Shown one piece after another: positions 1 to 64,000 of a stretch of 64,000 bases of DNA (the stretch's first letter is position 1; every line of letters begins with the position of its first letter). The translations under genes were made by a program, and so were the position numbers. Source of the DNA: Candidatus Micrarchaeota archaeon. Lineage in GTDB: Archaea > Micrarchaeota > Micrarchaeia > Anstonellales > Bilamarchaeaceae. The notes under the pieces were generated by a model. That model did no database searches. It had not been told where the DNA came from and saw only the letters and a program-made list of their open reading frames with translations. Location of the stretch: positions 19,967 through 83,966 of the forward strand of contig JAHJDH010000001.1 of the NCBI GenBank assembly GCA_018812625.1, given 5' to 3'.

Positions 1-2
1 CT

Positions 3-1499
3 CCAGAGCCAAGGAAGGATCTTTTGCTTGCAGATCCATCCAAGGGAGTATATGTTGGAAAAACAAGATTTCTCAGAACGCCTGTTTTTTGGGATCCGTC
101 AAAACTTATCAATCCTCATATTGCAATTTTAGGTATTACTGGTTCTGGTAAGAGTTATACTGTTAAGACCTTCCTTACTCGAGCTTCATTAATTTGGAAC
201 ACTAATGCAGTTATATTAGACTGGGTTGGAGAATACAAGGAGTGGGTTCGCCAGGCAGGAGGAACAGTAATTGATCTTGCCGAAGAGCGGCTCAATATTC
301 TTGATCTTGTTGGCCTTCCAAAGAGAAGCAGAATTAGGCATATCGTGTCTGCTTTGGATATTCTTGTTGACTTGAAAAAGTTTCCTAGTGAAAGAGATGA
401 AATTGAGCAGGCTCTTGAAGATATTTATTTTGGAAAAGTAAAATCTACTCCTTCAATGTCTTCGGTTACTAATGTGCTGAAAAATAAAAAGAAAAAATTC
501 GGAAAAAAAGAACTTGAGAGCGAACTTCGACATATGAATCATAAGGAATGCAGCAAAGCAACTCTTGTCGATGTTGTTCGCATTCTGGAAGCACGCGGCC
601 AGAAAAAAGCAGCCAGACTTCTCAAAAGATTTACTGTCGAGGGAACTGATTTTTTTGCAGGACACTCGACTATGGACATCAAAGCCATGACTCATGGGGG
701 TCTTGTGTGCATCGATCTGCATAATCTTCCAACTGAAGAGATGAGAAGTCTTGCTGGTCTGACAATTTTGCAATATATCAAAGAAACAATGCGCGCAGAA
801 GGAATGGCGGATGATCACAAAGAAGTCAAACTCTTTGTTGTTCTTGATGAAGCTTGGAAAATTGCACAAGATGAGCGCAGTGATGTTATTACCATAGTTC
901 GAGAAGGCCGCAAGTATAATTTCTCACTGGTTATCGCAACCCAGAATCCAACAGATATGCATAAGACGATTTTCAGTAATATTGGATCTGTTTTTGTGCT
1001 TCGTCTGGTTCTTCGGGAATACAGGGATTATGTCAGAAATTCAATTGGCTATTCAAGTTTCATTGATGATGAGATATCTAAGTTTGGTGTTGGTGATGCT
1101 GCTGTCAATATGATCTTTGCAGAGCGCCAATCCAAGGTTATGACATTCCTCATGAATAAAATAGACGGGGAAGAGCCTCTCCTTCTATACAAGATAAGAG
1201 GTGGAGACATGAATGTTGAAATTGAGAGAGAGCAGTTTATCAGAATGCTCTATGAGCTTGGACTCAACGAAAGTCAGCTTAAATTAATAAGAACTCAATT
1301 CGAGAAAGGCGATGGTCTTATCGAAGGAGAAGCGCTAGTTGCCATTTTGGAAAAGTTCGGTTACTCAAAGCCATCAATTATTTCATTTTTAAGGCAGCTA
1401 AGCATTGACGAGAAAAACCTTATTAAGGTCTTTTCACTTGTTAGAATGAGAAAGGCAACCAAGGGCGTAGTCCATTTGGTTACTGAAGATGATGGATGA
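3..1499 (+). CDS. HerA/FtsK-superfamily (DUF87-type) P-loop ATPase, 5'-truncated by window edge
   Basis: The frame is open from base 3; the track start at 24 is only an in-frame TTG. Walker A 'ILGITGSGKSYTV', Walker B 'FVVLDEAWK' and 'REGRKYNFSLVIATQNPTDM' are typical of HerA/VirB4-like ATPases. There is an extra helical C-terminal tail of about 110 aa. Confidence 0.75.
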   Translation, partial: PEPRKDLLLADPSKGVYVGKTRFLRTPVFWDPSKLINPHIAILGITGSGKSYTVKTFLTRASLIWNTNAVILDWVGEYKEWVRQAGGTVIDLAEERLNILDLVGLPKRSRIRHIVSALDILVDLKKFPSERDEIEQALEDIYFGKVKSTPSMSSVTNVLKNKKKKFGKKELESELRHMNHKECSKATLVDVVRILEARGQKKAARLLKRFTVEGTDFFAGHSTMDIKAMTHGGLVCIDLHNLPTEEMRSLAGLTILQYIKETMRAEGMADDHKEVKLFVVLDEAWKIAQDERSDVITIVREGRKYNFSLVIATQNPTDMHKTIFSNIGSVFVLRLVLREYRDYVRNSIGYSSFIDDEISKFGVGDAAVNMIFAERQSKVMTFLMNKIDGEEPLLLYKIRGGDMNVEIEREQFIRMLYELGLNESQLKLIRTQFEKGDGLIEGEALVAILEKFGYSKPSIISFLRQLSIDEKNLIKVFSLVRMRKATKGVVHLVTEDDG

Positions 1500-2206
1500 T
1501 CAAGATGGCCGAAGAAAAAATTATTGTAACTTCCAAACAAAAGAAAAATCTCAAGGGCCTTGCAACACTTTTCAGCGGCCTTGGTTTTACTAAAATCGCA
1601 TATACTAAATCAGGCCTTACACTTGAAAAAACAAAAGGCCGTGATCTTCGAGGCAATCCATATTTAGAATACAGGGTTGCATTTAGGCCTTCTGAAATTG
1701 AATTTGCCTATAGCGCCTCCATAAGAAAGAGCAAAATGGCACGGCTTCTTCATCTAATGCCAACTTTTCTGAACATCCTCCAAGTTGCAGAAGAATACTA
1801 TGATCTTCAGCCTACTCAGATTTTCTCTCACATAACCTCCGTGCTTGATGAAGTATCAAAAATGGTTGATCATGATTCAGTTGAATTTTCAACACAGCTT
1901 ACCGAACTTCAATCTAAATATACTGATATTCAAAAAAGGTATGATGATTTAGTCAGGTCAAGCGAGGCAAATACAAGAATTCTTCTAGAATGCGAGAGAA
2001 AACGGGATGAGCAGCACAAAAAACTTGCTCACCTAACAGGCATGAGCGATGATCTTCTTCGAGAAACTCTTTATGATTGGATCAAGGTTCATGGGGGTTC
2101 AATTGATATTCGTGAATTTTCAAAGGCCAACTCTGTTGCAGTTAGCAGAACAGAAGAAGGACTTGATATGCTGATTAGGGACGGATACATAAGGAGGCGG
2201 ATCTGA
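1496..2206 (+). CDS. hypothetical protein with a coiled-coil centre and a winged-helix-like C-terminus
   Basis: 236-aa ORF whose ATG overlaps the upstream TGA (ATGA). It has a heptad-like central region (QLTELQSKYTDIQKRYDDLVRS...) and a C-terminal 'IDIREFSKANSVAVSRTEEGLDMLIRDGYIRRR' resembling a wHTH. I recognise no family. Confidence 0.5.
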   Translation: MIKMAEEKIIVTSKQKKNLKGLATLFSGLGFTKIAYTKSGLTLEKTKGRDLRGNPYLEYRVAFRPSEIEFAYSASIRKSKMARLLHLMPTFLNILQVAEEYYDLQPTQIFSHITSVLDEVSKMVDHDSVEFSTQLTELQSKYTDIQKRYDDLVRSSEANTRILLECERKRDEQHKKLAHLTGMSDDLLRETLYDWIKVHGGSIDIREFSKANSVAVSRTEEGLDMLIRDGYIRRRI

Positions 2207-2382
2207 TGGCAAGGAAAAAGAAAGCTTCTAAGAAAATCCAGGAAGAAGTGGTCATAAAAGAATACTTTTTTGCATTTGAAATTATCAAAATGTATCCTTA
2301 TACCCGCTCTTATGTCCTAAAAGCACCATTGAAAAAGTCTTTCAAAGATACTATTTCAGAACTCTTTGTAGGTAGAATCTAA
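2206..2382 (+). CDS. small basic hypothetical protein (58 aa), not in the ORF track
   Basis: The ATG at 2206 shares its A with the upstream TGA (2204-2206). The TAA at 2380-2382 abuts the purD ATG at 2383. Translation is MARKKKASKKIQEEVVIKEYFFAFEIIKMYPYTRSYVLKAPLKKSFKDTISELFVGRI. The ORF exactly fills the gap between two genes. Confidence 0.35.
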   Translation: MARKKKASKKIQEEVVIKEYFFAFEIIKMYPYTRSYVLKAPLKKSFKDTISELFVGRI

Positions 2383-3684
2383 ATGAAAGTACTTCTAGTT
2401 GGAAATGGAGCGAGAGAGCATGCAATAGCAGAGAACCTTGCGCGGGATTGTGAACTGTACTGTGTTATGTCAAAAAAGAATCCTGCAATGGCTCAGCTGT
2501 CCAAAGACTACTGGATTTGTAATATTGAGGATCCAGTTTCAGTGGAATCTGTCATTAAAGGAAAAGATTTTGATCTTGGTTTCTCAAGTCCTGATGCCAC
2601 ATTGGCAGCCGGAGTGAGCGATGTTCTTGAGGAACATGGAATGTTGGTTGCATCACCGTCAAAAGCAGCTTCTCGCATTGAATGGGACAAATCTTATATG
2701 AGATCTCTTCATGAAAATTATCATGTTGGAGGAACGCCAAAGCATGAGATAGTAACTAATATCAAAGATGCTACTAGGGTGATCAAAGATTACGAATTAG
2801 TTGCAATAAAACCCCTTGGCCTCACAGGTGGAAAAGGAGTCAAAGTGAGTGGGGATCATTTTGTAAATCTTGATCAAAAACTCGAATATACTGCCTCACT
2901 TCTTGAAAAAGATGGTAGCGCTCTTATCGAAGAAAAATTAATTGGTGAGGAATTTACTCTTCAGGCTTTTTGCGATGGTTCTAGTATTGCACTAATGCCT
3001 CCAGTTCAAGATCATAAAAGAGCATTTGAAGGAGACAGCGGGCCAAACACTGGGGGAATGGGAAGCTATACAACTGGTACGAATCTTCCGTTTTTGAATT
3101 CCAGTGATTTGGAAAATGCAAAAAAGATCATTCAGGATGCTGTTTATGCACTCAAAAAAGATGGACATCCCTTCAAAGGAATTCTTTATGGTCAGTTCAT
3201 GGCAACAAAGGAATCAGTAAAGTTGATTGAATTCAATGCAAGATTTGGCGATCCTGAGGCTATGAATGTCCTTGCTCTTTTGAACGGATCACTAACTGAT
3301 GTATTTCTTTCAATGGCAGAAGGACAAATACATCCACCTACGTTTTCTTCTGATTGTACAGTTGTCAAATATCTTGTTCCAGATGGATATCCAACAGAAC
3401 CAAAAAAAGATTTGCCAGTTGAAATTAATGGTGCTGAAATTGAGAAAACCGGCGCAAGTCTATACTATGCATCAGTATATGAAAATGAAGGAAAAATTTT
3501 CACATCGTCTTCACGTTCCTTTGGTATTTTAGGACGTGCTCAAACTTTAGACGAAGCTGAAAAAGTTGCAGAATCTGCATGCGCTTACATAAGTGGGTCT
3601 CTTTGGCACCGCAAAGATATCGGAACCAGCGCGTTGGTTGAGCGCAGGGTAGCGCACATGCGCAAGCTTCGTGGGATCGAATGA
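2383..3684 (+). CDS. purD: phosphoribosylamine--glycine ligase (GAR synthetase)
   Basis: N-terminal 'MKVLLVGNGAREHAIA', an ATP-grasp region and the signature 'DHKRAFEGDSGPNTGGMGSY'. Confidence 0.93.
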   Translation: MKVLLVGNGAREHAIAENLARDCELYCVMSKKNPAMAQLSKDYWICNIEDPVSVESVIKGKDFDLGFSSPDATLAAGVSDVLEEHGMLVASPSKAASRIEWDKSYMRSLHENYHVGGTPKHEIVTNIKDATRVIKDYELVAIKPLGLTGGKGVKVSGDHFVNLDQKLEYTASLLEKDGSALIEEKLIGEEFTLQAFCDGSSIALMPPVQDHKRAFEGDSGPNTGGMGSYTTGTNLPFLNSSDLENAKKIIQDAVYALKKDGHPFKGILYGQFMATKESVKLIEFNARFGDPEAMNVLALLNGSLTDVFLSMAEGQIHPPTFSSDCTVVKYLVPDGYPTEPKKDLPVEINGAEIEKTGASLYYASVYENEGKIFTSSSRSFGILGRAQTLDEAEKVAESACAYISGSLWHRKDIGTSALVERRVAHMRKLRGIE

Positions 3685-4868
3685 GATACATCCTTTTCTT
3701 TTTATTTTTCTGCACATTTTGCTTTTCTGATTTTGGAAGGTCTACACTTTTACTTGAGCGAAGCTGGACTATAACTGGCGATTCAAATGATTTTATTGAT
3801 TTTCAAGGAGCACTTGCTGTAAACAACTCCCACCAGCGTGTAACCTCGATTGAAATAGAGCCTGTTGGAAATTATTTTACTGATAAATCCGGAACTATTT
3901 GGGTAAACTATATCGGACCTATGAATGATTCAAAACTAATTATCACGGCAAAAACAACTCTTGATATTGATTATGATACTGAACTTTTTTTTGATCCAAT
4001 TCCTCCAAACGCCTCGTTAGTATCCACTAATCTTACAGCAGCAAATAGTGCAATTAAATACCAGGCACAATCTCTTCGGGATGAAAACTCCTCACTGAAT
4101 ACTATCCTAAGGTTGACCAACTGGGTAAATAGTTATGTGCAATATGATGAAAGTTATTGGGATGATACTAATTCTGCTACCGATGTTTTAAAGCAGAAAA
4201 AAGGAGTTTGCGTTCAGTATACTCATTTGTTCATTTCTCTTGCACGTTCTCTTGGTTTTGAAACTCGCTTTGTAAGTGGCTATGTGCTTGCTGATAGCTG
4301 GCAGCCACATACTTGGGTTGAAGTTTATCTTCCTGAATATGGATATTTGCCAGTTGATCCTACGTTTGGTCAGATCGGTGTTTTGGATAATAGCCATGCT
4401 GCTTTAAGTTATGGAGATGATCAGCTCTCGTCTTATGATGTGCTGCTCTCAAGAAATCAAAATGTTGCACTAGAAGTTAATGATACTGTCCAGTTTGCAT
4501 CGTCTTCATTTAGACTTGATGGAATTGAACAGTCTATCTTTTTTGATCCAAGTTCTTACCTTGTTGATGTTATTATTACTAATAATCGAATGGAGTATCT
4601 CTTTGCTGCATATTCCTTCACTACTTCTCCTGAGTTTGGTACTTTTGATTCATCTTTGATTCTTCTACAGCCAAATCAATCCATTCACAGATATTATGGT
4701 CTCAACCATTCCTATTTCGACGATTCCTATTCGTACTCTATTCCTGTTTCATCATCCTTCAATGATGTAGTTTCTAAGAAAAATCTTCTAGTGGATGGAA
4801 GATCTCCTGTCTGCATCCTGCCATTTGTCCTTCTTTTTCTGCTATATCTAAAAACCTTACCCGGGTGA
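3681..4868 (+). CDS. transglutaminase-like cysteine protease-fold protein, secreted or membrane-anchored
   Basis: It has an N-terminal hydrophobic signal (MRYILFFLFFCTFCF) and a C-terminal TM (VCILPFVLLFLLYL). The Cys-His-Asp core is 'KKGVCVQYTHLFISLARSLGFETRFVSGY ... HTWVEVYLPEYGYLPVDPT'. There are many N-x-S/T sequons. Confidence 0.8.
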   Translation: MRYILFFLFFCTFCFSDFGRSTLLLERSWTITGDSNDFIDFQGALAVNNSHQRVTSIEIEPVGNYFTDKSGTIWVNYIGPMNDSKLIITAKTTLDIDYDTELFFDPIPPNASLVSTNLTAANSAIKYQAQSLRDENSSLNTILRLTNWVNSYVQYDESYWDDTNSATDVLKQKKGVCVQYTHLFISLARSLGFETRFVSGYVLADSWQPHTWVEVYLPEYGYLPVDPTFGQIGVLDNSHAALSYGDDQLSSYDVLLSRNQNVALEVNDTVQFASSSFRLDGIEQSIFFDPSSYLVDVIITNNRMEYLFAAYSFTTSPEFGTFDSSLILLQPNQSIHRYYGLNHSYFDDSYSYSIPVSSSFNDVVSKKNLLVDGRSPVCILPFVLLFLLYLKTLPG

Positions 4869-5944
4869 ACAAAAATATGAAAGTGCACATTGTGGGTGCT
4901 GGTCCTTCTGGCTCTATTGCTGCTATAAATGCAGCTCGAAGTAACCACGATGTTGTTCTATCAGAAGAGCATTCTGTTTCTGGAATTCCTGAAAATTGTT
5001 CTGGTCTGTTTTCCAAAGAAGGACTTGAGAGTCTCTCAAGCTATTTTAATTACAAAAAACAAGTAGTAAACCCAATCCATGGTGCCAATATTCATTTTGT
5101 TGATCAAAAACTTTCTATTCGAAGAAAGGATCCAGTTGGCTATGTTTGTAATCGCTCTGCTATTGATCAAATTCTTGTAGAGCAAGCTGAGAGCGAAGGT
5201 GCAAAGGTCAATTACAATGAGAAAATTTCAGGTAATTTTCATTCTACTAATATTATTGGGGCCGATGGTCCTATGTCACATGTTGCCAATCACTTTTCTT
5301 TTGAAAAAATTCAAAGATATGCAACTACCATGCAGGCAACACTTCCCTACAAATCCGAAGATCCTCATATGGTGGAAGTCTTTCTCTCAAACAAGCTTTT
5401 TCCAGGTTTTTTTGGTTGGATTATACCTCAAAACCATGATTTTGCTGAATTTGGAGCTGGTGCGCTTATACCAAATAGTGCTATTGAAGCATGGCACAAC
5501 ATTCTCAAACTTAAAAATCTCCCATATGCAAAGCCACGGGGTTGGTTAATTCCAATTAAAAGCAGAAAACAAACATCCAAGCGCCATGGAAACTATAATG
5601 TTCTTCTTGTTGGGGACTCTGCTGGCCAGGTAAAATCTACTACTGGGGGCGGCCTGATCTTTGGTGGAAACTGCGCTTCTATTGCAGGAAAATTTTTTCA
5701 TGATCCGCTTCGCTATGATCTCGAGTGGAGACTTCGCTTTGGCCCTGATCTTTTTGCTCATTCAATGGTGCATAAATATCTGCGTTCTCAGTCTGATTCT
5801 GGACTCAAATTGCTTGGCAGAAGGCTTAAGAAGCTGAATTGCGATGATTATTTGTCTATTTACGGGAATATGGATAGGCCTACAAAGATGATGGGGCCTC
5901 AAATTATCAAACATGTTCTAAAAAACATTTGTGGGGTGTCTTAA
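4865..5944 (+). CDS. geranylgeranyl reductase-family FAD-dependent oxidoreductase
   Basis: Rossmann motif 'VHIVGAGPSGSIAA' and 'LLVGDSAGQVKSTTGGG'. The track start is a GTG at 4865 overlapping the upstream stop. The ATG at 4877 (MKVHIVGAG) is the more likely start. Confidence 0.75.
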   Translation: MNKNMKVHIVGAGPSGSIAAINAARSNHDVVLSEEHSVSGIPENCSGLFSKEGLESLSSYFNYKKQVVNPIHGANIHFVDQKLSIRRKDPVGYVCNRSAIDQILVEQAESEGAKVNYNEKISGNFHSTNIIGADGPMSHVANHFSFEKIQRYATTMQATLPYKSEDPHMVEVFLSNKLFPGFFGWIIPQNHDFAEFGAGALIPNSAIEAWHNILKLKNLPYAKPRGWLIPIKSRKQTSKRHGNYNVLLVGDSAGQVKSTTGGGLIFGGNCASIAGKFFHDPLRYDLEWRLRFGPDLFAHSMVHKYLRSQSDSGLKLLGRRLKKLNCDDYLSIYGNMDRPTKMMGPQIIKHVLKNICGVS

Positions 5945-6704
5945 ATTGAAAGTTGAAAATTATATTCTAAATGAACTTGAGACTAAAAAAGGGCTTTTGT
6001 TTGCTCTTATTGATCCACTTGACTATAAGTCTCTGGATCAGGCTGTTAAAACTGCTAAAAATGCTGATGAAGGCGGAGCAGATATAATTCTCATTGGTGG
6101 AAGCACTGGAGTTCAGGGTGAAGTTCTAGACAATGTTACAAAAGAAATCAAAAAAGAAGTTTCCAGCCCTGTGGTTCTCTTTCCAGGAAACATCGGAACA
6201 CTAACAAAACATGCAGATGCAGTCTACTTCATGTCAATGCTCAATTCCAGAAACACTTATTGGGTAAGCGAAGCGCAGATGCTTGCTGCTCCTGTTGTTA
6301 AGCAATACGGGGTCGAGCCTCTTCCAGTTGCATATGTAGTTGTTGAGCCTGGCGGTACTGTTGGCTGGGTTGGCGATGCAAAACGAATCCCAAGAGCCAA
6401 ACCAAAAATAGCAGCAGCATTTGGAATGGCTGCACAGTATATGGGCTTTAGGTTCTTCATAACAGATGCAGGATCAAACCCAGAATCTGGCCACATTCCT
6501 CTTGAAATGGTGAAAACTGTTAGCTCTGTAATTGATATTCCATACATTGCAGCTGGGGGCATTAGGACATCTGCCCAGGCCAAATCAGTTATCAAAGCAG
6601 GTGCAGACATTATCCAGGTTGGAACTGCCTTTGAAAAAGAGAATTCGGTTTCAAAAATCAAGGATATGGTCAAGGCAGTTAGAGAAGGGGCGAGCTTACG
6701 ATGA
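5931..6704 (+). CDS. geranylgeranylglyceryl phosphate synthase (PcrB/GGGPS family)
   Basis: TIM-barrel motifs 'LFALIDP', 'ADIILIGGSTG' and 'IPYIAAGGIRT'. It sits next to the GGR-family gene. The start is ambiguous (GTG 5931 or TTG 5946). Confidence 0.85.
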   Translation: MGCLKLKVENYILNELETKKGLLFALIDPLDYKSLDQAVKTAKNADEGGADIILIGGSTGVQGEVLDNVTKEIKKEVSSPVVLFPGNIGTLTKHADAVYFMSMLNSRNTYWVSEAQMLAAPVVKQYGVEPLPVAYVVVEPGGTVGWVGDAKRIPRAKPKIAAAFGMAAQYMGFRFFITDAGSNPESGHIPLEMVKTVSSVIDIPYIAAGGIRTSAQAKSVIKAGADIIQVGTAFEKENSVSKIKDMVKAVREGASLR

Positions 6705-7360
6705 ATACTTCTTTCATAGAATTCTTAGCAAGATCCGGAGCAGTTAAATTTGGAGAGTTTACTCTCAAAAGCGGACGGGAATCACCGTATTTCATAAGTA
6801 CTGGAGTTCTTGCAGATGGCTCTTTGACCTATGAACTTGGCAAATATTATGCTCAAAAAATCAAAGATCAATTTGGTACTGATTTTGATGCAATTTATGG
6901 CCCTGCCTACAAAGGAATTCCTCTTGCGGTTGCAACTTGCATTGCACTTCAAAATGAATATGGAATAAACAAGCCTTGGATTTTTGATCGAAAGGAAAAG
7001 AAGCTTCATGGGGACCGAGGCGCTTTTGTTGGTGGAGATCTAGATAGTGGCGCTAGGATTATTTTAGTCGATGATGTTATGACCACTGGCGGAACAAAGG
7101 TAGAGGCGATAGAGAAAATCAAATCATCTCTAAATGCTGAGCTTATCGGCGTAATTATTGCAGTTGATCGGATGGAGAGATCCAATAAAAAAACAGCAAT
7201 AGAAGAATTCACTGAAAGCACTGGCGTTCCTGTTCATTCAATTGAGAATATAAAAAATATTTTCGAATATTTAAAGGAAAACAAAGTGGATAGCACCCAA
7301 TATGTAACTGAAAAAATTTATCAGAAATATGTCGGTTACATGAAAAAATACGGGCTCTAA
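6701..7360 (+). CDS. pyrE: orotate phosphoribosyltransferase
   Basis: 'FGEFTLKSGRESPYFI', 'GPAYKGIPLA' and the PRPP loop 'IILVDDVMTTGGTK'. There is an ATGA overlap with the upstream gene. Confidence 0.9.
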   Translation: MNTSFIEFLARSGAVKFGEFTLKSGRESPYFISTGVLADGSLTYELGKYYAQKIKDQFGTDFDAIYGPAYKGIPLAVATCIALQNEYGINKPWIFDRKEKKLHGDRGAFVGGDLDSGARIILVDDVMTTGGTKVEAIEKIKSSLNAELIGVIIAVDRMERSNKKTAIEEFTESTGVPVHSIENIKNIFEYLKENKVDSTQYVTEKIYQKYVGYMKKYGL

Positions 7361-8439
7361 AACTGATCAATAAATTTATCATCTATTTCTGAAACATCAA
7401 GAGAAATGCATTTTGCATTTGTTCCAATAATATTGCTTATGTTTGGAGTTGTTCTTCCATCATCTCCAGAAATCAGTTCTTTTATGTATGTCCCAGCTTC
7501 TGCTTTGATGAAGATCATCGCCTTTTTTCCATCAATTTTTTCCACATGAATTTTCTTTATCTTCCTGTGTCTTACCAAATCTGCTCTTCTATGAACAACT
7601 CTTTTTGGAGTTTGTTGTGCGATTGTTGATCCTTCAATTTCAGAGATCTTTTGTGCATCTTCCTCTACAATTTCTCTTCCAAATTCAACTTCTGCAGTAT
7701 ATGCTTTGTCAAAATGAGATTCTGTAACAAGCTCCACAAATCCGCGACCAACCAGTCTCAAACCATCAACGCTAACCTCATTGCTTTTTCCAATTTTTTC
7801 CTGCGCTGCCTTCAAATCAACTGATCTGTTTTTCGGGGATTTGAGCATCATTACAAATATTCGCCCTGCGCTATTAGTTGCATCAACATCTTCTCTTCCT
7901 GATGCATGCAGTACATAATCTTCTGCAGAAGCTAATGTCTTGAGAGGCTCTCCTATTCTCTCTTCAACAGATTCGTACATTTTTCCTTTTTCATTGCAGG
8001 CTTTGCAACCTTTGCCTTCACATTTATTGCATTTCCACCTGCTTTGGGAAAGCCCTGAAACGAGCTTTTTGTATCTTCCAAAAATAAACATGTCATTTCT
8101 CTCAAGTACAACTGTCTCTGCTGCAAAATCAAAAACAATTCGCGCCTCTCCATCAACTATATACTCTCCAGGCAGGCTTGAACTTATTTTTTTGTTTAGC
8201 CTATTTTTGATGCTCTCTGATTTTCCAATGCTCATGTCCCATACTCTCTCCTCTTGAATGAGCCAGTCTTTGGGAATTTTTGTTGAAATAGAAAAGTTTT
8301 TGCTCCCTTCTTTTTCCAGAAGCTTTTTTGCCTTTTCAATCATTTCATTTGTTTTTAGAGCGCTATCATTGCAGATGTAGCATTTTCCAATTTCAAAAGA
8401 AGAGCCATTAGCCTCATTGCATATTTCACATAGTTTCAT
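7357..8439 (-). CDS. pus10: tRNA pseudouridine(54/55) synthase Pus10
   Basis: Zinc-ribbon CxxC pairs (CEICNE/CYICND, 'WKCNKCEGKGCKACNEKG') and catalytic-region motifs 'GREDVDATNSAGRIFVMM' and 'AGTYIKELISGDDGRTTPN'. Confidence 0.85.
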   Translation of the reverse strand: MKLCEICNEANGSSFEIGKCYICNDSALKTNEMIEKAKKLLEKEGSKNFSISTKIPKDWLIQEERVWDMSIGKSESIKNRLNKKISSSLPGEYIVDGEARIVFDFAAETVVLERNDMFIFGRYKKLVSGLSQSRWKCNKCEGKGCKACNEKGKMYESVEERIGEPLKTLASAEDYVLHASGREDVDATNSAGRIFVMMLKSPKNRSVDLKAAQEKIGKSNEVSVDGLRLVGRGFVELVTESHFDKAYTAEVEFGREIVEEDAQKISEIEGSTIAQQTPKRVVHRRADLVRHRKIKKIHVEKIDGKKAMIFIKAEAGTYIKELISGDDGRTTPNISNIIGTNAKCISLDVSEIDDKFIDQF

Positions 8440-8454
8440 GTTTTTTCCTCAGAA

Positions 8455-8814
8455 CTATACTAATGGTTTGTTTGGTTCAGATGGAAGTGCATGTTTGATT
8501 CTGTAGCCTTCAATAATCAAAGCAGCTCTCTTTATCTGCTCATCCATACCACTTGTGCCACGAACCCCTATGATGCCTTCAATATACAATCCAAAATCTG
8601 CCAGAGTGCCAGAGCCATTGCTGCTCATTTTTTTAAGGATTTCAATAACGACCTTTTTTCCTTTTTGGTCGCTTCCCCAAACACTGAGTGCAAGTGCAAC
8701 TTGATTAATGAAATGGGCTTTATCAGATTCACTCATCTTTTTCCATGTACCCAAAATTTTTCCCTTTCTTTTCTCATCCAGAAGATCTAGTGAAACCATT
8801 AGCTTCTCACCCAT
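8455..8814 (-). CDS. hypothetical protein
   Basis: 119-aa ORF. An internal ATG at 8799 (MVSLDLL...) overlaps the upstream TAA by 1 nt (TAATG) and is the likelier start. Confidence 0.45.
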   Translation of the reverse strand: MGEKLMVSLDLLDEKRKGKILGTWKKMSESDKAHFINQVALALSVWGSDQKGKKVVIEILKKMSSNGSGTLADFGLYIEGIIGVRGTSGMDEQIKRAALIIEGYRIKHALPSEPNKPLV

Positions 8815-9164
8815 TCTCTTAGACTAAATTGTCTACTGTCGCGTACAGATAATTCCATCCGCTCTCCAAGCTCAAGTGCTGCATTGAGGCCTCGTTCTGT
8901 CATGTCTCTGCTACTTGCTCTACCAGCTTGTTCTACGCGGGTAAAGACCAGATCAGACAGTTCTGAGCCTTCTTCTCTTCTTATCGGAGTAACCTCACGC
9001 ATTCGCTCTCCATGCGCTCTTTCTCTTTCTGCAACTGCAGCTTCTGCATATCTATCTAGAGTCTGCATGGAAAAACTTGGTCCTGCACTAAAAACCTCAT
9101 CAAGGAATCGGTTGAATGTTATCCTCAAATCTTCCCCTTTCTTTCGCGTTGTAGCACGAGTCAT
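8799..9164 (-). CDS. hypothetical Arg/Glu-rich protein
   Basis: 121-aa ORF that looks GC-richer by eye than its surroundings. It is translationally coupled to the downstream small ORF. I recognise no motif. Confidence 0.45.
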   Translation of the reverse strand: MTRATTRKKGEDLRITFNRFLDEVFSAGPSFSMQTLDRYAEAAVAERERAHGERMREVTPIRREEGSELSDLVFTRVEQAGRASSRDMTERGLNAALELGERMELSVRDSRQFSLREWVRS

Positions 9165-9216
9165 GGATTATCTATCTTCTGCATTGTTTTTAATCATTTC
9201 ATGCATTCAGTAGCCG

Positions 9217-9226
9217 TATTTAAAAA
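9217..9226 (+). promoter_or_regulatory. candidate TATA box for the GATase gene
   Basis: 'tatttaaaaa' lies about 36-45 nt upstream of the ATG at 9262, consistent with an archaeal promoter and a short leader. Confidence 0.3.
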
Positions 9227-9261
9227 CACTTAGTTCTACTTATTACAACAGGGATAAAATT

Positions 9262-10023
9262 ATGCGATTGCAAATCCAAAGAAGAGTTGCAGTTATCAGC
9301 TGCGAACCTGATTCCCAGGAACCACTGTCTTTTAGGGGGAAATCAAAAACAATCCGTGAAATAACATCAATCAGACTTCGTGAACTTGGACTTGAGCCAA
9401 CAATCCACAGGCCCCTCACGGACATATCTGATTTTCCTGCTATTGGAAAAATCGGAGGGGTTGTTATTGGCGGATCAAAATTAAGTTTGCATGATATTGA
9501 AAAAAATGATTGGATGAAAAAACTTCTTGATTTTATCCAAAGAGCACACGGAAAAGTCCCGATTCTTGGTCTATGTTTTGGCCATCAGGCAGTTGGAATT
9601 TCTTTTGGATCCAAGTTGGAACAATTCAACTCAACAATTGGCTGTGAAGTAGGATTTTCAGAAGTTGCGCGAACTGCTGAATCTGCAAATGATCCTCTAC
9701 TTGGAGAGAGTCCTGCAATGTTTGATGCTTTGTTTTCTCATTTTGATTATCTTGCAACAGAACCTCCGCATTTTACTGTTTTGCTCAGATCACTCAATTT
9801 AGAAAATCACAGTATCCAGGCATTTAGAGCAGGAGACAGTACATGGGGCCTTCAATTTCATCCAGAATACACAACTGGAGTTGTCAGGGACCTTGTAATT
9901 GCAAGGCAAAAAATCATCGCGCCTATAATTGATGTTGATTCTGTGTTATTTGGCCTATGCCGAATTCACAGAGCCGACACTGCGCCTCTTAGAAATTTTG
10001 TTAATTTCATGACACGTGACTAA
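9262..10023 (+). CDS. class I glutamine amidotransferase (GMP synthase subunit A-like)
   Basis: Nucleophile elbow 'PILGLCFGHQAVG' and 'GLQFHPEYT' (His/Glu of the triad). Confidence 0.8.
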   Translation: MRLQIQRRVAVISCEPDSQEPLSFRGKSKTIREITSIRLRELGLEPTIHRPLTDISDFPAIGKIGGVVIGGSKLSLHDIEKNDWMKKLLDFIQRAHGKVPILGLCFGHQAVGISFGSKLEQFNSTIGCEVGFSEVARTAESANDPLLGESPAMFDALFSHFDYLATEPPHFTVLLRSLNLENHSIQAFRAGDSTWGLQFHPEYTTGVVRDLVIARQKIIAPIIDVDSVLFGLCRIHRADTAPLRNFVNFMTRD

Positions 10024-10025
10024 TT

Positions 10026-12395
10026 TTAGAAAAATGAATCCAGGCTTTGCTGCTTGCCGCCATGTTTCATACTATATTCATCATAGCCAAGTTCTTTCAT
10101 GATTTTCATTACGGCTGGCAAAACTTGGTGGTTGATATAATACTCCGTATCATAATCTTTTGCAAGTTCAAATGGCTCTGCTTTTTCTGAGATTGTCTTC
10201 CCAGTTTTCCCAACTACATATGTGATCATTGTGCCTTTTCCAACCTGCACGCCTGATTTTATCAGTTTCTGTGCTGCTGTAAGCTCAGGGCTTTTTACTT
10301 CATAGCTACCTAAATCCTTGTTTATCTGCGTGCTTATTGAAAGCATCTCCAGAGGAACCTTTCCCGCCTGCAAATCCTCGATAGTTTTCCTTACGATTTT
10401 TACAGCCTTTTCCTTGCTACCTTCTATAAGAATCGCTTCCAGTACTGCGCGTTGGGTTTCCTTTGCAATCTTTGACCAGTCTCTTCGAACCAGTTCAAAG
10501 CCTCTTATCTTAATTCTTCCATCTTCTCCAAGAAGAGCATATTTCTTTTTAGCTCCTCTCTCTCCTCCGCCTTTTTTGCTGACAAAAACTCCTCGCGGAT
10601 AAAATCCTTCAAGTTCCAGTTCCATTTTTTCAGGCAATATATCATTCACATCTTCCATGAATTTTAGTACTTTGTCCTTGTTTTTGTAAATTAAAAACAC
10701 AGAATCTGTGTCAGCATAAAGCACCTGGAATCCTGATTTTTCTGCCATTTCTATTGTTTCTGAAATATGTTTTCTTCCCCATGCAGTAACACTTTCGGCA
10801 CATGGCCTTGAGTACCACCTGGATCTTGCATAACCCAAGTATCCATAAAATGAGTTTGATAGAATTTTGAGAGCCTGAGATCTTGCGCTCATCCGTACAT
10901 ATTCGTCACTTGATTTGTCAAGTTTTTTTATTTCCTGCTTGATTTTGGATCTTCGATCAACAAGATAATCAAGCACACCTGGAATTAGCCCTACTTCTTT
11001 TCCTGAAAATTTTGCTCCGGTTGGAGATTCGATTCCATCTCCTTCCTCAATCAAAGTTGCCGGATCAATATTATATGAGATGATAATAGATGGGTACAGT
11101 CCTCTAAAGTCCAGAACTGCCATATTATCATAAATTCCTGGCTCTGGTAGCTTTACAAAAGCTCCTTTGATTGGGGCGTTGAGCCTCTCATAAATCGTAT
11201 CTCCAATCGGCCGCGGTGGAATAATCATATTCCTGTTTGATGCGCTGAACATCAGCAGGCTTTCAACTAGCTGTCCGCTTGTTGACATTGTTGTCTGGAA
11301 CAATGGCATTTTTGAAACTGATGAAACTTCGATTTCAAGTGGCAGGAACCGTTGTCCAAGTTCGTGGGTGATATCTGCATCAATCATCGAATATTTCGAG
11401 AGCTTGTCAATGCCATCACTATCCCAAAGCTGCCAGATTTCATCATGCTTTATATCCTCCTTGCCCTTTCCAAGAACTTCATTTGCAACTGCATTGAGGG
11501 TGAATTTCTGCGCTTTGATTACTCCAATAAATCCAAAGAGCCGTGCAATTGGATAAAGATCTACATGCACTCTTCCTCCTATCTCCATTCCCTTGACCAT
11601 TCCGCGTTTGAGCTCACGCGTTTTATCTCCGAATCGTCCAAGTTCAAGTTTCGCCTGGAGTTTTGCTGCTCTTGCCTGAAGGTATGGAATATCAAAATTC
11701 GCCGAGTTATATCCAAAGAGCACATCCGGGTCCTTCTCCTCAATAATCTTGGAGAACTGCTCAAGAATCTCCTTTTCGCTCTCAAATTTCTTCACATAAT
11801 CATTTTTTGATTCCTTAGTCGTTAGAACTCCCCTCCCCATTCCAGCATAGCTGATCATAATTACAGGATCTATGTTTTCTCTTGGAACTCCCTGGGGATT
11901 ATATGTTTCAATATCAAATGCCATGCTGCTTAGCTCAGGAGGCTTATCAGGAGTCACTATTTTTACTATTTTCTTGATTAACCTTCCTTCCCGCTCATAT
12001 GTGATGATGTCAAAGGGCGAAATTTGCCTGTCATAGATAAATCTTCTGGCAAACGGAATACTGTACTCATAACATTTGAAAGGCACTCTCTGCTTGATTA
12101 TTGGGACATCTGAGGGTACTTCACAGTAGATTTTAATCAAACTCTTTTTCTCAAGGCCGATCTGCTTTTCTACTTCTTCAACATGTGTTGGCGAAGCTAG
12201 CTCTCCGTTTTTTCGAACTGCCTGTATATCCAAAAATTGGTCTATCTTGTCAAGTGGGCCATCGACAAGGAAATAAGGATCAGCACGATAGTATAGTTTT
12301 ATTGTCTTTTTTCCCTTTAGAAGTAATGAAACATATGTTTTGTTTTTTCGGACAATATAACTAGCATCAATGAAATATGCTCTCTTTCTCTTCAT
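10026..12395 (-). CDS. polB: family B DNA polymerase
   Basis: Exo I 'MAFDIETY', Exo II 'NSANFDIPYL', motif A 'DFRGLYPSIIISYNI', motif B 'KILSNSFYGYLGY' and motif C 'VLYADTDSVF'. No intein-like insert is present. Confidence 0.95.
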   Translation of the reverse strand: MKRKRAYFIDASYIVRKNKTYVSLLLKGKKTIKLYYRADPYFLVDGPLDKIDQFLDIQAVRKNGELASPTHVEEVEKQIGLEKKSLIKIYCEVPSDVPIIKQRVPFKCYEYSIPFARRFIYDRQISPFDIITYEREGRLIKKIVKIVTPDKPPELSSMAFDIETYNPQGVPRENIDPVIMISYAGMGRGVLTTKESKNDYVKKFESEKEILEQFSKIIEEKDPDVLFGYNSANFDIPYLQARAAKLQAKLELGRFGDKTRELKRGMVKGMEIGGRVHVDLYPIARLFGFIGVIKAQKFTLNAVANEVLGKGKEDIKHDEIWQLWDSDGIDKLSKYSMIDADITHELGQRFLPLEIEVSSVSKMPLFQTTMSTSGQLVESLLMFSASNRNMIIPPRPIGDTIYERLNAPIKGAFVKLPEPGIYDNMAVLDFRGLYPSIIISYNIDPATLIEEGDGIESPTGAKFSGKEVGLIPGVLDYLVDRRSKIKQEIKKLDKSSDEYVRMSARSQALKILSNSFYGYLGYARSRWYSRPCAESVTAWGRKHISETIEMAEKSGFQVLYADTDSVFLIYKNKDKVLKFMEDVNDILPEKMELELEGFYPRGVFVSKKGGGERGAKKKYALLGEDGRIKIRGFELVRRDWSKIAKETQRAVLEAILIEGSKEKAVKIVRKTIEDLQAGKVPLEMLSISTQINKDLGSYEVKSPELTAAQKLIKSGVQVGKGTMITYVVGKTGKTISEKAEPFELAKDYDTEYYINHQVLPAVMKIMKELGYDEYSMKHGGKQQSLDSFF

Positions 12396-12433
12396 ATATA
12401 TCTATCAAGAGGAAAAATAATAAGAATTGGGCT

Positions 12434-13273
12434 CTATCGTGTTCTTTTGGTCTGTTGCTCAGTTGCTTCAAGACATTCTGCTTCTGCCTGCTGTTCTCCA
12501 TATGCCTCATCCCAAGTGATCCATCCATCAGCAGGAGGGCCTTCAAATCTATTAAATCTTGGCAACTCCTCTTGCCATGTATTATTATTAACTCCTTGCA
12601 ACTCCACTGGGTTTGCCGATTTCATAAGCACCCCTTTTTTGGTATCTTTTCTGGATCTTGGCGACCATGCCGATAATTCCTCTTTGGACAGCTTTGTAAT
12701 TGTCTGCCTGGCGTCTTCTGCCAGCTTATTGCCACTTTCAAGAAGTCCTGCTATCTGTCCAGGTTTGATGCTAATATCTTTCATTAATCTGGGTGCTACG
12801 TATCTGAATATTACTGAAAAAACAACTACCAGGCCTATTGCACCTGAATTAACGCCTGCCAGTGCTAATGTTGAAATAAGCGCAACCGGAACCGCATACG
12901 AAACAGCCTTTATGAGGGCTCTTTGCATCGTTCTTTTTCTGTATAATCGCTCAGCTAGATTGCTTTGAATATCTTCAGGCAGCCCTACTATTGCAGCTTC
13001 CCTGTATCCTCCTGCCTGCTCAAGGTGGCCGTTTTCAAGGGTCTTGATAATCTCATCCATACTGCCTTCTGCTGCTATTTTCTCAAGCTCTGCTCTTGGC
13101 TTAGTTTGGGTGTGTGCTGTTCTGAGTGGGCCTTTGTCCTGGCCTCCTGGCAATCTCAATGGTTTAGAATTAAAATGTCTTCCCGGCCTGGTTTTTATCA
13201 CATTCTCTAATTTCGCTTGGGCCTTTTTGACCATATAAGTTTCTACCCTTCTTCTCAATTTCATTTGGACCAT
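12434..13273 (-). CDS. hypothetical membrane protein (basic N-terminus, two central TMs, acidic Trp-rich C-terminus)
   Basis: 279-aa ORF with the hydrophobic core 'AVSYAVPVALISTLALAGVNSGAIGLVVVFSVIF'. It looks GC-richer than its neighbours by eye. Confidence 0.5.
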   Translation of the reverse strand: MVQMKLRRRVETYMVKKAQAKLENVIKTRPGRHFNSKPLRLPGGQDKGPLRTAHTQTKPRAELEKIAAEGSMDEIIKTLENGHLEQAGGYREAAIVGLPEDIQSNLAERLYRKRTMQRALIKAVSYAVPVALISTLALAGVNSGAIGLVVVFSVIFRYVAPRLMKDISIKPGQIAGLLESGNKLAEDARQTITKLSKEELSAWSPRSRKDTKKGVLMKSANPVELQGVNNNTWQEELPRFNRFEGPPADGWITWDEAYGEQQAEAECLEATEQQTKRTR

Positions 13274-13360
13274 ATACTTATATACATTACCACTATTTAA
13301 GTCTTACTATGGGTACAACTAGGATAAAGAAAAAAAGAAAATTAGATGCCTTTTGGAATG

Positions 13361-14092
13361 TTATTTTCTAAGAGATACTTCTTTGCCAACAAGTTCTCGA
13401 AGTACATCTTCATGGATGAATCTTCGCCCACCAATTTTAACATGTGGGATTCTTCCACGATCAAGTCTTCGCTCAAATGCGTTTCTCTTGATCCTGATGC
13501 CTCCTTTATGAAGCTCTTTAATTGCCTGGCTTACTGAGAAGTAATTTGAACTGATGTGAGTAAGTGATTCTATAGCTTCTCTTGGAACAAGTCTTCTTGT
13601 TCCGAATTTAACAGATGGAATCGATCCTTTCTCAATTCTTCCAATAAATGCTCTGAAGTTGATCTTTGGGTTTGCTTTTCTGTACTGTTCGTAGGCTTCT
13701 TTTACTGTGTAAAATTCACCTTTTGTATTGGTAATATCGTCAAGAACGCTTTTTGGAATATATCTCTTTCTTCCTACTTTGACAAATGGGATTGTTCCTC
13801 TCTCGATTCTTCCACCAAATGCTCTGAACGAAATAAAAACTCCACTAGTCTTCAAATAGTCATAGGCAGATCTAACAGAATACAAATCGTGTTTTTCTTC
13901 GAGTTCGTCTTCAGAAGCTTTTTGTCTATATAAATTTTGAGCTACTTTAAAGACGTTAGATATTGATGAAGAGAGGCCTTTCTCGGTCTTAGTTCGGCCC
14001 TTCTTAATCTCCCCAATGTCGATAGATCTAAATCTGTCGACAAAGTCGTCATTGATTTCTGTTTCAATAATGATTTTTTTTCCTCGAGGCAT
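13361..14092 (-). CDS. DNA-binding protein with three tandem excisionase/MerR-type (HTH_17-like) helix-turn-helix repeats
   Basis: Three units of about 50 aa: '...FRAFGGRIERGTIPFVKVGRKRYIPKSVLDDI', '...FRAFIGRIEKGSIPSVKFGTRRLVPREAIESL' and '...RNAFERRLDRGRIPHVKIGGRRFIHEDVLREL'. Confidence 0.7.
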   Translation of the reverse strand: MPRGKKIIIETEINDDFVDRFRSIDIGEIKKGRTKTEKGLSSSISNVFKVAQNLYRQKASEDELEEKHDLYSVRSAYDYLKTSGVFISFRAFGGRIERGTIPFVKVGRKRYIPKSVLDDITNTKGEFYTVKEAYEQYRKANPKINFRAFIGRIEKGSIPSVKFGTRRLVPREAIESLTHISSNYFSVSQAIKELHKGGIRIKRNAFERRLDRGRIPHVKIGGRRFIHEDVLRELVGKEVSLRK

Positions 14093-14193
14093 GGCATCAC
14101 CTTAAATATGATAATTTATGATCTTGTATGTTTCTTCCATACAATACTATAAAACACACAGTTTAAAAAGATGTTGTTTGTGAAGACACCTTC

Positions 14194-15459
14194 CTATTCG
14201 TTGCTTTTCAATTTTTTTACCAAAATAATGGCAAAAATCACAACAAAAACCACAACTATTATGTAAAGTAATGGTATTTCCTGACTTTCGCCCGGTGTTT
14301 CTTGTGGATTTGTCTGGTTTTGTGTGTTGTTAATTGGCGGAGCGGTTCCAACAAGTGTTGAAAATTTTCCACCAAGTGTTGCTTTGTTGCCCTCTTTGTC
14401 CTTCACTTCAATTGTGAATTGGACAATGCTATCTGGAGCCAACTCAGGAAATTCGGCCGCAAAAGTATTAAAGCCTGTGGTAAACACAACTGCCGTGTTC
14501 CAAGGGGTGCTTGCATCTGCTGGCTCTAGTCTGTATTGCACCTGCAGTGTTTTTACATCAACACCGCTTGCATCTGCTCCAGGATCACTGATTGGGATAT
14601 TGAGTTTTGTTCTGTTATTTATAGTTTCTGAGACCACTTCTCCAAAGAGAGGTGCGTGAATATCCAGAATAATTTCTGCTCTTGGGTTTTCAATTGCCAG
14701 AATTTCTCCATTTTTTTCAATTCCTTTGTATCCTATTTTGTATGGTATATAATCTCCAAATATTTTCTCATTTTCATAATGGCCATCTGGCAAATATACT
14801 GTTTCATTGAGGACTGTGAGATTTACTGGAAGAGGATCTCCATAATCATCTAGTACATCAACGTATATGTGATAATGCGGAAATATTACTGCAAATTCAA
14901 CATCTTCTCCTTCAATTACTATCGTTCCTGCCTGTTTTGCAATCTCATAGCTGGAAAGATAATCATAACTTCCTTCAACAAAAAGATACTTCACATATCC
15001 ATATTCGTTTGTTTTTCCGCTTTTATCTCCAATTGTGACTGATGCGTTTTCTATTGGAGCATTGAGGTGATCCCTAACATAGAACTTCACAGGATATACA
15101 TCATCAAGAATCACATCTACTATTGGTCCATGACTATTTGCTTCTACTTCGATTTTTTTTGTTCCGCCTCCAGCAGATCCATTAATTACTATCGTGCAGT
15201 CAATTTCTCTAGTATTTGTTCCCTGGTTTATGACTTGGTAATCTACTTTTCCAGCGGCATCTGTTTGTCTTATCTCAGTTGTGAAATACTGTTCACCAAA
15301 CAAAGTTCCTCTGTCAAATTTGATCCAGACATCTGCACCTTCTATGGGCCTGTTTTTGGAATCAAGAACCCTTACACTGAATTCATCAACATATCCAGCG
15401 CAATCTGCAATCACTATTTGTGATAAAATAAGCAATAATAGCATGTATTTGAAGTTCAT
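14194..15459 (-). CDS. secreted surface protein with carboxypeptidase-regulatory-like/Ig-like beta domains and a C-terminal TM anchor
   Basis: Signal peptide 'MNFKYMLLLLILSQIVIADC'. Repeats of the form 'V.V.D....PIE.A.V.I' are present. The C-terminus has a Pro/Gln/Thr linker, then TM 'LLYIIVVVFVVIFAIILV', then KKLKSNE. Confidence 0.6.
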   Translation of the reverse strand: MNFKYMLLLLILSQIVIADCAGYVDEFSVRVLDSKNRPIEGADVWIKFDRGTLFGEQYFTTEIRQTDAAGKVDYQVINQGTNTREIDCTIVINGSAGGGTKKIEVEANSHGPIVDVILDDVYPVKFYVRDHLNAPIENASVTIGDKSGKTNEYGYVKYLFVEGSYDYLSSYEIAKQAGTIVIEGEDVEFAVIFPHYHIYVDVLDDYGDPLPVNLTVLNETVYLPDGHYENEKIFGDYIPYKIGYKGIEKNGEILAIENPRAEIILDIHAPLFGEVVSETINNRTKLNIPISDPGADASGVDVKTLQVQYRLEPADASTPWNTAVVFTTGFNTFAAEFPELAPDSIVQFTIEVKDKEGNKATLGGKFSTLVGTAPPINNTQNQTNPQETPGESQEIPLLYIIVVVFVVIFAIILVKKLKSNE

Positions 15460-15489
15460 GGTGCTATATCTTCACCCAAACTTTATAAG

Positions 15490-16812
15490 CTATTTGCGAG
15501 GTACTTCATTGAATTCTCGCCCTAGTTTTGCATCATCCTGATGCCAAATCTCACGTGCTTCTGCAACTGTAAATAGCGATCCAGTAACAAGTACAATATC
15601 TCCAGTTTCTGCCATTTCAACTGCTTTTTTGGTCGCCTTCTTCACATCTTCAACAATTATGCCTTTTTTTGAGTGTTTTTCCACAATCTGAACAAGTAGT
15701 TTTGGGTCTGCTGCCCTGTCCATTACCTTGTGCGCGGTTATAATTATCTGGTCGCTTATCTTTGCAATTTCTCCTACCATCTCCTCCAGGTTTTTGTCTG
15801 ATGATATTCCAAGAACTACAATAAGTTTTTTGTATTCAAAGAGTTCTACTTCTCCTCTTAATTTTTTCATTGCATCTGCATCCTTTGCACAGTCTAGAAT
15901 CACCATGGGCTCTTCCTGAACTATTTCCATTCTCCCTGGCCAGTTTATTCTTGAAAGTCCCTGTTCCAGTGTTTCATCTGAAATTTCAATTCCAATGGCA
16001 TGAATTGCTCCAAGTGCGCATGCCAGATTTTCTATCTGGTATGCTCCAAGAAGCGAAATAAATCCAGAATAATCATTTCCATTAATTTCAATACTGAACT
16101 TCTGTCCGTTTCCAGATCTTTCAATCTTTTTGATTAAAATTTCGCGGCCAACTCTCATCAATTTGCTGTTTCTCTCTCTACTAACTCTCTCTAGAACCTC
16201 TATGGCATCTCCTTTTGCAGCACTTATAAGAACTCCATTTTCTTTTATGATTCCAGCCTTTTCATATGCGATTTTTGCAACTGTGCCTCCAAGAATCCTG
16301 GTATGCTCAAGCGAAACATTAGTTACAATGGATGCTTCTGCCTTGCAGATATTTGTTGCATCTAACCTTCCTCCAAGTCCAACTTCCAAAACTGCAATAT
16401 CAACTTTTTTCTTTTGGAAATAAATGAATGCTGCTATGCTCATAATCTCAAAAAATGTTGGATGTTCAAAATTTTCTTGCTTCTGCATCCTTGCAATTGC
16501 TTCTTTGATGTCGATGATTGTCTGCTCAAGTTCCTGCTCTGAAATTTTTTCTCCATCTATTGTAATTCTCTCTCGAAGGTCTCTCAAATGTGGGCTTGTA
16601 TATCTGCCAACTACTAATCCGCTTTCCTGAAGCAGCGAATCTAGAATTACTGTGGTTGAGCCTTTGCCGCTGGTTCCTCCAATTAGTATTGTTCTGTAAT
16701 TATTTTGCGGATTTCCAACTTCTGCTGCCAGCTTTACCACGCGCTCAAGACCAAGCTTTGCTCCGCTTTTTTTAAGTGCAAATAAATATTCTATAATGTT
16801 GCCCATCCACAT
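15490..16812 (-). CDS. folC: folylpolyglutamate synthase/dihydrofolate synthase (Mur ligase family)
   Basis: P-loop 'IGGTSGKGSTT', 'RYTSPHL', and Mur-ligase middle and C-terminal domains. Confidence 0.85.
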   Translation of the reverse strand: MWMGNIIEYLFALKKSGAKLGLERVVKLAAEVGNPQNNYRTILIGGTSGKGSTTVILDSLLQESGLVVGRYTSPHLRDLRERITIDGEKISEQELEQTIIDIKEAIARMQKQENFEHPTFFEIMSIAAFIYFQKKKVDIAVLEVGLGGRLDATNICKAEASIVTNVSLEHTRILGGTVAKIAYEKAGIIKENGVLISAAKGDAIEVLERVSRERNSKLMRVGREILIKKIERSGNGQKFSIEINGNDYSGFISLLGAYQIENLACALGAIHAIGIEISDETLEQGLSRINWPGRMEIVQEEPMVILDCAKDADAMKKLRGEVELFEYKKLIVVLGISSDKNLEEMVGEIAKISDQIIITAHKVMDRAADPKLLVQIVEKHSKKGIIVEDVKKATKKAVEMAETGDIVLVTGSLFTVAEAREIWHQDDAKLGREFNEVPRK

Positions 16813-16950
16813 TACCTGTAAAATTATTATTGAATTGTTTATAAGAGCGTTATTATCAATTGCTAGTCCGTGGCTCTTCCCCCTCGCTGGGAAGCGTTTT
16901 TCCTTTATGTTTAATAAACCTGCTCCACAATTGATACTTTATCATTCTTT

Positions 16951-16956
16951 GAGGTG
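16951..16956 (+). promoter_or_regulatory. Shine-Dalgarno-like GAGGTG
   Basis: 'gaggtg' lies 5 nt upstream of the ATG at 16962. Confidence 0.4.
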
Positions 16957-16961
16957 TATCA

Positions 16962-17654
16962 ATGCAAAAAATATTCTCTAAAAAAGGGATTGTTTTCCTG
17001 GTGCTGTTTACTGTTTTAGCACTCGTTGGGATGAAATTAAATTTCTCAACACTTATTGGAGAAGAAAGTCAATTCCTTACTATCTATCAGTTCTTTGGCC
17101 CAATTGCAGGTGGATTTTTGGGCATTTGGGGCGCTGCGGCAGTACTAGGCGCTCAGCTCATTAACTGGGTTCTTGTCGGAAAAGAAATTTCTATTCTGAA
17201 CCTTCTTAGGTTGCTTCCGATGGTTTTTGCTGCAATCTACTTTAGCCGAAATGGGGTTCGGGGAATAAAGGATAAGCTTGGCCTTGCCCTTCCGATTCTT
17301 GCTATGCTTGCTTTTTGGTTTCATCCAGTTGGACAGCAGGCTTGGATCTATGCATTATTCTGGGTAATTCCAGTGATCGCAAAGTTCCTTCCAGAAAACC
17401 TGGTCCTACGAAGTCTTGGAGCAACATTTACTGCCCATGCTGTTGGAGCAGTACTTTGGATTTGGACTGTTCCTATGACAGCTGAGCAATGGCTGATGCT
17501 ACTTCCAATTACAGCCTTTGAGAGAATTCTATTTGCTCTTGGAATTGCTGCAAGCTATGTTGTGTTTGTAAATATTCTCAAGGCAGTTGATAGCGTAGTT
17601 GACATAAAAAGTATCATCAATATCGATGAAAGATATGCTCTTTGGAGAGCATAA
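16962..17654 (+). CDS. polytopic membrane protein of unknown function (about 6 TM)
   Basis: 230-aa hydrophobic ORF divergent from folC. I recognise no signature. Confidence 0.55.
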   Translation: MQKIFSKKGIVFLVLFTVLALVGMKLNFSTLIGEESQFLTIYQFFGPIAGGFLGIWGAAAVLGAQLINWVLVGKEISILNLLRLLPMVFAAIYFSRNGVRGIKDKLGLALPILAMLAFWFHPVGQQAWIYALFWVIPVIAKFLPENLVLRSLGATFTAHAVGAVLWIWTVPMTAEQWLMLLPITAFERILFALGIAASYVVFVNILKAVDSVVDIKSIINIDERYALWRA

Positions 17655-17660
17655 TTTTTT

Positions 17661-18824
17661 TTATTTTATTTGAGTTAATGTAGTTTGCCTTGAGCTCAGC
17701 ATTTCTTTTATCAAAACTCCTTGTTCTGTGAATTTTGAAATAGGAAGTCTCAGCTTTGTTGATAAGTAGTTCAAAACTGCTCTATATGACTCAAATTCTT
17801 TTGGCTTTTCTTTCATTGCAGCTTTCACGTTTTCGCGTACATTGAACACTCCAAGAGGCACATAGCCTTCATATGCTTCCCGAAGAACAATTGCTCCAGC
17901 CTGTTTTTTCATCTTTGAAAGAGCTTCCAGAACAGCAAATTTGCAGCTATAATAGCAGCCGCCAACAGATGAATATTCACTCTTCCCCTGAGTATATTCC
18001 TGATCTGCAAAAATCATTTCTTCCCTCCCAAGAACATGGATAAATGCCTCAATCCATTCATACATCCATGGAGTTGGGGTCAAGATCACAGCATAATAAT
18101 TATTTAGGCTTGAGAACTCGTAGACCTGGTAATTCTCTATGGCATCAAAGTATTTTACCTGGTGGTAAAGATTATTTGCAAGTATTGTATCAACCGCAGT
18201 AATCGACCAGCGCGTTGGAACGAGTTTTCTATTTTTGCCAAGACCCATAGTTCCGGTTGAAAATGCCTTTTGCATTTGAGAAAAAGCAACTCCATCTTTG
18301 TATAGCTCCTTAATTGCATCTGCTGCTTTCCAATCAGTATCATAATATGATTTCTCCAGATGCTGCTCCCACTTTGTGTTTCCGATTTCGAATTTATCTA
18401 GAGGTGCACTTGGGCCATATGGCTGATGATCCTGGTTAAACGTAACTCCTCTTGGCTTATAGTGAAATTGAACTTCACTTTCAACAGATTTTGATGCAAG
18501 GGAGATCTCCTGCATGTTTCGAACCAACTTGTTTTCAAGATCCTTAATCCCGACTTCCTTTTTCCCACGGACAAGGTCTAACCTGAATTTGATGATATCA
18601 TTCTGTTCGTATTTGCCAATCCATTGCTCCGGGCTGTCCATCACAAATGTGTCTCCAATCCTGGGCGTGAGCATGGGCCCTACTGCAACTTTTGGATATC
18701 CGTAGCTTCCAATAAACACTGAAGGCGGAGAGCTTCCATCCAGCTTTTCATCTACCTCTATGCTCTTCCATTTCATGGTTCCAGAAGTAATTTTCTTCAG
18801 GTATGCGCCTTTGCCCATTCCCAT
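17661..18824 (-). CDS. nreA: Nre-family DNA repair protein (DUF650/DUF651 type)
   Basis: 'SSPPSVFIGSYGYPKVAVGP' (Nre N-domain) and 'VPTRWSITAVD' (Nre C-domain). It lacks the Cys-rich N-terminal segment I recall from many Nre proteins. Confidence 0.7.
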   Translation of the reverse strand: MGMGKGAYLKKITSGTMKWKSIEVDEKLDGSSPPSVFIGSYGYPKVAVGPMLTPRIGDTFVMDSPEQWIGKYEQNDIIKFRLDLVRGKKEVGIKDLENKLVRNMQEISLASKSVESEVQFHYKPRGVTFNQDHQPYGPSAPLDKFEIGNTKWEQHLEKSYYDTDWKAADAIKELYKDGVAFSQMQKAFSTGTMGLGKNRKLVPTRWSITAVDTILANNLYHQVKYFDAIENYQVYEFSSLNNYYAVILTPTPWMYEWIEAFIHVLGREEMIFADQEYTQGKSEYSSVGGCYYSCKFAVLEALSKMKKQAGAIVLREAYEGYVPLGVFNVRENVKAAMKEKPKEFESYRAVLNYLSTKLRLPISKFTEQGVLIKEMLSSRQTTLTQIK

Positions 18825-18847
18825 AACTAGTTTTTCTCAGCTATTGT

Positions 18848-21025
18848 TTATAATTCGCTTTGGGGGTCATTTCCGCTGGCTTTGTGAAGGTTTTCTCCTT
18901 TTCTGACAACTGGAATGCCTCCTTCAACTGGCTCATTATGAATAAGATATCTTGTTTTTCCGCCATTTCCATCTGGCATCTCAACTTCTGGCAGTTTTGA
19001 TTCCAGATCAGCTGGAACTGCTTGCATATATCTTGTTTCGCCCTCTGGGAAATTCTTTAAAAATTCTCTTTTTATTTCGTCTAATTTTCTTTTTCGCTCT
19101 AAATTTATTCGGTTTTGTTCCCTTAATCTTTCCATTCCCTGGGCAGGTGTTTCTTGTCTGACTCCTCTGATTACTCCATTTTCGTATACTGTTTCACGCG
19201 TTCCTGAAATGGGATGGGGAAGATCAAGTGCAAGATACCATTTCCCTTGAATCGAAACAAATGGCGATCTTCCATTTTTTTCCAAAGCCATATGGGCCAT
19301 TATACTAACTGATACAAAAGCCTCGATGTCCATATCTCCAACTCGCTCAAGCATTTGCACAAGATATTTTCTTTTGCCTCCTGCATACATCTCTTCAATA
19401 GAAGGAATCTCCTCAGAATGCGGAATTACTCTTCCGTTTGGTGGGACTGGAGGTATGCTTCGAGTATCTTTGGTCTCAGATGGCATTTCAATTCCCTCAA
19501 GTATTTTTCTGCCATTTCTTTCTTCGCCCCAGATACTGAGTGCGTCTTCTTTTCTTGATACTATTCTTGATTTTGGCAATTTGGTTACAACATCTTTCCA
19601 AACTGCCATTGAGTGGATATTGAAAATATAATACTGGTTTTCTCCAAGTGTAATTATGGAAGAATCCTTGCACATCCCAAGAATTTCAAGGTTTCTTGGA
19701 TTCTTTGTATTCACATCCGGAACTGGATGCAAAAGTCTTGGCGCATCTTCTGGAATGTATAACTCTACTTCTCCAAGCTCTCTTTTTGTGAGGTCGTATC
19801 CGCAAAATCCTTTCGGCCATTCAACTTCTCGGTATTCTCTGACTTCAGCACCTATATTGCCAAGGAATTCGTAGTTTGTTAGGGATTCAGGCCAGACGTT
19901 TAGCACATTACCAACCCGTGCAACTGATTTTGATCCTGCAAATGGTTCTTTTAGAATATAATATCGCTGTCCAGCAAGCTTTACTTTCAACTCGTCCCTG
20001 CATGTCTCGAGTACTATTTGTTCTTGTTCATTAGTTCCTTCTGGCATTGGCAAAATCCATAATCGCGCTCTTTCTGGAAGAACTTCTTTGCACATTACAA
20101 GCTCCCTTTCATTTAGCTTGTATGTAGTATGTTCATCTGTCCATTCAATTCCAAGCTCAACATCGATTTCAATTTCTTCAACTGTCTCTTCTTCTTTTCG
20201 CTCTGCTTCTGCTCTTTCTGCTGCTTTTCTCTCTTCTTCAGCTTTTTTAGCATCTGCCTCTGCTTTGATTGCAGCTTCTCTTGCAGCTTTTTTCTTTGCT
20301 GCTTCATCTGCTATTTTCTTTTCTTTTGCTGCAACTATTACTGCTAGGAGCTCTCTTCTTTTTTCATTGAGCTCTTCCTCTTCCTTTTCAATCATCTCAT
20401 CAAGTACTCTCTCATCTTCAATTTGCTGAATGCCATCGATTAATTCATCTATCGGGGCATCTTCTCCTTCAAGACAAAACAATACCTCATCCTGAGGTCT
20501 CTCTCCAATCCATGGTTTTCTCTTTGGTGGAGTAACAGAAGGCAATTTTACTTCTGCCTTTTGAGTAGTATCCTCTCCATCTGGATCAATATCAAAGCTT
20601 GGAAGTGCTGGCGGTCCGGGTAATCTTACTTTCGGTATCGTCTGCTCTTCATCATCCAAATCAATCGGAGCAAGCAATGAATCGCGCTTAACCGTTACTT
20701 CTGCAGTAGGCTCTTCAACTTCTAAAGTTTGCTCTTCATCCAAATCAATCGGAGCAAGAAGAGAATCACCTTCTTTTACGTCTATAAATCTAGCATCCTC
20801 ACTAACTTCAATCTGTCCGGTAGTGACCTCCATTGTTGTTTCTGGGGATGGAGGTGGTTTTGATAATTTAACAAGTAGTATTGGTTCTGCTGTTTCTTCA
20901 TCTGGCCTTTTGTCTTCCAGGAGTCTTGAGGTTCTGAATCTTCTTGCTCTAGTGTCTGATAACTGTGGGAGTCTCTGTAGCATTCGGCGCATATCATTAG
21001 ATTTGTCTTTATTTTCACTAGGCAT
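18848..21025 (-). CDS. large hypothetical protein with a disordered acidic N-terminus, a Lys/Glu/Ala coiled coil and repeated beta-rich C-terminal modules
   Basis: 725-aa ORF. It has the tandem 'DSLLAPIDLD(E/D)EEQT' repeat, 'AAKKKAAREAAIKAEADAKKAEEERKAAERAEAERKEEE', and duplicated modules 'LPERARLWILPMPEG...GQRYYILKEP' / 'IPEDAPRLLHPVPDV...GENQYYIFNIH'. It ends 23 nt upstream of nreA on the same strand. Confidence 0.6.
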   Translation of the reverse strand: MPSENKDKSNDMRRMLQRLPQLSDTRARRFRTSRLLEDKRPDEETAEPILLVKLSKPPPSPETTMEVTTGQIEVSEDARFIDVKEGDSLLAPIDLDEEQTLEVEEPTAEVTVKRDSLLAPIDLDDEEQTIPKVRLPGPPALPSFDIDPDGEDTTQKAEVKLPSVTPPKRKPWIGERPQDEVLFCLEGEDAPIDELIDGIQQIEDERVLDEMIEKEEEELNEKRRELLAVIVAAKEKKIADEAAKKKAAREAAIKAEADAKKAEEERKAAERAEAERKEEETVEEIEIDVELGIEWTDEHTTYKLNERELVMCKEVLPERARLWILPMPEGTNEQEQIVLETCRDELKVKLAGQRYYILKEPFAGSKSVARVGNVLNVWPESLTNYEFLGNIGAEVREYREVEWPKGFCGYDLTKRELGEVELYIPEDAPRLLHPVPDVNTKNPRNLEILGMCKDSSIITLGENQYYIFNIHSMAVWKDVVTKLPKSRIVSRKEDALSIWGEERNGRKILEGIEMPSETKDTRSIPPVPPNGRVIPHSEEIPSIEEMYAGGKRKYLVQMLERVGDMDIEAFVSVSIMAHMALEKNGRSPFVSIQGKWYLALDLPHPISGTRETVYENGVIRGVRQETPAQGMERLREQNRINLERKRKLDEIKREFLKNFPEGETRYMQAVPADLESKLPEVEMPDGNGGKTRYLIHNEPVEGGIPVVRKGENLHKASGNDPQSEL

Positions 21026-21184
21026 TAATTTCTCACGAAGTTAGTTTACCAAAAACAGTTTTTAAATGTTTGTATAAATGGTTATTTGTAAGTTTATTGC
21101 CGCATATATGATTTATATTTGTTTTCAAACAACCTATTTTCCTAATTCATGTAAAGCAAGAAGCTTACCTGAATGACTAAACAC

Positions 21185-21257
21185 GCGACCGTTGTCTAAT
21201 GGTTTATGATTCGAGCTTGCCAAGTTCGAGGCCCGGGTTCGATTCCCGGCGGTCGCA
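21185..21257 (+). tRNA. tRNA-Gly (anticodon GCC), no intron, CCA not encoded
   Basis: The acceptor GCGACCG/CGGTCGC is a perfect 7 bp. The anticodon stem is CGAGC/GTTCG with loop TTGCCAA (GCC at 21219-21221). The T arm is CCGGG-TTCGATT-CCCGG and the discriminator is A. The D stem is weak. Confidence 0.9.
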
Positions 21258-21259
21258 TT

Positions 21260-21381
21260 CCGCCTTTTAGAAAAAGGCGGCCCAAAACTGGGGATTGACC
21301 TCCGAGAATGTTTCATTCTCGATGGTCGCATTTTTGCTTTGCAAAAATCGACAAGGAAAGCTAGCTTTCCTCTGTCGCATT
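21260..21381 (+). repeat. array of short perfect hairpins interleaved with copies of the tRNA-Gly 3' acceptor strand
   Basis: Hairpins are at 21260-21280 (9 bp), 21281-21293 (4 bp), 21303-21321 (8 bp), 21330-21348 (8 bp) and 21355-21370 (16-nt palindrome). 'GGTCGCATT' occurs at 21251-21259 (tRNA 3' end) and again at 21324-21332; 'GTCGCATT' occurs at 21374-21381. Confidence 0.8.
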
Positions 21382-21437
21382 GAAACTTTTCTTATCCTCA
21401 GCATCGGTCAAAGTTTCATCAAACATCCTGTCCGGTT

Positions 21438-21989
21438 TTATCTGATTAAACTTCTGATTTTTTTGAACTCCTCAGTATCTGCCCGATCCATTAGCTGGAA
21501 GAGTACCATTTCAGTTGACACAACAAATGCTCCTGATTGTTTCATTCTTTCAAGACCTATTTTCGTATTCTTCTCTTTTCTTGAGCAGATAGAATCAGCA
21601 ACAGCATGCACCTCGATATCCCTATTGAGAGCCTCGAGCGCAGTTTTCAAAACACAGATGTGAGACTCAAGTCCAAAGAGTACAATCCTCCTTGCTCCAA
21701 GCTCTTTGATCTTTTCAGAAAACCCATCACAGCCAAAACAGCCAAAACTCATTTTTTCTATCAGATGCTTTTTCTCAGGAAGTTTGACCTTCTCTGTTAT
21801 ATGACCGAGTCCTTGTGGGTACTGTTCTGTAACAACAAGAGGCATTTCCAGTATTTCGGATGTCTTTACTAGTATGTTTGCATTTGCAATAGTTTCATCA
21901 ATACTGCTCATTGCAGGTATGAATTTCTCTTGAATATCAACAAGAACAAATACAGTTCCTTCTCTTTCCAATATGCCTAAGTTCTTCAT
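21438..21989 (-). CDS. isochorismatase-family cysteine hydrolase
   Basis: 'VFVLVDIQEKF' and 'RIVLFGLESHICVLKTALEAL' (catalytic Cys context). Confidence 0.8.
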   Translation of the reverse strand: MKNLGILEREGTVFVLVDIQEKFIPAMSSIDETIANANILVKTSEILEMPLVVTEQYPQGLGHITEKVKLPEKKHLIEKMSFGCFGCDGFSEKIKELGARRIVLFGLESHICVLKTALEALNRDIEVHAVADSICSRKEKNTKIGLERMKQSGAFVVSTEMVLFQLMDRADTEEFKKIRSLIR

Positions 21990-22086
21990 CTCTCTATTTC
22001 TCTACTATGCCTAAAAAAACCAACTCTTCGTCAGATGCCTGAGCTTCTTCCGATACTTTTTAAACTCATCCAATCTTAGTGAATTT

Positions 22087-22881
22087 ATGAGTACATTAAT
22101 GGATGAAATGTTGGGACGATTAGAGATAAGAGAGGTCAAATCATTGCTTCCTCATGAACAGACAATCTCACCCAATGTCAAAAGACTCAAAGAATCGATG
22201 CTGAATATCGGTCAGGTTGTTGATCCAATCATTATTGATGATAATACTGGCCTTGTAATAGATGGGAATCACAGGCAAAAAGTACTTCGGATAATAGAAT
22301 GTCCTTATGCGCCTGTTCAAAAGGTTGATTATTCGCGCAAAGATATTACTGTAGGCACATGGTTTCCGTCTGTTTCACTTTCTCCAGAAGAAATCTTCAA
22401 GCTTGATTCAATAAAACACGAAAGTATTGATCCAGAAGCTGGAATGCAGGCAGTAGATAATCTCAAAGCACCATTTATGCTCCAGCACAAAGATGAGCAT
22501 TTCCTTGTCAATCCTGGCTCATATAAAATAGAGGAAATGGTGGAAGAGCAAAACTACATATTTTCGCTTCTTGAAAAAGGAGTAGTTGATTATATTTCTG
22601 ATGAGGAAACAAAAAGGGATCTTGATGCCGGAAATTCTGTTTTATTCAGAAGGTCCTATACAAAAGAAGAGATCCTAAAAGCAGCACAGGATCATGCTCC
22701 ATTCCCACCAAAATCAACTCGTCATCTTGTTCCAGGGCGAATTATCAGGCTGAACATGCACATTGGTTGGCTTCACCGTTCTATTGAAGATGCAACAACA
22801 GAAATGCAGAGAATGCTAAGTGCTCGTGTATATGCTGGAAATGTTAGAAAATACTACGAACCAGTAACTGTTATCTACTGA
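22087..22881 (+). CDS. ParB/sulfiredoxin-fold domain protein (possibly a serine-kinase-like ParB homologue)
   Basis: The N-terminal 'LLPHEQTISPNVKRLKESMLNIGQVVDPIIID...GLVIDGNHRQKVL' matches the ParB N-domain pattern. It is a stand-alone protein of about 260 aa. Confidence 0.55.
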   Translation: MSTLMDEMLGRLEIREVKSLLPHEQTISPNVKRLKESMLNIGQVVDPIIIDDNTGLVIDGNHRQKVLRIIECPYAPVQKVDYSRKDITVGTWFPSVSLSPEEIFKLDSIKHESIDPEAGMQAVDNLKAPFMLQHKDEHFLVNPGSYKIEEMVEEQNYIFSLLEKGVVDYISDEETKRDLDAGNSVLFRRSYTKEEILKAAQDHAPFPPKSTRHLVPGRIIRLNMHIGWLHRSIEDATTEMQRMLSARVYAGNVRKYYEPVTVIY

Positions 22882-23174
22882 TCAAACGGATCAAATATAA
22901 CATTGTTTATTGCACTGTCTCTGCTTATTGGAGTTGAATTTAGTGCTTTTTGTATTTCATCTGGCCTAAATCCAACAACTATTTTTCCTTTAATCTCAAG
23001 TACTGGAACTCCTTTTTGTCCGCTTTTTATTATCATTTCCTTTGCCTTCTCGTGATCTGCAGCAACATCAAAGTCAACATATTCAATGTTGTTTTCTTTT
23101 AGATAAGTTTTTGCCATATCACAATATGGACATGTCGAAGTTGAGTATACAATTACCTTTTCTTTTTCTGCCAT
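22875..23174 (-). CDS. glutaredoxin-like protein
   Basis: 'VIVYSTSTCPYCDMAKTYL' with the CPYC active site. I prefer the ATG at 23174 (MAEKEK...), which follows AGGTGG. The track ORF extends to 23204. Confidence 0.85.
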   Translation of the reverse strand: MAEKEKVIVYSTSTCPYCDMAKTYLKENNIEYVDFDVAADHEKAKEMIIKSGQKGVPVLEIKGKIVVGFRPDEIQKALNSTPISRDSAINNVIFDPFDQ

Positions 23175-23264
23175 AACTACCACCTGTGTATGTTTGATGC
23201 ACAAATGTTTTTTAAAATCAATTGGAGTAATGCATTTATCAAAAATAAATACACTGGTGAACTT

Positions 23265-23609
23265 ATGGTTGACATGTCCTGTATTGATCTTTCTGTGGAA
23301 GATCTTTTGCGATGCTCCTTTGGTCTTTCACGACTCGAAGTTACTGTTTTTATGAAACTTCTAAAGAACAAAAAATATGTTTCTGTTTCACATCTTTCTG
23401 CTACTCTTGGTCGTGAGCGCAGTGTTGTGCAGAGGGGCCTTGCAGGTTTAATGAAAAAGGGACTGGCCCAGCGTGATCAGTCAAACAAGGATCGGGGTGG
23501 CTATGAATTTCTCTACAAGGCCAAAAACAAGGATGCAATCAAATCATCTATTGTTGAAAAAAGCCGGGGCTTCTGCAAGATTGTCCAAAAAACTGCAGAT
23601 GATTGGTGA
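23265..23609 (+). CDS. TrmB/MarR-like winged-helix transcriptional regulator
   Basis: 'LSRLEVTVFMKLLKNKKYVSVSHLSATLGRERSVVQRGLAGLMKKGLAQRD'. The ATG at 23265 follows GGTGA-N4. The track ORF starts at 23190. It is divergent from the glutaredoxin gene. Confidence 0.7.
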   Translation: MVDMSCIDLSVEDLLRCSFGLSRLEVTVFMKLLKNKKYVSVSHLSATLGRERSVVQRGLAGLMKKGLAQRDQSNKDRGGYEFLYKAKNKDAIKSSIVEKSRGFCKIVQKTADDW

Positions 23610-23642
23610 CTTCTTTTAATTATTTTCCTCTAATTTATCTTT

Positions 23643-24713
23643 ATGGGAATATTACTTTCTCCAGGTCCAGTACCTTTACTTGATGAAATATCTCAAGCCC
23701 AGACAAAGGAAATGATTACTCACAGGAGCAAAGCCTTTACTGAACTTTATGGCGACCTTGTCTCCCGCCTCAAAGGCTATTTCAACTGTGAAGAGGCCTA
23801 TGTATTAACAGGCTCTGGCGCACTTGGTCTTGAAACACTTATCCTCAATTTATGCAAAAAGGACGATTCGGTGGTCTGTTTTCCAAATGGTGATTTTGGA
23901 AACAAGCAGGTCCTTACTGTCAAAGTGCACTCTAGTGCAATTGTCCATGAAATAGAGGATGGAAAAGGCTGGAATCTCGAGAGAACAAAAGAAGCAATAG
24001 ATGGCAGCGAAGCTGATGTTCTTGCAATGGTTTACAATGAAACAAGCTTAGGCGTTACCAATCACATAAAAGAAATCTGCACCTATGCAAAATCCAAAGG
24101 AATGCTTACTATTATTGATGGAATTTCTGCTTGGCCAGGTACCAAACTCGATATGAAAAAATTCAATGTCGATGCATTTGTAACTGGAAGTCAGAAAGGA
24201 ACGGCAGCACCTCCTGGAATGGCACTTCTTGGTCTGAGTTCTGATGCTGTTGAAAAATTCAGCTCAAGGGATTATATTCCGAGCTACTATGCTGATCTTC
24301 GAAGACACAAAAAAAGGTTTGAGAAAGACAAGCAAACTCCAAATACTCCTGCAGTTACCCTGTTTTGGGCACTTCAGAAGGCATTTGATGTTATTGATAG
24401 AAAAGGAGGACTTGATTCTTGCATTTCGCGTCATGCTGAAACTGCAGCTCATGTTCGAGAGAGGTTAGTTGAAATGGGTCTTCCAATCATTGCAGAGCCT
24501 GGTTTTGAATCAAATACTGTTACTGGATTCATATGCCCCAAAGGCATTTTGGCATCAGATGTCAAATCAAAACTAGATTCAGAATATGGGATAAAAATTG
24601 TTGGTGCTCGAGGAGCATTCAAAGAAAGCGGCCTTCGCATTGCACATATGGGCAACTTCAAGATTGAAGATATCGATACTGCTCTTGATGCAATTGGGAA
24701 GCTGACTAGGTAA
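23643..24713 (+). CDS. class V pyridoxal-phosphate aminotransferase (serine-pyruvate/phosphoserine aminotransferase type)
   Basis: The PLP-lysine context is 'FVTGSQKGTAAPPGMA'. Its length and layout are typical of the AGT/SerC-like family. Confidence 0.8.
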   Translation: MGILLSPGPVPLLDEISQAQTKEMITHRSKAFTELYGDLVSRLKGYFNCEEAYVLTGSGALGLETLILNLCKKDDSVVCFPNGDFGNKQVLTVKVHSSAIVHEIEDGKGWNLERTKEAIDGSEADVLAMVYNETSLGVTNHIKEICTYAKSKGMLTIIDGISAWPGTKLDMKKFNVDAFVTGSQKGTAAPPGMALLGLSSDAVEKFSSRDYIPSYYADLRRHKKRFEKDKQTPNTPAVTLFWALQKAFDVIDRKGGLDSCISRHAETAAHVRERLVEMGLPIIAEPGFESNTVTGFICPKGILASDVKSKLDSEYGIKIVGARGAFKESGLRIAHMGNFKIEDIDTALDAIGKLTR

Positions 24714-24762
24714 ACCCTTAAAAAAGCTTAACTTAGATATATTTCGGGCTTGAGGTCAGATC

Positions 24763-25947
24763 ATGCAAGATGCAAATGTCAACATTAACAAATTGGTTTC
24801 ACTAACTTTTGATGAGGATCCAGAGGTCAGAAAAAAAGCTGCCTCTTCACTCGCTGCTCATGGCGATCCTGGAGCTCTTTTTGCTCTTGTTGAACTTAGT
24901 TATGATAAGGATCAATCTGTCCGTGAAACTGCACTGAAACTTCTGGAACAAGCAAAAAAGGACGAACCAGAGGTCATGTCATTTGCAAAAATCTTTTCAA
25001 CTCCGAACAAAAAAACCGAAGAGAAAAAAACAGTTCCAAGAGACTCTCGGGAAAAGGTTCTTCTTCCAATTACTCAATTATTTGAAAAGAGGCTTGGTAA
25101 AGAGAAAGCAGCTCTTGTAAAGGCAAAGATGATGCCGACAATAGAGCGTATTTATCTCAAGAACAAGCCTTCTTCCAAAGAAAAATCTTCAGATGGCAGC
25201 AGAGCTGCAATGCAAGAATTTCTTACTAGTTATCTTGAGGTAATTTCTGACCTTGATCATATTGGTGATGGTTCACAAGAACCTCTTCTTGAAGTGGCTT
25301 CTGAAGAAATTCCATCCACTGAATCAATTGTCTCAGAAGTGCAAACAATTTCTGAGGAACCTGTGCTTTCAACTGAACTTGAAGAAGTTGGTATGAATGC
25401 CCATGTTGAAGGAATTTCTGCTGAGATTGCAAATCTTGAGATGGATCAGATCGAAGAATTCAAAGAACGCGAGGGAATGGAATTTCTTCCAGATACATTC
25501 TTCAAAAAAGCCTACGAGCTTATGATGCTTTCTAATGGAGATGACGAGCTTATGCGCAGAGAAATGAAGCGCATGAAAAAGGAAGCTGAAAATGAAATTA
25601 CTTTGGCATTTACTCTTGCAAAAAAGAAATTCAAAGAAGCAAACATAACCAATATTACAAAAATCAAAGATAAAATGCGCAATATCAATACTGATCCTCT
25701 TCTAGTTCGAAGCGTAGAAAATATGGAGTATCAAAAAACCAAGAAAATCAAGGCAATTGTTACTCGTATTTTGGTTAATGATGACGAGGGTAATGAGGGA
25801 GTTGTCTATCTCTTTGAAGATCGTGGAATTGCGCTTCAGCCTGGCATGAAAATCAAGGTGCAAAGGGCACTTGCCAAGACATTTAAGTTCTCTGGTGAGA
25901 CTGCACTCACTTTGGGAAAAAAGAGCAATATTTATATTGTTTTGTGA
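24763..25947 (+). CDS. HEAT-repeat protein with a C-terminal OB-fold-like domain
   Basis: HEAT-like 'DEDPEVRKKAASSLAAHGDPGALFALVELSYDKDQSVRETALKLL'. The C-terminal 'AIVTRILVNDDEGNEGVVYLFEDRGIALQPGMKIKVQRALAKTFKFSGETALTLGKKSNIYIV' has an OB-like pattern. Confidence 0.5.
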   Translation: MQDANVNINKLVSLTFDEDPEVRKKAASSLAAHGDPGALFALVELSYDKDQSVRETALKLLEQAKKDEPEVMSFAKIFSTPNKKTEEKKTVPRDSREKVLLPITQLFEKRLGKEKAALVKAKMMPTIERIYLKNKPSSKEKSSDGSRAAMQEFLTSYLEVISDLDHIGDGSQEPLLEVASEEIPSTESIVSEVQTISEEPVLSTELEEVGMNAHVEGISAEIANLEMDQIEEFKEREGMEFLPDTFFKKAYELMMLSNGDDELMRREMKRMKKEAENEITLAFTLAKKKFKEANITNITKIKDKMRNINTDPLLVRSVENMEYQKTKKIKAIVTRILVNDDEGNEGVVYLFEDRGIALQPGMKIKVQRALAKTFKFSGETALTLGKKSNIYIVL

Positions 25948-26014
25948 GAAACGTTACTTATATATGTAAATCTTCAGAGTTGATTCTGAGGGAGCCTATC
26001 TTTTTGGTGTTGAA

Positions 26015-26182
26015 ATGGAACTTACTAAATATGAACTTGCAAGAATTCTTGGCGCAAGAGCATTACAACTTTCACTTGGTGCTCCACCATTAATTAAAAT
26101 CAAAGATGAAAAAATGTCATTTATACAAGTTGCAGAGCAGGAACTTGATAAAAAAGTCATGCCACTTACTGTAGTTCACTGA
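26015..26182 (+). CDS. rpoK: DNA-directed RNA polymerase subunit K (Rpo6), 55 aa, not in the ORF track
   Basis: The translation MELTKYELARILGARALQLSLGAPPLIKIKDEKMSFIQVAEQELDKKVMPLTVVH contains the Rpo6 signature 'TKYE.ARI.G.RA.QL..GAP'. GGTG lies 5 nt upstream of the ATG. Confidence 0.85.
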   Translation: MELTKYELARILGARALQLSLGAPPLIKIKDEKMSFIQVAEQELDKKVMPLTVVH

Positions 26183-26817
26183 GTAACCAGCTCTACTACA
26201 TATCCTTCTCCTATTGTTTTTAGCAGGATCCTTTTTTCTTCGTCTATCCATTGGTATTCAGATGGTCCTTTGGATGAGCTTATTTCAACTACAAATGCCA
26301 TTCTTCCGCTGTAGTTTTCTCTTCTCATAACTCTATACTGGTTGTCTGAAATATGATTGTAAATTTTGTCATATTTCACATACTTTGAATTATTCCATTT
26401 CCAGTTATCATCAAGAGCAAGCATCCAGGGCTTGAAGAGGAGAAATGCCATATTTCCAAAAGTTGAATTTGATTTTGTGCTGTCCATCCCCCATTCATCC
26501 AAGCAGACGTGAGTGAAGTTTGCACTTTCCTGCATATAGATTATTGTGCATCCGCTTCCACTCATTACTCTATATGTTATGTTGACTCCTGTGTCATTTA
26601 TGAGATAGCTGTATTTGTATTCATCTCCAGGAAGAATTTGTAATTTGACATTTTTCTCAAGAGGCTCTTCATTGAATATTATTTCTGGATCATCAAATTG
26701 GGGCTTTAATGCAAATCCTGAAAACAGCATTATTCCAATTAAGATTATGACTGCAACTAGCGTTGTATTTTTCGTTCCAATGTCAAACAAACAATCATCT
26801 CCATTATTTATTGCCAA
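26176..26817 (-). CDS. hypothetical N-terminally anchored extracytoplasmic protein
   Basis: 213-aa ORF with a single N-terminal TM 'TTLVAVIILIGIMLFSGFAL' and Trp/Tyr/Asn-rich remainder. Confidence 0.5.
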   Translation of the reverse strand: MAINNGDDCLFDIGTKNTTLVAVIILIGIMLFSGFALKPQFDDPEIIFNEEPLEKNVKLQILPGDEYKYSYLINDTGVNITYRVMSGSGCTIIYMQESANFTHVCLDEWGMDSTKSNSTFGNMAFLLFKPWMLALDDNWKWNNSKYVKYDKIYNHISDNQYRVMRRENYSGRMAFVVEISSSKGPSEYQWIDEEKRILLKTIGEGYVVELVTQ

Positions 26818-26832
26818 ATCCAGAACTTAATC

Positions 26833-27348
26833 CTACTGTTTTCTTGCAATTTCTCCGAATTTTGCATATGGCTTTCCTGTTTTTGAGTTAAGCTCTTCAA
26901 ATACTACTTGAGATATTCTCATTCCTGCATGAAGTTTCACTGGAAACGGAGCAAGGTTTACGATTTCAAGAACCTGGTGATTGCTGCTTCCAGGCTGAAC
27001 AAGAGCGCTTGTGATGTGGATGACAAGTCCCATTCTTGCATATCTGCTTCTGCCTTCCAGATTTCCCATAATATTTGCTGGCAGAGTGATCTTTTCTTTG
27101 GTCCTGGCAAGGCACATTTGCCTTGGTTTTAGTATAATGCTTTTTGCTTTTTTAATATTGAAAGATTTTTGGAAAGGAGTTTTTGAAAGGTCCACTGTTT
27201 TCTTTTTTAATTCTGGCTTGAAAAAATGCCATTCATCTGCAAGAGTAAGATCAATGCTTGCAGGTCCAATCTGCCTATCCTCAAGCGGCTCGATTTTTAT
27301 TGTTCCTTTTTTCAAAAGTTTTTTGATGTCAATATCAGAAAGTATCAT
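26833..27348 (-). CDS. dcd: dCTP deaminase (dUTPase superfamily)
   Basis: 'MILSDIDIKKLLKKG.IKIEP...IGPASIDLTL' and 'GRSRYARMGLVIH'. Confidence 0.88.
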   Translation of the reverse strand: MILSDIDIKKLLKKGTIKIEPLEDRQIGPASIDLTLADEWHFFKPELKKKTVDLSKTPFQKSFNIKKAKSIILKPRQMCLARTKEKITLPANIMGNLEGRSRYARMGLVIHITSALVQPGSSNHQVLEIVNLAPFPVKLHAGMRISQVVFEELNSKTGKPYAKFGEIARKQ

Positions 27349-27443
27349 GTCAAAACCCTCAATATTTTAGGTTGGGGTTTTCTATCCCCATACTATGTTC
27401 TGAAGGCTGTATTAAAATATGTTTTTGATTGATTTTTTGATAT

Positions 27444-28364
27444 ATGGATATTGATTCGCTTATTTCTGAAATTCACAAATCACAAAATTCTATTCAAGAA
27501 ATTGCAATGCAAATGACTGACAAGGTTTGCAAAGTAGAACCCTCCTCGCTTAATCTTTCTGTTTGTGCAGTTGATTGTGGCCTTCTTGCTCATCGCATGC
27601 ACGGAGTTGATATCACTGTTGCCCGTGCTGCCGGCGTGCATTTTGTATATGAAAATTCCAAGATCAAAACATTTGATCATCATCCAAGCAAAGTTCCAAA
27701 ATCTTCGGTTGAACTTATGAGCGCACTTGATGAACACGAAGCAAATGTTTTTCGCTCTCTTGTTCGGTTAAATCACGAGATTACCTGCGCAAATGAGCTT
27801 GTAGAAAAATACTCTCCAAATATTCTTCTTATTGATGGATCTCTCCTTCCAGTCCCATCAGACATTCCAACTAAAGCTAGCAAACTCTATCCGCTTTATC
27901 AGGAAGTCATCTCTCAATATGAAAAACTTTATTCTTCAAAATGTCTTTTTGCAGGAGTTATCAAAGATTCTCGCGCTCAAAGGTTTTCTGAAAAATGTTC
28001 TGACAGTGTTCTTTGTTATTATCTATTGAAGAGCGGAGAGCGCACAATTGAAATGGATTATTTTGATCCTGGTTCTCCAAAAAAAGATTTGAGCTCACTC
28101 GGATCAAAAATCAAATTCTTTTACATAAAACCTTCCAAGTCTGACATCCCTCTTCGAATTGAAGTTCTTGGAAATGTTGATGAGGCTGCCAAAATCGTCT
28201 ATGCTCTCTCTGCAATCAGCGATCATTTTGCCTATCCTGCAATCCTGATTGAAGCTGACATGTGCGCTGCTCTTGACCCTGTTGAAATAGAATCAATTGA
28301 AGCAACTCTTCAGTCCAAAGCAGGCCTTAGTCCCCTTCGCAGAAATTTTCGGCCATTTAGATAG
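27444..28364 (+). CDS. nurA: NurA-domain 5'-3' nuclease
   Basis: Acidic motif series 'CAVDCGLLA', 'LLIDGSLLP', 'GVIKDSRAQRF' and 'IEADMCAA', with a size typical of NurA. Confidence 0.65.
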   Translation: MDIDSLISEIHKSQNSIQEIAMQMTDKVCKVEPSSLNLSVCAVDCGLLAHRMHGVDITVARAAGVHFVYENSKIKTFDHHPSKVPKSSVELMSALDEHEANVFRSLVRLNHEITCANELVEKYSPNILLIDGSLLPVPSDIPTKASKLYPLYQEVISQYEKLYSSKCLFAGVIKDSRAQRFSEKCSDSVLCYYLLKSGERTIEMDYFDPGSPKKDLSSLGSKIKFFYIKPSKSDIPLRIEVLGNVDEAAKIVYALSAISDHFAYPAILIEADMCAALDPVEIESIEATLQSKAGLSPLRRNFRPFR

Positions 28365-28395
28365 GTTTTTCTTATTTTTGCATCAACAATATGCT

Positions 28396-28661
28396 GGGTG
28401 AGGGGCAGGTAGCTTACGCTAGTTTATAGTGAGGAAGTTCTGCCCTCCATGAGGATACAACGGCTTTAAGGGCCGAAGGAATGGTACAGAAACGATACCC
28501 TTTGGGGTTGAAACGAGCATTCCTTTATCCAATGACGGAGCAAGGCCTTTGTGCCGCTCCCAATTGACCGGCAAACCGGTCAATGGGCCCAAAAATCAGT
28601 AATGATTTTTGTGGTAGTCAAATGCTACCTGAACACAAAAGGCAGACTATGTCCCTCACCT
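28396..28661 (+). ncRNA. rnpB: RNase P RNA (compact, about 266 nt)
   Basis: P1 is GGTGAGGG (28397-28404) paired with CCCTCACC (28653-28660). P2 is CAGGTAGC paired with GCTACCTG. CR-I-like 'GAGGAAGTTCTGCCCTCCATGAGGA', 'GGTACAGAAACGATACC', 'CGGAGCAAGGCC' and CR-V-like 'ACACAAAAGGCAGACTATG' parallel the E. coli M1 motifs GAGGAAAGUCCGGGCUCCAUAGGG / ACAGA / GGAGCAAGGCC / ACAGAACCCGGCUUAU. Confidence 0.85.
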
Positions 28662-28670
28662 CTTCTTTTT
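28661..28670 (+). terminator. oligo-T/pyrimidine tract after RNase P RNA
   Basis: 'tcttcttttt' follows the P1 3' strand directly. Archaeal terminators are typically T-runs. Confidence 0.4.
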
Positions 28671-28758
28671 AGGAAAAAAGAAGCAAAAAACCCGAATGTT
28701 ATAATTTTCAATAGCACCAAAACTTCTTGTAACCTATTGTTATATTTTATAAATATTT

Positions 28759-29280
28759 GTGTGTATATCTCCTTTGGTTATCCTTATGAGATGCAGAAAA
28801 TTTTTATCACGTTATGAAAGGGCTATCATTGGTACTGCAGGATCACTAGTAATAGCAGGTTTTATGGCCCTGACATTTGCCAAAGTAATGAAAATCAACA
28901 ACACCGAGCCTCTACTAGAAGATTTGCGCTCAGGCAGAGTGACAGTCCAGTGCCTGACATCCAAGAAAAGTGCTGATGCCCTCTCAAAGCATGTGGGCAG
29001 GGATGTTGGCAAGTTTGCAGTTACAAATATCCGTGTCGCTGTAGAGCAGTGCAAGGGTGAGCCTGATCCGAACAGTTGCATTGCAGAAGCAGCTCCACTG
29101 GAAGTTTCCCATGCTCTTAGAAAAACTGCTACTGGGTTTGACAAGTCCAACTTAAGATTTACTCGTTTTATCCAGCAGACTCATTCTAGTTGGTCTACTG
29201 AGGATGATGCAGTGATGTCTGTTTTTGGTGAGCAGGCAATAGATGGCATTGATGCTATGCGAAAAGCCTGCAAGAACTAG
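28759..29280 (+). CDS. hypothetical N-terminally anchored Cys-containing protein
   Basis: 173-aa ORF with TM 'AIIGTAGSLVIAGFMALTFA'. The likelier start is the ATG at 28786 (MRCRKF...). It looks GC-richer than its neighbours by eye. Confidence 0.45.
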   Translation: MCISPLVILMRCRKFLSRYERAIIGTAGSLVIAGFMALTFAKVMKINNTEPLLEDLRSGRVTVQCLTSKKSADALSKHVGRDVGKFAVTNIRVAVEQCKGEPDPNSCIAEAAPLEVSHALRKTATGFDKSNLRFTRFIQQTHSSWSTEDDAVMSVFGEQAIDGIDAMRKACKN

Positions 29281-29282
29281 AA

Positions 29283-30605
29283 TCAAACACTCATATTGCC
29301 TGGAAGCCCGCCGCCTTTCATCATTTTTTCCATTTTCTTTCTAAAGCCGCGGTTCTTCTTGAACATATTCATCATTTTTTCCATTTTTTCAAATTGAGAC
29401 AAAAATTCACGAACTTCTTTTTCTTCACATCCACTTCCCTTTGCAATTCTTGAAATTCTTGTCTGATTGTTTTTGAGCAGGACAGCATCTTTCTTTTCAG
29501 CCTTTGTCATGGAATTGATCATTGATTCGAATTTTGTAAGTTTCCCTTCACTCTGCTGGACAACTTCTTTTGGAACATCAGCTGCTCCAAGCATTGAAAA
29601 CACGTCGCCAAGAGGGCCCATCTTCTTTGCTGCTTTGAGTTGCTCATAAAATGCTTCAATTGTAAGTTTTTCACTTTCAATTTTTTTCATATCTGTTTCT
29701 TTTGAAATCTCCTTGATCTTTTCCATCAAAGCTCCAATATCAGGAACTCCAAGAAGCCTTCCAACAAATTTTTCTGAATTATAAACTTGGAGGTCTCCCA
29801 TTTTTTCTCCAAGGCCAATAAATGCAATTTTTGCGTTTGATGCCCCAACAGAACTGAGCGCCCCGCCTCCTTTTCCAGAACCATCCATCTTAGTAACCAG
29901 AACTCCGGATAGTGGAACAGCTTCATTGAATTCTGTTGCCTGTTTCCCTGCAACCTGCCCGATATCAGCGCTCATCACAAGGAAATTCTCATCTGGTTTT
30001 AGCATATCTGCAACTTCTCTTAATTCTTCAACAAGCTGTCCATCCAGTGCAGATCTTCCAGCCGAATCAACTATTATCACATCTTCCTTTGCCTTTGCAA
30101 GAGCAGTTTCAACTATTTTTGCCGGAACTTTTTCCCCTTTTGTTGTGTAATATGCTGCTCCAACCTTTTTTGAGAGCTGCTCAAGCTGTTCCTGTGCAGC
30201 TGGCCTATCAGTATCTGCTGCAATCAACCCAACACTCAATCCCTTGGTCTTGTAAAAATGGGCAAGCTTTGCGCAGCTGGTTGTTTTTCCAGAACCATAA
30301 AGTCCGCAAATGAGAATTTTGTGTTTGTCTAATCGTGGCTGGTATGTTTCTCCCATTAGGTTGACTAATTCCTCGTAGACAATCTTAGTTACGTGTTCTT
30401 TGAGAGATAATGCCTCGAGTTTATCTGTTTTTAGTGTTCTTTCTTCTATTTTCTTTGAAAGTTTCAAAACAAGCTTGACATTTACGTCTGAGGATATCAG
30501 AACTCTTTGCAGGTCTTTTATCAGTGCTTTTACATCTGCTTCGTCCACATATGGGCGATTTGTAAGCTTTGAAAGCGCCTGGCGTAGTTTTTTTCCTAAA
30601 TCCAT
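29283..30605 (-). CDS. srp54: signal recognition particle protein SRP54
   Basis: An N domain, G-domain P-loop 'GLYGSGKTTSCAKLA' and 'DTDRPAA', plus a Met-rich M domain 'KMEKMMNMFKKNRGFRKKMEKMMKGG'. Confidence 0.95.
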   Translation of the reverse strand: MDLGKKLRQALSKLTNRPYVDEADVKALIKDLQRVLISSDVNVKLVLKLSKKIEERTLKTDKLEALSLKEHVTKIVYEELVNLMGETYQPRLDKHKILICGLYGSGKTTSCAKLAHFYKTKGLSVGLIAADTDRPAAQEQLEQLSKKVGAAYYTTKGEKVPAKIVETALAKAKEDVIIVDSAGRSALDGQLVEELREVADMLKPDENFLVMSADIGQVAGKQATEFNEAVPLSGVLVTKMDGSGKGGGALSSVGASNAKIAFIGLGEKMGDLQVYNSEKFVGRLLGVPDIGALMEKIKEISKETDMKKIESEKLTIEAFYEQLKAAKKMGPLGDVFSMLGAADVPKEVVQQSEGKLTKFESMINSMTKAEKKDAVLLKNNQTRISRIAKGSGCEEKEVREFLSQFEKMEKMMNMFKKNRGFRKKMEKMMKGGGLPGNMSV

Positions 30606-30810
30606 AATTATCCTCTATTAAAATTCAATATATTTAGCCTTCTTTCACCTCTTAAAGCTTTGCCTTATGGCTTTTTTCAGCTGTGCAAACAATCTGCTGA
30701 TTTTTCACATCTTCGTTAGTTTTAAAAGCATTTGGCTACGAATGAATCTTACGATAGGAATTCTATCAAAACTAATTATCGAGAAATATTTGATATAGTT
30801 GTTAAACTAA

Positions 30811-30815
30811 GGTGA
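30811..30815 (+). promoter_or_regulatory. Shine-Dalgarno GGTGA
   Basis: 'aggtgaaaatatg' is a 13-mer identical to the one upstream of the aminotransferase at 48802. Confidence 0.5.
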
Positions 30816-30819
30816 AAAT

Positions 30820-32463
30820 ATGAGTAGACAAGTAAGTGGAGAACAAACGGTTGTTCTACCAGAAGGAGCCCAGAGGATTTTAGGAAGAGATGCAATGCGA
30901 ATTAACATTGCAATTGGATATGCTGTTGCAAATATCGTCAAGACTACGCTAGGTCCAAAGGGAATGGACAAAATGCTTGTTTCTGATCTTGGAGATATAG
31001 TCATTACAAATGACGGTGCAACAATCCTCGAAGAAATGAATGTTGATCATCCAGCAGCAAAATTAATGGTTGAAATCGCAAAAACCCAGGATAAGGAAGT
31101 TGGTGATGGAACTACAACCTCTGTTGTAATTGCAGGAAATCTCCTCAAAAAAGCAGGAGAACTTTTGGACCAGGGTATCCATCCAACAGTAATTATCAAA
31201 GGCTACGAGCTTGCCTCAGCCAAAGCAGATGAGGTTCTTGAGTCCTGCGCAGAAACAGTCAGTCCGGATGATGCAGAGACTCTAAAGAAAATTTCCCTTG
31301 TTGCTATGGGCTCCAAGGGAATCGGCTCTGATGCTGAAAAAGAAAAGATTGCAGGAATAGTTTCTGGTGCTGTAATGCAGGTTTCATCTGAGAAAAACGG
31401 CAAATATGAAGTTGATCTTGATCTGATAAAAATCGAGAAAAAAGCAGGCGGACACGTTATGGACACAAATCTTGTCAATGGTGTTGTTATTGACAAGGAA
31501 GTTGTTCACAGCGGAATGCCAAAAACAATAACCGATGCAAAGATAATGCTTCTTGATACTGCACTTGAAATTGAAAAGACAGAGACTGATGCTAAGATTG
31601 AAATCACTTCTCCAGACAAAATGCAGGCATTCCTTGAGCAGGAAGAGAAGATGATGCGGGATATGGCAGAAAAAATCGCAGCAACAGGTGCAAATGTCAT
31701 TTTCTGCCAAAAAGGAATTGATGATTTAGTTCAACATTTCCTCTCAAAAAAAGGCATTGCTGCAGTTCGAAGAGTAAAGAAGAGTGATATGGAAAAACTC
31801 TCAAGAGCAACTGGTGCTGTTATTGCATCAAGCCTTGAAGACCTCAAGGATGTAAAGCTTGGTTTTGCAGGAAATGTCGAAGAGAAAAAAGTTGGCGGCG
31901 AGGCTATGATTTTTGTTGAAAAATGCAAAGATCCAAAGTCAGTTACAATCTTTGTCCGTGGCGGAACTGACCATGTTGTCAGTGAAGTTGAGCGGGCAGT
32001 TGTTGATGCCAGAGGTGCAGTTGCAAGCGCACTTGAAGATGGAAAATACGTCGTTGGCGGTGGAAGCGTTGAGATGGAACTCAACAGAGAACTTCATTCA
32101 TACGCAGTTGAAATCGGCGGCAGAGAACAGCTTGCAATCCAATCATTTGCAGATGCACTTGAATGCATTCCACGAGCACTTTCAGAAAATGCAGGTATGG
32201 ATGTAATAGATACTTTGGTTACCCTCAAGAACAAGCACAAGGAGAATGGTGGTAAAACATTTGGTGTTGATGTACTTGCAGGAAAGGTTTCTGATCTCAA
32301 AACACAAGGTATCTATGAGCCATTGAGAGTGAAATCCCAGGCAATATCTTCTGCAACTGAAACTGCCAGACTCGTCCTTAGAATTGATGATATCATCAGC
32401 TCCAGAGGAGGCGGAGGCGGTGGAGGAATGCCACCAGGCGGTATGCCACCAATGGATATGTAG
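30820..32463 (+). CDS. ths: thermosome subunit (group II chaperonin)
   Basis: '[12 protein letters not shown]', '[12 protein letters not shown]', '[10 protein letters not shown]' and the Gly/Met/Pro tail '[18 protein letters not shown]'. Confidence 0.97.
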
Positions 32464-32493
32464 TCTTTTATTCTTTTTTTTCTATTTCTATTT

Positions 32494-32769
32494 ATGGATT
32501 CAAGAATTCACATTCATGTTTTTGGAATTGTTCAAGGCGTCTTTTTTCGAGCAAATACTTTTGATATGGCAACTGATCTAGGTCTTTTTGGATATGTGTT
32601 AAATCTTTCAGATGGTTCTCTTGAAATAGTTGCAGAAGGGGAAAAGGAAAAACTCGAAGAGCTACTCAACTGGGCTTCTCACGGTCCATCTGAAGCTGTG
32701 GTTTCAAAAATAGATCATTCCTGGCATGATTCAAAAAAAGAATTTAAAAAATTTGAAATAAGAAACTAA
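32494..32769 (+). CDS. acyP: acylphosphatase
   Basis: 'IHVFGIVQGVFFRANT' phosphate-binding loop and 'GYVLNLSDGSLEIVAEG'. Confidence 0.88.
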   Translation: MDSRIHIHVFGIVQGVFFRANTFDMATDLGLFGYVLNLSDGSLEIVAEGEKEKLEELLNWASHGPSEAVVSKIDHSWHDSKKEFKKFEIRN

Positions 32770-33161
32770 TATCTCTCACTTTTCACGCTTCCCCTTCTTC
32801 TTGGAGATGAGTGATCCCTGCCTACTTTGATTTTCCTGAGCCTTGTAATAGTTTCCTCAAGCTCCTCAATCTTTATTGCATCGCCATAATGTATTTTCGC
32901 CTCATCTGGGATTTCAATAAATCCCTTTTCATCAAAACACAGAAGATCTCCACTATCTCCAATAATTGAATCAAGAAGATAAACCATTGCAGATACTTTG
33001 ACTCCTGCATTTTTTGGCAGTTTTACAAGACTCATGTCTGCACTCTTTGCAACAACATTTAGGATTTCCTGCAGCTCTTCAATTTCCTCGTCGTTAAAGT
33101 CATTTTCTTTTAGCCATTCTATTGCTGATTCTCGAAATAAATATCCGCTCATGTTATCCAC
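32766..33161 (-). CDS. hypothetical acidic protein
   Basis: 131-aa ORF convergent with acyP, with a 4-nt end overlap. I recognise no motif. Confidence 0.45.
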   Translation of the reverse strand: MDNMSGYLFRESAIEWLKENDFNDEEIEELQEILNVVAKSADMSLVKLPKNAGVKVSAMVYLLDSIIGDSGDLLCFDEKGFIEIPDEAKIHYGDAIKIEELEETITRLRKIKVGRDHSSPRRRGSVKSERY

Positions 33162-33188
33162 CTGTAATATACTTACAACAATTATTTT

Positions 33189-34586
33189 TTATTTGCTCTT
33201 TGCAAGCTTTTCAAAAGCTTCTGTAACAAGTCTTACTCCAATTCCACTGGCTCCCTTTCCAAGGTATCCATGTTCTGTACTTATTGCATCAACAGCAGCA
33301 ATGTCCAGATGCGCCCATTTGGTATCTCCTACAAATTCCTTGAGAAACGCTGCTGCTGTAATTGATCCTGCTTCTGGCAGCTCTGAAATATTTTTCAAGT
33401 CTGCAATGCCAGATTCCATCATTTTTCCATATTCGGGCCAGAGTGGCAATCTCCATACTCTCTCATGCGTTTCTTCACCTGCCTCAATCAATATCTGGGC
33501 AAGTTTATCATTATCGCTAAACATACCGATTGCATGCCTGCCCAGACAAACAATCATTGCTCCGGTTAAAGTTGCCATATCGATCATATATTCTGGTTTT
33601 TGAGTAGCGGCATAGGCGAGTGCATCTGCAAGAACAAGCCTTCCTTCAGCATCTGTATTGAGAACCTCAATTGTTTTTCCATTATACGCCCTGATAATAT
33701 CCCCTGGCTTTTGAGCCTTTGATCCAGGAGTATTTTCAGCAAGTGGCATTAGGCCCATAAGTCTGATTGGAAGTTTCAGTTCTGCTACTGCCTTGAAAAC
33801 CCCAAGCACATTAATTGCACCTGTTTTGTCATATTTCATCTCATGCATTCCCTTGGATGGTTTGATGCTGATTCCTCCACTGTCAAAAGTAATTCCCTTT
33901 CCAACAACACAAAAGAGCGGATATCTGGATCCTGCATTGTATTCCAGCTTTACCAAAACAGGGGGAACTGCGCTTCCCTGACCTACTGCAAGAATTGCGT
34001 TCATTCCCATTTTTTTCATTGCTTTTGTGTCAAATACTGTGACCTTCAGCTTCTTTTCCTTTGCCAATTTAAGCGCAGCATTTGCTATCATTTGTGGAGT
34101 TGCTATGTTTGCCGGCTCTTCATCAAGCGCTCTTGCATAGTTTTGCGCACTGGCGAGTATTCCTCCTTTTCCAAGAGCTTCTGTTAAATTTTTTGTTGTG
34201 ACCAGATGTATTTTTGCTACTTCAAAATTTTCTTTTTTTGTTTTGTATTTATCGAATTTATGTCCTGCCAAAATTGCTCCTTCTGCTATTGCTTCTGCTG
34301 ATTTTTCATCTGCTTTTGGATAATATATGGAAATTTCTTTTTCTTTGATTTTTTCTGCATATCTTACACACGTTCCTGCAGCAATCCTGAAATCATCTCC
34401 TCTCATTTTCTTTCCAAGTCCAACAAGAAGAATGTTCTTCTTTCCACTACTTAGCGAGAAGCTCTGTCCCTCATTTCCCTCAAACTTTACATCATGCAAA
34501 ACAAGTTCTTTTGGCGGAGGTTCTCCTTCTGCGAGTAAAATACAAATAAGATTTCCTGATACTGCATTTTTGTAATCGATTTTCAT
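33189..34586 (-). CDS. pepA: leucyl aminopeptidase (M17 family)
   Basis: 'VGKGITFDSGG' and 'NTDAEGRLVLADAL' metal-binding motifs. Confidence 0.92.
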   Translation of the reverse strand: MKIDYKNAVSGNLICILLAEGEPPPKELVLHDVKFEGNEGQSFSLSSGKKNILLVGLGKKMRGDDFRIAAGTCVRYAEKIKEKEISIYYPKADEKSAEAIAEGAILAGHKFDKYKTKKENFEVAKIHLVTTKNLTEALGKGGILASAQNYARALDEEPANIATPQMIANAALKLAKEKKLKVTVFDTKAMKKMGMNAILAVGQGSAVPPVLVKLEYNAGSRYPLFCVVGKGITFDSGGISIKPSKGMHEMKYDKTGAINVLGVFKAVAELKLPIRLMGLMPLAENTPGSKAQKPGDIIRAYNGKTIEVLNTDAEGRLVLADALAYAATQKPEYMIDMATLTGAMIVCLGRHAIGMFSDNDKLAQILIEAGEETHERVWRLPLWPEYGKMMESGIADLKNISELPEAGSITAAAFLKEFVGDTKWAHLDIAAVDAISTEHGYLGKGASGIGVRLVTEAFEKLAKSK

Positions 34587-34622
34587 GAACCAACTAATCC
34601 TCTTCAGATTAAAAAATATTGC

Positions 34623-36356
34623 TCATCGCTGGAGATGGAACATTTGCTCAATTTCGTGGCTTGTTGTAATCTCTTTTATCGTTTTGTCATCTCTGAGCTT
34701 TACGAGTCTTGGAAACCGAAGTGCAAAACCTTTGTCGTTTTTCTGCGCGCAGCTATGTACTGATGAAATTGTAATATCATCAAACGCAACTTCAACTACA
34801 TACTTTGGCTCAACCCAGAAATCCGGCACAAGCCGATAGTCCAGATTAGTTGGTGGTTTTTCTGTTTTTATTTCATCGAGCATTTCTTTCAGTTGCTTCA
34901 TCTCATCTTCAGAAAATCCAGATCCGATCTTGGCAACTGTTTCAAGTTTTCCATTGTCTGGATTATATGTTGCAATTAAAAGTCCCCCAAATTCAAATTC
35001 TGCCCGGGATCCATGTCCCCTATAGTAGCCAATAACAACTCCATCAACAGTATCAACTGCCTTTCCATATGATTTCTTGAGCTTTATCCAGGCAAATTTG
35101 CGCTTTCCTGCAGTATAGTGCGCTTTCAAATCCTTTGCCATGATACCTTCAAGTCCTTCTGAAATGGATTTGTCAAATATTTTTTCGAGAGTTTTTGCAG
35201 TTGCAACTACTTTGCTTTTGCTTGGCTTGAGGATCTTTCCCTTGAAAAGTTTTTTGATAATGTCTCTTCTTTCACTGTATTTCCTTTCTGTTAAATCCTC
35301 TCCATCAAGATATAAAATATCAAATACGAAAAGGTTTAGCGGGAAATCCGTTGATGCTTTTTCAATTCCATGTTTTCTTCTTCTGTGCATTGTTTGCTGG
35401 AATGAAAAATATCTCTTCTTTTTCGTGTTGTATGCAAGCGCTTCTCCTTCAAAAATGAGTTCATTTGCCTTAATTTTTCTCACAGCTGCAACAACATCGG
35501 GAAACATGTATGTCATTTTTTCCAGTTTTCTTGAATACAGCTCAACCTGGTCTCCTTTTTTATGGCACTGGAGCCTAAAGCCATCATATTTCATCTCAAC
35601 TCCGCATTTTCCAAGTTTTTCAATTATTTGCTTTGGAGTGCTAAGCCGCTCTGCCAGCGCAGGCATCAATGGTTTGAATGGCTGTACTTTGAATTTTTCA
35701 ATATTTTTTGGATCTATGTAGAACAATTTTGCAACTAGCCCCATATCAGCAGAAACATTGTATGCATGCTCTAGTGATTCCCGAAGAGATTTATCTCCAG
35801 CATGGGCAACTGAGACTGCATCCAGGATTGTAGGATCTCCAACTCCAAGCCTTAGTCTCCCAAGCACAAATCGAACAATAAATCTTGCTTCTATTGGTGA
35901 GGCATTGTTGAGAAGTTCTGTGAGCTGTTTGATTTTCTGCTCCTGGCTTCCACTTCCGCTTGAAATGGATATCCTCATCATGGCATCATAAACATACAAA
36001 AGATCCATCTCGCTTGTGAAAAGAGCAGTTTGTTTTCTTTTCTCAAGAAGCGCCTCTGCAGTATCTCCAAGGTCTCCGCTTTTTTCATAATTTCGATCTA
36101 CCTGGGCAACTGTATATCCTGAAGTAGATGCAATAGCCTCAACTGCAAACCTCTCACCAAGTCCAAGGTCAATTCCTTCGTATGGCGGTGCAATTATCCC
36201 CTGGATAAAATAAACTAATTTTTCAATTTCCTCATTGCCTGTTTTTTTGAAGAGTTCTGCCAGGATGTCTGTCATCTCAAGCCTGCCGCTGCGCTGCTCA
36301 AGCTTGTCAAAGACCGCAGCAACATCAGCAAAAAGGAGCATATACAGAGCTTGCAT
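34623..36356 (-). CDS. lig: ATP-dependent DNA ligase
   Basis: Adenylation motif I 'EMKYDGFRLQ', motif 'EGIMAK', and an OB-domain C-terminus. Confidence 0.93.
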   Translation of the reverse strand: MQALYMLLFADVAAVFDKLEQRSGRLEMTDILAELFKKTGNEEIEKLVYFIQGIIAPPYEGIDLGLGERFAVEAIASTSGYTVAQVDRNYEKSGDLGDTAEALLEKRKQTALFTSEMDLLYVYDAMMRISISSGSGSQEQKIKQLTELLNNASPIEARFIVRFVLGRLRLGVGDPTILDAVSVAHAGDKSLRESLEHAYNVSADMGLVAKLFYIDPKNIEKFKVQPFKPLMPALAERLSTPKQIIEKLGKCGVEMKYDGFRLQCHKKGDQVELYSRKLEKMTYMFPDVVAAVRKIKANELIFEGEALAYNTKKKRYFSFQQTMHRRRKHGIEKASTDFPLNLFVFDILYLDGEDLTERKYSERRDIIKKLFKGKILKPSKSKVVATAKTLEKIFDKSISEGLEGIMAKDLKAHYTAGKRKFAWIKLKKSYGKAVDTVDGVVIGYYRGHGSRAEFEFGGLLIATYNPDNGKLETVAKIGSGFSEDEMKQLKEMLDEIKTEKPPTNLDYRLVPDFWVEPKYVVEVAFDDITISSVHSCAQKNDKGFALRFPRLVKLRDDKTIKEITTSHEIEQMFHLQR

Positions 36357-36443
36357 GCTAGAAATTTAATTGCTTGCTTGTTTCTAATTTCTGTGAAAAT
36401 ATCCAATTCTAACTATCATTTTCGTTGTTTTACTCCACAAAGT

Positions 36444-36452
36444 ATATAAAAT
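36444..36452 (+). promoter_or_regulatory. candidate TATA box for the 1090-aa surface-protein gene
   Basis: 'tatataaaa' lies about 31-39 nt upstream of the ATG at 36483, which begins a good signal peptide. This suggests a leaderless or near-leaderless mRNA. Confidence 0.35.
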
Positions 36453-39400
36453 TTGTATATGACTAACAGACCTGTGAATACCATGAAGGTTTTTCAGGCT
36501 TTAGTTTTACTGATATTATTGAGTGGATTTTCTTTTGCTGCGCCCGTTCCTCCCGGGGATATTTCATTTTGTCTTCAGATTGTGAATCCTGGTACGTATA
36601 CATTAACTACAGATCTTGTTGATGGTCTTATTGCTCTTGACAGCGGGGAGAATGGATGTTATTGGATAAACACATCTAATGTTGTGCTTGATTGCCAGGG
36701 GCATTCAATAACTTCTACAAATGGAACCTCAGTTGGTATCTATACCAATCAGGCTTTGGACAATGTTACTGTCAAGAACTGCGAAATAAACGGCTTTGCA
36801 TATGCTATTAACATGCAGGGTACACAATCAGGCAATCTCACTGGCTTGAACATCCTCAACAACACTCTCAATAGTACAGATGTTGATATGACAGTATATC
36901 GCGTAGATGGAGCTATTGTGGACGGAAACACAGCAGATCCAACACTTGACTTTCTCATGGTATCAAACTCATTAATCAGCAACAACTTCGTGAGCAGCAC
37001 TGGATCCTCAGGTCTCAATCTTCGTGGAGAATCTGCGTCTATGCTCAGCAGTAACAATACTCTATTGAACAACACTGTTCTCGGAGTTGGAAAACACGGT
37101 TTCCATATTGATTATGCAACTGATAATCTTTTCATAAACAATACAGCAGCAGAAAATGGGGGTGCGGGGTTCTTTGTTAGTGATACTTCTCCTGACAATA
37201 CTTTCATAGGAAACAATGCAAGCAATAACTGCATTGCTAATATTTACACTGCCGGCTTTGATATCAATTCTATTCGTAACCTGCTCATCAACAACACTGC
37301 ATACAACAACAGCAACGGAATATACCTTTCTGATGATAATAATAATCTGAGCAGCAATCATATTTACTACAACTACCTTGGTCTTAATCTTGATCAGATG
37401 TCTGATTCTAATCTAGTTGTAGACAACCTGATTGAGGAAAATGAGTATGCTGATCTTCTCGTAGCAGGGGATCCAAGAACACTTGAATTTGATATTTCCG
37501 GATGCAGCAATACAATTGAGAACAATACTGGCTCTGGTGGAAGACCAATTCTTTATTCTGAGGATCCTGTCAACTTGGTCGGTGGCATCTATTCAGAAAT
37601 CATACTTTGTGATGCTGATAACTCTGTTCTGGATGGAGTAACTGTTGATGGTTCTGATGCCTTTGACAACAATGCTCTTGCACTCTTCTTTACTGACAAT
37701 GCAGTAATCAACAATTCACAGTCAAACAACAATGCAATGGGGGTTTGGCTCTATGGTTCTGAGATGGTTCTTATCAATAACACTGATACAAATGAGAATG
37801 CCATAGCAGGTCTTTTCTTCACTCTATCCAGAACTATTTTCGTTAATCAACACCTTGCTCGTGGCAATAGTGGTTCAGTTCCAGATCTCTTTGGGGGAGA
37901 AGCTGGTTTCCTTGGTATGCTTCCTCTTGGAGCAGGTGTTATTGAGATAAGTGCTCTTCCATTTGGACGAGGGATGGACATGGGAGGCTCTACCTTTTTT
38001 GAGTTTACATATTACAACGACTCACAATTCTATGACAACGATCTTGGCTTTATGTTAATGTTCACTCCAAACGTGACAATCAACAATTCCAAAATATATG
38101 ACAATAATCTCTTTGGAATAATGGATATGTCTGGCGGAGTGCCTGGAATGAATGTAGTTAATACTGATCTATACCGCAACGGAAAAGATGTAATGCAATT
38201 CATGTCCTCATCATTTGGTGGTGAGGAAATAGAAGAGCAGCAAATGCCTGAATTTCCAGAAGGACTTATCTGGGCAGAAGTATTTGAGGCAAATTATCTT
38301 CTCGCAAGTATGTTTGGTGGAGAAGTGCCAGAATTAACCTGGCAGCTTGAAAAAGCACGCCATGGAAAAGGAGCTCCTTCAATTGAACTATCTCTTATAG
38401 ACAATGCAGAGGCAATCTACATAACCAGCGAGACAATACTTGGATCAACTGATAGTATTGAGTACTTTGATGGTATATACAACAGAACTCTGTTCTTTAA
38501 TTTCACTAAACCAGAGAATAAATCTTCGGTGAATAGCAAGCATTTTATCATTATGGTAATGACAGATCAGAAAGCCCCGATGATAGAAGAGTTTGCTGTC
38601 TCATGGATAGATTCAGAAGTTCTAGGATATGATCCTGCTACAATGGGATTGTATTACCTCAATGTAACTGAAATAATCCGTCCAAAATCTGTTGAACCAA
38701 CCAATATTACAATAGTAGCTGACTGGGTTCCTGTTGAAGATCAGGTGCTTGAGCCTAATTGGATTTATGTCGAGAATGGTCTTCCAACTCCTCAGAACCA
38801 ACTCCTTCAGAATTTGTTCCCAACAATACCAGACTTTGAACTTTACGAAGGAATCTACGGATTATTCGCAGTACCTGTTCCTATTGATGGGTCTAATGAT
38901 GATGGTGGAGCAGAGCAATTCTCTGTATCTGTCAAATCCGAATGTGATGGTACAACTGTTACTGTTACTGATGGTGGGGAGCCAGTGAGTGGCGCTAAGG
39001 TATTGGTATCAAACGCACAATCTCTCACCTCACTTTCAGTTGGAACAACTAATGGGGATGGCAAGTTCACTTTTGATGAATGTGGTATGACTGTCAAAAT
39101 ATATGTGAACAAGAATGGATATTCTCCTGTCTCACTTTCAAAGAGCATTTCCTGCTGTGAAGATGGAGAACCGCAGCCAGAACCTGAGCCGGAACCCGAG
39201 CCGGAACCTGAACCGCAGCCTGAAGCCGAACTGCAGCCAGAGCCAGAAGATGAAGATGATTTGCCCGAATGCCCTGGAGAATGCGGTCCAGATGCAAACT
39301 GTGATGCATGCTCAACAGGCTATACATGTGTTGATTACTCATGCGAGAAAAACGATGTTTCAGGAGAAGATGGATTCGTTGGCGACTCCAAAAAGGTGAA

Positions 39401-39725
39401 GGTCAAAATAGGCAATGAACCATGCCCTCTTTGTGACATACAGGTAACTGCGCCAGATGGCAAAACATTTACTGGAAAAACAGATGAGAATGGGGAATTT
39501 AGTTTTCCTCTTAGTCTTGAAGGCCCATACAAGATTATTCTTGTCGATGAGAATGGAGAAGTTGCTGCAGAGGCAATCATCCAATCTCTTCCAAAACCTG
39601 CATTGCAAGTTGAAACAAAACCAACAGCAGAAGATGATGGAGATCCATCGACATTATTCCTGATCGTACTACTTGGGATATTGCTTGCAGGAATAGTTTA
39701 TTTTTCTCAAAGAAATAAAAAATGA
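36453..39725 (+). CDS. large secreted right-handed beta-helix (PbH1/CASH-type) surface protein with a C-terminal TM anchor
   Basis: The signal peptide MKVFQALVLLILLSGFSFA starts at 36483, the likely true start. The cap motif is 'C..I..PG.Y.L..DL...C..I..SNV.LDC.GHSI'. Many 'N.I..N' beta-helix repeats and dense N-x-S/T sequons are present. A (PE)n linker, a Cys-rich module and a CarboxypepD_reg-like domain follow. The C-terminus reads 'ETKPTAEDD', then TM 'LFLIVLLGILLAGIVYF', then SQRNKK. Confidence 0.75.
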   Translation: MYMTNRPVNTMKVFQALVLLILLSGFSFAAPVPPGDISFCLQIVNPGTYTLTTDLVDGLIALDSGENGCYWINTSNVVLDCQGHSITSTNGTSVGIYTNQALDNVTVKNCEINGFAYAINMQGTQSGNLTGLNILNNTLNSTDVDMTVYRVDGAIVDGNTADPTLDFLMVSNSLISNNFVSSTGSSGLNLRGESASMLSSNNTLLNNTVLGVGKHGFHIDYATDNLFINNTAAENGGAGFFVSDTSPDNTFIGNNASNNCIANIYTAGFDINSIRNLLINNTAYNNSNGIYLSDDNNNLSSNHIYYNYLGLNLDQMSDSNLVVDNLIEENEYADLLVAGDPRTLEFDISGCSNTIENNTGSGGRPILYSEDPVNLVGGIYSEIILCDADNSVLDGVTVDGSDAFDNNALALFFTDNAVINNSQSNNNAMGVWLYGSEMVLINNTDTNENAIAGLFFTLSRTIFVNQHLARGNSGSVPDLFGGEAGFLGMLPLGAGVIEISALPFGRGMDMGGSTFFEFTYYNDSQFYDNDLGFMLMFTPNVTINNSKIYDNNLFGIMDMSGGVPGMNVVNTDLYRNGKDVMQFMSSSFGGEEIEEQQMPEFPEGLIWAEVFEANYLLASMFGGEVPELTWQLEKARHGKGAPSIELSLIDNAEAIYITSETILGSTDSIEYFDGIYNRTLFFNFTKPENKSSVNSKHFIIMVMTDQKAPMIEEFAVSWIDSEVLGYDPATMGLYYLNVTEIIRPKSVEPTNITIVADWVPVEDQVLEPNWIYVENGLPTPQNQLLQNLFPTIPDFELYEGIYGLFAVPVPIDGSNDDGGAEQFSVSVKSECDGTTVTVTDGGEPVSGAKVLVSNAQSLTSLSVGTTNGDGKFTFDECGMTVKIYVNKNGYSPVSLSKSISCCEDGEPQPEPEPEPEPEPEPQPEAELQPEPEDEDDLPECPGECGPDANCDACSTGYTCVDYSCEKNDVSGEDGFVGDSKKVKVKIGNEPCPLCDIQVTAPDGKTFTGKTDENGEFSFPLSLEGPYKIILVDENGEVAAEAIIQSLPKPALQVETKPTAEDDGDPSTLFLIVLLGILLAGIVYFSQRNKK
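39166..39260 (+). repeat. low-complexity (Pro-Glu)n linker-coding tract
   Basis: It encodes 'EPQPEPEPEPEPEPEPQPEAELQPEPEDEDD' through imperfect gaaccN/gagccN hexamer repeats. Confidence 0.8.
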
Positions 39726-39734
39726 GGAAAAAAA

Positions 39735-40814
39735 TTATTCGGCAAATTCTTTTGCCATGCGTTGTGCTTCGTCATCGCTGAATTGCTTTGGCGGGTGCTT
39801 CATCAGCCATGCACTAGGCCCAATCAATGGGCCTGCTATTTTTTTATCCAGGGCAATTTTGCAGTACCGAATTGCATCTATTACGATTCCCGCAGAATTG
39901 GCTTTGTCATCTACTTCAAGTCTGACTTCCATATTATATGGGATATTTGCCCACATCTTGCCCTCGATGCGCATGAACATCAGCTTTGTATTGCCAAGAA
40001 ATGGTATGAAATCTGATGGGCCAACATAAATTTGATCATCTGGCAATCTCTGGTTTAGCTGTGATTGAACTGATTCTGTTTTTGATATCCTTTTTGATGT
40101 TAGCCTGTCTTGTTCTTTCATACAAAGAAAGTCCGTATTTCCGCCAACATTGATTTGGTATGTTTTTTCTATTTTTGTTCCTCTTCTATCTGCTAATTTT
40201 GCCATAGTCCGATGGACAATTGTTGCTCCAACCTGGCCTTTGATATCATCACCAATAATCGGAAGTCCGGCATCCTCGAATTTCTTTGCCCATTCAGGTA
40301 CTGATGCAATAAAAGATGGCATGCAATTGACAAATGCAACATTTGAATCAAGACAAACCTGTGCCCAGAATTTCGTTGCATTGTCAGAGCCAACAGGAAG
40401 ATATGAAACAAGAATTTCAACATTCTTCTCCTTAAGTTCCTTTACAATCGCTTCTTTTAGTTCTTCAATAGGCTTTTCTGGAACTGGTGTGACAACTTTC
40501 TCCACATAGCTGCCGACCCCATCAAGCTGTGGTGACTGCAAAACATTCACATCATTCATAGTTGAGAGTGATTCCACCCATTTAACCTTGTTTGGCTTTG
40601 CATAAACAGCTTCACTGAGAGGTTTGTTTACCTTTTTCGAATCAACATCAAAACCAGCAACAAAATCCAAGTCATGTATGGAATATCCGCCGACTTCAGG
40701 GCTCATAACTCCTATAACCTGTTGCTCAGGATTCTTCTTGTAGTATTCAATTCCCTGAACAAGTCCAGCAAAACAATTTCCTACTCCGACGACAGCACAT
40801 TTGATTTTTCCCAT
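39735..40814 (-). CDS. myo-inositol-1-phosphate synthase (archaeal short type)
   Basis: N-terminal Rossmann 'KCAVVGVGNCFAGLVQGIEYY', 'SYLPVGS' and 'GDDIKGQVGATIVHR'. Confidence 0.85.
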   Translation of the reverse strand: MGKIKCAVVGVGNCFAGLVQGIEYYKKNPEQQVIGVMSPEVGGYSIHDLDFVAGFDVDSKKVNKPLSEAVYAKPNKVKWVESLSTMNDVNVLQSPQLDGVGSYVEKVVTPVPEKPIEELKEAIVKELKEKNVEILVSYLPVGSDNATKFWAQVCLDSNVAFVNCMPSFIASVPEWAKKFEDAGLPIIGDDIKGQVGATIVHRTMAKLADRRGTKIEKTYQINVGGNTDFLCMKEQDRLTSKRISKTESVQSQLNQRLPDDQIYVGPSDFIPFLGNTKLMFMRIEGKMWANIPYNMEVRLEVDDKANSAGIVIDAIRYCKIALDKKIAGPLIGPSAWLMKHPPKQFSDDEAQRMAKEFAE

Positions 40815-40953
40815 TTATTCACCATAAACTATTTAACAAATATTAAATAGTGTCAAATTATTAAACCTTTTTCAAAAATCTGTTGTAATTACAGACTTCA
40901 ACAACTGATCCCACATCCACAAGTCCTTTTATTATTATCCTAGATATTTTTGC

Positions 40954-43900
40954 ATGAAATCCAGTTATATAATTTTTCTATTGCTGCTTTTAGCAGGTTT
41001 ATCTTTTTCAGCAACTCCGATTTCAGAATGTACAAACATTACTGCTCCTGGAGAATACTACCTGACTACAAATCTTGTAGGTGCGAATCAGAGCTGCCTG
41101 CCCATTTACCCTGCATACTGGGAATCCTGCATTAGGATTTCCTCTTCAGATGTCACCTTTGAGTGCAATGGTCACAGCATGAGCAGGGGCGGCACAACTA
41201 AAGAAGTCGGGATACTTGCCGAGGGATCTAGCGCAGAGCAACTTCACAACATCACTGTGAAGAACTGCAATTATATGCATGGCTATACATTTTACACTGT
41301 CCTGCTTTGGAATGTCACAAATGCCTCTATTACTAACGTAACTGCGATTAATGCTCATAGCAGCACAGGATTCAACGGGTTCGGTTCGCACTATGGGAAT
41401 AATATAAGTATACACGACAACACCGTCACTTCCACAGGAACAGTTGATTCGCTTGGAGTATTCATGACGAGCAGCACCAATTCCAGCATCGTAAACAACT
41501 ACTTCAATTACTCATCCATTGCGGAGGTGAGGACTTCCAACAACATAAATATCAGCAATAATGTATGGCAAAATCCAACAAGTAATTGGGTGCATGGGAT
41601 TTCCATGGAGGATACTAACTACTCGGTCATTCGGAACCACACCATGACCAACCGCTGCGAACTTTGTATAGAACTTAATAACGGGTGCAACTACAATATT
41701 ATTGATAACAACACGTTTCGCGGAGGTCTGACTAGCTATGCAATTCTGATCACTGATCCTTCCAGAAATTCTTGGTACAACAATGTGACCAATAACGTTG
41801 TTGAGGATGGGCTTCAAATCGGTTTTGGGATTACTGGAGCCTACTCATATGTGGTGAATAACACCGTGAGAAACATGTCTCAAACCAGTGCTGGTTTCTT
41901 CATTTCCGATGCCCGAAGTAATTTCTACAACAATTCTGCAGCCAACTGTTCTATTGGTTTCGACCTTAGCAGCGCCACGCGCAACAATTTCTGGAATAGC
42001 ACTTCAGTTAACAATTCCAATTATGGTTTCGTTGTTATTGGCAGCTCGAGCATCAACCAGTTCTTTGATTCTGTAACATACAACAATGGCAAGTCCGGTG
42101 TGTATATCACTTCTCCCAGCACTTCTACATATTTCACCAACGTGACCTCATACAACAATTCCGAGCATGGATATTATTCCTCAAGTTCGACTAGCAGTAG
42201 GTTCAACAACGCAACTGCCTTTGACAATAACATGTCTGGATTTTACATGTCTGGAGGCTCATCATGGATTGACTATTCAAAATCATACAACAACACTGAG
42301 TATGGAGCATATCTTACAGGCCCTCAGGGCGGCCAATATCGTCACAGCACATACCACGACAATGGTTTGAGTGGCATATATGGCTATAATCTTCGCACAA
42401 GCCAGATAACAAACAACACAGTATATTCAAACAATGGCCATGGTATCTTCACTGAAAGAGGCTATGGAAATACTATCCAGCAAAATCAGATATATGGCAA
42501 TAATGGAACTGGAATTGGTGCAGCAGGAATCGCCCCATCAGAAATTTCTGGCATTTACATGTATGACAATAACATCTACGCAAATAGTCTCAATGGAATT
42601 ATCCTGGAATATGTAAGGTATGCCAACTTGCAGAGAAACAACATCACATCAAACACAAGTCCTCTTTTCATCATGAATAGAAGCTACCAGAATACAATAC
42701 AGAACAATCGTCTTTATTCATCAGGTACAGCATTCTATCTTCTGGATCTTCCATATCGAACTACGAGGAGCGCAATAAGGTACAACAACATAAGTGATGT
42801 TGATTATGCAGTATCTGCATGGAATGCATCAAGCAATCATTTCACAGGAAACATCAAGACCAATGTTGCACTTGCAGACTATCTTCTCAACAGCTCAAAT
42901 GACAACATAATTCAGGAAGAACTTTTCAACGAATCAAACAGGTCAATAGTAGCCTCATCAACTCTCGGATCAATGCTTCTCAATTTGACTATGGTCAACT
43001 TCAGCCAGGGCGGAACCAATCTTAGTATCTTTTCCATGAATGACAGCATGGCTTCAGGTGAAACATATTACATCAACTGGTCTGATCAGCCATCTGGTGC
43101 GCCATATGCATCTCTTCATGGTAAATTTGTCAGGATTGAAGCTTCATCAGGAACTCCATCCATAGACACTGCAATTTGGTACTGGCTTGAATCAGAACTC
43201 AGTGGATATGATGAATCCCTCTTCGATATTTTCAAGTACAATTCAACATGGACTGATATGAATGCGAGTTTGGATACTGGTGCAAACACCCTTACTCTAT
43301 CATCTGCATCTCCACTTAGTTCCTTTGGTATTTTGCAAGGTGGCGGTGTTGTGAATAATCCTCCAGATGTACAGCTTAATCTTCCTGCAAACGGAACTAC
43401 CTTGACATCAAGCACTGTGATTTTCAATTTCACAGGAACTGATTATGAGCAGACAGCACTTTCATGTTCAATCTATCTGGACAGTCTCCTCAACCAGACA
43501 AACGCCACAGTACAGAACGGAACCCTTACTCCATTTACACTATCAAATATTGCCAATGGTCCACATACATGGTATGTCAACTGCAGCGACGGCAATCTTA
43601 CTGATGCAAGCGACATCTGGACATTCACGATGAATGCCCCGGTCAACTGTCCAATAATAACAACTCCTGGAAATTATCTCCAGCCATTTGATTACACTGG
43701 CGCTCCAAATGATGCATCAGAAGTTCTGCCTTCAGCATTTGCATGTGTAAAAATTGCATCCTCAGATGTTGTCTTTGACTGCAATGGGTACAGTATAACG
43801 AATGACGGGACACCAGACCCGACCATGGGAGTTGTGCTCAATGGTTCGATAAACAATGTTACTTTGCAGAACTGCCCATCAATCTCTGGTTATTCATTTG

Positions 43901-46188
43901 GTGTCTATAATATGGACTCGGATGATTCAACCATTTCTTCTGTGACATCATTCAATTCATCAAACAGTGACTTTGTGCTCAACCAGAGCAGCAATGTAAA
44001 TATAATGTCAAGTCATGCAGCAGGAGGCGGTGTTGCGCCTTCGCTTCCAACGACCTATGTTGTTGCTTCTGCACCTTACGGCTATTCAACAATCAGCGGA
44101 ACGGGTGTTGGTCTTGGCGATGATCAAGTAAGTTCAGCGCTTCCAATAGGTTTCAATTTCAACTTCTTTGGAACCAACTACAGTCAGTTCTACATCAGCA
44201 GCAATGGTTTCATTACTTTCACATCCGGCTCATCAAGCGGATGCTGTTCTGGTCAATCTCTTCCCTCAACAAGTACTCCAAATAATCTGGTTGCAGGTTA
44301 TTGGGAAGACCTGAATCCAAACTATGGTGGCACGATAAGCTATGATACAATAGGAACTGCTCCAAACAGAATTCTTGTAGTTGAGGTAGCCGGAATCGAA
44401 CATTATGGAACTGGTAATCCAGTGTACTATCAAATCAAGCTTTTTGAAACATCAGGAAACATAGAGGTCCATTGCCAGAACTGTCCTTCTGATGGCGGGT
44501 CTCACACTCAGGGTATAGAAAACCAGGATGGAACAGTTGGCTATACACTAACTGGCCGCAATTCGGCAAGTTTCTCACTCTCAAGCGATGCAGTGCGATT
44601 TACTCAGATTCCTGCGGGTACAAATCCAACATATGGAATTGTAGTAGATCAGAGCCAGAATGCTGTTCTTGATGATAACGCAGTAAATGGAAGCGATGTT
44701 GGAATCCTGCTAACTGAAAGCACCGGTTCTGCACTTTCATCAAACACAGTGTTTGATAATGGAGATGGAATTCACATCTTTGATTCAGACACTTCCTCTC
44801 TTACTAGCGATCATCTTTATGGGAATGAAAGGGATTTGTATGCTGAATCTGCGTTCACTTATCCGTTCGATTTTACCATGACTGAGGTCATATTCGATAA
44901 TCCATCAGCAGGCTTTACTGACTTTACAAACCTTTCAGTAATAGAAACTCTTGAGCTTGACTCATCATTCTATATGAAATGGAGTGCGCTTCCATCAGCT
45001 CTTCCAGTAGATCATACATCATTTGAAAACAAGCACTTGAACATTACTCGGTATTTCGGCTCACCAGTAATAGATGAATTAGTATGGCATTGGCTTGATT
45101 CAGAATCAACTACATACAATGAGAATAATTTCGTCCTCTACAAATATGACGGCGTTTGGGAACTTGTAAACGAAACTCCAGATACTACAGCAAATACATT
45201 GTCCAATTTCACTTTATCTGACTTTAGTGTCTTCAGCATACTTCAGGATGATTCAGTTCAGCCATCAACTCCAGACGAATCATCAGAAAGTTCAGATGAT
45301 CCTCTTTCAGTTTCTTTAACCAGTAACTGCGATGGCAATACCATAACAGTTACAAGCAAAGGCGATGATATCTCAGGTGCCCAAGTCAAAATTGACGGAG
45401 ATGTTATTGGAACAACTGATTCAAACGGCGAAGTTGAATTTGACTCCGATTGTGATTCTTCAATAATAATCCGGGCAAGCAAGAGTGGTTATGTTTCCAA
45501 AACCCTAACAGCAAGTACAGTTGCCTGCAGTGAGTGCAAAGAAGAACCTGCTCCAGAGCCAGAACTTGAGCCTGAACCAGAGCCGCAATGTGTTGCACCT
45601 TCATGCTGTGTTATCGACAGTCAGTGTGCTGATACTGAATACTGTTCAAATAGAGATACTGGTGCTCAAAGCGGAAGCTGCATACTTGTAACTGGCTGCG
45701 GTGCTATCTCAAATCATATTGTTTTCGAGCCTTATGAATGCAGCAATCAATCTGGTTGCGCTTGTCCCGAAGGTTTCATTTGCAGAGATCATATTTGCGT
45801 TTCACGTAACATTAATGGTACAAAGGAAGCCTTTGTTGGCTTCCACGGAAATTTCCACGCTACTGAAGGAAACATTTCATGCGCTTTCTGCGATATCATT
45901 ATTACTGATCCGACAGGAAAGATAATCACTGGAAAAACAGATGCAGATGGAGACTTTACACTTCCACTTACAATAAAGGGAACCTACAATCTTGCGCTTA
46001 TGGACGAGAATGGGGAAGTTGCTGCAGAAGCATCTATAATATCTCTTCTAAAGCCCGAAGTACCAGATGAAACAAAACCAACAGCAGAAGATACTGATGA
46101 TTTCTCCTGGTTATTCCTTTTGATTCTGCTTGTTGCTGTGGTGCTCTTCATAGTTTACAAAAGAAGGAAGAATGCGAAAAAGAGTTAG
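40954..46188 (+). CDS. giant (1744 aa) secreted surface protein with two beta-helix modules, Ig-like domains, a NIDO-like domain and a C-terminal TM anchor
   Basis: Signal peptide MKSSYIIFLLLLLAGLSFSA. The cap motif occurs twice: 'ECTNITAPGEYYLTTNL...CIRISSSDVTFECNGHSM' and 'NCPIITTPGNYLQPF...CVKIASSDVVFDCNGYSI'. There are dozens of N-x-S/T sequons. The C-terminal cassette is paralogous to the 36453-39725 protein: (PE)n, Cys-rich, CarboxypepD_reg-like, 'ETKPTAEDTDD', TM, 'YKRRKNAKKS'. Confidence 0.8.
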   Translation: MKSSYIIFLLLLLAGLSFSATPISECTNITAPGEYYLTTNLVGANQSCLPIYPAYWESCIRISSSDVTFECNGHSMSRGGTTKEVGILAEGSSAEQLHNITVKNCNYMHGYTFYTVLLWNVTNASITNVTAINAHSSTGFNGFGSHYGNNISIHDNTVTSTGTVDSLGVFMTSSTNSSIVNNYFNYSSIAEVRTSNNINISNNVWQNPTSNWVHGISMEDTNYSVIRNHTMTNRCELCIELNNGCNYNIIDNNTFRGGLTSYAILITDPSRNSWYNNVTNNVVEDGLQIGFGITGAYSYVVNNTVRNMSQTSAGFFISDARSNFYNNSAANCSIGFDLSSATRNNFWNSTSVNNSNYGFVVIGSSSINQFFDSVTYNNGKSGVYITSPSTSTYFTNVTSYNNSEHGYYSSSSTSSRFNNATAFDNNMSGFYMSGGSSWIDYSKSYNNTEYGAYLTGPQGGQYRHSTYHDNGLSGIYGYNLRTSQITNNTVYSNNGHGIFTERGYGNTIQQNQIYGNNGTGIGAAGIAPSEISGIYMYDNNIYANSLNGIILEYVRYANLQRNNITSNTSPLFIMNRSYQNTIQNNRLYSSGTAFYLLDLPYRTTRSAIRYNNISDVDYAVSAWNASSNHFTGNIKTNVALADYLLNSSNDNIIQEELFNESNRSIVASSTLGSMLLNLTMVNFSQGGTNLSIFSMNDSMASGETYYINWSDQPSGAPYASLHGKFVRIEASSGTPSIDTAIWYWLESELSGYDESLFDIFKYNSTWTDMNASLDTGANTLTLSSASPLSSFGILQGGGVVNNPPDVQLNLPANGTTLTSSTVIFNFTGTDYEQTALSCSIYLDSLLNQTNATVQNGTLTPFTLSNIANGPHTWYVNCSDGNLTDASDIWTFTMNAPVNCPIITTPGNYLQPFDYTGAPNDASEVLPSAFACVKIASSDVVFDCNGYSITNDGTPDPTMGVVLNGSINNVTLQNCPSISGYSFGVYNMDSDDSTISSVTSFNSSNSDFVLNQSSNVNIMSSHAAGGGVAPSLPTTYVVASAPYGYSTISGTGVGLGDDQVSSALPIGFNFNFFGTNYSQFYISSNGFITFTSGSSSGCCSGQSLPSTSTPNNLVAGYWEDLNPNYGGTISYDTIGTAPNRILVVEVAGIEHYGTGNPVYYQIKLFETSGNIEVHCQNCPSDGGSHTQGIENQDGTVGYTLTGRNSASFSLSSDAVRFTQIPAGTNPTYGIVVDQSQNAVLDDNAVNGSDVGILLTESTGSALSSNTVFDNGDGIHIFDSDTSSLTSDHLYGNERDLYAESAFTYPFDFTMTEVIFDNPSAGFTDFTNLSVIETLELDSSFYMKWSALPSALPVDHTSFENKHLNITRYFGSPVIDELVWHWLDSESTTYNENNFVLYKYDGVWELVNETPDTTANTLSNFTLSDFSVFSILQDDSVQPSTPDESSESSDDPLSVSLTSNCDGNTITVTSKGDDISGAQVKIDGDVIGTTDSNGEVEFDSDCDSSIIIRASKSGYVSKTLTASTVACSECKEEPAPEPELEPEPEPQCVAPSCCVIDSQCADTEYCSNRDTGAQSGSCILVTGCGAISNHIVFEPYECSNQSGCACPEGFICRDHICVSRNINGTKEAFVGFHGNFHATEGNISCAFCDIIITDPTGKIITGKTDADGDFTLPLTIKGTYNLALMDENGEVAAEASIISLLKPEVPDETKPTAEDTDDFSWLFLLILLVAVVLFIVYKRRKNAKKS

Positions 46189-46285
46189 GCTTTATAAATT
46201 GCCCTAGTCAAAGTTGGTATGTCTGTAATTCGGACTAGACTCTCCTGTTGCAATATGCTTCAGGCGAATGACGGAGGCAAATTTT

Positions 46286-46864
46286 ATGTATTATGTAAAA
46301 ACTATAAGCGATAGAATAAGAGTACCACCTGCCTATTTTGGGAGTACTCTTGAGGATGCAATTCTGAAAATTCTGCGAGAGAGATATGAAGGACGTATTT
46401 ACAAAGATCTTGGTATTGTTCTTTCTATTGACGATCCAAAAATTCTTTCTGATGGTGCAGTTATTCCAGGAGACGCTGGAGCATATTTCACAATTGAATT
46501 TGATGCACTCGCGTTTCTTCCTTCAGTAAACGAAGTTTATCGTGCTGAAATCAAGGAGATTGTAGAGTTTGGTGCATTTGCATCAATTGGTCCTTTCCAG
46601 GGACTGTTGCATGTTTCACAAATTGACCGGGAAAAATTCTATTATGAAAAGAAGTCCAAAACTCTTAGTTCTAAAACACTTAAACGTGCAATAAAGAAAG
46701 GGGATGATGTTTTGGTCAAGGTTTCTACTGTTAGTCTAAAAACAACTTCTTCAGATACCAAAATTGGTCTTACAATGAGACCAGATGGTTTGGGTCGGGA
46801 TGATTGGATCAGTGCAAAACCTGTAAAAAAGCCTATTAGGGGCAAAAAGGGTGGAAATAGATGA
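46286..46864 (+). CDS. rpo7: DNA-directed RNA polymerase subunit E' (Rpo7) with S1 domain
   Basis: 'MYYVKTISDRIRVPPAYFG...', 'EVYRAEIKEIVEFGAFASIGPFQGLLHVSQI' (S1 fold) and 'KIGLTMRPDGLG'. I prefer the ATG at 46286, which follows GGAGG. The track ORF starts at 46268. Confidence 0.9.
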   Translation: MYYVKTISDRIRVPPAYFGSTLEDAILKILRERYEGRIYKDLGIVLSIDDPKILSDGAVIPGDAGAYFTIEFDALAFLPSVNEVYRAEIKEIVEFGAFASIGPFQGLLHVSQIDREKFYYEKKSKTLSSKTLKRAIKKGDDVLVKVSTVSLKTTSSDTKIGLTMRPDGLGRDDWISAKPVKKPIRGKKGGNR

Positions 46865-47028
46865 GCGGCTTTGATATTATCAGTTCAGACGAATATGTAA
46901 AACGTCAGAGTGGTTTATCTCGAAAATATTCCATTTTTCTTGTAGTAGTTGATCCAGAGCGCTCTGAAATTGCGAAAATCATTGGCATAAAAGTTCCTGG
47001 CAGCTACTATGCAGTAAAACCTCGCTAA
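46861..47028 (+). CDS. spt4: Spt4 / RNA polymerase subunit E''-like protein lacking the zinc ribbon (55 aa, not in the ORF track)
   Basis: MSGFDIISSDEYVKRQSGLSRKYSIFLVVVDPERSEIAKIIGIKVPGSYYAVKPR. The C-terminal half matches the Spt4 NGN-binding consensus ('...LIV.DPEKSEIAKK.GI...GKYA..V'). It holds the conserved position directly after rpo7 with an ATGA overlap. It has no Cys residue. Confidence 0.7.
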   Translation: MSGFDIISSDEYVKRQSGLSRKYSIFLVVVDPERSEIAKIIGIKVPGSYYAVKPR

Positions 47029-47076
47029 TCTGTTTTATTTATTAATTTTGACCCTTAATTCATCTATGGGGGATGA

Positions 47077-47631
47077 ATGAGGGGGTATCTATCTTTTGTT
47101 CTTGTATTGTTATCGATAGGTCTAGTCCTTACCCTCCTGGAGCTCAATATGCATTACAGTTCCACGAAAGCTCTTCTGATTGAGCGTTCCTATTCTCTTT
47201 CAATGAACATAAAGGAAGCTATTCTAGAGTCACTTTGGCAAGGTGCTCAAAGTGGTTTTGACAATTACAATTTTGATCATGATATTGCAATGTGTGTCCA
47301 TTGTCCTGCCTGTCATCCAAAGACTTGCGATCCGCTCAAATGCCAGAAGTGCTTTAGAGAATCTGAATCCAGAGCCGCTGCAAAAACACATTCTCTTATA
47401 TCACTAAATAAACTGAAATCCCATTCCTTTGATCCAGATTTTGAGGTTTCAATTGGTGAAGTGCAATTGGAAGCATATACTCGTCCTGATCCACTATCAA
47501 AAAATGGATTTAGTTTGGATTCTTTAAAGATCACAAATAATATTCCGATTTTAATCAATTCTGAAAAATTTGATATTTATGGAGAGGTGAATGTGCCATC
47601 AGGGGTGATACTTTATGAGAGGTCAGATTAG
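47077..47631 (+). CDS. type IV pilin-like protein (class III signal peptide-like N-terminus), Cys-rich
   Basis: 'MRG/YLSFVLVLLSIGLVLTLLEL', followed by a Cys cluster 'CVHCPACHPKTCDPLKCQKC'. Confidence 0.55.
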   Translation: MRGYLSFVLVLLSIGLVLTLLELNMHYSSTKALLIERSYSLSMNIKEAILESLWQGAQSGFDNYNFDHDIAMCVHCPACHPKTCDPLKCQKCFRESESRAAAKTHSLISLNKLKSHSFDPDFEVSIGEVQLEAYTRPDPLSKNGFSLDSLKITNNIPILINSEKFDIYGEVNVPSGVILYERSD

Positions 47632-47932
47632 TCTTGAATTTTTATTGATGTTTTCAATTAGCTTAGTGCTGTTTTCCACTTTGGCCTCAGTTCTAATTGT
47701 TGAGCAAGAAAAATTGCAGGATGCTCATGCAGATCTTCAGAAAATAACTGCAGTAAAACAAGCATCTTTTGCTGCTTCGCTTTGGCTAAACAATGGACGG
47801 ATCTATCCGCTAGATTTTAGTTCTGAAAATATTTTTTTCAGAATAGAAAATGATCGATTTTTAGTCGTTTATAATATGGAAGTTATTGAAATTGAGGGGG
47901 TTTTTGATTATGAAAAGTCAGAGCCATTATAG
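47615..47932 (+). CDS. type IV pilin-like protein (class III signal peptide, DUF361-like QxSxE motif)
   Basis: 'MRG/QISLEFLLMFSISLVLFSTLASVLIV'. GGTGA lies 6 nt upstream of the ATG. It overlaps the upstream gene by 17 nt. Confidence 0.7.
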   Translation: MRGQISLEFLLMFSISLVLFSTLASVLIVEQEKLQDAHADLQKITAVKQASFAASLWLNNGRIYPLDFSSENIFFRIENDRFLVVYNMEVIEIEGVFDYEKSEPL

Positions 47933-48314
47933 GGGCGCTATCTCTTTTGATACTCTTTTTTCTATTATCCCAATTCTGATGATCTTCGTCCTGTTATTTC
48001 AATCAATACAATTTATTGGTCTCTCAACCGAAGAGAGCTCCAGGGATCAGGACTTGTTTGATAAGCTGGTTTTGGCTGCTGATTATACTGTAAAATCCGG
48101 CGCAGCAGTGCGTGATGGAAATATAAGATATCCAAATTGGATTGAAGAAGGCAAGATCTCTTCTTCGTATTCCGAAGGACTTCGCATGCGCTATGGCCTC
48201 AATGAACTCTTTATTTCTCTGGATACTCCAGAGGAATCTTCAATGTGCATCTACCGGATGGTTGTCTATGGCAACTCGAAGAAAATATCAAAACTTTTTG
48301 TGTGTGGTGATTGA
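47886..48314 (+). CDS. type IV pilin-like protein
   Basis: 'MKSQSHYRG/AISFDTLFSIIPILMIFVLLF'. The likely start is the ATG at 47910; the track start at 47886 is a TTG. Confidence 0.6.
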   Translation: MKLRGFLIMKSQSHYRGAISFDTLFSIIPILMIFVLLFQSIQFIGLSTEESSRDQDLFDKLVLAADYTVKSGAAVRDGNIRYPNWIEEGKISSSYSEGLRMRYGLNELFISLDTPEESSMCIYRMVVYGNSKKISKLFVCGD

Positions 48315-48315
48315 A

Positions 48316-48672
48316 ATGCAAACTTTCGAAGCAATAATCTCACTTTTGTTTTTTGTATGGATGCTAACTCTGAGCTTAGTAAGTTTTGAGGCTCCAGAGC
48401 TTAACTATCAGGTTTATCAGATGCAACTTTCCAGCGATGCTTGGAGAGTTCTTTATCTTCGGGGTAATTTTGAGGATTTGTCGGATATGCAGTTGGTTGA
48501 AGCTGACCTTAATCAACTTGGCAGTGTTACTGGACTTTGCTTTTTTTTAGATGGAATTGAAACTACAAACTGCAGGGGCGGCGTTAATGATCATGATCTT
48601 TCAGTTTCATCATATCGTACAATCATATTCAATTCTGAACCTAAAACAATCAGATTTTCCATGGGAACCTAA
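48316..48672 (+). CDS. small N-terminally hydrophobic (pilin-like) protein
   Basis: 'MQTFEAIISLLFFVWMLTLSLVSF'. The ATG at 48316 follows GGTGA-N5 and lies 1 nt after the upstream TGA. The track ORF 48142-48672 extends upstream through the previous gene in another frame. Confidence 0.5.
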   Translation: MQTFEAIISLLFFVWMLTLSLVSFEAPELNYQVYQMQLSSDAWRVLYLRGNFEDLSDMQLVEADLNQLGSVTGLCFFLDGIETTNCRGGVNDHDLSVSSYRTIIFNSEPKTIRFSMGT

Positions 48673-48792
48673 ATTTTTTCTACAATTTTACGGAGTTATT
48701 ATTCGTCTATTTTTGTTGGGCTCAAATATCACGTCTTATGACGTATAGTCACCAATAAAAACATTCTAGCATATATCAAGACAATAATTTTA

Positions 48793-48797
48793 GGTGA
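48793..48797 (+). promoter_or_regulatory. Shine-Dalgarno GGTGA
   Basis: 'aggtgaaaatatg' is identical to the thermosome translation-initiation context. Confidence 0.5.
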
Positions 48798-48801
48798 AAA
48801 T

Positions 48802-49965
48802 ATGATCGGACCATCAATCAAAAGCGAGCTAGTTTCATATCCAATCCGGGATATTGTTCAAGCAGCAAAAAAATATGAAAAACAAGGTACGGACATGATC
48901 TATTTGAATATCGGCGATCCTGCTCCTTATGGGTTCAGACCTCCACAACACATACTTGATGCAGCAGCAGATGCGCTCAAACAAAATTATTCTGGCTATG
49001 CTCCATCAGAAGGGGATCCGGAGCTTCTCGAAGCTGTTGCTGAATATGAAAAAGTTTCTCCCGAAGATGTGTTTATTACTGCAGGCCTTAGCGAAGGAAT
49101 CGACTTTTTGTTTCAGGCTCTTTTAGATCCTGGACGCAATTTTCTTCTTCCTGTCCCAACATATCCACTTTATCTGACCAAGGAAAGAATCAACTATGGA
49201 ACAGTTGATTTTTATGACTGCGACGAGGATATGGAACCTGACCTTGATAGTCTTAGGATGAATATCAATGAGTATACAAAAGCCCTTGTAGTTATCAATC
49301 CAAACAATCCAACCGGAGCAGTTTATTCAAGAAAAACGATTGAAGGAATAGTTGATATTGCTGGAGAGCATAACCTGCCGATTATTGCAGATGATGTTTA
49401 TGACCAGATGGTCTTTGATGGCGAGATTACTCAGGTAAAGAAAGTGTGCAAGGATGTTCCGGTTGTTTCCGGAAACAGTCTTTCCAAGAATTATATTTAT
49501 CCAGGTGCTCGTGCTGCATATCTCTCATTCTCTGGCGAAGGCTGGGATGAGATCAAAGATACTATACAAAGGTTATGCAATCAAAGGCTTTCTGTTAACT
49601 GGGAAATGCAGCGGGCATATATCGCAGCGCTCAAAGGTCCTCAGGATCATATCCAATCATTCAATTCAGAGCTCAAGAAAAGAAGAGATCTTATGGTGAA
49701 GCGGGTTGGTGAAATCGAAGGATTAAGTATCTCTCCTCCAAAAGGTGCATTCTATGCATTTATTGGCGTTGAGGGCCCTTGGAAAACTGATACTGAATTT
49801 GTATATGAGCTTCTAAAAACTGGAGTTGTTGTTGTTCCGGGCTCTGGCTTTATACCAAAGAAGACTGATAAAAAATACTTTAGGATGGTTCTTCTCCCCC
49901 AGCTCAACCAGATTGATGATGCATTTAATAGAATTGAAAAATTCATGAAAGAAGCATCACAATAA
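48802..49965 (+). CDS. class I/II PLP-dependent aminotransferase (aspartate/alanine aminotransferase type)
   Basis: 'INPNNPTGAVY', 'DDVYDQMVF', the PLP-lysine context 'SGNSLSKNY', and 'FRMVLLP'. Confidence 0.88.
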   Translation: MIGPSIKSELVSYPIRDIVQAAKKYEKQGTDMIYLNIGDPAPYGFRPPQHILDAAADALKQNYSGYAPSEGDPELLEAVAEYEKVSPEDVFITAGLSEGIDFLFQALLDPGRNFLLPVPTYPLYLTKERINYGTVDFYDCDEDMEPDLDSLRMNINEYTKALVVINPNNPTGAVYSRKTIEGIVDIAGEHNLPIIADDVYDQMVFDGEITQVKKVCKDVPVVSGNSLSKNYIYPGARAAYLSFSGEGWDEIKDTIQRLCNQRLSVNWEMQRAYIAALKGPQDHIQSFNSELKKRRDLMVKRVGEIEGLSISPPKGAFYAFIGVEGPWKTDTEFVYELLKTGVVVVPGSGFIPKKTDKKYFRMVLLPQLNQIDDAFNRIEKFMKEASQ

Positions 49966-52512
49966 TTATTTTTTATTATCCTTTCTCTTTTGTTTTAATC
50001 TCTCTTTTAGAGAAAGTTTTGCTTTTGCCGTAGTTTTTTCAGTATTTTTAGTTTCTTTTTTTGTCTCTGGTTTTGATTTTGCTGCTGGAGGATGTGCTGG
50101 TTTTGTTGCAGCTCTAATTGAAGGTGGCGGAGCTGGCGGTGGATCATCATTATCTTCCTCCTCGACATCATCCAGTGCTTTTGAAGCTGGTGCTGATGAA
50201 ACATTGTTTTCTTTTATCATCTTCGGTTCATCTGGAATTTGCACTACTCCAAGCTTTCTTTTGCTTAGCTCTTCCTGGACTATCTGTTTGAATATTGGCT
50301 CCCATTTGTCCCAAGCATCACCAAAATCAATTCCGCCCTGTTCATTTTCCATTGCAACCAGATGTCTTGTTGCAGCAGTATTAACTTTCAGTACAAAATC
50401 AAGCTCTAACATCAGCTTATCATTTAGCTTTAGGCTTGTTTTGTAAATTTGATCATACATCTTTCCTTTCCAGAATGCCTGGATAATATACTGCTCTGGT
50501 GAAATTCCTGTTTCTTCACTTCTTCTGCCAAGTGCTGGTGGAATAAATGCTATATCAAGTTCTCTTTCCAGTTTTCTAATATCAACATTTTCAAAGTCTG
50601 TCATTGTTGCTTCAGGATTCCTTAGGAATTTTGCTTCCCATGTACACTCTTTGATACTATCCCCACGTCTGAATCTGAAGATTTCGACAAATTTCTTTTC
50701 TTCAATGTCTGTTTCATATTCAAAACCAAGAACTCTGTATATTCTTCCCTTCCTACCAAACCTGATTTTCTTTAGGAAACTGTATCTGTCTGTTGCATAC
50801 ATACTTGCTGCTGGAAGTCCGAAAACAAGTTCAAGTCTGTCCTGCACATCACGAAGTGATTCTGCATGGAGGTTATAGAGCAGGAAAACACCTGGCTGAG
50901 TGTTGAGGAGATTGATAATACCCTGTACAGCAATACGGGATCTAACTTCGTTAATAATAAGCGCAGCATCACCCATACGAAGAAGTGCATTTGCCATTGT
51001 AACAAGATCCAGTTCTTTGGTTGTTCCTGCTCCTTCTGACTCAGAACTTTGTACCCTTGCAGCACCAATATGGAATCCTCTTTTTCTAAATGCACGAACA
51101 GGAATTTCTTCGATATCCTGGATGGGGATAATTCTTCTTCTTGTACCGATAGAAGTTACCTTTGCAGCAGTAAATGAAGTTTTACCAACACCCTTAAGTC
51201 CCAGAACTGCTTCCGAACATCCAAGAGTTACCATAACATCATCATACCCAGCAAAGAACGGAGTAAATGATTTGAAATTCAAATATTGTGCGTATGTAAA
51301 TGGCTGTTCTTTCATGATTCTAAGAGCTCCCTGAAGCTCACCAAAAGTTGCTGGTGGCCTTTGCAAGTGGCATCTCATTGCATGTCTTTTCAAAACAACA
51401 TCTACAATTGGGCTGTTTTCGTCAAACTTTCTTGTTCCCTTAAGGGTTTGGACAATGTTTTTGAAACACCTCTCAAGAAGATCCCTATTGTATCTGTAGA
51501 GCGTGTGGCAAAGCCCGTATTTCGCATGTTCAATGTAAATTGGCGAGTTTTCACTGTCAATGTAAATATCAGTAATATTCTCCTTATCAAGTGCCAAATT
51601 TTCGATATGCGCTCCCATACCAACAACCCATGCAGCGCATTCTCTTCCCATTTCCATTGCCTGTTGAGGGGTGATTTTATTCCCCTCCATCATTGCACGA
51701 TCAATGAAAAACTGGCGGTATTCCCTTGTTTTGATGCTCATTAAAATATCCCAGTCTACGTTGCTGAACTGTTCCTTGAATTGTTCATTGATCGTTGTTT
51801 TCAGAAGATTATTTAGGTCACTTCCAAGATTTTCTATTGTGTTCTCTTGTACATAAAGATAAGCTTCTGCGTTTGGAACTTCATAGATTTGTACCTTTAC
51901 ACCAAATGGAAGATCATACCTTGCATCATCTGCCTTTACTGGTTTTGCGCCTGGGGGAATATCTAAAACCAAAGATGGAACAAAATAAAGTGTTCGAAGC
52001 CCGACCAAATTCAAAAATGCAGCTCTAAGGTCTCCTGTTTCTTTAACAAGGTCATATAGTGCAGTTGATTTGTATCTCTTCAGAATTCCTGCAACCCATC
52101 CTTTGAATGTTCTATATCCTGCAAAATAAATTGATCGCTCAGGTTCATCTTCCTGATAATCCGCAAGTTGGTTTGCTGCCAGAATGGGATTTAGAAAAAC
52201 GTATTCATAGAATCTTTTGAGCATTTTTTTCCTTCCAGGAGAAGCTGGATCCTGGTTCAATCCATAAATGTCATTTTTGAGAAGTATTGTTTCCAGTTGC
52301 CTGATAAAGGCAGCATATTGGGTCAATACTGAGGTTTTCTTCTCATTTAATTCGACTACAATCTCCTCCTCATAACGAATTGTTTTTATCGGAGATTCAG
52401 TTGTTGAAAGATCTTTAAGATGAAGATTCAAAAACTCTGGAGAAGCAAATTCATATGGGCACTTTGCCAGGTCGACAATGGCACGTGTCCCTTCGAGATA
52501 CAGGTTACACAT
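49966..52512 (-). CDS. FlaI/VirB11/GspE-superfamily secretion/filament-assembly ATPase with a long N-terminal region and a Pro/Lys-rich C-terminal tail
   Basis: 'ENITDIYIDSENSPIYIEHAKYG', Walker A 'GLKGVGKTSFTAAK', Asp-box-like 'RIIPIQDIEEIP', Walker B region 'ALIINEVRS' and His-box-like 'LLYNLHAES'. The tail reads 'PPPAPPPSIRAATKPAHPPAAKSKPETKKETKNTEKTTAKAK...KRKDNKK'. Confidence 0.75.
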   Translation of the reverse strand: MCNLYLEGTRAIVDLAKCPYEFASPEFLNLHLKDLSTTESPIKTIRYEEEIVVELNEKKTSVLTQYAAFIRQLETILLKNDIYGLNQDPASPGRKKMLKRFYEYVFLNPILAANQLADYQEDEPERSIYFAGYRTFKGWVAGILKRYKSTALYDLVKETGDLRAAFLNLVGLRTLYFVPSLVLDIPPGAKPVKADDARYDLPFGVKVQIYEVPNAEAYLYVQENTIENLGSDLNNLLKTTINEQFKEQFSNVDWDILMSIKTREYRQFFIDRAMMEGNKITPQQAMEMGRECAAWVVGMGAHIENLALDKENITDIYIDSENSPIYIEHAKYGLCHTLYRYNRDLLERCFKNIVQTLKGTRKFDENSPIVDVVLKRHAMRCHLQRPPATFGELQGALRIMKEQPFTYAQYLNFKSFTPFFAGYDDVMVTLGCSEAVLGLKGVGKTSFTAAKVTSIGTRRRIIPIQDIEEIPVRAFRKRGFHIGAARVQSSESEGAGTTKELDLVTMANALLRMGDAALIINEVRSRIAVQGIINLLNTQPGVFLLYNLHAESLRDVQDRLELVFGLPAASMYATDRYSFLKKIRFGRKGRIYRVLGFEYETDIEEKKFVEIFRFRRGDSIKECTWEAKFLRNPEATMTDFENVDIRKLERELDIAFIPPALGRRSEETGISPEQYIIQAFWKGKMYDQIYKTSLKLNDKLMLELDFVLKVNTAATRHLVAMENEQGGIDFGDAWDKWEPIFKQIVQEELSKRKLGVVQIPDEPKMIKENNVSSAPASKALDDVEEEDNDDPPPAPPPSIRAATKPAHPPAAKSKPETKKETKNTEKTTAKAKLSLKERLKQKRKDNKK

Positions 52513-52537
52513 GAGATAATCTATCCAATTAGATTTT

Positions 52538-54166
52538 TTAATTATCCTCTTCTGCTTCTATTTCAGTCTCATCGATATTTATGGCAGATCTTCTTTGTCG
52601 TCTTCTTACTGGACTAAGTCTTATTGAAGCTGTAGCATCATCTGGCGAAATTGATATTCTTTCGTCTCTATATCCTCTTTTCCTAATAACTAGCCTGTGT
52701 TCTTTTCTCTCAAGCATCAGCTCAAGTGGATTTTCAGTGTTTCCTATTCTGTGGAATCTTCTGTTTTTCTCAATAAATACATCTGCGCCAGTTGGAGTTG
52801 TTTCAATTCTTGCCCTGAAATTTACTGATTGAACTGGCTGTTGTACTGGTTCTTGCCTATCTTCCACTCGTCTTTGAATTTGGTCTATGACAGGATCAAT
52901 TCTATGCTTTATTTCATCCCTATAATAATATCCAGCTCCAGCTATGGCAGCAAGTGCTCCTACTACTATGATCCTTTTGAGCCAACTACCTGCTTTTACT
53001 TGCGGGATCTCCTCGTCCCTTAATCCCCCTGTTTCTTTTCCAAGATCACTGACTATGGTTGCTGGTCTTTCTGGAACAACTCTTTCTGTTGGTATTTGTC
53101 TACTATCCGGTTTCTCTGGCGTCATTTTTGGCTCAGGATGAATTGATGGCCTGATTGTACTTTCTCTTGTATGAAGCAACAGAAGGTTCTCAAGCTGATC
53201 TGAAAATACTTCAGTATCTATGATGGCTGCCTTCAGCTCTTCTGCGCTTTGGAATCTGTCTCTTGGATTTTTTCTGATTGCCTTTAGAATAACTGCTTCA
53301 ATTCCAGGAGTGATATCTGCATCTGGCTTTATTTCACTGGGACGTTTTGGTGCGTCATTTTTGATACTCTCAATCAATTCAAGGAGATTCTCTCCCTTAA
53401 ATGGAACATCTCCAGTAAGAAGCTTATACATGATAATTCCAACTGAGTATAAGTCTGCTCTGTGATCATAAGCGTCTTTTTTTCCAAGTGTCTGCTCTGG
53501 TGCCATGTAGTTGATTGTTCCCATGATTGTTCCTGTTCGTGTAAGTTCATCACCATGCGTAGCCTCATCTGCACCATTTGTCAATCTTTTTGCAAGTCCA
53601 AAATCAAGTATCTTTACAACTCCTTCTTTTGTGATGAATATGTTCCCTGGTTTGAGGTCTCTGTGTATGATTCCTCTGGCATGTGCTGCTCCAAGTCCGT
53701 CGCAAAGCTGCACAAGATATGACTTTACCTCATTCCAGCTCAGTCCTCCTCCATTTGCCTTTAACTTCTCTGAAAGATCCTGCCCGTCAAGAAATTCTAT
53801 GATGCAAAATGGCTGTTCTTTGTATAATTCGTAGTCAAGAGTACGGATAACATTTGGATGTTTTATCCTTAGGTTTGATTTAATTTCTCTGAAAAAACGC
53901 GTTGCTGAATCGCCGTCAGTAATAGATGCGTTGCTTAGCTTTAGTGCGACTTTTTCTCCTTTTTCATCATATGCAAGATAAACACTGCCCATTCCTCCTT
54001 TTCCAAGGATATCAACTACTCTATAGCTTTTACGTGCTCCTCTTTCTGATCTTCCTCTTACTATAGTGCTAACTATTGGGTCCTGGCTCTGCTGAATTTG
54101 CTGGAAATTTCTCTGAGGCCTTCTCAGGTCCATTCCCCTATTTGCCCTGGACCGAAATCTTTGCAT
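52538..54166 (-). CDS. Hanks-type Ser/Thr protein kinase with one TM and a C-terminal PEGA domain
   Basis: 'LGKGGMGSVYLA', 'VALK', 'IIHRDLKPGNI', 'ILDFGLAK' and 'YMAPEQ'. The TM is 'IIVVGALAAIAGAGYYY'. The PEGA-like region is 'IETTPTGADVFIEKN...HRLVIRKRGYRDERISI'. Confidence 0.9.
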   Translation of the reverse strand: MQRFRSRANRGMDLRRPQRNFQQIQQSQDPIVSTIVRGRSERGARKSYRVVDILGKGGMGSVYLAYDEKGEKVALKLSNASITDGDSATRFFREIKSNLRIKHPNVIRTLDYELYKEQPFCIIEFLDGQDLSEKLKANGGGLSWNEVKSYLVQLCDGLGAAHARGIIHRDLKPGNIFITKEGVVKILDFGLAKRLTNGADEATHGDELTRTGTIMGTINYMAPEQTLGKKDAYDHRADLYSVGIIMYKLLTGDVPFKGENLLELIESIKNDAPKRPSEIKPDADITPGIEAVILKAIRKNPRDRFQSAEELKAAIIDTEVFSDQLENLLLLHTRESTIRPSIHPEPKMTPEKPDSRQIPTERVVPERPATIVSDLGKETGGLRDEEIPQVKAGSWLKRIIVVGALAAIAGAGYYYRDEIKHRIDPVIDQIQRRVEDRQEPVQQPVQSVNFRARIETTPTGADVFIEKNRRFHRIGNTENPLELMLERKEHRLVIRKRGYRDERISISPDDATASIRLSPVRRRQRRSAINIDETEIEAEEDN

Positions 54167-54197
54167 GTTGTACTTTATGTTTCATAGTATTTATAAG

Positions 54198-55889
54198 CTA
54201 TGCTGTTCCGTCGTGTTTGGTTTCGACGATCATTTCTACTATTGTGGCATATGCTGGTCTTGTAAGGAGATATCCAAGAAGCGCTCCAAGAATGGTTGAT
54301 TCTGCAAATCCAATGATCTCAACAAGTCCTGAGAAAAGAAGTGGAACCATTGCAAATATGGCCACTGTTGCATTTGTTTTGATTATTCCAAATGCAAGTT
54401 CTATTTTTTCAACTACTTTTCTATTATCTTTCTTTAGAATTTCATCTGTGATAACTATCTGAGCATCTACCCCAACACCCACAGCAGCAATGATACCTGC
54501 CATTGCAGCAAGGTCTATTGTGAATGAACCAAGAATGGATATAAGAATCACAAGCTCTGCAAGGCCAATTAACACGATTGGTGCTGTTACCTTTAGATTC
54601 TTGTATCTAAATCCAATAAGAACTGAAATTGCAACTAGTGATGCCGCAATTGCCATCATACTGAGCTTAAGGAACTCACTTCCCAGAGATGCCGGAACAG
54701 TGGTTCTAGATCCAAGAGAAATTTGTACTGGAAGAGAACCTCCTTTGAGGATTGATTCCATGCTCTTTACCCGCTCTTGAGCTTCAAGTGCGCGCTCTTG
54801 CGGGTTAGTTGCACTAACTCCCCCAGTTACTGTGTATGAGTAGCTTTGAATTCCATTTGTAATTCCGCTGTTTAAAAGGGGTGAACTTAGAAGTCCTACG
54901 GATTCAAGTCTTGCCAAAATAAGAACACCAGTTCGTGTTCTTGTAAAGTCTGCTGCCATCTCGGCATCATCATACTCAACAACCTCAAAGCCTAATCCTG
55001 TGAGATTTGCTTTTGCTGCTGTTGACATGTTCTTTGAAACAATTGCTTTTGTTTTATTGGATTTTGGTGTAAAGTTTGCTGGTATGTCCTCTATGATGTA
55101 TACATTGATATCATCATTCTCAAGTGCAAGTGCATCGTCCATTGATCTAAGTGATTCTTTTTCTCCAGAATCCGCAGATATGTATTTTTTGAAATCTTCT
55201 TTTTCATAGAATACTGCTGCATCTTGTGGCCTATCCAGGAACATATAAACAGGATAATCATTCTTTCCTTTTGCAGTTGTAGCAAACTGTGCTGCTCCCT
55301 CATTATCTACTGAAAATAAAACTCCCCATGCAGCTCCTCCGGAAAGCTGTTGTGGTGGTGCTGGTCTGATTGATTGCGAAAATATTTGCTCTCCATTAAT
55401 AGCTTCCTTTCCATCAACAATTGCCTGGAAAACTCCTTGTTTTGATAGAGTATCTTCAACCATTGCAATTGTAGCCTCATCATCACTTGGGAGCTCTACA
55501 TTTACCTGATTGTCACCTATTGCACGTACCTTTACCTGCGTTAGTCCAAAGACACTGACTCTCTTTTTTATGGTCTGAACAAGTTCATTCATTGTTGTCT
55601 GGTCCACAGATTCATCCAGTACAACTGGTATTCGTGTTCCTCCGCTAAAGTCAATGCCAAATGTTATCCCATGAATATAAATATTCAAAATCGCAAGTAT
55701 GACGAGAAGCACAAGCGCGCCTATTTTTATGTGGGATTCTTTCCACATAAGAGAAATTGACCCAAAGACAATAACTGCCAATATGATTGTGATTCCACTG
55801 ATTGTTGAACTGTTGAACGCTATTATTGCTAGGAATACTGCAAATAATGCGATAAGCGCAAGCATTCTTTTGTCATTGTACATGTCCAT
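54198..55889 (-). CDS. secD: protein-export membrane protein SecD
   Basis: An N-terminal TM, a large extracytoplasmic domain starting 'GIDFSGGTRI', and a C-terminal 5-TM bundle with 'GVGVDAQIVITDEILK'. Confidence 0.85.
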   Translation of the reverse strand: MDMYNDKRMLALIALFAVFLAIIAFNSSTISGITIILAVIVFGSISLMWKESHIKIGALVLLVILAILNIYIHGITFGIDFSGGTRIPVVLDESVDQTTMNELVQTIKKRVSVFGLTQVKVRAIGDNQVNVELPSDDEATIAMVEDTLSKQGVFQAIVDGKEAINGEQIFSQSIRPAPPQQLSGGAAWGVLFSVDNEGAAQFATTAKGKNDYPVYMFLDRPQDAAVFYEKEDFKKYISADSGEKESLRSMDDALALENDDINVYIIEDIPANFTPKSNKTKAIVSKNMSTAAKANLTGLGFEVVEYDDAEMAADFTRTRTGVLILARLESVGLLSSPLLNSGITNGIQSYSYTVTGGVSATNPQERALEAQERVKSMESILKGGSLPVQISLGSRTTVPASLGSEFLKLSMMAIAASLVAISVLIGFRYKNLKVTAPIVLIGLAELVILISILGSFTIDLAAMAGIIAAVGVGVDAQIVITDEILKKDNRKVVEKIELAFGIIKTNATVAIFAMVPLLFSGLVEIIGFAESTILGALLGYLLTRPAYATIVEMIVETKHDGTA

Positions 55890-57016
55890 TAGTCATCCCT
55901 CTTCGTTGCATAGTGCAATACAAGAACCGCGTTGATTCCCCATGTTGCAAACATGTCTCCAACAAGCCCTGCGAGAGCCACTCCTGAAATCTCAAAATAG
56001 GTTGGTATGTGTGTCCACACTGATAATATGAATAACGAAGTAAAAGCAATAATCCCAGTAACGCTCATGGTCAATCCTGTTTTCATTGCATCAAATGCAT
56101 TTTCTCTTGGATCTCCCTTTCTTTTTAGAATTCTTGTTGTAAGTAAAATATCTGTATCAAGTGAATAACCTATAAGCATAAGCAGTGCAGCAAATGAAGC
56201 TAGTGTGAGTGGAATTCCAAAGAGTCCCATTGCTCCAAGTGCAATTATAATATCTGCAAGTGCCCCTGTCAAAACAGCGATGCTAGGCGGTATTGATCTA
56301 AAGAACATGAACACCAAAATAACACTCAAAATTGCTGAAAAAATTATTGTATCAACAACCGTTCCAATGAATTTTTCAGATAGAACCGGACTTACTGTTT
56401 GGACTGACATTGAGTTATAGCTTACATGTTTTTCTATTGGTTTTGAGATTGACTTTTGATAATTTGAGTAGACTGTTGAGTATGCTGTTGAAAATTCGCG
56501 CTCAAGATCATTGGTGCTGTTTGTAGCAACCTTTCCCATACCTGCCATCATGAACAGTTCATTTGCAACCTCATCAATCTCAGTCTTTTTCTCTTTGAAT
56601 TCTGAAATGTATGCGCTGTCCTGGTAAGATAAAATTTCTAGTTGCGAAACTTCTGGAATTTTATCATTAAATTCTGCTTTGAGTTCTTCTGCCCGAACAA
56701 GATTATCGCTTTGTGGAACTTCGATCTCAGCAATATATCCAATAGAAGTTTCATATGAATTGACTGTTGCCTCAAGTCCTTCTTCTTGCAGTTGCGCCTG
56801 AAGCCCTTCAGAATCTATTGCATTCTCAAGAGTAAGTGTCACAAGTGTTCCGCCCTGGAAGTCGACCCCCATCTTTATCGATGGAATGAAAAAGAGCGAT
56901 ATTGCCATTAAAATCAGAGGCGCTATAGAAAGCAATCTATAGTCCCCCTTGTATATATTAGGAAGCATAGAATCATCAGTTTGAATCAAAAGTGCTACAA
57001 AATCAATATAAACCAA
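55889..57016 (-). CDS. secF: protein-export membrane protein SecF
   Basis: 'GVDFQGGTLV' and a C-terminal TM bundle with 'LIGYSLDTDILLTTRILKRKG'. Its stop overlaps the secD start by 1 nt. Confidence 0.85.
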   Translation of the reverse strand: MVYIDFVALLIQTDDSMLPNIYKGDYRLLSIAPLILMAISLFFIPSIKMGVDFQGGTLVTLTLENAIDSEGLQAQLQEEGLEATVNSYETSIGYIAEIEVPQSDNLVRAEELKAEFNDKIPEVSQLEILSYQDSAYISEFKEKKTEIDEVANELFMMAGMGKVATNSTNDLEREFSTAYSTVYSNYQKSISKPIEKHVSYNSMSVQTVSPVLSEKFIGTVVDTIIFSAILSVILVFMFFRSIPPSIAVLTGALADIIIALGAMGLFGIPLTLASFAALLMLIGYSLDTDILLTTRILKRKGDPRENAFDAMKTGLTMSVTGIIAFTSLFILSVWTHIPTYFEISGVALAGLVGDMFATWGINAVLVLHYATKRDD

Positions 57017-57034
57017 TTCCCTTCTTGGGAAATA

Positions 57035-57279
57035 TGGACTTGGGGGGATCTGCGGCTATTTTATCAAATTTATAGCTGTCGCACCCCCGGCCTCTCCGAT
57101 TTCCTAAATTTTTTGGACATTTCCAAAAAGTTTTTGCGAACGGAGCGCTCTACTATTGCTCGAACTTTTCATTACAAAGTTTTTGATGACCGATAAAACG
57201 ATGTTTCGTTTTATGGTCCATTGAACACAAGCGTTCAATCGGAAACTTTTTTCTAAAAAGTTCACTGAGCTACAAGCCC
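57035..57279 (-). tRNA. tRNA-Ala (anticodon CGC) interrupted by three inserts (D-loop about 108 nt, anticodon loop about 35 nt, T-loop about 29 nt)
   Basis: On the minus strand the acceptor is GGGCTTG/CAAGTCC with G3:U70 and discriminator A. The D stem is GCTC (57270-57267) / GAGC (57150-57147). The anticodon stem is CTCCG (57145-57141) / CGGAG (57098-57094), with loop start TTCGCA (CGC at 57138-57136). The variable region is AGGCC and the T stem is GGGGG (57088-57084) / CCCCC (57047-57043). Exact splice junctions are not resolved. Confidence 0.75.
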
Positions 57280-57361
57280 ACCATTATTGTTCCTTTGAGA
57301 AATATTGAAAAACCCTGCAGTTTAATTTTAATACAGTTGTAGGCACAAAAACACACAACGG

Positions 57362-57369
57362 TTTATAAA
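57362..57369 (+). promoter_or_regulatory. candidate TATA box for the 1650-aa gene
   Basis: 'tttataaa' lies about 45-50 nt upstream of the TTG start at 57412. A GGTGA (57403-57407) sits 4 nt before the start codon. Confidence 0.4.
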
Positions 57370-57411
57370 CACTACTTACACAAGTATATATGTATAGAAA
57401 CAGGTGATTCA

Positions 57412-60400
57412 TTGGGCGAGAGTAACTCATCAACTGGCAATTCTTCAACTAAGCCAAATGTATCTATGAGAAGTTTAAGGTCTCGGATTACCTCCCCTGA
57501 AGCAACCGCAAGATCTTTGATCAAAAAAACTTTCCCAGCAACCTATCATTTTGAAGCACCAAAGATTCCCATCATTAAATTTTCAACTGCATTTGAGCTT
57601 GAAAATGAGACAAACGTAATATCTCGTCCAGGAGATGATTTTCGACATACTCATCCACAACTGCCTGGCAGGGATTATAGCGAGCAGCAGCGTACATTTG
57701 CAATTGGTCTTGTTATTGAAGCAGAACAAATGGCCAGAGATCCTGATGCTCCAGTGCCAGATACAGTAACTCCTCAAAAAGAACGTCTTCTAATGAGTAT
57801 CCTCGCAAATCCAAATTTCAAAAAAGCTGCAATAAAATCTGATCGCTCAACAGAGCTTAGAATTGCTTTTGAAGAACTTGATCTTAATCTCCATTTTATT
57901 GAATTATCCAGGTCTTCGTCTGGAGCATCTGTTGAAGAATTGCGTGCTTTGGCAAAAGCGGATATAGAATTGGCAAATGATATACTCTTATATCACCAGG
58001 CTGATCCGAATTCAGAAGATAGCAAAGGAGGTGTAGCATCAGTACCACCACTTAATTTCATGTACGTCGGACTTCCGATTTTTGAAAATGCTCTCAAGAA
58101 GGACAATTCAAAAACTGCTCCATTTACTCTTGCGCTGCAACTACTTCCTGATTTGCGCTGGATCGAATCCAGAATTCCACAGATTCTTGATGAATCGGCT
58201 AGGGCTCAAGCTCTTACTGATTATTCAAATGCCAGAGGCGTGCTTGACATTTACGAATACAGGCTGCAAAATCCTGTTGCTGGTGATCTAACCAAAGAGG
58301 GTTTTGTTGAAAGACGCATGGCCCAATTAAAACATACTTCAAGATTGGACGATGCACTACAGGTTTCATCTGAACTTGAAGTTCTTAATAACCATATTTC
58401 TGAGCTGATGTCCAAGCCATTGGAACTCCTCGAAGACTTAGCAATACCCGTTGCAGTTGAGGATCTTGAGGCTGCAATTGAGACTCTAGCTGAATATCAC
58501 GGAGCAGTAAAAGCTGAAAGTATTTCCTCTTCACTTACCTCATCAAAAGTAAAACGCCTTGCCCAATTAGTAGAACTACACGGTTCCAAATATACCGAAC
58601 TTCAACTTGCACTTGATGTTATTGATGAGATGCGAGCAGAATTTAAGGCAATTTCTACTGAACGCCCGCCTCCAATTTCAAAATCAACTCCAGTTCGGGC
58701 ATCATCTCCACCAAAATCAAGACTTGATTTTTTATTTCCATTTCCACATGTTGCAGATTCTGATGCTGAATTTGAATCACTCCTTCCAGGATCCGATGTT
58801 CGAAACTCCCAGCTAATCAAAAGAGTAGCAAGAACCCTGAAAACATATTCACTTTCCAGTATCCCATACAAGGATGTTCCTGATGTTTACAAAAAATCTG
58901 TTGCGTCACTTCGTCATGATTATTCTCATGCTGGTACTGTGCGAATGGCAAAAACACTTGTAACCATATCTCATGGAATGGGAATGATTTCTGATGTCTA
59001 TCCAGAATTTCCTACTCCTTTAGAGCAAGCTGAATATGAAGCGCTTTTAGCTACTATGAAATCAACAGATCCATCTTTCATTACTAATCATTTTGAAGAT
59101 GAATTGCCTTCTTCAGAAGCTCTTGAAAATGCATTGATTTTGCTCAAGAATGGTCCTGCTCTTTTCAGAAATCATGTTATGGGTGGATGGGGCAATGGAA
59201 CTCTTCCAGAAGAAATTTGTGGCTATTATGATCCGGATACAAAGCTTATCATTGCTTTTGATGATCCTGATCTTTCAGAGGAGATAACTCAGGATGCAAT
59301 ATATTTTGAATTTTCTGTTGATCCAAACACAAGTCGTGTTCATTTAGTAACTGGATGGGATGCTCCTTCAATTGCATATCTTGATGGAATGCAAGTGGCT
59401 GAACTACTTGAAACTTCTGAGGAACCAACTTCTGATCTTTTTGAGGAACCAAGTCTCGATCCTTTAGCTGACCTTCATTTTGAGCCTCCTGTTGAAGCTG
59501 CGGATGCTGAAGCGCGCGAAGTTCGGCCAGTTCAACCTGTGCCAGAATTAAGTCTGGATGAAGAAATTACTGAACCTGAATCTGAGCTTCGGAAATGGAT
59601 GGACTCTCAGCGCACTGTTAAAGATAGCAAACCAGGAACCCCCCTTGAAGCAGTTTTGGGTGAAGCCGGTGCACCAGAGCCTCATCCAACTGAATTAGAT
59701 TGGCCAGAAGGCATAGAGGTTGAGATAGGAACTTCTGATTTTGATGAACCTGCTGTTCCTCCAAGTGAGCGAATTACTCATCCGGAGATCACTCCTTCAA
59801 ACAAAACAGTTATGGGATGGCTAGAGCTTCCATCAGAAGCTCCAACAACTCCACCTCCACCAAAAGTTTCTGATGATGTTTCAACAGAATTGGTTTTTGA
59901 TCTTCCAAACGTTGGTATTAATGATGAGCTTGAAGCAGCTCTGAATCAAAGTTTCCCCCGCAAGATTGGCGGAGTAGAAAATCCTAGAAACGTTAACATA
60001 AGAAGAGTTGCGAGAACATTGGTTCTTTATCTTGGCCTTAATTCAGAATATCCAAGATCTGCAGAACAAGTTCAAATGCTACTCACTGTCCGCTCTGGCT
60101 CTCCAGTCGATCCAACAATTCCACCTGTTTATGCCAAGGCAGTTGAATCACTTAAGGACAATCCAGATCTTTCAAATCTTATTCCTCTTGCAGTAGGTCT
60201 TGTTAATGCCAGTGAAGAAGCATCTGGCCAGAAATCGACTGCAATGCTTCCAGATTCACCTCCATCTGCGGTCCCAGCACGTCCTGCACTTGTTCCGCAG
60301 CCTGCACAACCACCACTTGTTACTGAGCCAATATCTTCCGTATTTGATCAGCCGCCTGTAGAAGACGATCAAACCATTTTCCAAAGGTTGCAACCTCATC

Positions 60401-62364
60401 AAAAAATTCTGATTGCAAAAGCACTCTATCAAACCGACTGCACTGCAGATGATCTTGAAAAGTTCAGAACAATGGATTCTGGCGTTCGTGAGCTTCACAT
60501 GCAGAATTACATTGCATCTGTTTGGCCGCAGGGCGATTTCAAAAGAAACCTTGCCAGCTTCAAAGAAGCTAAATGTTCTCTCTATCAAATGTTTTCCCTT
60601 TCTTTGCCATCTCCATCTGAAAAGGAGCGTGCAATAACAAATCCTGCAAACCTTTCTTCAGTTCAAAGAGATATGGTTGCAAGTCTTTTTGGAATTCATG
60701 CTTCTGAAGTTACTGGAAAACACATTACTGGTTTTGGAATTTGGGTCAGCGGAGAACATGCAGAGCTGCTGAGTTACTGGGAACAAACTTTGCTCGATGA
60801 TTTCAATATTATTTCACTTTCCCAATCCATGGTCACATCAAAAGCATCGCCCTACCATAGACTTTCATCAGAAAATCTCATGCTCCTTTCATTTATTCTA
60901 AATAAGGATCCAATGCAAATGACCCCGCAGGATTTTGTAAATATCGAAGCTGTTACTGCATTTAGGAAAAAACTAAGACATAATGCATATTTCTGGAGGG
61001 ATGCTAACGAATATTCCATATTGAATGCATTTGCATACAAGTGGTTTACTTCAACAAAAGAGCAAAGACAAAGGCAATGGATGAACAGTTCTGTAAACCT
61101 ATTTTCTGTTTCTGATTTTGCCCATCGTTTAAGATTTGTTAAACCAATGACTTATGCTGAAGCAGATACAAAAATACTCGAAGCAATTTATGAAAAACCT
61201 ATTGCAGAAATTCCTCAAGATAATATCACTGCTTTTGCCAGTGCAATTTTGAACAAAACATATGGTGACAGGGCAAAAGAGTATTATCCTCAGCTCCTGA
61301 GGCTCTTTAAAATCGCAGGCGATCCGAAAAATCTTCGCGAAACAGTTTCCAAGAATGAAAAATTCAATATTCTGCTTGAGTTTTTAGGCGGTCCAAAACT
61401 GGCAGTACAAGCAGAGTTTGTTAAAGTTGCTGGACTTACTGCTCCTAAATTCCAAACCCGTCAGGTTGATGATAATGGCAGAAAAAGCTTGCGTGTAACT
61501 GATAACTACTGCGAGACAAATGATGATTGCTTTACTGGTGTTCAAATAACTTTGCCAAACGGCCAGGTTATTCATATGAATGGAGTATTTGATGGTATGG
61601 GCGGCCATGATACGATGAAAGGTCTTGTTCCAGGTTATATGAGCAATGGTCAGGTTGCAAGCAATGTTGCAAGAGAAACAGTAGAACTTTGTGCAAGTGC
61701 AGGCTGGATTCAGACTCCTGAAGAAGCGCGCCGTGCAATTGTTATTGCTGATCTTGCTGTAGTCTTTGAACAAATCGCAAAGAAAAAAGATCCAGACAGT
61801 ACTTATCAGGAAAACGATATGGGTACGACTGCAACAATTACTCTAAGAATTGGAAATCAGTTTTATGGAATCCATGCTGGCGATAGTGAATACAAAGTTA
61901 TTCGAGATGGAGAAGTTGTCTTCCAATGTCCAATTCATAATATGGGTTATATGATGAAATCTCTTGGACAGGAGTCCAATGGAAAATTCCCAACTAATGT
62001 CATTGTTTCTGCTCTTGGTACATTATCCTCCTTTATTGATATTAATGGATTCAAGCTGCAAAATGGGGATAAAATATTCGTTTCTTCGGATGGAATTAGC
62101 GATCTTATGCTGGATGCAGAGATTGTGAGCATACTTGGTCAATATCCTAATTTGGATGATGCTGGTCATGCTATGCTGAGGCTTGCGGAATCAAGGAAAC
62201 AAAAAGGAAGATATACTTCATCAATACCTCCTGATCCATCAAATGGCTCTGCTTCAGAGGAGATCAAAGGGCATAATGATGACAAGACTGTGGTTTTAGA
62301 TGAGTATTCTTTTGATGGTAGAGATGTGGCTTCATTTTTGGAATCCACCTGGGAGGTTTCATAA
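57412..62364 (+). CDS. giant (1650 aa) cytoplasmic protein with about 1350 aa of unknown N-terminal region and a C-terminal PP2C-family Ser/Thr phosphatase domain
   Basis: PP2C motifs lie in the last 280 aa or so: 'GVFDGMGGHD', 'DMGTTATITL', 'IHAGDSEYKV', 'IFVSSDGISDLM' and 'NDDKTVVL'. It has no TM segment. There is a Pro/Glu-rich central linker and an internal duplicated module ('...RVARTLKTY...' / '...RVARTLVLY...'). Confidence 0.8.
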   Translation: MGESNSSTGNSSTKPNVSMRSLRSRITSPEATARSLIKKTFPATYHFEAPKIPIIKFSTAFELENETNVISRPGDDFRHTHPQLPGRDYSEQQRTFAIGLVIEAEQMARDPDAPVPDTVTPQKERLLMSILANPNFKKAAIKSDRSTELRIAFEELDLNLHFIELSRSSSGASVEELRALAKADIELANDILLYHQADPNSEDSKGGVASVPPLNFMYVGLPIFENALKKDNSKTAPFTLALQLLPDLRWIESRIPQILDESARAQALTDYSNARGVLDIYEYRLQNPVAGDLTKEGFVERRMAQLKHTSRLDDALQVSSELEVLNNHISELMSKPLELLEDLAIPVAVEDLEAAIETLAEYHGAVKAESISSSLTSSKVKRLAQLVELHGSKYTELQLALDVIDEMRAEFKAISTERPPPISKSTPVRASSPPKSRLDFLFPFPHVADSDAEFESLLPGSDVRNSQLIKRVARTLKTYSLSSIPYKDVPDVYKKSVASLRHDYSHAGTVRMAKTLVTISHGMGMISDVYPEFPTPLEQAEYEALLATMKSTDPSFITNHFEDELPSSEALENALILLKNGPALFRNHVMGGWGNGTLPEEICGYYDPDTKLIIAFDDPDLSEEITQDAIYFEFSVDPNTSRVHLVTGWDAPSIAYLDGMQVAELLETSEEPTSDLFEEPSLDPLADLHFEPPVEAADAEAREVRPVQPVPELSLDEEITEPESELRKWMDSQRTVKDSKPGTPLEAVLGEAGAPEPHPTELDWPEGIEVEIGTSDFDEPAVPPSERITHPEITPSNKTVMGWLELPSEAPTTPPPPKVSDDVSTELVFDLPNVGINDELEAALNQSFPRKIGGVENPRNVNIRRVARTLVLYLGLNSEYPRSAEQVQMLLTVRSGSPVDPTIPPVYAKAVESLKDNPDLSNLIPLAVGLVNASEEASGQKSTAMLPDSPPSAVPARPALVPQPAQPPLVTEPISSVFDQPPVEDDQTIFQRLQPHQKILIAKALYQTDCTADDLEKFRTMDSGVRELHMQNYIASVWPQGDFKRNLASFKEAKCSLYQMFSLSLPSPSEKERAITNPANLSSVQRDMVASLFGIHASEVTGKHITGFGIWVSGEHAELLSYWEQTLLDDFNIISLSQSMVTSKASPYHRLSSENLMLLSFILNKDPMQMTPQDFVNIEAVTAFRKKLRHNAYFWRDANEYSILNAFAYKWFTSTKEQRQRQWMNSSVNLFSVSDFAHRLRFVKPMTYAEADTKILEAIYEKPIAEIPQDNITAFASAILNKTYGDRAKEYYPQLLRLFKIAGDPKNLRETVSKNEKFNILLEFLGGPKLAVQAEFVKVAGLTAPKFQTRQVDDNGRKSLRVTDNYCETNDDCFTGVQITLPNGQVIHMNGVFDGMGGHDTMKGLVPGYMSNGQVASNVARETVELCASAGWIQTPEEARRAIVIADLAVVFEQIAKKKDPDSTYQENDMGTTATITLRIGNQFYGIHAGDSEYKVIRDGEVVFQCPIHNMGYMMKSLGQESNGKFPTNVIVSALGTLSSFIDINGFKLQNGDKIFVSSDGISDLMLDAEIVSILGQYPNLDDAGHAMLRLAESRKQKGRYTSSIPPDPSNGSASEEIKGHNDDKTVVLDEYSFDGRDVASFLESTWEVS

Positions 62365-62452
62365 TGAACCACGTTTGTTTATCTATCGAAACATTTAAAT
62401 ATACTATCCCACACATGTATATATTAAAACACTTTATATTATTTACATCGAG

Positions 62453-63178
62453 GTGATGAGTTTGGCGGAACAAAAAAGTAAAACTGAAACTATTACACAA
62501 AGTCGTGCACTTGCAGCACATTCTGAAAACGTTACCAACTTAATGGGCGGGCGTTTGGGTCAAACCTTAATGGAAGGTTTGAGAATCGTCGAAAACGGCG
62601 CTAAAGCTGGTCGAGAATCCATGGAGCAAAGGCTTGGGGAAAGACTTGATTCTGTTTCTAATGAAGCATCTGCAGCAGCAGGAAAAGCTTCAGCTGCTGA
62701 AAAGTCTGCATCAACTGCAGCAACAAGCGCAACCGAGGCAAAAGCCGCAGCAGCAGCAGCTCAAAAATCAGCAGAAGAAACTTCTGACAAGGCATCTGCA
62801 ATGGCTGATGATGTTGCAAAAGTTACATCTGAATCAACTGCAGCAAAAGAGTTGGCAGAATCTGCAAAAAGTTCTGTTACTGATCTTTTGAAAGCACTTA
62901 CAATCAAAGTAGTTCGAAAAGTCGGTGAAGAAGCACAGCAAATAACCGGCGGTGATGCAATTTCTCATTTGGTTAAGTCTGTCAGTAATTTCGGACATAC
63001 ACTTGCAAGATTCCAGGAAAGAATTGCAGAAGTTGAAACTGATGTTAAGGACCTAAAAGCCGATGTACCAGAAGTCGAAGCACTATTTGGGGATATTATA
63101 TATACACTAAAACAAAGCGGCTTTGATTTACAAGAAGCTCCAAAACCAAAAGAAGGAGATAAAGGAGGAGATTCATAA
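62453..63178 (+). CDS. Ala/Ser/Glu/Lys-rich helical repeat (coiled-coil or apolipoprotein/LEA-like) protein
   Basis: 241-aa ORF with 'SAAAGKASAAEKSASTAATSATEAKAAAAAAQKSAEETSDKASAMADDVAKVTSESTAAKELAESAKSS'. The start is ambiguous (GTG 62453 or ATG 62456, after GAGGTGA). Confidence 0.55.
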   Translation: MMSLAEQKSKTETITQSRALAAHSENVTNLMGGRLGQTLMEGLRIVENGAKAGRESMEQRLGERLDSVSNEASAAAGKASAAEKSASTAATSATEAKAAAAAAQKSAEETSDKASAMADDVAKVTSESTAAKELAESAKSSVTDLLKALTIKVVRKVGEEAQQITGGDAISHLVKSVSNFGHTLARFQERIAEVETDVKDLKADVPEVEALFGDIIYTLKQSGFDLQEAPKPKEGDKGGDS

Positions 63179-64000
63179 TGGCTTTAAGAAACCTAAGAAA
63201 ACAATTCCAAGGCGGAGCTGAGAAAAAGGAAGCACCTCCAAAATTACCTGATCCAAAACCAGAGGAACCTCGAGCTGGTTGTGGACCAACTCCAGGAAAT
63301 AATCCAGGAGATCATGATCTAACAAGGGAAGCTGATGTTGAAGAACAAAAGGCACTAGCAAAAAAATCAAGGCCTCCAGCAGCAGAAGCTATGGCTGCTG
63401 AAACAAGAGAAGTAGATCTTGAAGATCTTGATAGCGGAACTGGTCTTGGAGAAGATCCAGGTCTTGCTGATGCTCTTGAAGGTTCTGATGCTGATAGTGT
63501 TTCAGAAGATGCTGATCAGGTTCTTGCTGAATTGCAGGAAGCACTTGATGCAGTCGACGATGATCTTGTTGATCCATTAACTACAGAAGCAGATCTTTCT
63601 CAAACTCCTGAAGAAGAAGAATCTACCCCTCCTATTCCAGCTGCTCCTAAAAAGCCTCTAAGAACTGGAGCAACTCCAAAAGTAGAGGAACCAGAAGAAG
63701 ATGAGAAAAAGCTGGATATGGATGCTGTACAATCAGTAGTCCAGGCAGCACTAACAAAACTTTTAGCTCCTATTGAAGCAAAACTAGAAGAACTTGGAAA
63801 AAAGGTTGTTGGTCTTGAAATTGCCTTCCTAGGTGAAGATGAAGAGGAAGATGAAGAGCCAGACCAAGAAGTTGAAGATCTTAAAGAAAGGGTAGCCAAA
63901 GTTGAAGGCTTAAAAACATCAGTTGATGGCCTTGAAAGTGATATTAAAGGACTTCGCGATCTTATTGATGGTGAAAACGGCATTTCAGTATCTATTGGTC
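63178..64000 (+). CDS. acidic Pro/Glu/Asp-rich protein with a C-terminal coiled coil, 3'-truncated by window edge (not in the ORF track)
   Basis: The ATG at 63178 shares its A with the upstream TAA. The frame stays open to the window end (at least 274 codons): MALRNLRKQFQGGAEKKEAPPKLPDPKPEEP...EDLKERVAKVEGLKTSVDGLESDIKGLRDLIDGENGISVSIG. Confidence 0.6.
   Translation, partial: MALRNLRKQFQGGAEKKEAPPKLPDPKPEEPRAGCGPTPGNNPGDHDLTREADVEEQKALAKKSRPPAAEAMAAETREVDLEDLDSGTGLGEDPGLADALEGSDADSVSEDADQVLAELQEALDAVDDDLVDPLTTEADLSQTPEEEESTPPIPAAPKKPLRTGATPKVEEPEEDEKKLDMDAVQSVVQAALTKLLAPIEAKLEELGKKVVGLEIAFLGEDEEEDEEPDQEVEDLKERVAKVEGLKTSVDGLESDIKGLRDLIDGENGISVSIG

Follow-up and report, generated by a model that had tools for sequence, protein, structure and literature searches.

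A mosaic synteny block of Micrarchaeota containing pilin-like genes and a stand-alone, very strongly conserved pilus-motor ATPase

Do the genes for four pilin-like proteins, a secretion-type ATPase, a membrane Ser/Thr kinase, SecDF and a giant PP2C phosphatase, which lie together between 47 and 64 kb of a Candidatus Micrarchaeota (DPANN) contig, encode a single machine? The first-pass annotation of the window, the whole 64,000-nucleotide stretch analysed here, had proposed that they form one lineage-specific attachment or secretion apparatus under Ser/Thr phospho-control. All of the genes that it listed are present at or near the positions given for them; however, their linkage across related species argues against the apparatus. 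The region is probably a mosaic synteny block of genes of known kinds, in which separable neighbours are mixed with housekeeping genes, and not one machine; its unusual part is a stand-alone, very strongly conserved pilus-motor ATPase.

Gene content and organization of the region

The pilin-like genes are embedded in a co-directional run on the plus strand (rpo7-spt4-pil1-pil2-pil3-pil4-aminotransferase). The run opens with the housekeeping gene for Rpo7, RNA polymerase subunit E' (46268..46864, plus strand; SHS2_Rpb7-N 6.7e-17, S1 2.6e-10), which has a median identity of 76% in 29 species. It overlaps by 4 nt with a gene for a 55-residue Spt4 (RpoE'')-like protein (46861..47028, plus strand; NCBIfam Spt4 3e-8) that lacks the zinc-ribbon cysteines; its orthologues in family f5 (30 loci) carry CxxC...CxxC. 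This gene, between rpo7 and pil1, was missed in the first-pass annotation, and with it in place the pilin-like genes therefore sit in a tightly packed run from rpo7 to the aminotransferase gene. The run is closed by a second housekeeping gene and the most persistently linked neighbour, a class I/II aminotransferase resembling alanine aminotransferase (48802..49965, plus strand; Aminotran_1_2 1.6e-51), whose best NCBIfam model, alanine aminotransferase, scores 1.6e-117 and falls under its cut-off.

The N-termini of pil1, pil2 and pil3 are of the class III signal-peptide type, with a conserved [KR]G cleavage-type site (slash, below) followed by a hydrophobic helix. In pil1 (47077..47631, plus strand) the N-terminus MRG/YLSFVLV is kept in 24 orthologues with the pattern M[RK]G/Y.SF, and the ectodomain bears a conserved Cys-rich motif with invariant C73, C76, C89 and C92. 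The pil1 family has only 67 members among 5.8 billion proteins, and all named members are from Micrarchaeota except for one 'Chromatiaceae' MAG contig that is likely mis-binned. The N-terminus of pil2 (47615..47932, plus strand; MRG/QISLEFLL) is of the DUF361/QxSxE type and matches Pfam Class_IIIsignal slightly under the 23.7-bit cut-off (E 1.8e-4, 21.8 bits); the pattern [KR]G/Q.[ST].EF is kept in most of 15 orthologues. For pil3 (47910..48314, plus strand; ..HYRG/AISFDTLFSIIPIL) the pattern Y[RKN]G/..S.DA..S is kept in 21 orthologues. The fourth protein, pil4 (48316..48672, plus strand), starts directly at MQTFEAIISLLFF and has a hydrophobic, pilin-like N-terminus without a Lys/Arg-Gly leader, with the pattern MQT.EA..SL kept in 23 orthologues. 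The start codons of pil3 and pil4 are ATGs within the ORFs at 47886 and 48142, respectively, and these gene calls (134 and 118 aa) match the public record. No obvious candidate for a major pilin is seen, and pil1-4 display no homology to the pilins of canonical loci. Their median identity among related species is 31-44%.

The ATPase gene (49966..52512, minus strand) meets the aminotransferase gene tail to tail with a 0-nt gap, so that the pilin run and the ATPase unit are convergent. It belongs to a minus-strand series with secF (55889..57016; SecD_SecF_C 2.8e-26, Sec_GG), secD (54198..55889; SecD_SecF_C, Sec_GG, SecD_1st) and the kinase gene (52538..54166), in which gaps or overlaps are no more than 31 nt and the packing is tight enough for co-transcription. 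The SecD_SecF_C membrane domain, the Sec_GG motif and the P1 domain bear out the proposed SecDF. Divergent from secF is the gene for the PP2C protein (57412..62364, plus strand), followed by a gene for an Ala-rich, coiled-coil-like protein (62453..63178, plus strand; 241 aa) with only weak Alanine_zipper/SMC-like matches, which is found in just 4-5 close relatives. Two coiled-coil proteins had been proposed for the region; the ORF that comes next is acidic and Pro/Glu-rich, has no Pfam family match and is truncated by the window edge (63178..64000, plus strand). Upstream of rpo7 the two giant proteins described previously are surface proteins with beta-helix/NosD/CarboxypepD_reg domains (36453-39725 and 40954-46188). 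The presence of these insertions varies: many syntenic loci lack them (e.g. L003-L006, L010 and L014, where Rpo7 adjoins Ino1P or lies one gene away).

The kinase is a Hanks-type Ser/Thr kinase (Pkinase 7.5e-53) with the catalytic motifs HRDLKPGN, DFG and APE. One hydrophobic stretch at ~aa 396-415 is TM-like, and the ectodomain at the C-terminus is PEGA-like; the match to PEGA, the sensor domain claimed for the kinase, is only borderline (E 5e-4; 20.4 bits, with the cut-off at 20.8). The giant phosphatase is a protein of 1650 aa in which PP2C occupies only the C-terminal ~230 aa, with the metal-binding motifs DGMGGH and SDGISD and a match to Stp1 in the PDB (3.3e-12). It is probably cytoplasmic, because TM prediction gave no segment. 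Its homologues elsewhere are mostly 570-750 aa, and the giant N-terminus is therefore a recent expansion; median identity among related species is 27%. The best NCBIfam models for the two proteins are Stk1 (8.5e-76) and Stp1 (2.3e-18), both under the equivalog cut-offs. As in the bacterial Stk1/Stp1 (PknB-type kinase/PP2C) signalling pairs, the kinase has one TM-like segment and a sensor-like domain outside the cell. In contrast to the bacterial pairs, the ectodomain here is PEGA-like and not PASTA, the PP2C domain is fused to a ~1350-aa N-terminal region without an assigned function, and the two genes are not co-operonic, as they lie on opposite strands with SecDF between them.

A stand-alone paralogue of the pilus assembly ATPase

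The 848-aa protein has a core at ~aa 296-600 and a disordered Lys/Pro/Ala-rich tail at 756-835. As the first-pass annotation proposed, it is a divergent member of the hexameric secretion superfamily (VirB11/PilB/FlaI), a placement on which sequence matches, hhalign, Foldseek and the catalytic residues agree. Pfam gives no match, while Pfam T2SSE recognizes every canonical DPANN ATPase; the NCBIfam TadA, VirB11 and FlaI models score far under their cut-offs (TadA 1.1e-17), and the matches in the PDB are CpaF (6e-12), A. fulgidus GspE (2.5e-6) and FlaI (3e-4). Against the canonical DPANN ATPases, hhalign returns a full-length alignment (E 1.5e-42, columns 17-760) that takes in both terminal domains. 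There is no variation in the catalytic residues (Walker A Lys, Asp-box, Walker B Glu, His-box); the contexts of the Walker B and His boxes are altered (NEVRS and YNLHA versus GEVRG and GTIHG). The protein is thus, over its whole length, a paralogue of the ATPase that serves type IV filament assembly in canonical archaeal pilus loci, and its catalytic motifs are intact.

An AF2 model of the ATPase (pLDDT 81) finds its best structural match in Archaeoglobus fulgidus GspE (PDB 2oap; Foldseek E 3.7e-23, target-normalised TM 0.76), with FlaI and CpaF also among the matches (4ii7, 8rkd). The N-domain and RecA-like core are common to the model and A. fulgidus GspE; however, sequence identity is only 18% and the Micrarchaeota protein is ~350 aa longer, owing to ~200 additional residues at the N-terminus, a helical domain at the C-terminus and the disordered tail. 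It is the most conserved product of the region, with a median identity of 81%, above Rpo7 and DNA ligase.

Type IV pilus systems of archaea have been classified in earlier work (Makarova, Koonin & Albers 2016, PMC4858521; Sivabalasarma & Albers 2026 preprint, 10.64898/2026.04.22.720090), and self-contained canonical loci exist in Micrarchaeota and other DPANN. We examined six such loci; no canonical locus, platform or peptidase could be placed in the genome of the window itself. In five of the six a protein of 610-767 aa directly follows the ATPase, and for the two such proteins tested the estimate is ~9 TM segments. Small class-III-like genes stand in a row in three of these five, and one locus (L075) has a Peptidase_A24 match and an adhesin with DUF2341/PKD. 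Our ATPase is a full-length homologue of the ~690-770-aa ATPases of canonical loci (for example L075, L076, L082 and L083), and small proteins with class III signal peptides are common to both settings. The region differs in that it lacks a platform, a peptidase and a DUF2341 adhesin; its pilin genes belong to the rpo7-to-aminotransferase run and point towards the ATPase gene, and its ATPase evolves far more slowly (73-97% identity versus 37-60% among the canonical ATPases listed).

The lack of a platform protein and a prepilin peptidase had been pointed out before, and it extends to the whole 64 kb. Pfam scans of the larger ORFs across the window (~47 proteins) gave no match to T2SSF or Peptidase_A24. 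Because the putative platform of canonical DPANN loci itself escapes Pfam, the platform search relied on TM counts; among the no-match ORFs hydrophobicity singled out one polytopic candidate (16962-17654, 6 TM). This ORF lacks a GxGD motif. Nor is there a recurrent polytopic neighbour of the ATPase family in 74 loci.

Linkage across related species

Linkage was examined in 74 related species, binned by ATPase identity. The pilin-like families and the ATPase clade are found in Micrarchaeota only, in keeping with the lineage specificity claimed for the locus. Gene order is kept only in a subclade with an ATPase identity of at least about 74-78%, and the block stays together within about 40 species. 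The aminotransferase (22/22), SecD (21/21) and Rpo7/Spt4 (16/19) are linked in the 78-85% bin, as are the kinase in 17 of 22 species, the pilins in 9-16 of 22 and PP2C in 12 of 16. At 74-78% the aminotransferase (8/11) and SecD (9/13) are still linked; most loci there no longer have the pilins (2/11), the kinase (4/14) or PP2C (3/12). The last three are the first to drop out as ATPase identity falls, and this order of loss is opposite to that which a functional module predicts. SecD loses its linkage to the ATPase outside the subclade with at least ~74% identity; below 74% (26 species) all linkage is lost and the flanks are unrelated housekeeping genes. Across the binned species, the genes of the proposed system are not linked more persistently than unrelated neighbours, and housekeeping genes are linked at least as well.

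Individual loci show the same separability. Six species (L007, L021, L022, L028, L033, L040) have aminotransferase, Spt4 and Rpo7 genes without space for pilin genes, and keep the ATPase at 74-81% identity. A more distant contig (L077) retains pil1-4 and the aminotransferase, but the next gene is not the ATPase. The complete chromosome of L033 (1.57 Mb) keeps the ATPase, and a word-filtered profile search for the pil1 family gave no match on a contig of that length, an absence that could be a failure of sensitivity. The kinase is missing, and SecD directly adjoins the ATPase, in 10 syntenic species (L012, L023, L026, L028-30, L033, L036, L055, L065), of which L012, L023 and L065 have PP2C; it is also absent from nearly all deeper species. 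Where related loci are compared, there are 0, 1 or 2 copies of the kinase, with a median identity of 34%. It is often duplicated immediately upstream of the ATPase, and it still adjoins the ATPase despite an inversion of SecDF in two species (L017, L067). The duplication and the adjacency through the inversion could reflect a real regulatory tie.

A model for the locus and its alternatives

We propose that the region is probably a vertically inherited synteny block of Anstonellales/Bilamarchaeaceae-type Micrarchaeota, made up of three adjacent, separable transcription units. The first, from rpo7 to the aminotransferase gene, would supply pil1-3, which a prepilin peptidase encoded elsewhere may cleave after the conserved Gly; pil1-4 could then serve a type IV filament machine in the manner of minor pilins. 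In the second, secF-secD-kinase-ATPase, the ATPase is predicted to assemble into a hexameric motor and to dock on a platform whose gene lies outside the region. The third comprises the PP2C and coiled-coil genes, and its phosphatase may make up a general Stk/Stp-type signalling pair with the membrane kinase, rather than a dedicated controller of the neighbouring genes.

Several observations run counter to the reading as separable units: the block does hold together within about 40 species, the kinase keeps its place beside the ATPase through the SecDF inversion, no canonical locus could be placed in the window's own genome, and an ATPase and four pilin-like genes, all of the type IV filament type, lie ~1.3 kb apart. 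By a rough estimate this last proximity is mildly improbable by chance (~0.05-0.1, for a genome of ~1 Mb that carries a few pilin clusters and a few secretion ATPases), and within the clade the arrangement is one inherited event, not many independent ones.

The arrangement is present in 14-16 of 22 species of the 78-85% bin and also in L025, L029, L036 and L078 at 73-75%, and it favours a partnership in which the ATPase and pil1-4 form a lineage-specific minimal type IV filament that borrows its platform and prepilin peptidase in trans from a canonical locus, with SecDF, the aminotransferase, PP2C and the coiled-coil genes as bystanders. The Epd pilus ('system 1', clade 1) of Methanococcus maripaludis, whose ATPase and platform genes stand apart from its pilin/peptidase locus, offers a precedent, and has several distinct minor pilin-like proteins, as here. 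The QxSxE-type (DUF361) N-terminus of that system is shared by pil2 only; by sequence similarity TadA/CpaF are closer to the ATPase than FlaI is, and no EppA-type peptidase, two-gene platform or ~70-aa major pilin was found in the window. The absence of homology between pil1-4 and canonical-locus pilins would also allow for a separate set. We nevertheless consider the partnership unlikely, given the six loci that keep the ATPase without pilin genes, the complete genome with no pil1 detectable by the filtered search, the L077 arrangement, evolutionary rates that are far apart (81% versus 31-44% identity), and units that are convergent and not co-transcribed.

The conservation of the ATPase above Rpo7 and DNA ligase, its escape from Pfam T2SSE, the altered motif contexts and the lack of a platform neighbour in 74 species could instead indicate that it has departed from filament assembly for another essential task in membrane or nucleic-acid translocation in these symbionts, leaving pil1-4 to the canonical pilus machine. 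Its homology to pilus ATPases over the full length, terminal domains included, makes this quite improbable, as do structural matches that are all secretion or pilus ATPases and the absence of any alternative partner conserved beside it. The linkage results already weaken the single apparatus of the first-pass annotation, in which the beta-helix proteins would take part and the kinase and giant PP2C would switch the motor or its substrates. A common theme of envelope and export (pilins, ATPase, SecDF, surface proteins) in one block with a kinase and a phosphatase speaks for it, as does the kinase-ATPase adjacency that survives the SecDF inversion. Ser/Thr control of a type IV filament machine has a precedent in the Arn network of Sulfolobus (PMC4858521, section 16; PMC5300886); in that archaellum network (ArnA/B, the ArnC/D kinases, PP2A), as here, an archaeon combines a Hanks kinase, a Ser/Thr phosphatase and a filament-type ATPase. 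However, the Arn network works through FHA and vWA proteins, and Pfam scans detect neither reader among the ORFs of the region; ArnA and ArnB have been reported never to occur in type IV pilus or archaellum loci (PMC4858521). Together with the linkage of kinase, PP2C and pilins, which decays faster than that of housekeeping genes, the variable beta-helix insertions, the PP2C genes without a kinase and an ATPase that stands alone in 26 deeper species, this renders the single apparatus very doubtful.

The block of separable units thus remains our preferred reading, and within it the ATPase invites a further thought. Like the bacterial PilT/PilU motors, it is a very conserved assembly-ATPase paralogue encoded apart from a platform gene. 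Its closest matches, GspE, FlaI and CpaF, place it outside the PilT family, and PilT has been reported to be missing from archaea (PMC4858521); a retraction role for the stand-alone ATPase is pure conjecture. It is a long shot that the ATPase serves as a second, dedicated motor of the Micrarchaeota type IV filament machinery, for example as a PilT-like retraction motor, or as a switching motor docked to the platform of the canonical locus; pil1-4 may be its priming pilins, and the receptor kinase or kinases next to it may act as its gate. If this were true, archaea, which lack PilT, would gain a distinct ATPase for retraction or an alternate mode of action, in a lineage that relies for its way of life on contact with a host cell.

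Gene content and transcription units of the region

The evidence favours reading the region as a synteny block specific to its clade, made up of three separable units of known gene kinds. All of the genes listed by the first-pass annotation are found in the window, a chromosomal piece of a Candidatus Micrarchaeota (DPANN) MAG whose nearest named relatives are Candidatus Bilamarchaeum and Bilamarchaeaceae (order Anstonellales); a near-identical ATPase (essentially 100% identity) is encoded on JAHJJP010000032.1, from the Micrarchaeota MAG GCA_018822695.1. The first unit, on the + strand, runs rpo7-spt4-pil1-pil2-pil3-pil4-aminotransferase with intergenic distances of -4, 48, -17, -23, 1 and 129 nt. 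Here pil1 to pil4 are four small pilin-like genes (47077-48672), of which pil3 and pil4 start at internal ATG codons (47910 and 48316, in agreement with public gene calls), and a 55-aa Spt4 gene absent from the earlier list sits between Rpo7 and pil1 (46861-47028). The second unit, on the - strand, comprises secF-secD (54198-57016), a Hanks-type Ser/Thr kinase (52538-54166) and a stand-alone secretion-superfamily ATPase of 848 aa (49966-52512), separated by -1, 31 and 25 nt; the ATPase gene, last in this unit, meets the aminotransferase gene tail-to-tail with a 0-nt gap. The third unit, PP2C-cc1-cc2 (+), is divergent from secF with 395 nt between them, and encodes a PP2C protein of 1650 aa (57412-62364) and two Ala/Glu-rich proteins (62453-63178 and 63178-64000).

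GC content is even along the whole window (0.37-0.42), and the remainder consists of ordinary housekeeping genes, among them those for HerA, PurD, PolB, Pus10, SRP54, thermosome, DNA ligase, M17 peptidase and inositol-1-phosphate synthase. An Rfam scan of the window returned nothing besides tRNA-Gly, a tandem-repeat scan returned a single trivial 24-nt repeat within the PP2C gene, and a scan with bacterial-type promoter and terminator models, which are not applicable to archaea, gave the same counts as shuffled sequence.

The Spt4 (RpoE'') protein of the window genome and its nearest relatives lacks all four zinc-ribbon cysteines; these are kept by other Micrarchaeota orthologues (e.g. MSACKQCRY...CPKC in locus L012). 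A Mur-ligase-family protein (Mur_ligase_M and Mur_ligase_C; 15490-16812, -) and a class-I glutamine amidotransferase (9262-10023, +) recall bacterial MurT/GatD-type enzymes. The genes for a HerA-like protein (DUF87/AAA_10; 24-1499, +) and NurA (27444-28364, +), which usually form one operon, lie 26 kb apart. A 725-aa ORF (18848-21025, -) has an acidic, low-complexity N-terminus and matches no Pfam family, with no TM segments.

Linkage of the neighbourhood across 74 species

Gene linkage was analyzed within 10 kb on either side of ATPase homologues from 74 species-representative genomes, by tblastn of the window proteins and de novo ORF clustering, and counts refer to loci with enough flank only. 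In the subclade with an ATPase of at least ~78% identity the gene order is PP2C< (VIT1<) SecF> SecD> (0, 1 or 2 kinases>) ATPase> aminotransferase< pil4< pil3< pil2< pil1< Spt4< Rpo7< (variable giant surface proteins) Ino1P> ligase> M17>. At 78-85% ATPase identity the housekeeping genes are linked in 22/22 loci (aminotransferase) and 16/19 (Rpo7/Spt4), and the genes of the proposed system in 21/21 (SecD), 17/22 (kinase), 9-16/22 (pilins) and 12/16 (PP2C). Between 74 and 78% identity the aminotransferase is linked in 8 of 11 loci, with SecD in 9/13, the kinase in 4/14, the pilins in 2/11 and the PP2C in 3/12. Below 74% (26 species) there is essentially no linkage of either kind (aminotransferase 1/21; SecD 0/12; pilins 1/17-19; kinase 2/19, non-adjacent), and the ATPase lies amid unrelated genes, such as those for a PP-loop ATPase, SRP54 or phosphoglucomutase. 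These counts show that the proposed system genes are lost from the neighbourhood before the housekeeping 'passengers', and this order of loss is the opposite of that predicted for a functional module.

The units also come apart in individual genomes. Aminotransferase-Spt4-Rpo7 leaves no room for pilin genes in six species, SecD abuts the ATPase with the kinase missing in ten, and the PP2C is kept without the kinase in loci L012, L023 and L065. No match to the pil1 family was assigned to the 1.57-Mb complete chromosome of L033 in a profile search of a database that contains this chromosome's ATPase. The kinase points the other way: in two species it lies directly upstream of the ATPase despite an inverted SecDF, and tandem copies are common at this position, with two paralogous Hanks kinases in L008, L009, L011, L013, L014, L020, L022, L059, L063, L064 and L069, and one in the window. 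The first-pass annotation had proposed a single surface apparatus under phospho-control; its view that the components are lineage-specific, related to type IV filaments and without a platform protein stands, but the integrated apparatus is not supported. This negative outcome guards against the over-reading of positional clusters in MAGs.

The presence of the beta-helix giants varies among loci. In the window, the variable slot that separates Rpo7 from the inositol-1-phosphate synthase gene is filled by two giant beta-helix/NosD/CarboxypepD_reg surface proteins (36453-39725 and 40954-46188, +); many syntenic species have this slot empty or filled by one unrelated gene, and others hold different giants, which suggests a hot spot of surface-protein turnover.

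Pilin-like proteins and the kinase and phosphatase

Conservation over 15-24 orthologues per pilin gives the N-terminal motifs M[RK]G|Y.SF for pil1, [KR]G|Q.[ST].EF for pil2, Y[RKN]G|..S.DA for pil3 and MQT.EA..SL for pil4, where | marks a conserved cleavage-type site after Gly. Judged by sequence, the first three are class III signal peptides of the textbook archaeal type. The QxSxE (DUF361) signature is found in pil2, whose match to Pfam Class_IIIsignal falls slightly under threshold; pil4 has a hydrophobic pilin-type N-terminus without a leader. The pil1 ectodomain has invariant cysteines. When 22 pil1 sequences were used as a profile against 5.8 billion proteins, the family came to only 67 members, and its named matches are all labelled Micrarchaeota, barring one on a likely mis-binned contig. 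With median identities of 31-44%, pil1-4 are real, lineage-specific, fast-evolving pilin-like proteins. Their HMMs gave a best match of E 0.004 to the small genes of four canonical pilus loci, which reflects N-terminal hydrophobic similarity only.

The co-directional run always ends, after pil4, with an alanine-aminotransferase-like gene (48802-49965, +, in the window; 3049-4218 and 11732-12988 in the further contigs L077 and L078). The most persistent link of the pilins is to this gene: pil1-4-aminotransferase is kept even on a distant contig, with an aminotransferase 50% identical, that has neither Rpo7/Spt4 nor the ATPase next to it; the gene that follows there is a membrane ORF on the + strand.

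The kinase (Pkinase, 7.5e-53; HRDLKPGN, DFG and APE motifs) has a single TM-like segment and an ectodomain of borderline PEGA type, and the phosphatase is a Stp1-type PP2C with DGMGGH and SDGISD motifs; both look catalytically competent. The PP2C protein lacks TM segments, and its homologues elsewhere are mostly 570-750 aa; the giant N-terminus of the window's protein is a recent expansion. These N-terminal ~1350 aa match no family, and shorter homologues have only part of the region; RVARTL...Y...VY.K.V.SL occurs twice within it as an internal repeat. FHA and vWA proteins are absent, and the tie between the substrates of the kinase or PP2C and the neighbouring genes is one of position alone.

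The stand-alone ATPase and canonical pilus loci

The stand-alone ATPase has no Pfam match, T2SSE (PF00437) included, whereas every canonical DPANN pilus ATPase carries that domain. A PDB search matches it to CpaF, AfGspE and FlaI, and matches to the NCBIfam TadA, VirB11 and FlaI models fall far under their cut-offs. Profile-profile alignment with hhalign pairs its columns 17-760 with columns 17-721 of the canonical ~700-aa DPANN pilus ATPases (probability 100%, E 1.5e-42, 20% identity); this near-full-length match means that the N- and C-terminal domains are not private to the family, and rules them out as unique inventions. Archaeal TFF ATPases vary in both terminal domains (preprint 10.64898/2026.04.22.720090). 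The stand-alone and canonical groups share invariant Walker A Lys, Asp-box, Walker B Glu and His-box residues. AlphaFold2 with a shallow alignment of 10 near-identical sequences reached a pLDDT of 51, with uninformative Foldseek results; a mixed alignment was used instead and gave a confident ATPase model (pLDDT 81, pTM 0.70), whose best Foldseek matches are archaeal GspE 2oap (TM 0.76), FlaI and CpaF. Residues 756-835 form a disordered Lys/Pro/Ala-rich tail in this model; the idea that tail length tracks kinase presence was rejected, as it follows phylogeny.

Among 1.84 billion cluster representatives searched exhaustively with HMMER, only two full-length 50%-identity clusters came up, the query's own and P0121 (55% identical); the next matches cover just the core, at a sharply lower identity of ~30%. 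Judged by these searches, the family forms a tight orthologous group restricted to Micrarchaeota. The ATPase is also the region's most conserved gene, with a median identity to the window of 81% over 29 species, next to 80% for inositol-1-phosphate synthase, 76% for Rpo7, 75% for the aminotransferase, 69% for DNA ligase, 63% for SecF, 62% for SecD, 34% for the kinase and 27% for the PP2C.

Pfam searches of 117 representative ATPase neighbours gave no T2SSF or A24 among the families listed, a weak test because Pfam and NCBIfam also miss the ~9-TM protein encoded right after the ATPase in canonical DPANN loci. TM counts were used in place of Pfam, and revealed no recurrent polytopic neighbour in the 74 stand-alone-ATPase loci. 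In contrast, Micrarchaeota and other DPANN encode self-contained, ordinary pilus loci, and in five of the six looked up the T2SSE ATPase is directly followed by a platform-like protein of 610-767 aa (~9 TM estimated in the two tested). In L075, L076 and L083 this pair precedes small genes in a row, several of which have class-III-like N-termini, while in L082 small class-III-like genes lie on its flanks; L075 has a Peptidase_A24 match and an upstream DUF2341/PKD adhesin. The canonical Micrarchaeota ATPase of L076 (10001-13864; 1287 aa) harbours an intein with a LAGLIDADG homing endonuclease inside its T2SSE domain. In the window, a 6-TM ORF (16962-17654) was rejected as a prepilin peptidase, as it has no GxGD motif.

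Comparison of the six canonical ATPases with the 74 loci by assembly prefix found no canonical locus in the same genome as a stand-alone ATPase. Mia14, a Micrarchaeote in culture, has two type IV pilus systems together with a single FlaK-like peptidase (PMC5498576), and type IV pili are reported for Anstonellales-type MAGs (PMC8561730); no mention of FlaI/J/K was found in the supplements of the latter. The ATPase, which remains of interest, is a very strongly conserved paralogue of the pilus ATPase, without an adjacent platform or known partner, and its use as a second motor by the canonical machinery is conceivable but wholly speculative.

Ultrasmall DPANN or CPR cells are reported to bear pili-like appendages, with a proposed part in host attachment (PMC5498576, PMC7906910), so that for these archaea a new filament or secretion apparatus would be of real interest. 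Of specialist interest here is a Micrarchaeota-wide pilus-ATPase paralogue that falls outside Pfam T2SSE and is more conserved than Rpo7 or DNA ligase over dozens of species. Such a conserved motor, with no known partner, may have implications for the way in which type IV filaments of archaea are driven or retracted.

Follow-up and report, generated by a model that had tools for sequence, protein, structure and literature searches.

Why an archaeon encodes a PP2C phosphatase of 1,650 amino acids is the question raised by this locus. The gene lies in a 64,000-nucleotide stretch of DNA from a Candidatus Micrarchaeota archaeon (here, the window). The original prediction had read it as a C-terminal phosphatase joined to a very large scaffold and encoded close to a Hanks-type kinase. 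The source organism is a tiny archaeon, probably with a symbiotic lifestyle.

RESULTS

The giant gene is intact

The giant gene occupies positions 57412..62364 of the plus strand, and all of its features given below are on that strand. It starts with TTG and stops at 62362-62364, and the product has 1,650 residues, a mass of 183 kDa, and a pI of 4.9; coordinates, start codon, and length were reproduced exactly as first read. So long a reading frame could be an assembly chimera or could carry frameshifts, an objection raised at the outset. An identical protein is present in two independent assemblies, three full-length orthologues from other samples are 71-89% identical to it, and contigs of four unrelated runs cover the gene without a frameshift. 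Thus, the reading frame is not a chimera and the objection fails; all sequence data on the giant family are metagenomic. Moreover, the protein contains no transmembrane segment, in keeping with the initial reading (the highest Kyte-Doolittle mean over 19 residues was 1.27), and it is thus predicted to be cytoplasmic.

A missed start upstream of the TTG was considered and rejected. The in-frame sequence there (...HKYICIETGDS/LGE) matches a peptide motif that lies inside long homologues, but no start codon separates the TTG from a stop 24 codons upstream of it. In genomes of 60-64% GC, no other window of the gene is as low in GC as the DNA that matches the promoter. Thus, the upstream match likely reflects a constraint on the DNA (promoter, TATA box, and Shine-Dalgarno sequence) rather than on a peptide.

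The C terminus is a PP2C phosphatase

The catalytic domain spans residues 1351-1650 (61462..62361), and the full set of PP2C motifs originally reported is present: ETNDD (1368-1372), VFDGMGGH (1392-1399), MGTTAT (1470-1475), HAGDSE (1488-1493), SSDGISD (1558-1564), and NDDKT (1622-1626). PP2C catalysis is defined by the aspartates of motifs 1, 2, 5, 8, and 11, of which those of motifs 1, 2, 8, and 11, with an adjacent glycine, form the binuclear metal center and that of motif 5 binds a third metal (PMC12088040). All five motifs have their aspartates in place, and the presumed metal ligands are D1372, D1394/G1395, D1491, D1560, and D1623/D1624. When 46 family sequences were aligned, D1394, G1395, D1491, and G1561 were invariant, and D1372, D1560, D1623, and D1624 were each kept in at least 90%. 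The catalytic domain also carries two inserts, one of 12 residues after DGMGGH and one of about 25 residues before motif 11.

Profile searches with the domain gave borderline scores in Pfam and clear ones elsewhere. Over the full protein, Pfam scores were below the gathering thresholds (PF13672 [PP2C_2], 19.9 bits against 24; PF00481, 16.2 against 20.3), and over a 400-residue C-terminal tile PF00481 rose just above its threshold (20.5 against 20.3) while PF13672 stayed just below (23.6 against 24). Other members of the family clear the PF13672 threshold with 32-34 bits. A phmmer search of the PDB matched Stp1 (2pk0) with an E value of 3.6e-12, the NCBIfam profile Stp1_PP2C_phos matched residues 1369-1595 with an E value of 2.3e-18, and a profile of the family matched the PDB with an E value of 1.3e-18. 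The assignment to PP2C is thus divergent yet statistically sound.

The predicted structure agrees. An AF2 model of residues 985-1650 had a mean pLDDT of 89.5 and a pTM of 0.86, a quality that required the family alignment, as four close orthologues alone gave a pLDDT of 34.7. When the model was compared with the PDB by Foldseek, the top 50 matches were PP2Cs throughout (best E value, 5.5e-12), with target TM scores of 0.75-0.82 to tPphA, Stp1, and PstP, and the model has a PP2C fold, in which helices flank a central beta-sandwich. We conclude from sequence and model that the C-terminal 300 residues or so are a bona fide PPM/PP2C domain, and we regard the identity of the enzyme as solid.

The upstream region includes a helical domain that packs against the phosphatase

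The 1,350 residues that precede the phosphatase were said to be unrecognizable, and so they are: a tiled Pfam scan, NCBIfam, and sequence searches of the PDB were all empty for residues 1-1350. The region can nonetheless be divided. An N-terminal domain (residues 1-440; 57412..58731) carries the motif HPxLPG (HPQLPG, residues 81-86), which is common to about 25 family members and in which H81 is nearly invariant. Module 1 follows (residues 441-665; 58732..59406), with a repeat copy at residues 439-521 and then a subdomain (residues ~541-665) that ends in SIAYLDGMQV and is also found in two giant proteins without PP2C (P0048 and P0054). Module 2 (residues 826-960; 59887..60291) holds the second copy of the repeat, at residues 826-935. 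The repeat is about 90 residues long, with the pattern FPxPN..D.ELE..LP...IRRVARTL..Y...VY..AV..L..YS, and the internal duplication that had been noticed was recovered both by hhalign (E value, 2e-5) and by BLASTP (E value, 8e-5). Four repeats suspected by eye in residues 1000-1350 were not borne out, as tile-against-tile hhalign gave only the duplication of residues 439-521 and 826-935.

Between the modules lies the Pro/Glu-rich, low-complexity center that was also part of the original description (residues 666-825; 59407..59886; 16% P and 17% E). The insert is specific to the clade of the window and rich in indels among orthologues, and in distant homologues (P0005-P0010) it is missing and module 1 directly adjoins module 2. 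The disordered center is a recent, clade-specific insertion.

The last upstream part is an all-alpha domain specific to the family (residues 985-1350; 60364..61461), with about 20 helices and a pI of 8.8. In the AF2 model, its pLDDT is mostly above 85 and it packs against the PP2C domain as one unit (pTM, 0.86). The domain was found in about 46 of the 53 family representatives, it had no match in Pfam or in PDB sequences, and a Foldseek search of BFVD viral structures returned no match. The domain is unique to the giant-PP2C family. Moreover, a stand-alone paralogue of 570 residues consists of the helical domain and PP2C alone. We conclude that the two domains together are the conserved functional core of the family. 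The idea of a scaffold in front of the phosphatase therefore holds for the size and unrecognizability of the region but not for passivity throughout, as residues 985-1350 pack with the enzyme and accompany it in the short paralogue.

The family is discrete and restricted to Micrarchaeota

The giant protein is not an orphan. A word-indexed search gave only four proteins, but an exhaustive search of 1.84e9 proteins gave 53 cluster representatives of about 0.6-2.1 kaa. The shared architecture is the core of helical domain and PP2C, preceded by one to four copies of the ~90-residue module and by the N-terminal domain with HPxLPG; PP2C was the only match of the long members in Pfam and NCBIfam. No family member scored below 773 bits, and no ordinary PP2C scored above 93 bits. 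Every member with an organism label belongs to Candidatus Micrarchaeota. Among the genome matches listed, coverage of both the helical domain and PP2C was confined to Micrarchaeota metagenome-assembled genomes, in a census that is a lower bound. No account of the family turned up in the literature searched. We conclude that the family is discrete, lineage restricted, and previously undescribed.

A promoter-proximal motif is common to the giant gene and its downstream operon

Upstream of the TTG, the promoter and a short leader (57360..57411) contain a TATA box, TTTATAAA, at 57363-57370, a promoter-proximal motif read as TTACACAAGTATATAT at 57376-57391, and a Shine-Dalgarno sequence, AGGTGAT, at 57402-57408, separated by 3 nucleotides from the TTG; the TATA box and ribosome-binding site proposed originally were thereby borne out. 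A 32-nucleotide promoter core was found a single time at each of 12 family loci and is absent from about 76 bacterial loci. The promoter is kept in homologues with only 29-34% protein identity, and the promoter and Shine-Dalgarno sequence are better conserved than the protein.

A separate conserved promoter on the plus strand (62385..62461) precedes the downstream operon. It consists of CATTTAAATATA, then ACACATGTATATAT at 62411-62424, and then the Shine-Dalgarno sequence GAGGTGAT at 62450-62457. The promoter-proximal motif shared by the two, ACACA[AT]GTATATAT, is an element of the cluster promoters. It occurs twice in the window against 0.01 occurrences expected and nowhere else there, it is specific to the giant gene and the other transcription units of the cluster, and it is conserved across lineages. 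The phosphatase gene and the operon that follows it are separate transcription units with a common and unusual promoter-proximal motif, and the two may be coregulated.

The gene neighborhood is conserved

The neighbors named originally were all found, on the minus strand. They are secF (55889..57016; Pfam SecD_SecF_C, 2.8e-26), secD (54198..55889; Pfam SecD_SecF_C and Sec_GG), a Hanks-type Ser/Thr kinase (52538..54166), and an 848-residue ATPase (49966..52512). The kinase (Pkinase, 7.5e-53; NCBIfam PknB-like, 8.5e-76) has an N-terminal kinase domain, a hydrophobic segment, and a C-terminal PEGA domain (5e-4). The ATPase, with long extensions and no Pfam match, is a divergent CpaF/TadA/FlaI-type protein of the secretion or filament class (PDB CpaF, E = 6.4e-12, and FlaI, 2.7e-4; NCBIfam TadA family, 1.1e-17, all under the equivalog cutoffs), and Walker A was read as GLKGVGKTS in the orthologue at locus L001. 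An ATPase of the family that serves type IV filament, Tad, and archaellum systems is therefore present. A platform protein (TadB/C or FlaJ/ArlJ) or a pilin with a class III signal peptide was not found in the flanking genes by profiles and hydropathy, which divergent versions could escape.

Downstream lies the seven-gene operon. Its products are membrane-anchored, Cys-rich, and coiled-coil proteins with one or two hydrophobic segments at most, and none of the seven matched a family in Pfam or NCBIfam. The first gene (62462..63178, plus strand) encodes a 238-residue Ala/Ser-rich coiled-coil protein and likely starts at TTG 62462 rather than at GTG 62453.

A tRNA-Ala gene between secF and the giant gene had been described, and on genomic DNA it was called neither by ARAGORN nor by Rfam, whether at the gathering threshold or by E value. 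The gene is real. When three intervening sequences were removed in silico from the minus strand (57279 to 57035), ARAGORN called tRNA-Ala(CGC) with G3:U70. The intervening sequences lie in the D-loop, anticodon loop, and T-loop (57035..57279, minus strand), and variants with and without introns occur in other runs. The clue to the split gene was a stray 33-nucleotide contig match.

The order of the locus is TadA/FlaI-like ATPase, Hanks kinase or kinases, SecD, and SecF, with the giant PP2C, the seven-gene operon, and a HAD gene arranged divergently. The same arrangement was found in all eight loci with enough flanking sequence (the window, L001, L003, L005, L007, L008, L009, and L010), in genomes of 40% to 64% GC and down to 29-34% protein identity. 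Thus, the proximity of kinase and phosphatase that had been pointed out is more than a coincidence of the window, being kept within Micrarchaeota at that distance. In some genomes, a second kinase and a second phosphatase of the family are also encoded at the locus. The genes for kinase and phosphatase are on opposite strands, with secDF and tRNA-Ala in the roughly 3.2 kb between them; the pair is not cotranscribed as an eSTK/eSTP pair would be, but its linkage is conserved. No FHA domain or other phospho-reader was found among the neighboring genes with Pfam and NCBIfam. An aminotransferase and a HAD hydrolase also fall within the conserved block.

DISCUSSION

How the giant phosphatase compares with known enzymes is instructive. 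The best matches are the bacterial eSTPs Stp1 of Stp1/Stk1 (Streptococcus and Staphylococcus), PstP of PstP/PknB (Mycobacterium), and tPphA (Thermosynechococcus), with the same catalytic motifs and Asp ligands, and as in bacterial eSTP/Hanks pairs the gene is associated with a membrane kinase that bears an extracellular sensor domain. Bacterial eSTPs, however, have about 240-500 residues, are usually cotranscribed with the kinase, and read DN in motif 11, whereas the protein described here has 1,650 residues, some 1,350 of them unrecognized, a divergently oriented gene, DD in motif 11, and an archaeal host. Among archaea, the PPM of Thermoplasma volcanium (218 residues) was the only one studied biochemically as of a 2016 review, and it too has all essential motifs (PMC5007285). 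The giant protein is 7.5 times larger than that single-domain enzyme and falls in a clade of its own, restricted to Micrarchaeota.

What the phosphatase controls may be suggested by its neighbors. We lean, with moderate confidence, toward a cytoplasmic phosphatase that opposes the neighboring membrane kinase or kinases and regulates a module for the envelope or for secretion, and we infer its partners and targets from synteny as the sole basis. The enzyme would be catalytically active, a metal-dependent Ser/Thr phosphatase of PPM/PP2C type in Micrarchaeota of the DPANN group. It would reverse phosphorylation by the adjacent membrane-spanning Hanks kinase or kinases with extracellular PEGA domains, and the autophosphorylation of the kinases themselves would presumably be among its targets. 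Kinase and phosphatase together would form a switch over an envelope and export module composed of the TadA/FlaI-like ATPase, SecDF, and the seven-gene operon. SecDF serves housekeeping functions, and its presence there may be incidental. Added domains in PPMs usually take the place of regulatory subunits, and the N-terminal domain, repeats, and insert may be docking or regulatory elements. Given the operon proteins and the CpaF/TadA/FlaI-type ATPase, an assembly of the envelope or cell surface is the obvious candidate for the target. As searches of the nearby genes gave no phospho-reader, platform protein, or pilin, gene neighborhood is the only tie to a surface apparatus such as the filament base or host-contact structure suggested originally.

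There are precedents for such a switch. The PpkA/PppA/Fha1 threonine-phosphorylation pathway, by which the T6SS of Pseudomonas is switched, also combines a membrane kinase and a PP2C within an ATPase-containing secretion or envelope cluster, and PppA (6jkv) was among both the structure and the sequence matches of the giant PP2C. Unlike that system, the Micrarchaeota locus has no FHA adaptor and no T6SS components, its ATPase is of the CpaF/TadA/FlaI type, and the functional link would follow from gene order. In Sulfolobus, the archaellum network (ArnC/ArnD, PP2A, and ArnA/ArnB) exemplifies archaeal Ser/Thr phosphorylation that controls a type IV filament machine (PMC7472852, PMC12852372, PMC5007285). 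There, however, the phosphatase is a PPP (PP2A) with FHA and vWA regulators, while the enzyme here is a PPM and homologous regulators were not found.

Other explanations start from the same observations. The protein might be the main broad-acting PPM of the cell, with its position reflecting nothing more than conserved gene order in streamlined genomes. Bacteria typically have one or two broad-specificity PP2Cs (PMC12088040), the conserved block includes housekeeping genes, namely those for SecDF, tRNA-Ala, an aminotransferase, and a HAD hydrolase, and no adaptor or reader domain ties the phosphatase to the operon. We consider a housekeeping role unlikely, however, as the synteny persists from 40 to 64% GC and down to 29% identity, the promoter-proximal motif is limited to units of the cluster within the 64-kb window, and a second kinase and second family phosphatase have joined the locus in some genomes. 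Alternatively, a giant acidic protein might be delivered to a host archaeon, perhaps by the adjacent ATPase apparatus, and dephosphorylate host proteins. All labeled family members are Micrarchaeota, a DPANN group, and DPANN archaea are described as mostly ectosymbiotic (PMC8407392). Moreover, the protein is large, lineage specific, and fast evolving, with a disordered acidic insert, and a secretion-type ATPase and surface proteins are encoded nearby. Yet the protein has no signal peptide or transmembrane segment, neither a translocon nor a recognizable secretion signal was found, the conserved partners are the organism's own receptor-like kinases, and the short paralogue of helical domain and PP2C resembles an ordinary intracellular enzyme, such that export as an effector seems quite improbable.

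The protein might also be no enzyme at all, with a PP2C fold kept to bind phosphoproteins and the whole serving mainly as a structural hub. Its divergence (below Pfam gathering), the inserts after DGMGGH and before motif 11, and a noncatalytic share of more than 80% of the mass would all suit such a pseudophosphatase. Across 46 sequences that span 25-90% identity, however, all Asp ligands and the adjacent Gly either never vary or are kept in at least 90%, a pattern that is the signature of selection for catalysis, and DGxGG is lost solely in P0056, which resembles a fragment. We find loss of activity very unlikely. Finally, in RsbU, RsbP, and SpoIIE a C-terminal PP2C follows large N-terminal regulatory regions, and the giant protein, in which a C-terminal PP2C would likewise be set by large N-terminal domains, might be a partner-switching phosphatase that acts on a STAS-domain antagonist. 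A SpoIIE-family chain (3rnr) gave a weak profile match (E value, 1.2e-3), and one operon protein gave a very weak match to STAS_2 (E value, 0.089). The latter is insignificant, there is no N-terminal sequence similarity to SpoIIE, RsbU, or RsbP, no SpoIIE-like transmembrane region, and no partner-switching component, and the conserved neighbors are Hanks kinases rather than anti-sigma kinases. Moreover, the best sequence and structure matches are eSTPs of the Stp1, PstP, and tPphA type, and archaea are not known to have sigma/anti-sigma partner-switching modules. Thus, partner switching is hardly credible.

A broader version of the kinase-opposing phosphatase can be imagined, and we consider it doubtful. 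The whole block would be a single, Micrarchaeota-specific, phosphorylation-gated apparatus for the cell surface or host contact, made up of the ATPase, the receptor-like Hanks kinases and the PP2Cs of the family (one or two of each), and the seven-gene operon. The giant PP2C would be its cytoplasmic hub, with the repeat modules and helical domain docking several proteins of the cluster. The regulon would be defined by a shared element, TATA-N8-TTACACAA/ACACAxGTATATAT, and in high-GC lineages, where the element lies inside the open reading frame, long and short isoforms would result.

Archaeal PPM phosphatases are almost unstudied (PMC5007285), and very little is known of how DPANN archaea sense and attach to hosts or regulate their envelopes. 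What is new here is a family of giant PPMs with a helical domain fused to the catalytic core and with repeat modules. Should the link to the cluster be incidental, the protein would be a divergent, lineage-specific, multidomain PP2C, of value for annotation but unsurprising. Ultimately, with one enzyme, one or two kinases, and few candidate substrates, the cluster offers an entry to signaling at the symbiont surface.

Results

The giant gene (57412-62364, +) starts with TTG and comprises 1,650 codons, as originally predicted. Neither an assembly chimera nor a frameshift accounts for the ORF, because two independent runs gave contigs with exactly this protein, orthologues from other samples (89, 87, and 71% identity) align full-length and end to end, and contigs from four unrelated metagenomes (biofilm, groundwater, aquatic, and marine sediment) cover the gene with nothing but substitutions, apart from one compensated -1/+1 pair. 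The window also encodes the archaeal markers thermosome subunit, family-B DNA polymerase, ATP-dependent DNA ligase, SRP54, and Rpo7/E', and the nearest homologue of the giant protein is labelled Candidatus Micrarchaeota. Separately, a 5,057-bp contig from the same biofilm metagenome (run X1; similar depth, 14.2 versus 16.6) matches 57367-57402 and carries the promoter element described below, followed by a Shine-Dalgarno (SD) sequence, TTG, and "PENTSS," resembling the N terminus of the cluster representative P0019. This contig may carry a paralogue within the same genome or else belong to a co-occurring relative that has a homologue.

The PP2C motif set claimed for the C terminus is present, and the domain (amino acids [aa] 1351-1650) is divergent. 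The whole protein scores below the Pfam gathering threshold, and its C-terminal tile scores at the borderline. Streptococcus agalactiae Stp1 matched the giant protein (E = 3.6e-12), as did the NCBIfam Stp1/IreP profile (E = 2.3e-18, aa 1369-1595), and the family profile matched tPphA (E = 1.3e-18). An AlphaFold2 model of aa 985-1650 built from a 46-sequence family alignment was confident (mean pLDDT, 89.5; pTM, 0.86), and when it was compared to the PDB by Foldseek, it retrieved PP2Cs exclusively (tPphA, Stp1, PstP, MspP, PppA, and PPM1A/B/K), with target-normalized TM scores of 0.75 to 0.82 for the bacterial enzymes. The catalytic domain is a PPM family member by every test available, bar the curated Pfam cutoff on the full-length protein. 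The two- or three-metal center of PP2C enzymes is built by the Asp residues of motifs 1, 2, 5, 8, and 11 (PMC12088040). In the 46-sequence alignment, conservation is complete or no lower than 90% for the corresponding D1372, D1394, D1491, D1560, and D1623/1624 and for the Gly residues next to them. Because these residues are conserved across the family, the giant protein is very probably an active PPM enzyme.

The remainder of the protein, aa 1-1350, had been described as lacking a recognizable domain or a transmembrane segment, and this was borne out: tiled Pfam, NCBIfam, and PDB-sequence searches gave no match, family profiles included. The 183-kDa, acidic protein contains neither a transmembrane segment nor a signal-like N terminus, and from the absence of a transmembrane segment, a cytoplasmic location is predicted. 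The proposed Pro/Glu-rich center (aa 666-825) and internal duplication (aa 439-521 versus 826-935) are both real. A word-indexed search suggested that the protein was an orphan, a status overturned by an exhaustive phmmer search: with aa 1-1200 as the query, 1.84 billion cluster representatives yielded 53 relatives (39 below 1e-10). When pieces of the query were mapped onto these relatives, a shared domain order emerged. It opens with an N-domain bearing the motif HPxLPG, and next come between one and four copies of a module of ~90 aa (FPxPN..D.ELE..LP...R...IRRVARTL..Y...VY..AV..L..YS), with four visible in the representative P0023. Some members then have a subdomain that ends in ...LDGMQV. 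The helical domain (~360 aa) and PP2C follow, and many members carry a further domain at the C terminus. The helical domain and PP2C form a constant core, present in ~46 of the 53 representatives and packed as one unit by AlphaFold. Only the window's clade has the Pro/Glu insert. Thus, the original reading of the residues before PP2C as a scaffold holds only in part: some of the "scaffold" is a recent disordered insert, and some is instead a conserved, structured helical partner of the catalytic domain. The subdomain ...GW..PSIAYLDGMQV (59032-59406; aa ~541-665) also recurs near the C termini of P0048 and P0054, giant proteins of 3,166 and 1,776 aa without PP2C from unlabelled metagenomic contigs, and it behaves as a mobile module.

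Every organism-labelled family member belongs to Candidatus Micrarchaeota or Micrarchaeia. Among the matches listed (one genome per GTDB species), only Micrarchaeota MAGs covered the helical domain plus PP2C, and all of the bacterial matches covered the PP2C half only. Family members scored at least 773 bits with the family profile versus at most 93 bits for ordinary PP2Cs. The giant PP2C family is a discrete clade.

The TATA box and SD sequence predicted before the giant gene were confirmed and are strongly conserved across family loci. A 32-nt core, TTACACAAGTATATATGTATAGAAACAGGTGA, occurs once per family locus directly 5' of the start codon (within 57360-57411 in the window) and in none of ~76 bacterial loci. 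Close orthologues have the same sequence; locus L012, where the giant protein has 33% tblastn identity over aa 985-1650, departs from it at 1 nt, and lineages with 29 to 32% protein identity depart at 6 to 8 nt. In genomes of 60 to 64% GC, the giant gene is called ~200 codons longer with an N-terminal extension, and the promoter element lies within the ORF. No other 45-nt stretch of the whole gene is as low in GC (22 to 27%) as this TATA/TTACACAA/SD element (L008, 10610-10690; L009, 10530-10600; L010, 10560-10630), and in two of the three cases (L009 and L010) it is followed by an in-frame TTG where the homologous start would be. Because the element lies inside the ORF of the long forms, translating in frame 5' of the window's TTG yields a sequence (HKYICIETGDS) similar to a peptide inside those forms, giving the pseudo-peptide motif HKxIxxxTG[DV]xLxE. 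The arrangement suggests an internal promoter in high-GC lineages, which may give two isoforms. Moreover, a related 14-mer, ACACA[AT]GTATATAT, occurs just twice in the 64-kb window versus 0.01 expected, once 5' of the giant gene (57378-57391) and once 5' of the downstream operon (62411-62424), whose promoter is conserved across lineages. A third variant, CACAAAATTATATATAT, precedes a 653-aa operon gene in locus L005 (~18480-18510). With the motif before the giant gene, the operon, and the 653-aa gene, the cluster appears to be several transcription units with a common, cluster-specific promoter-proximal motif, which may be a common operator or mark a special promoter class.

Profile matches confirmed secF, secD, a Hanks kinase, and an ATPase upstream on the minus strand. 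The kinase has a C-terminal PEGA domain. The ATPase, an 848-aa protein without a Pfam match (49966-52512, -), is a very divergent CpaF/TadA/FlaI-type enzyme with ~270 extra N-terminal aa; the L001 orthologue also has a C-terminal tail rich in Lys, Pro, and Ala. No gene for a platform protein or a pilin was seen beside the ATPase gene. The tRNA-Ala gene said to intervene also exists (57035-57279, -). It encodes tRNA-Ala(CGC) with the G3:U70 identity pair. Three intervening sequences split the gene: one of ~108 nt in the D-loop, one of ~35 nt at position 37/38, and one of ~26 nt in the T-loop. Neither ARAGORN nor Rfam calls the gene from the genomic sequence. Related-strain contigs skip 57098-57134 or 57188-57243, indicating that intron presence is polymorphic. 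Downstream lies a tightly packed seven-gene operon, mostly past the window's end (62462-64000 and beyond; 15123-23634 in L001; orthologous contigs), followed by a HAD hydrolase gene. None of the seven proteins matched Pfam or NCBIfam. Two are acidic coiled-coil proteins; two are paralogues that start with a basic stretch, MAKK(K)RLSRxER, and have a Pro-rich linker as well as hydrophobic segments at the C terminus; and three are paralogues that combine an N-terminal anchor and CG[DN]G repeats rich in Cys with a common C-terminal "SCGGQGCP" domain.

Gene order is conserved at giant-protein identities of 34%, 29 to 31%, and ~32% and at 43 to 64% GC: one strand carries the genes for the ATPase, the kinase(s), SecD, and SecF, and the giant PP2C gene, the operon, and HAD follow divergently. 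At the same position, some distant loci also have a second kinase and a short phosphatase of the family. In L008 (7015-8727), L009 (6795-8507), and L010 (7036-8796), this paralogue is 570 to 586 aa, consists of the helical domain and PP2C only, and shares the cluster with VIT1 and a second Hanks kinase, all three of which are absent from the window's lineage. Elsewhere in the window, 36453-39725 (+) and 40954-46188 (+) encode 1,090- and 1,744-aa proteins that carry CarboxypepD_reg domains as well as right-handed beta-helix/NosD repeats; in this small-genome archaeon, they probably act at the surface or resemble adhesins. Finally, 24-1499 (+) encodes a VirB4/CedB/HerA-like ATPase that may belong to a DNA-uptake or conjugation-like system; among NCBIfam profiles, it matched that of the DNA import protein CedB best (E = 1.2e-25), at a score well short of the cutoff.

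Discussion

How the giant phosphatase acts may be approached from its PPM fold, catalytic residues, family architecture, synteny, and shared promoter motif, which we regard as established. The phosphatases of the bacterial Stk/Stp and PknB/PstP pairs reset their partner kinase along with its substrates. By analogy, the giant phosphatase would oppose the neighboring receptor-like kinase(s), a pairing that we consider moderately likely. The helical domain and N-terminal modules would supply docking or regulation, and in PPMs, additional domains substitute for regulatory subunits (PMC5007285). The targets of the phosphatase would lie within the co-conserved envelope and export module, and we suggest tentatively that it controls a secretion or surface apparatus.

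Other explanations are to be weighed. The protein could be a housekeeping phosphatase and its synteny with the cluster that of a bystander; because gene order persists at 29 to 34% protein identity, however, the arrangement argues for functional coupling, short of proof. It could be a pseudophosphatase scaffold, a reading to be set beside the conserved metal-center residues, or a host-directed effector, to be set beside the predicted cytoplasmic location. Alternatively, it could be a partner-switching phosphatase; the closest relatives of its catalytic domain are bacterial eSTPs. The opposition of kinase and phosphatase that we favor resembles an eSTK/eSTP pair in its working, and linkage of the two genes is likewise conserved, but they do not share an operon. 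Resemblance to PpkA/PppA in T6SS and to the Sulfolobus Arn network is in logic only, because Pfam and NCBIfam searches of the neighboring genes gave no FHA adaptor here.

A literature search found no description of a giant Micrarchaeota PP2C family, and as of a 2016 review, one archaeal PPM had been characterized, a 218-aa enzyme (PMC5007285). Ultimately, the locus combines a conserved cluster without assigned function and a known catalytic module set in a new, lineage-restricted giant architecture.
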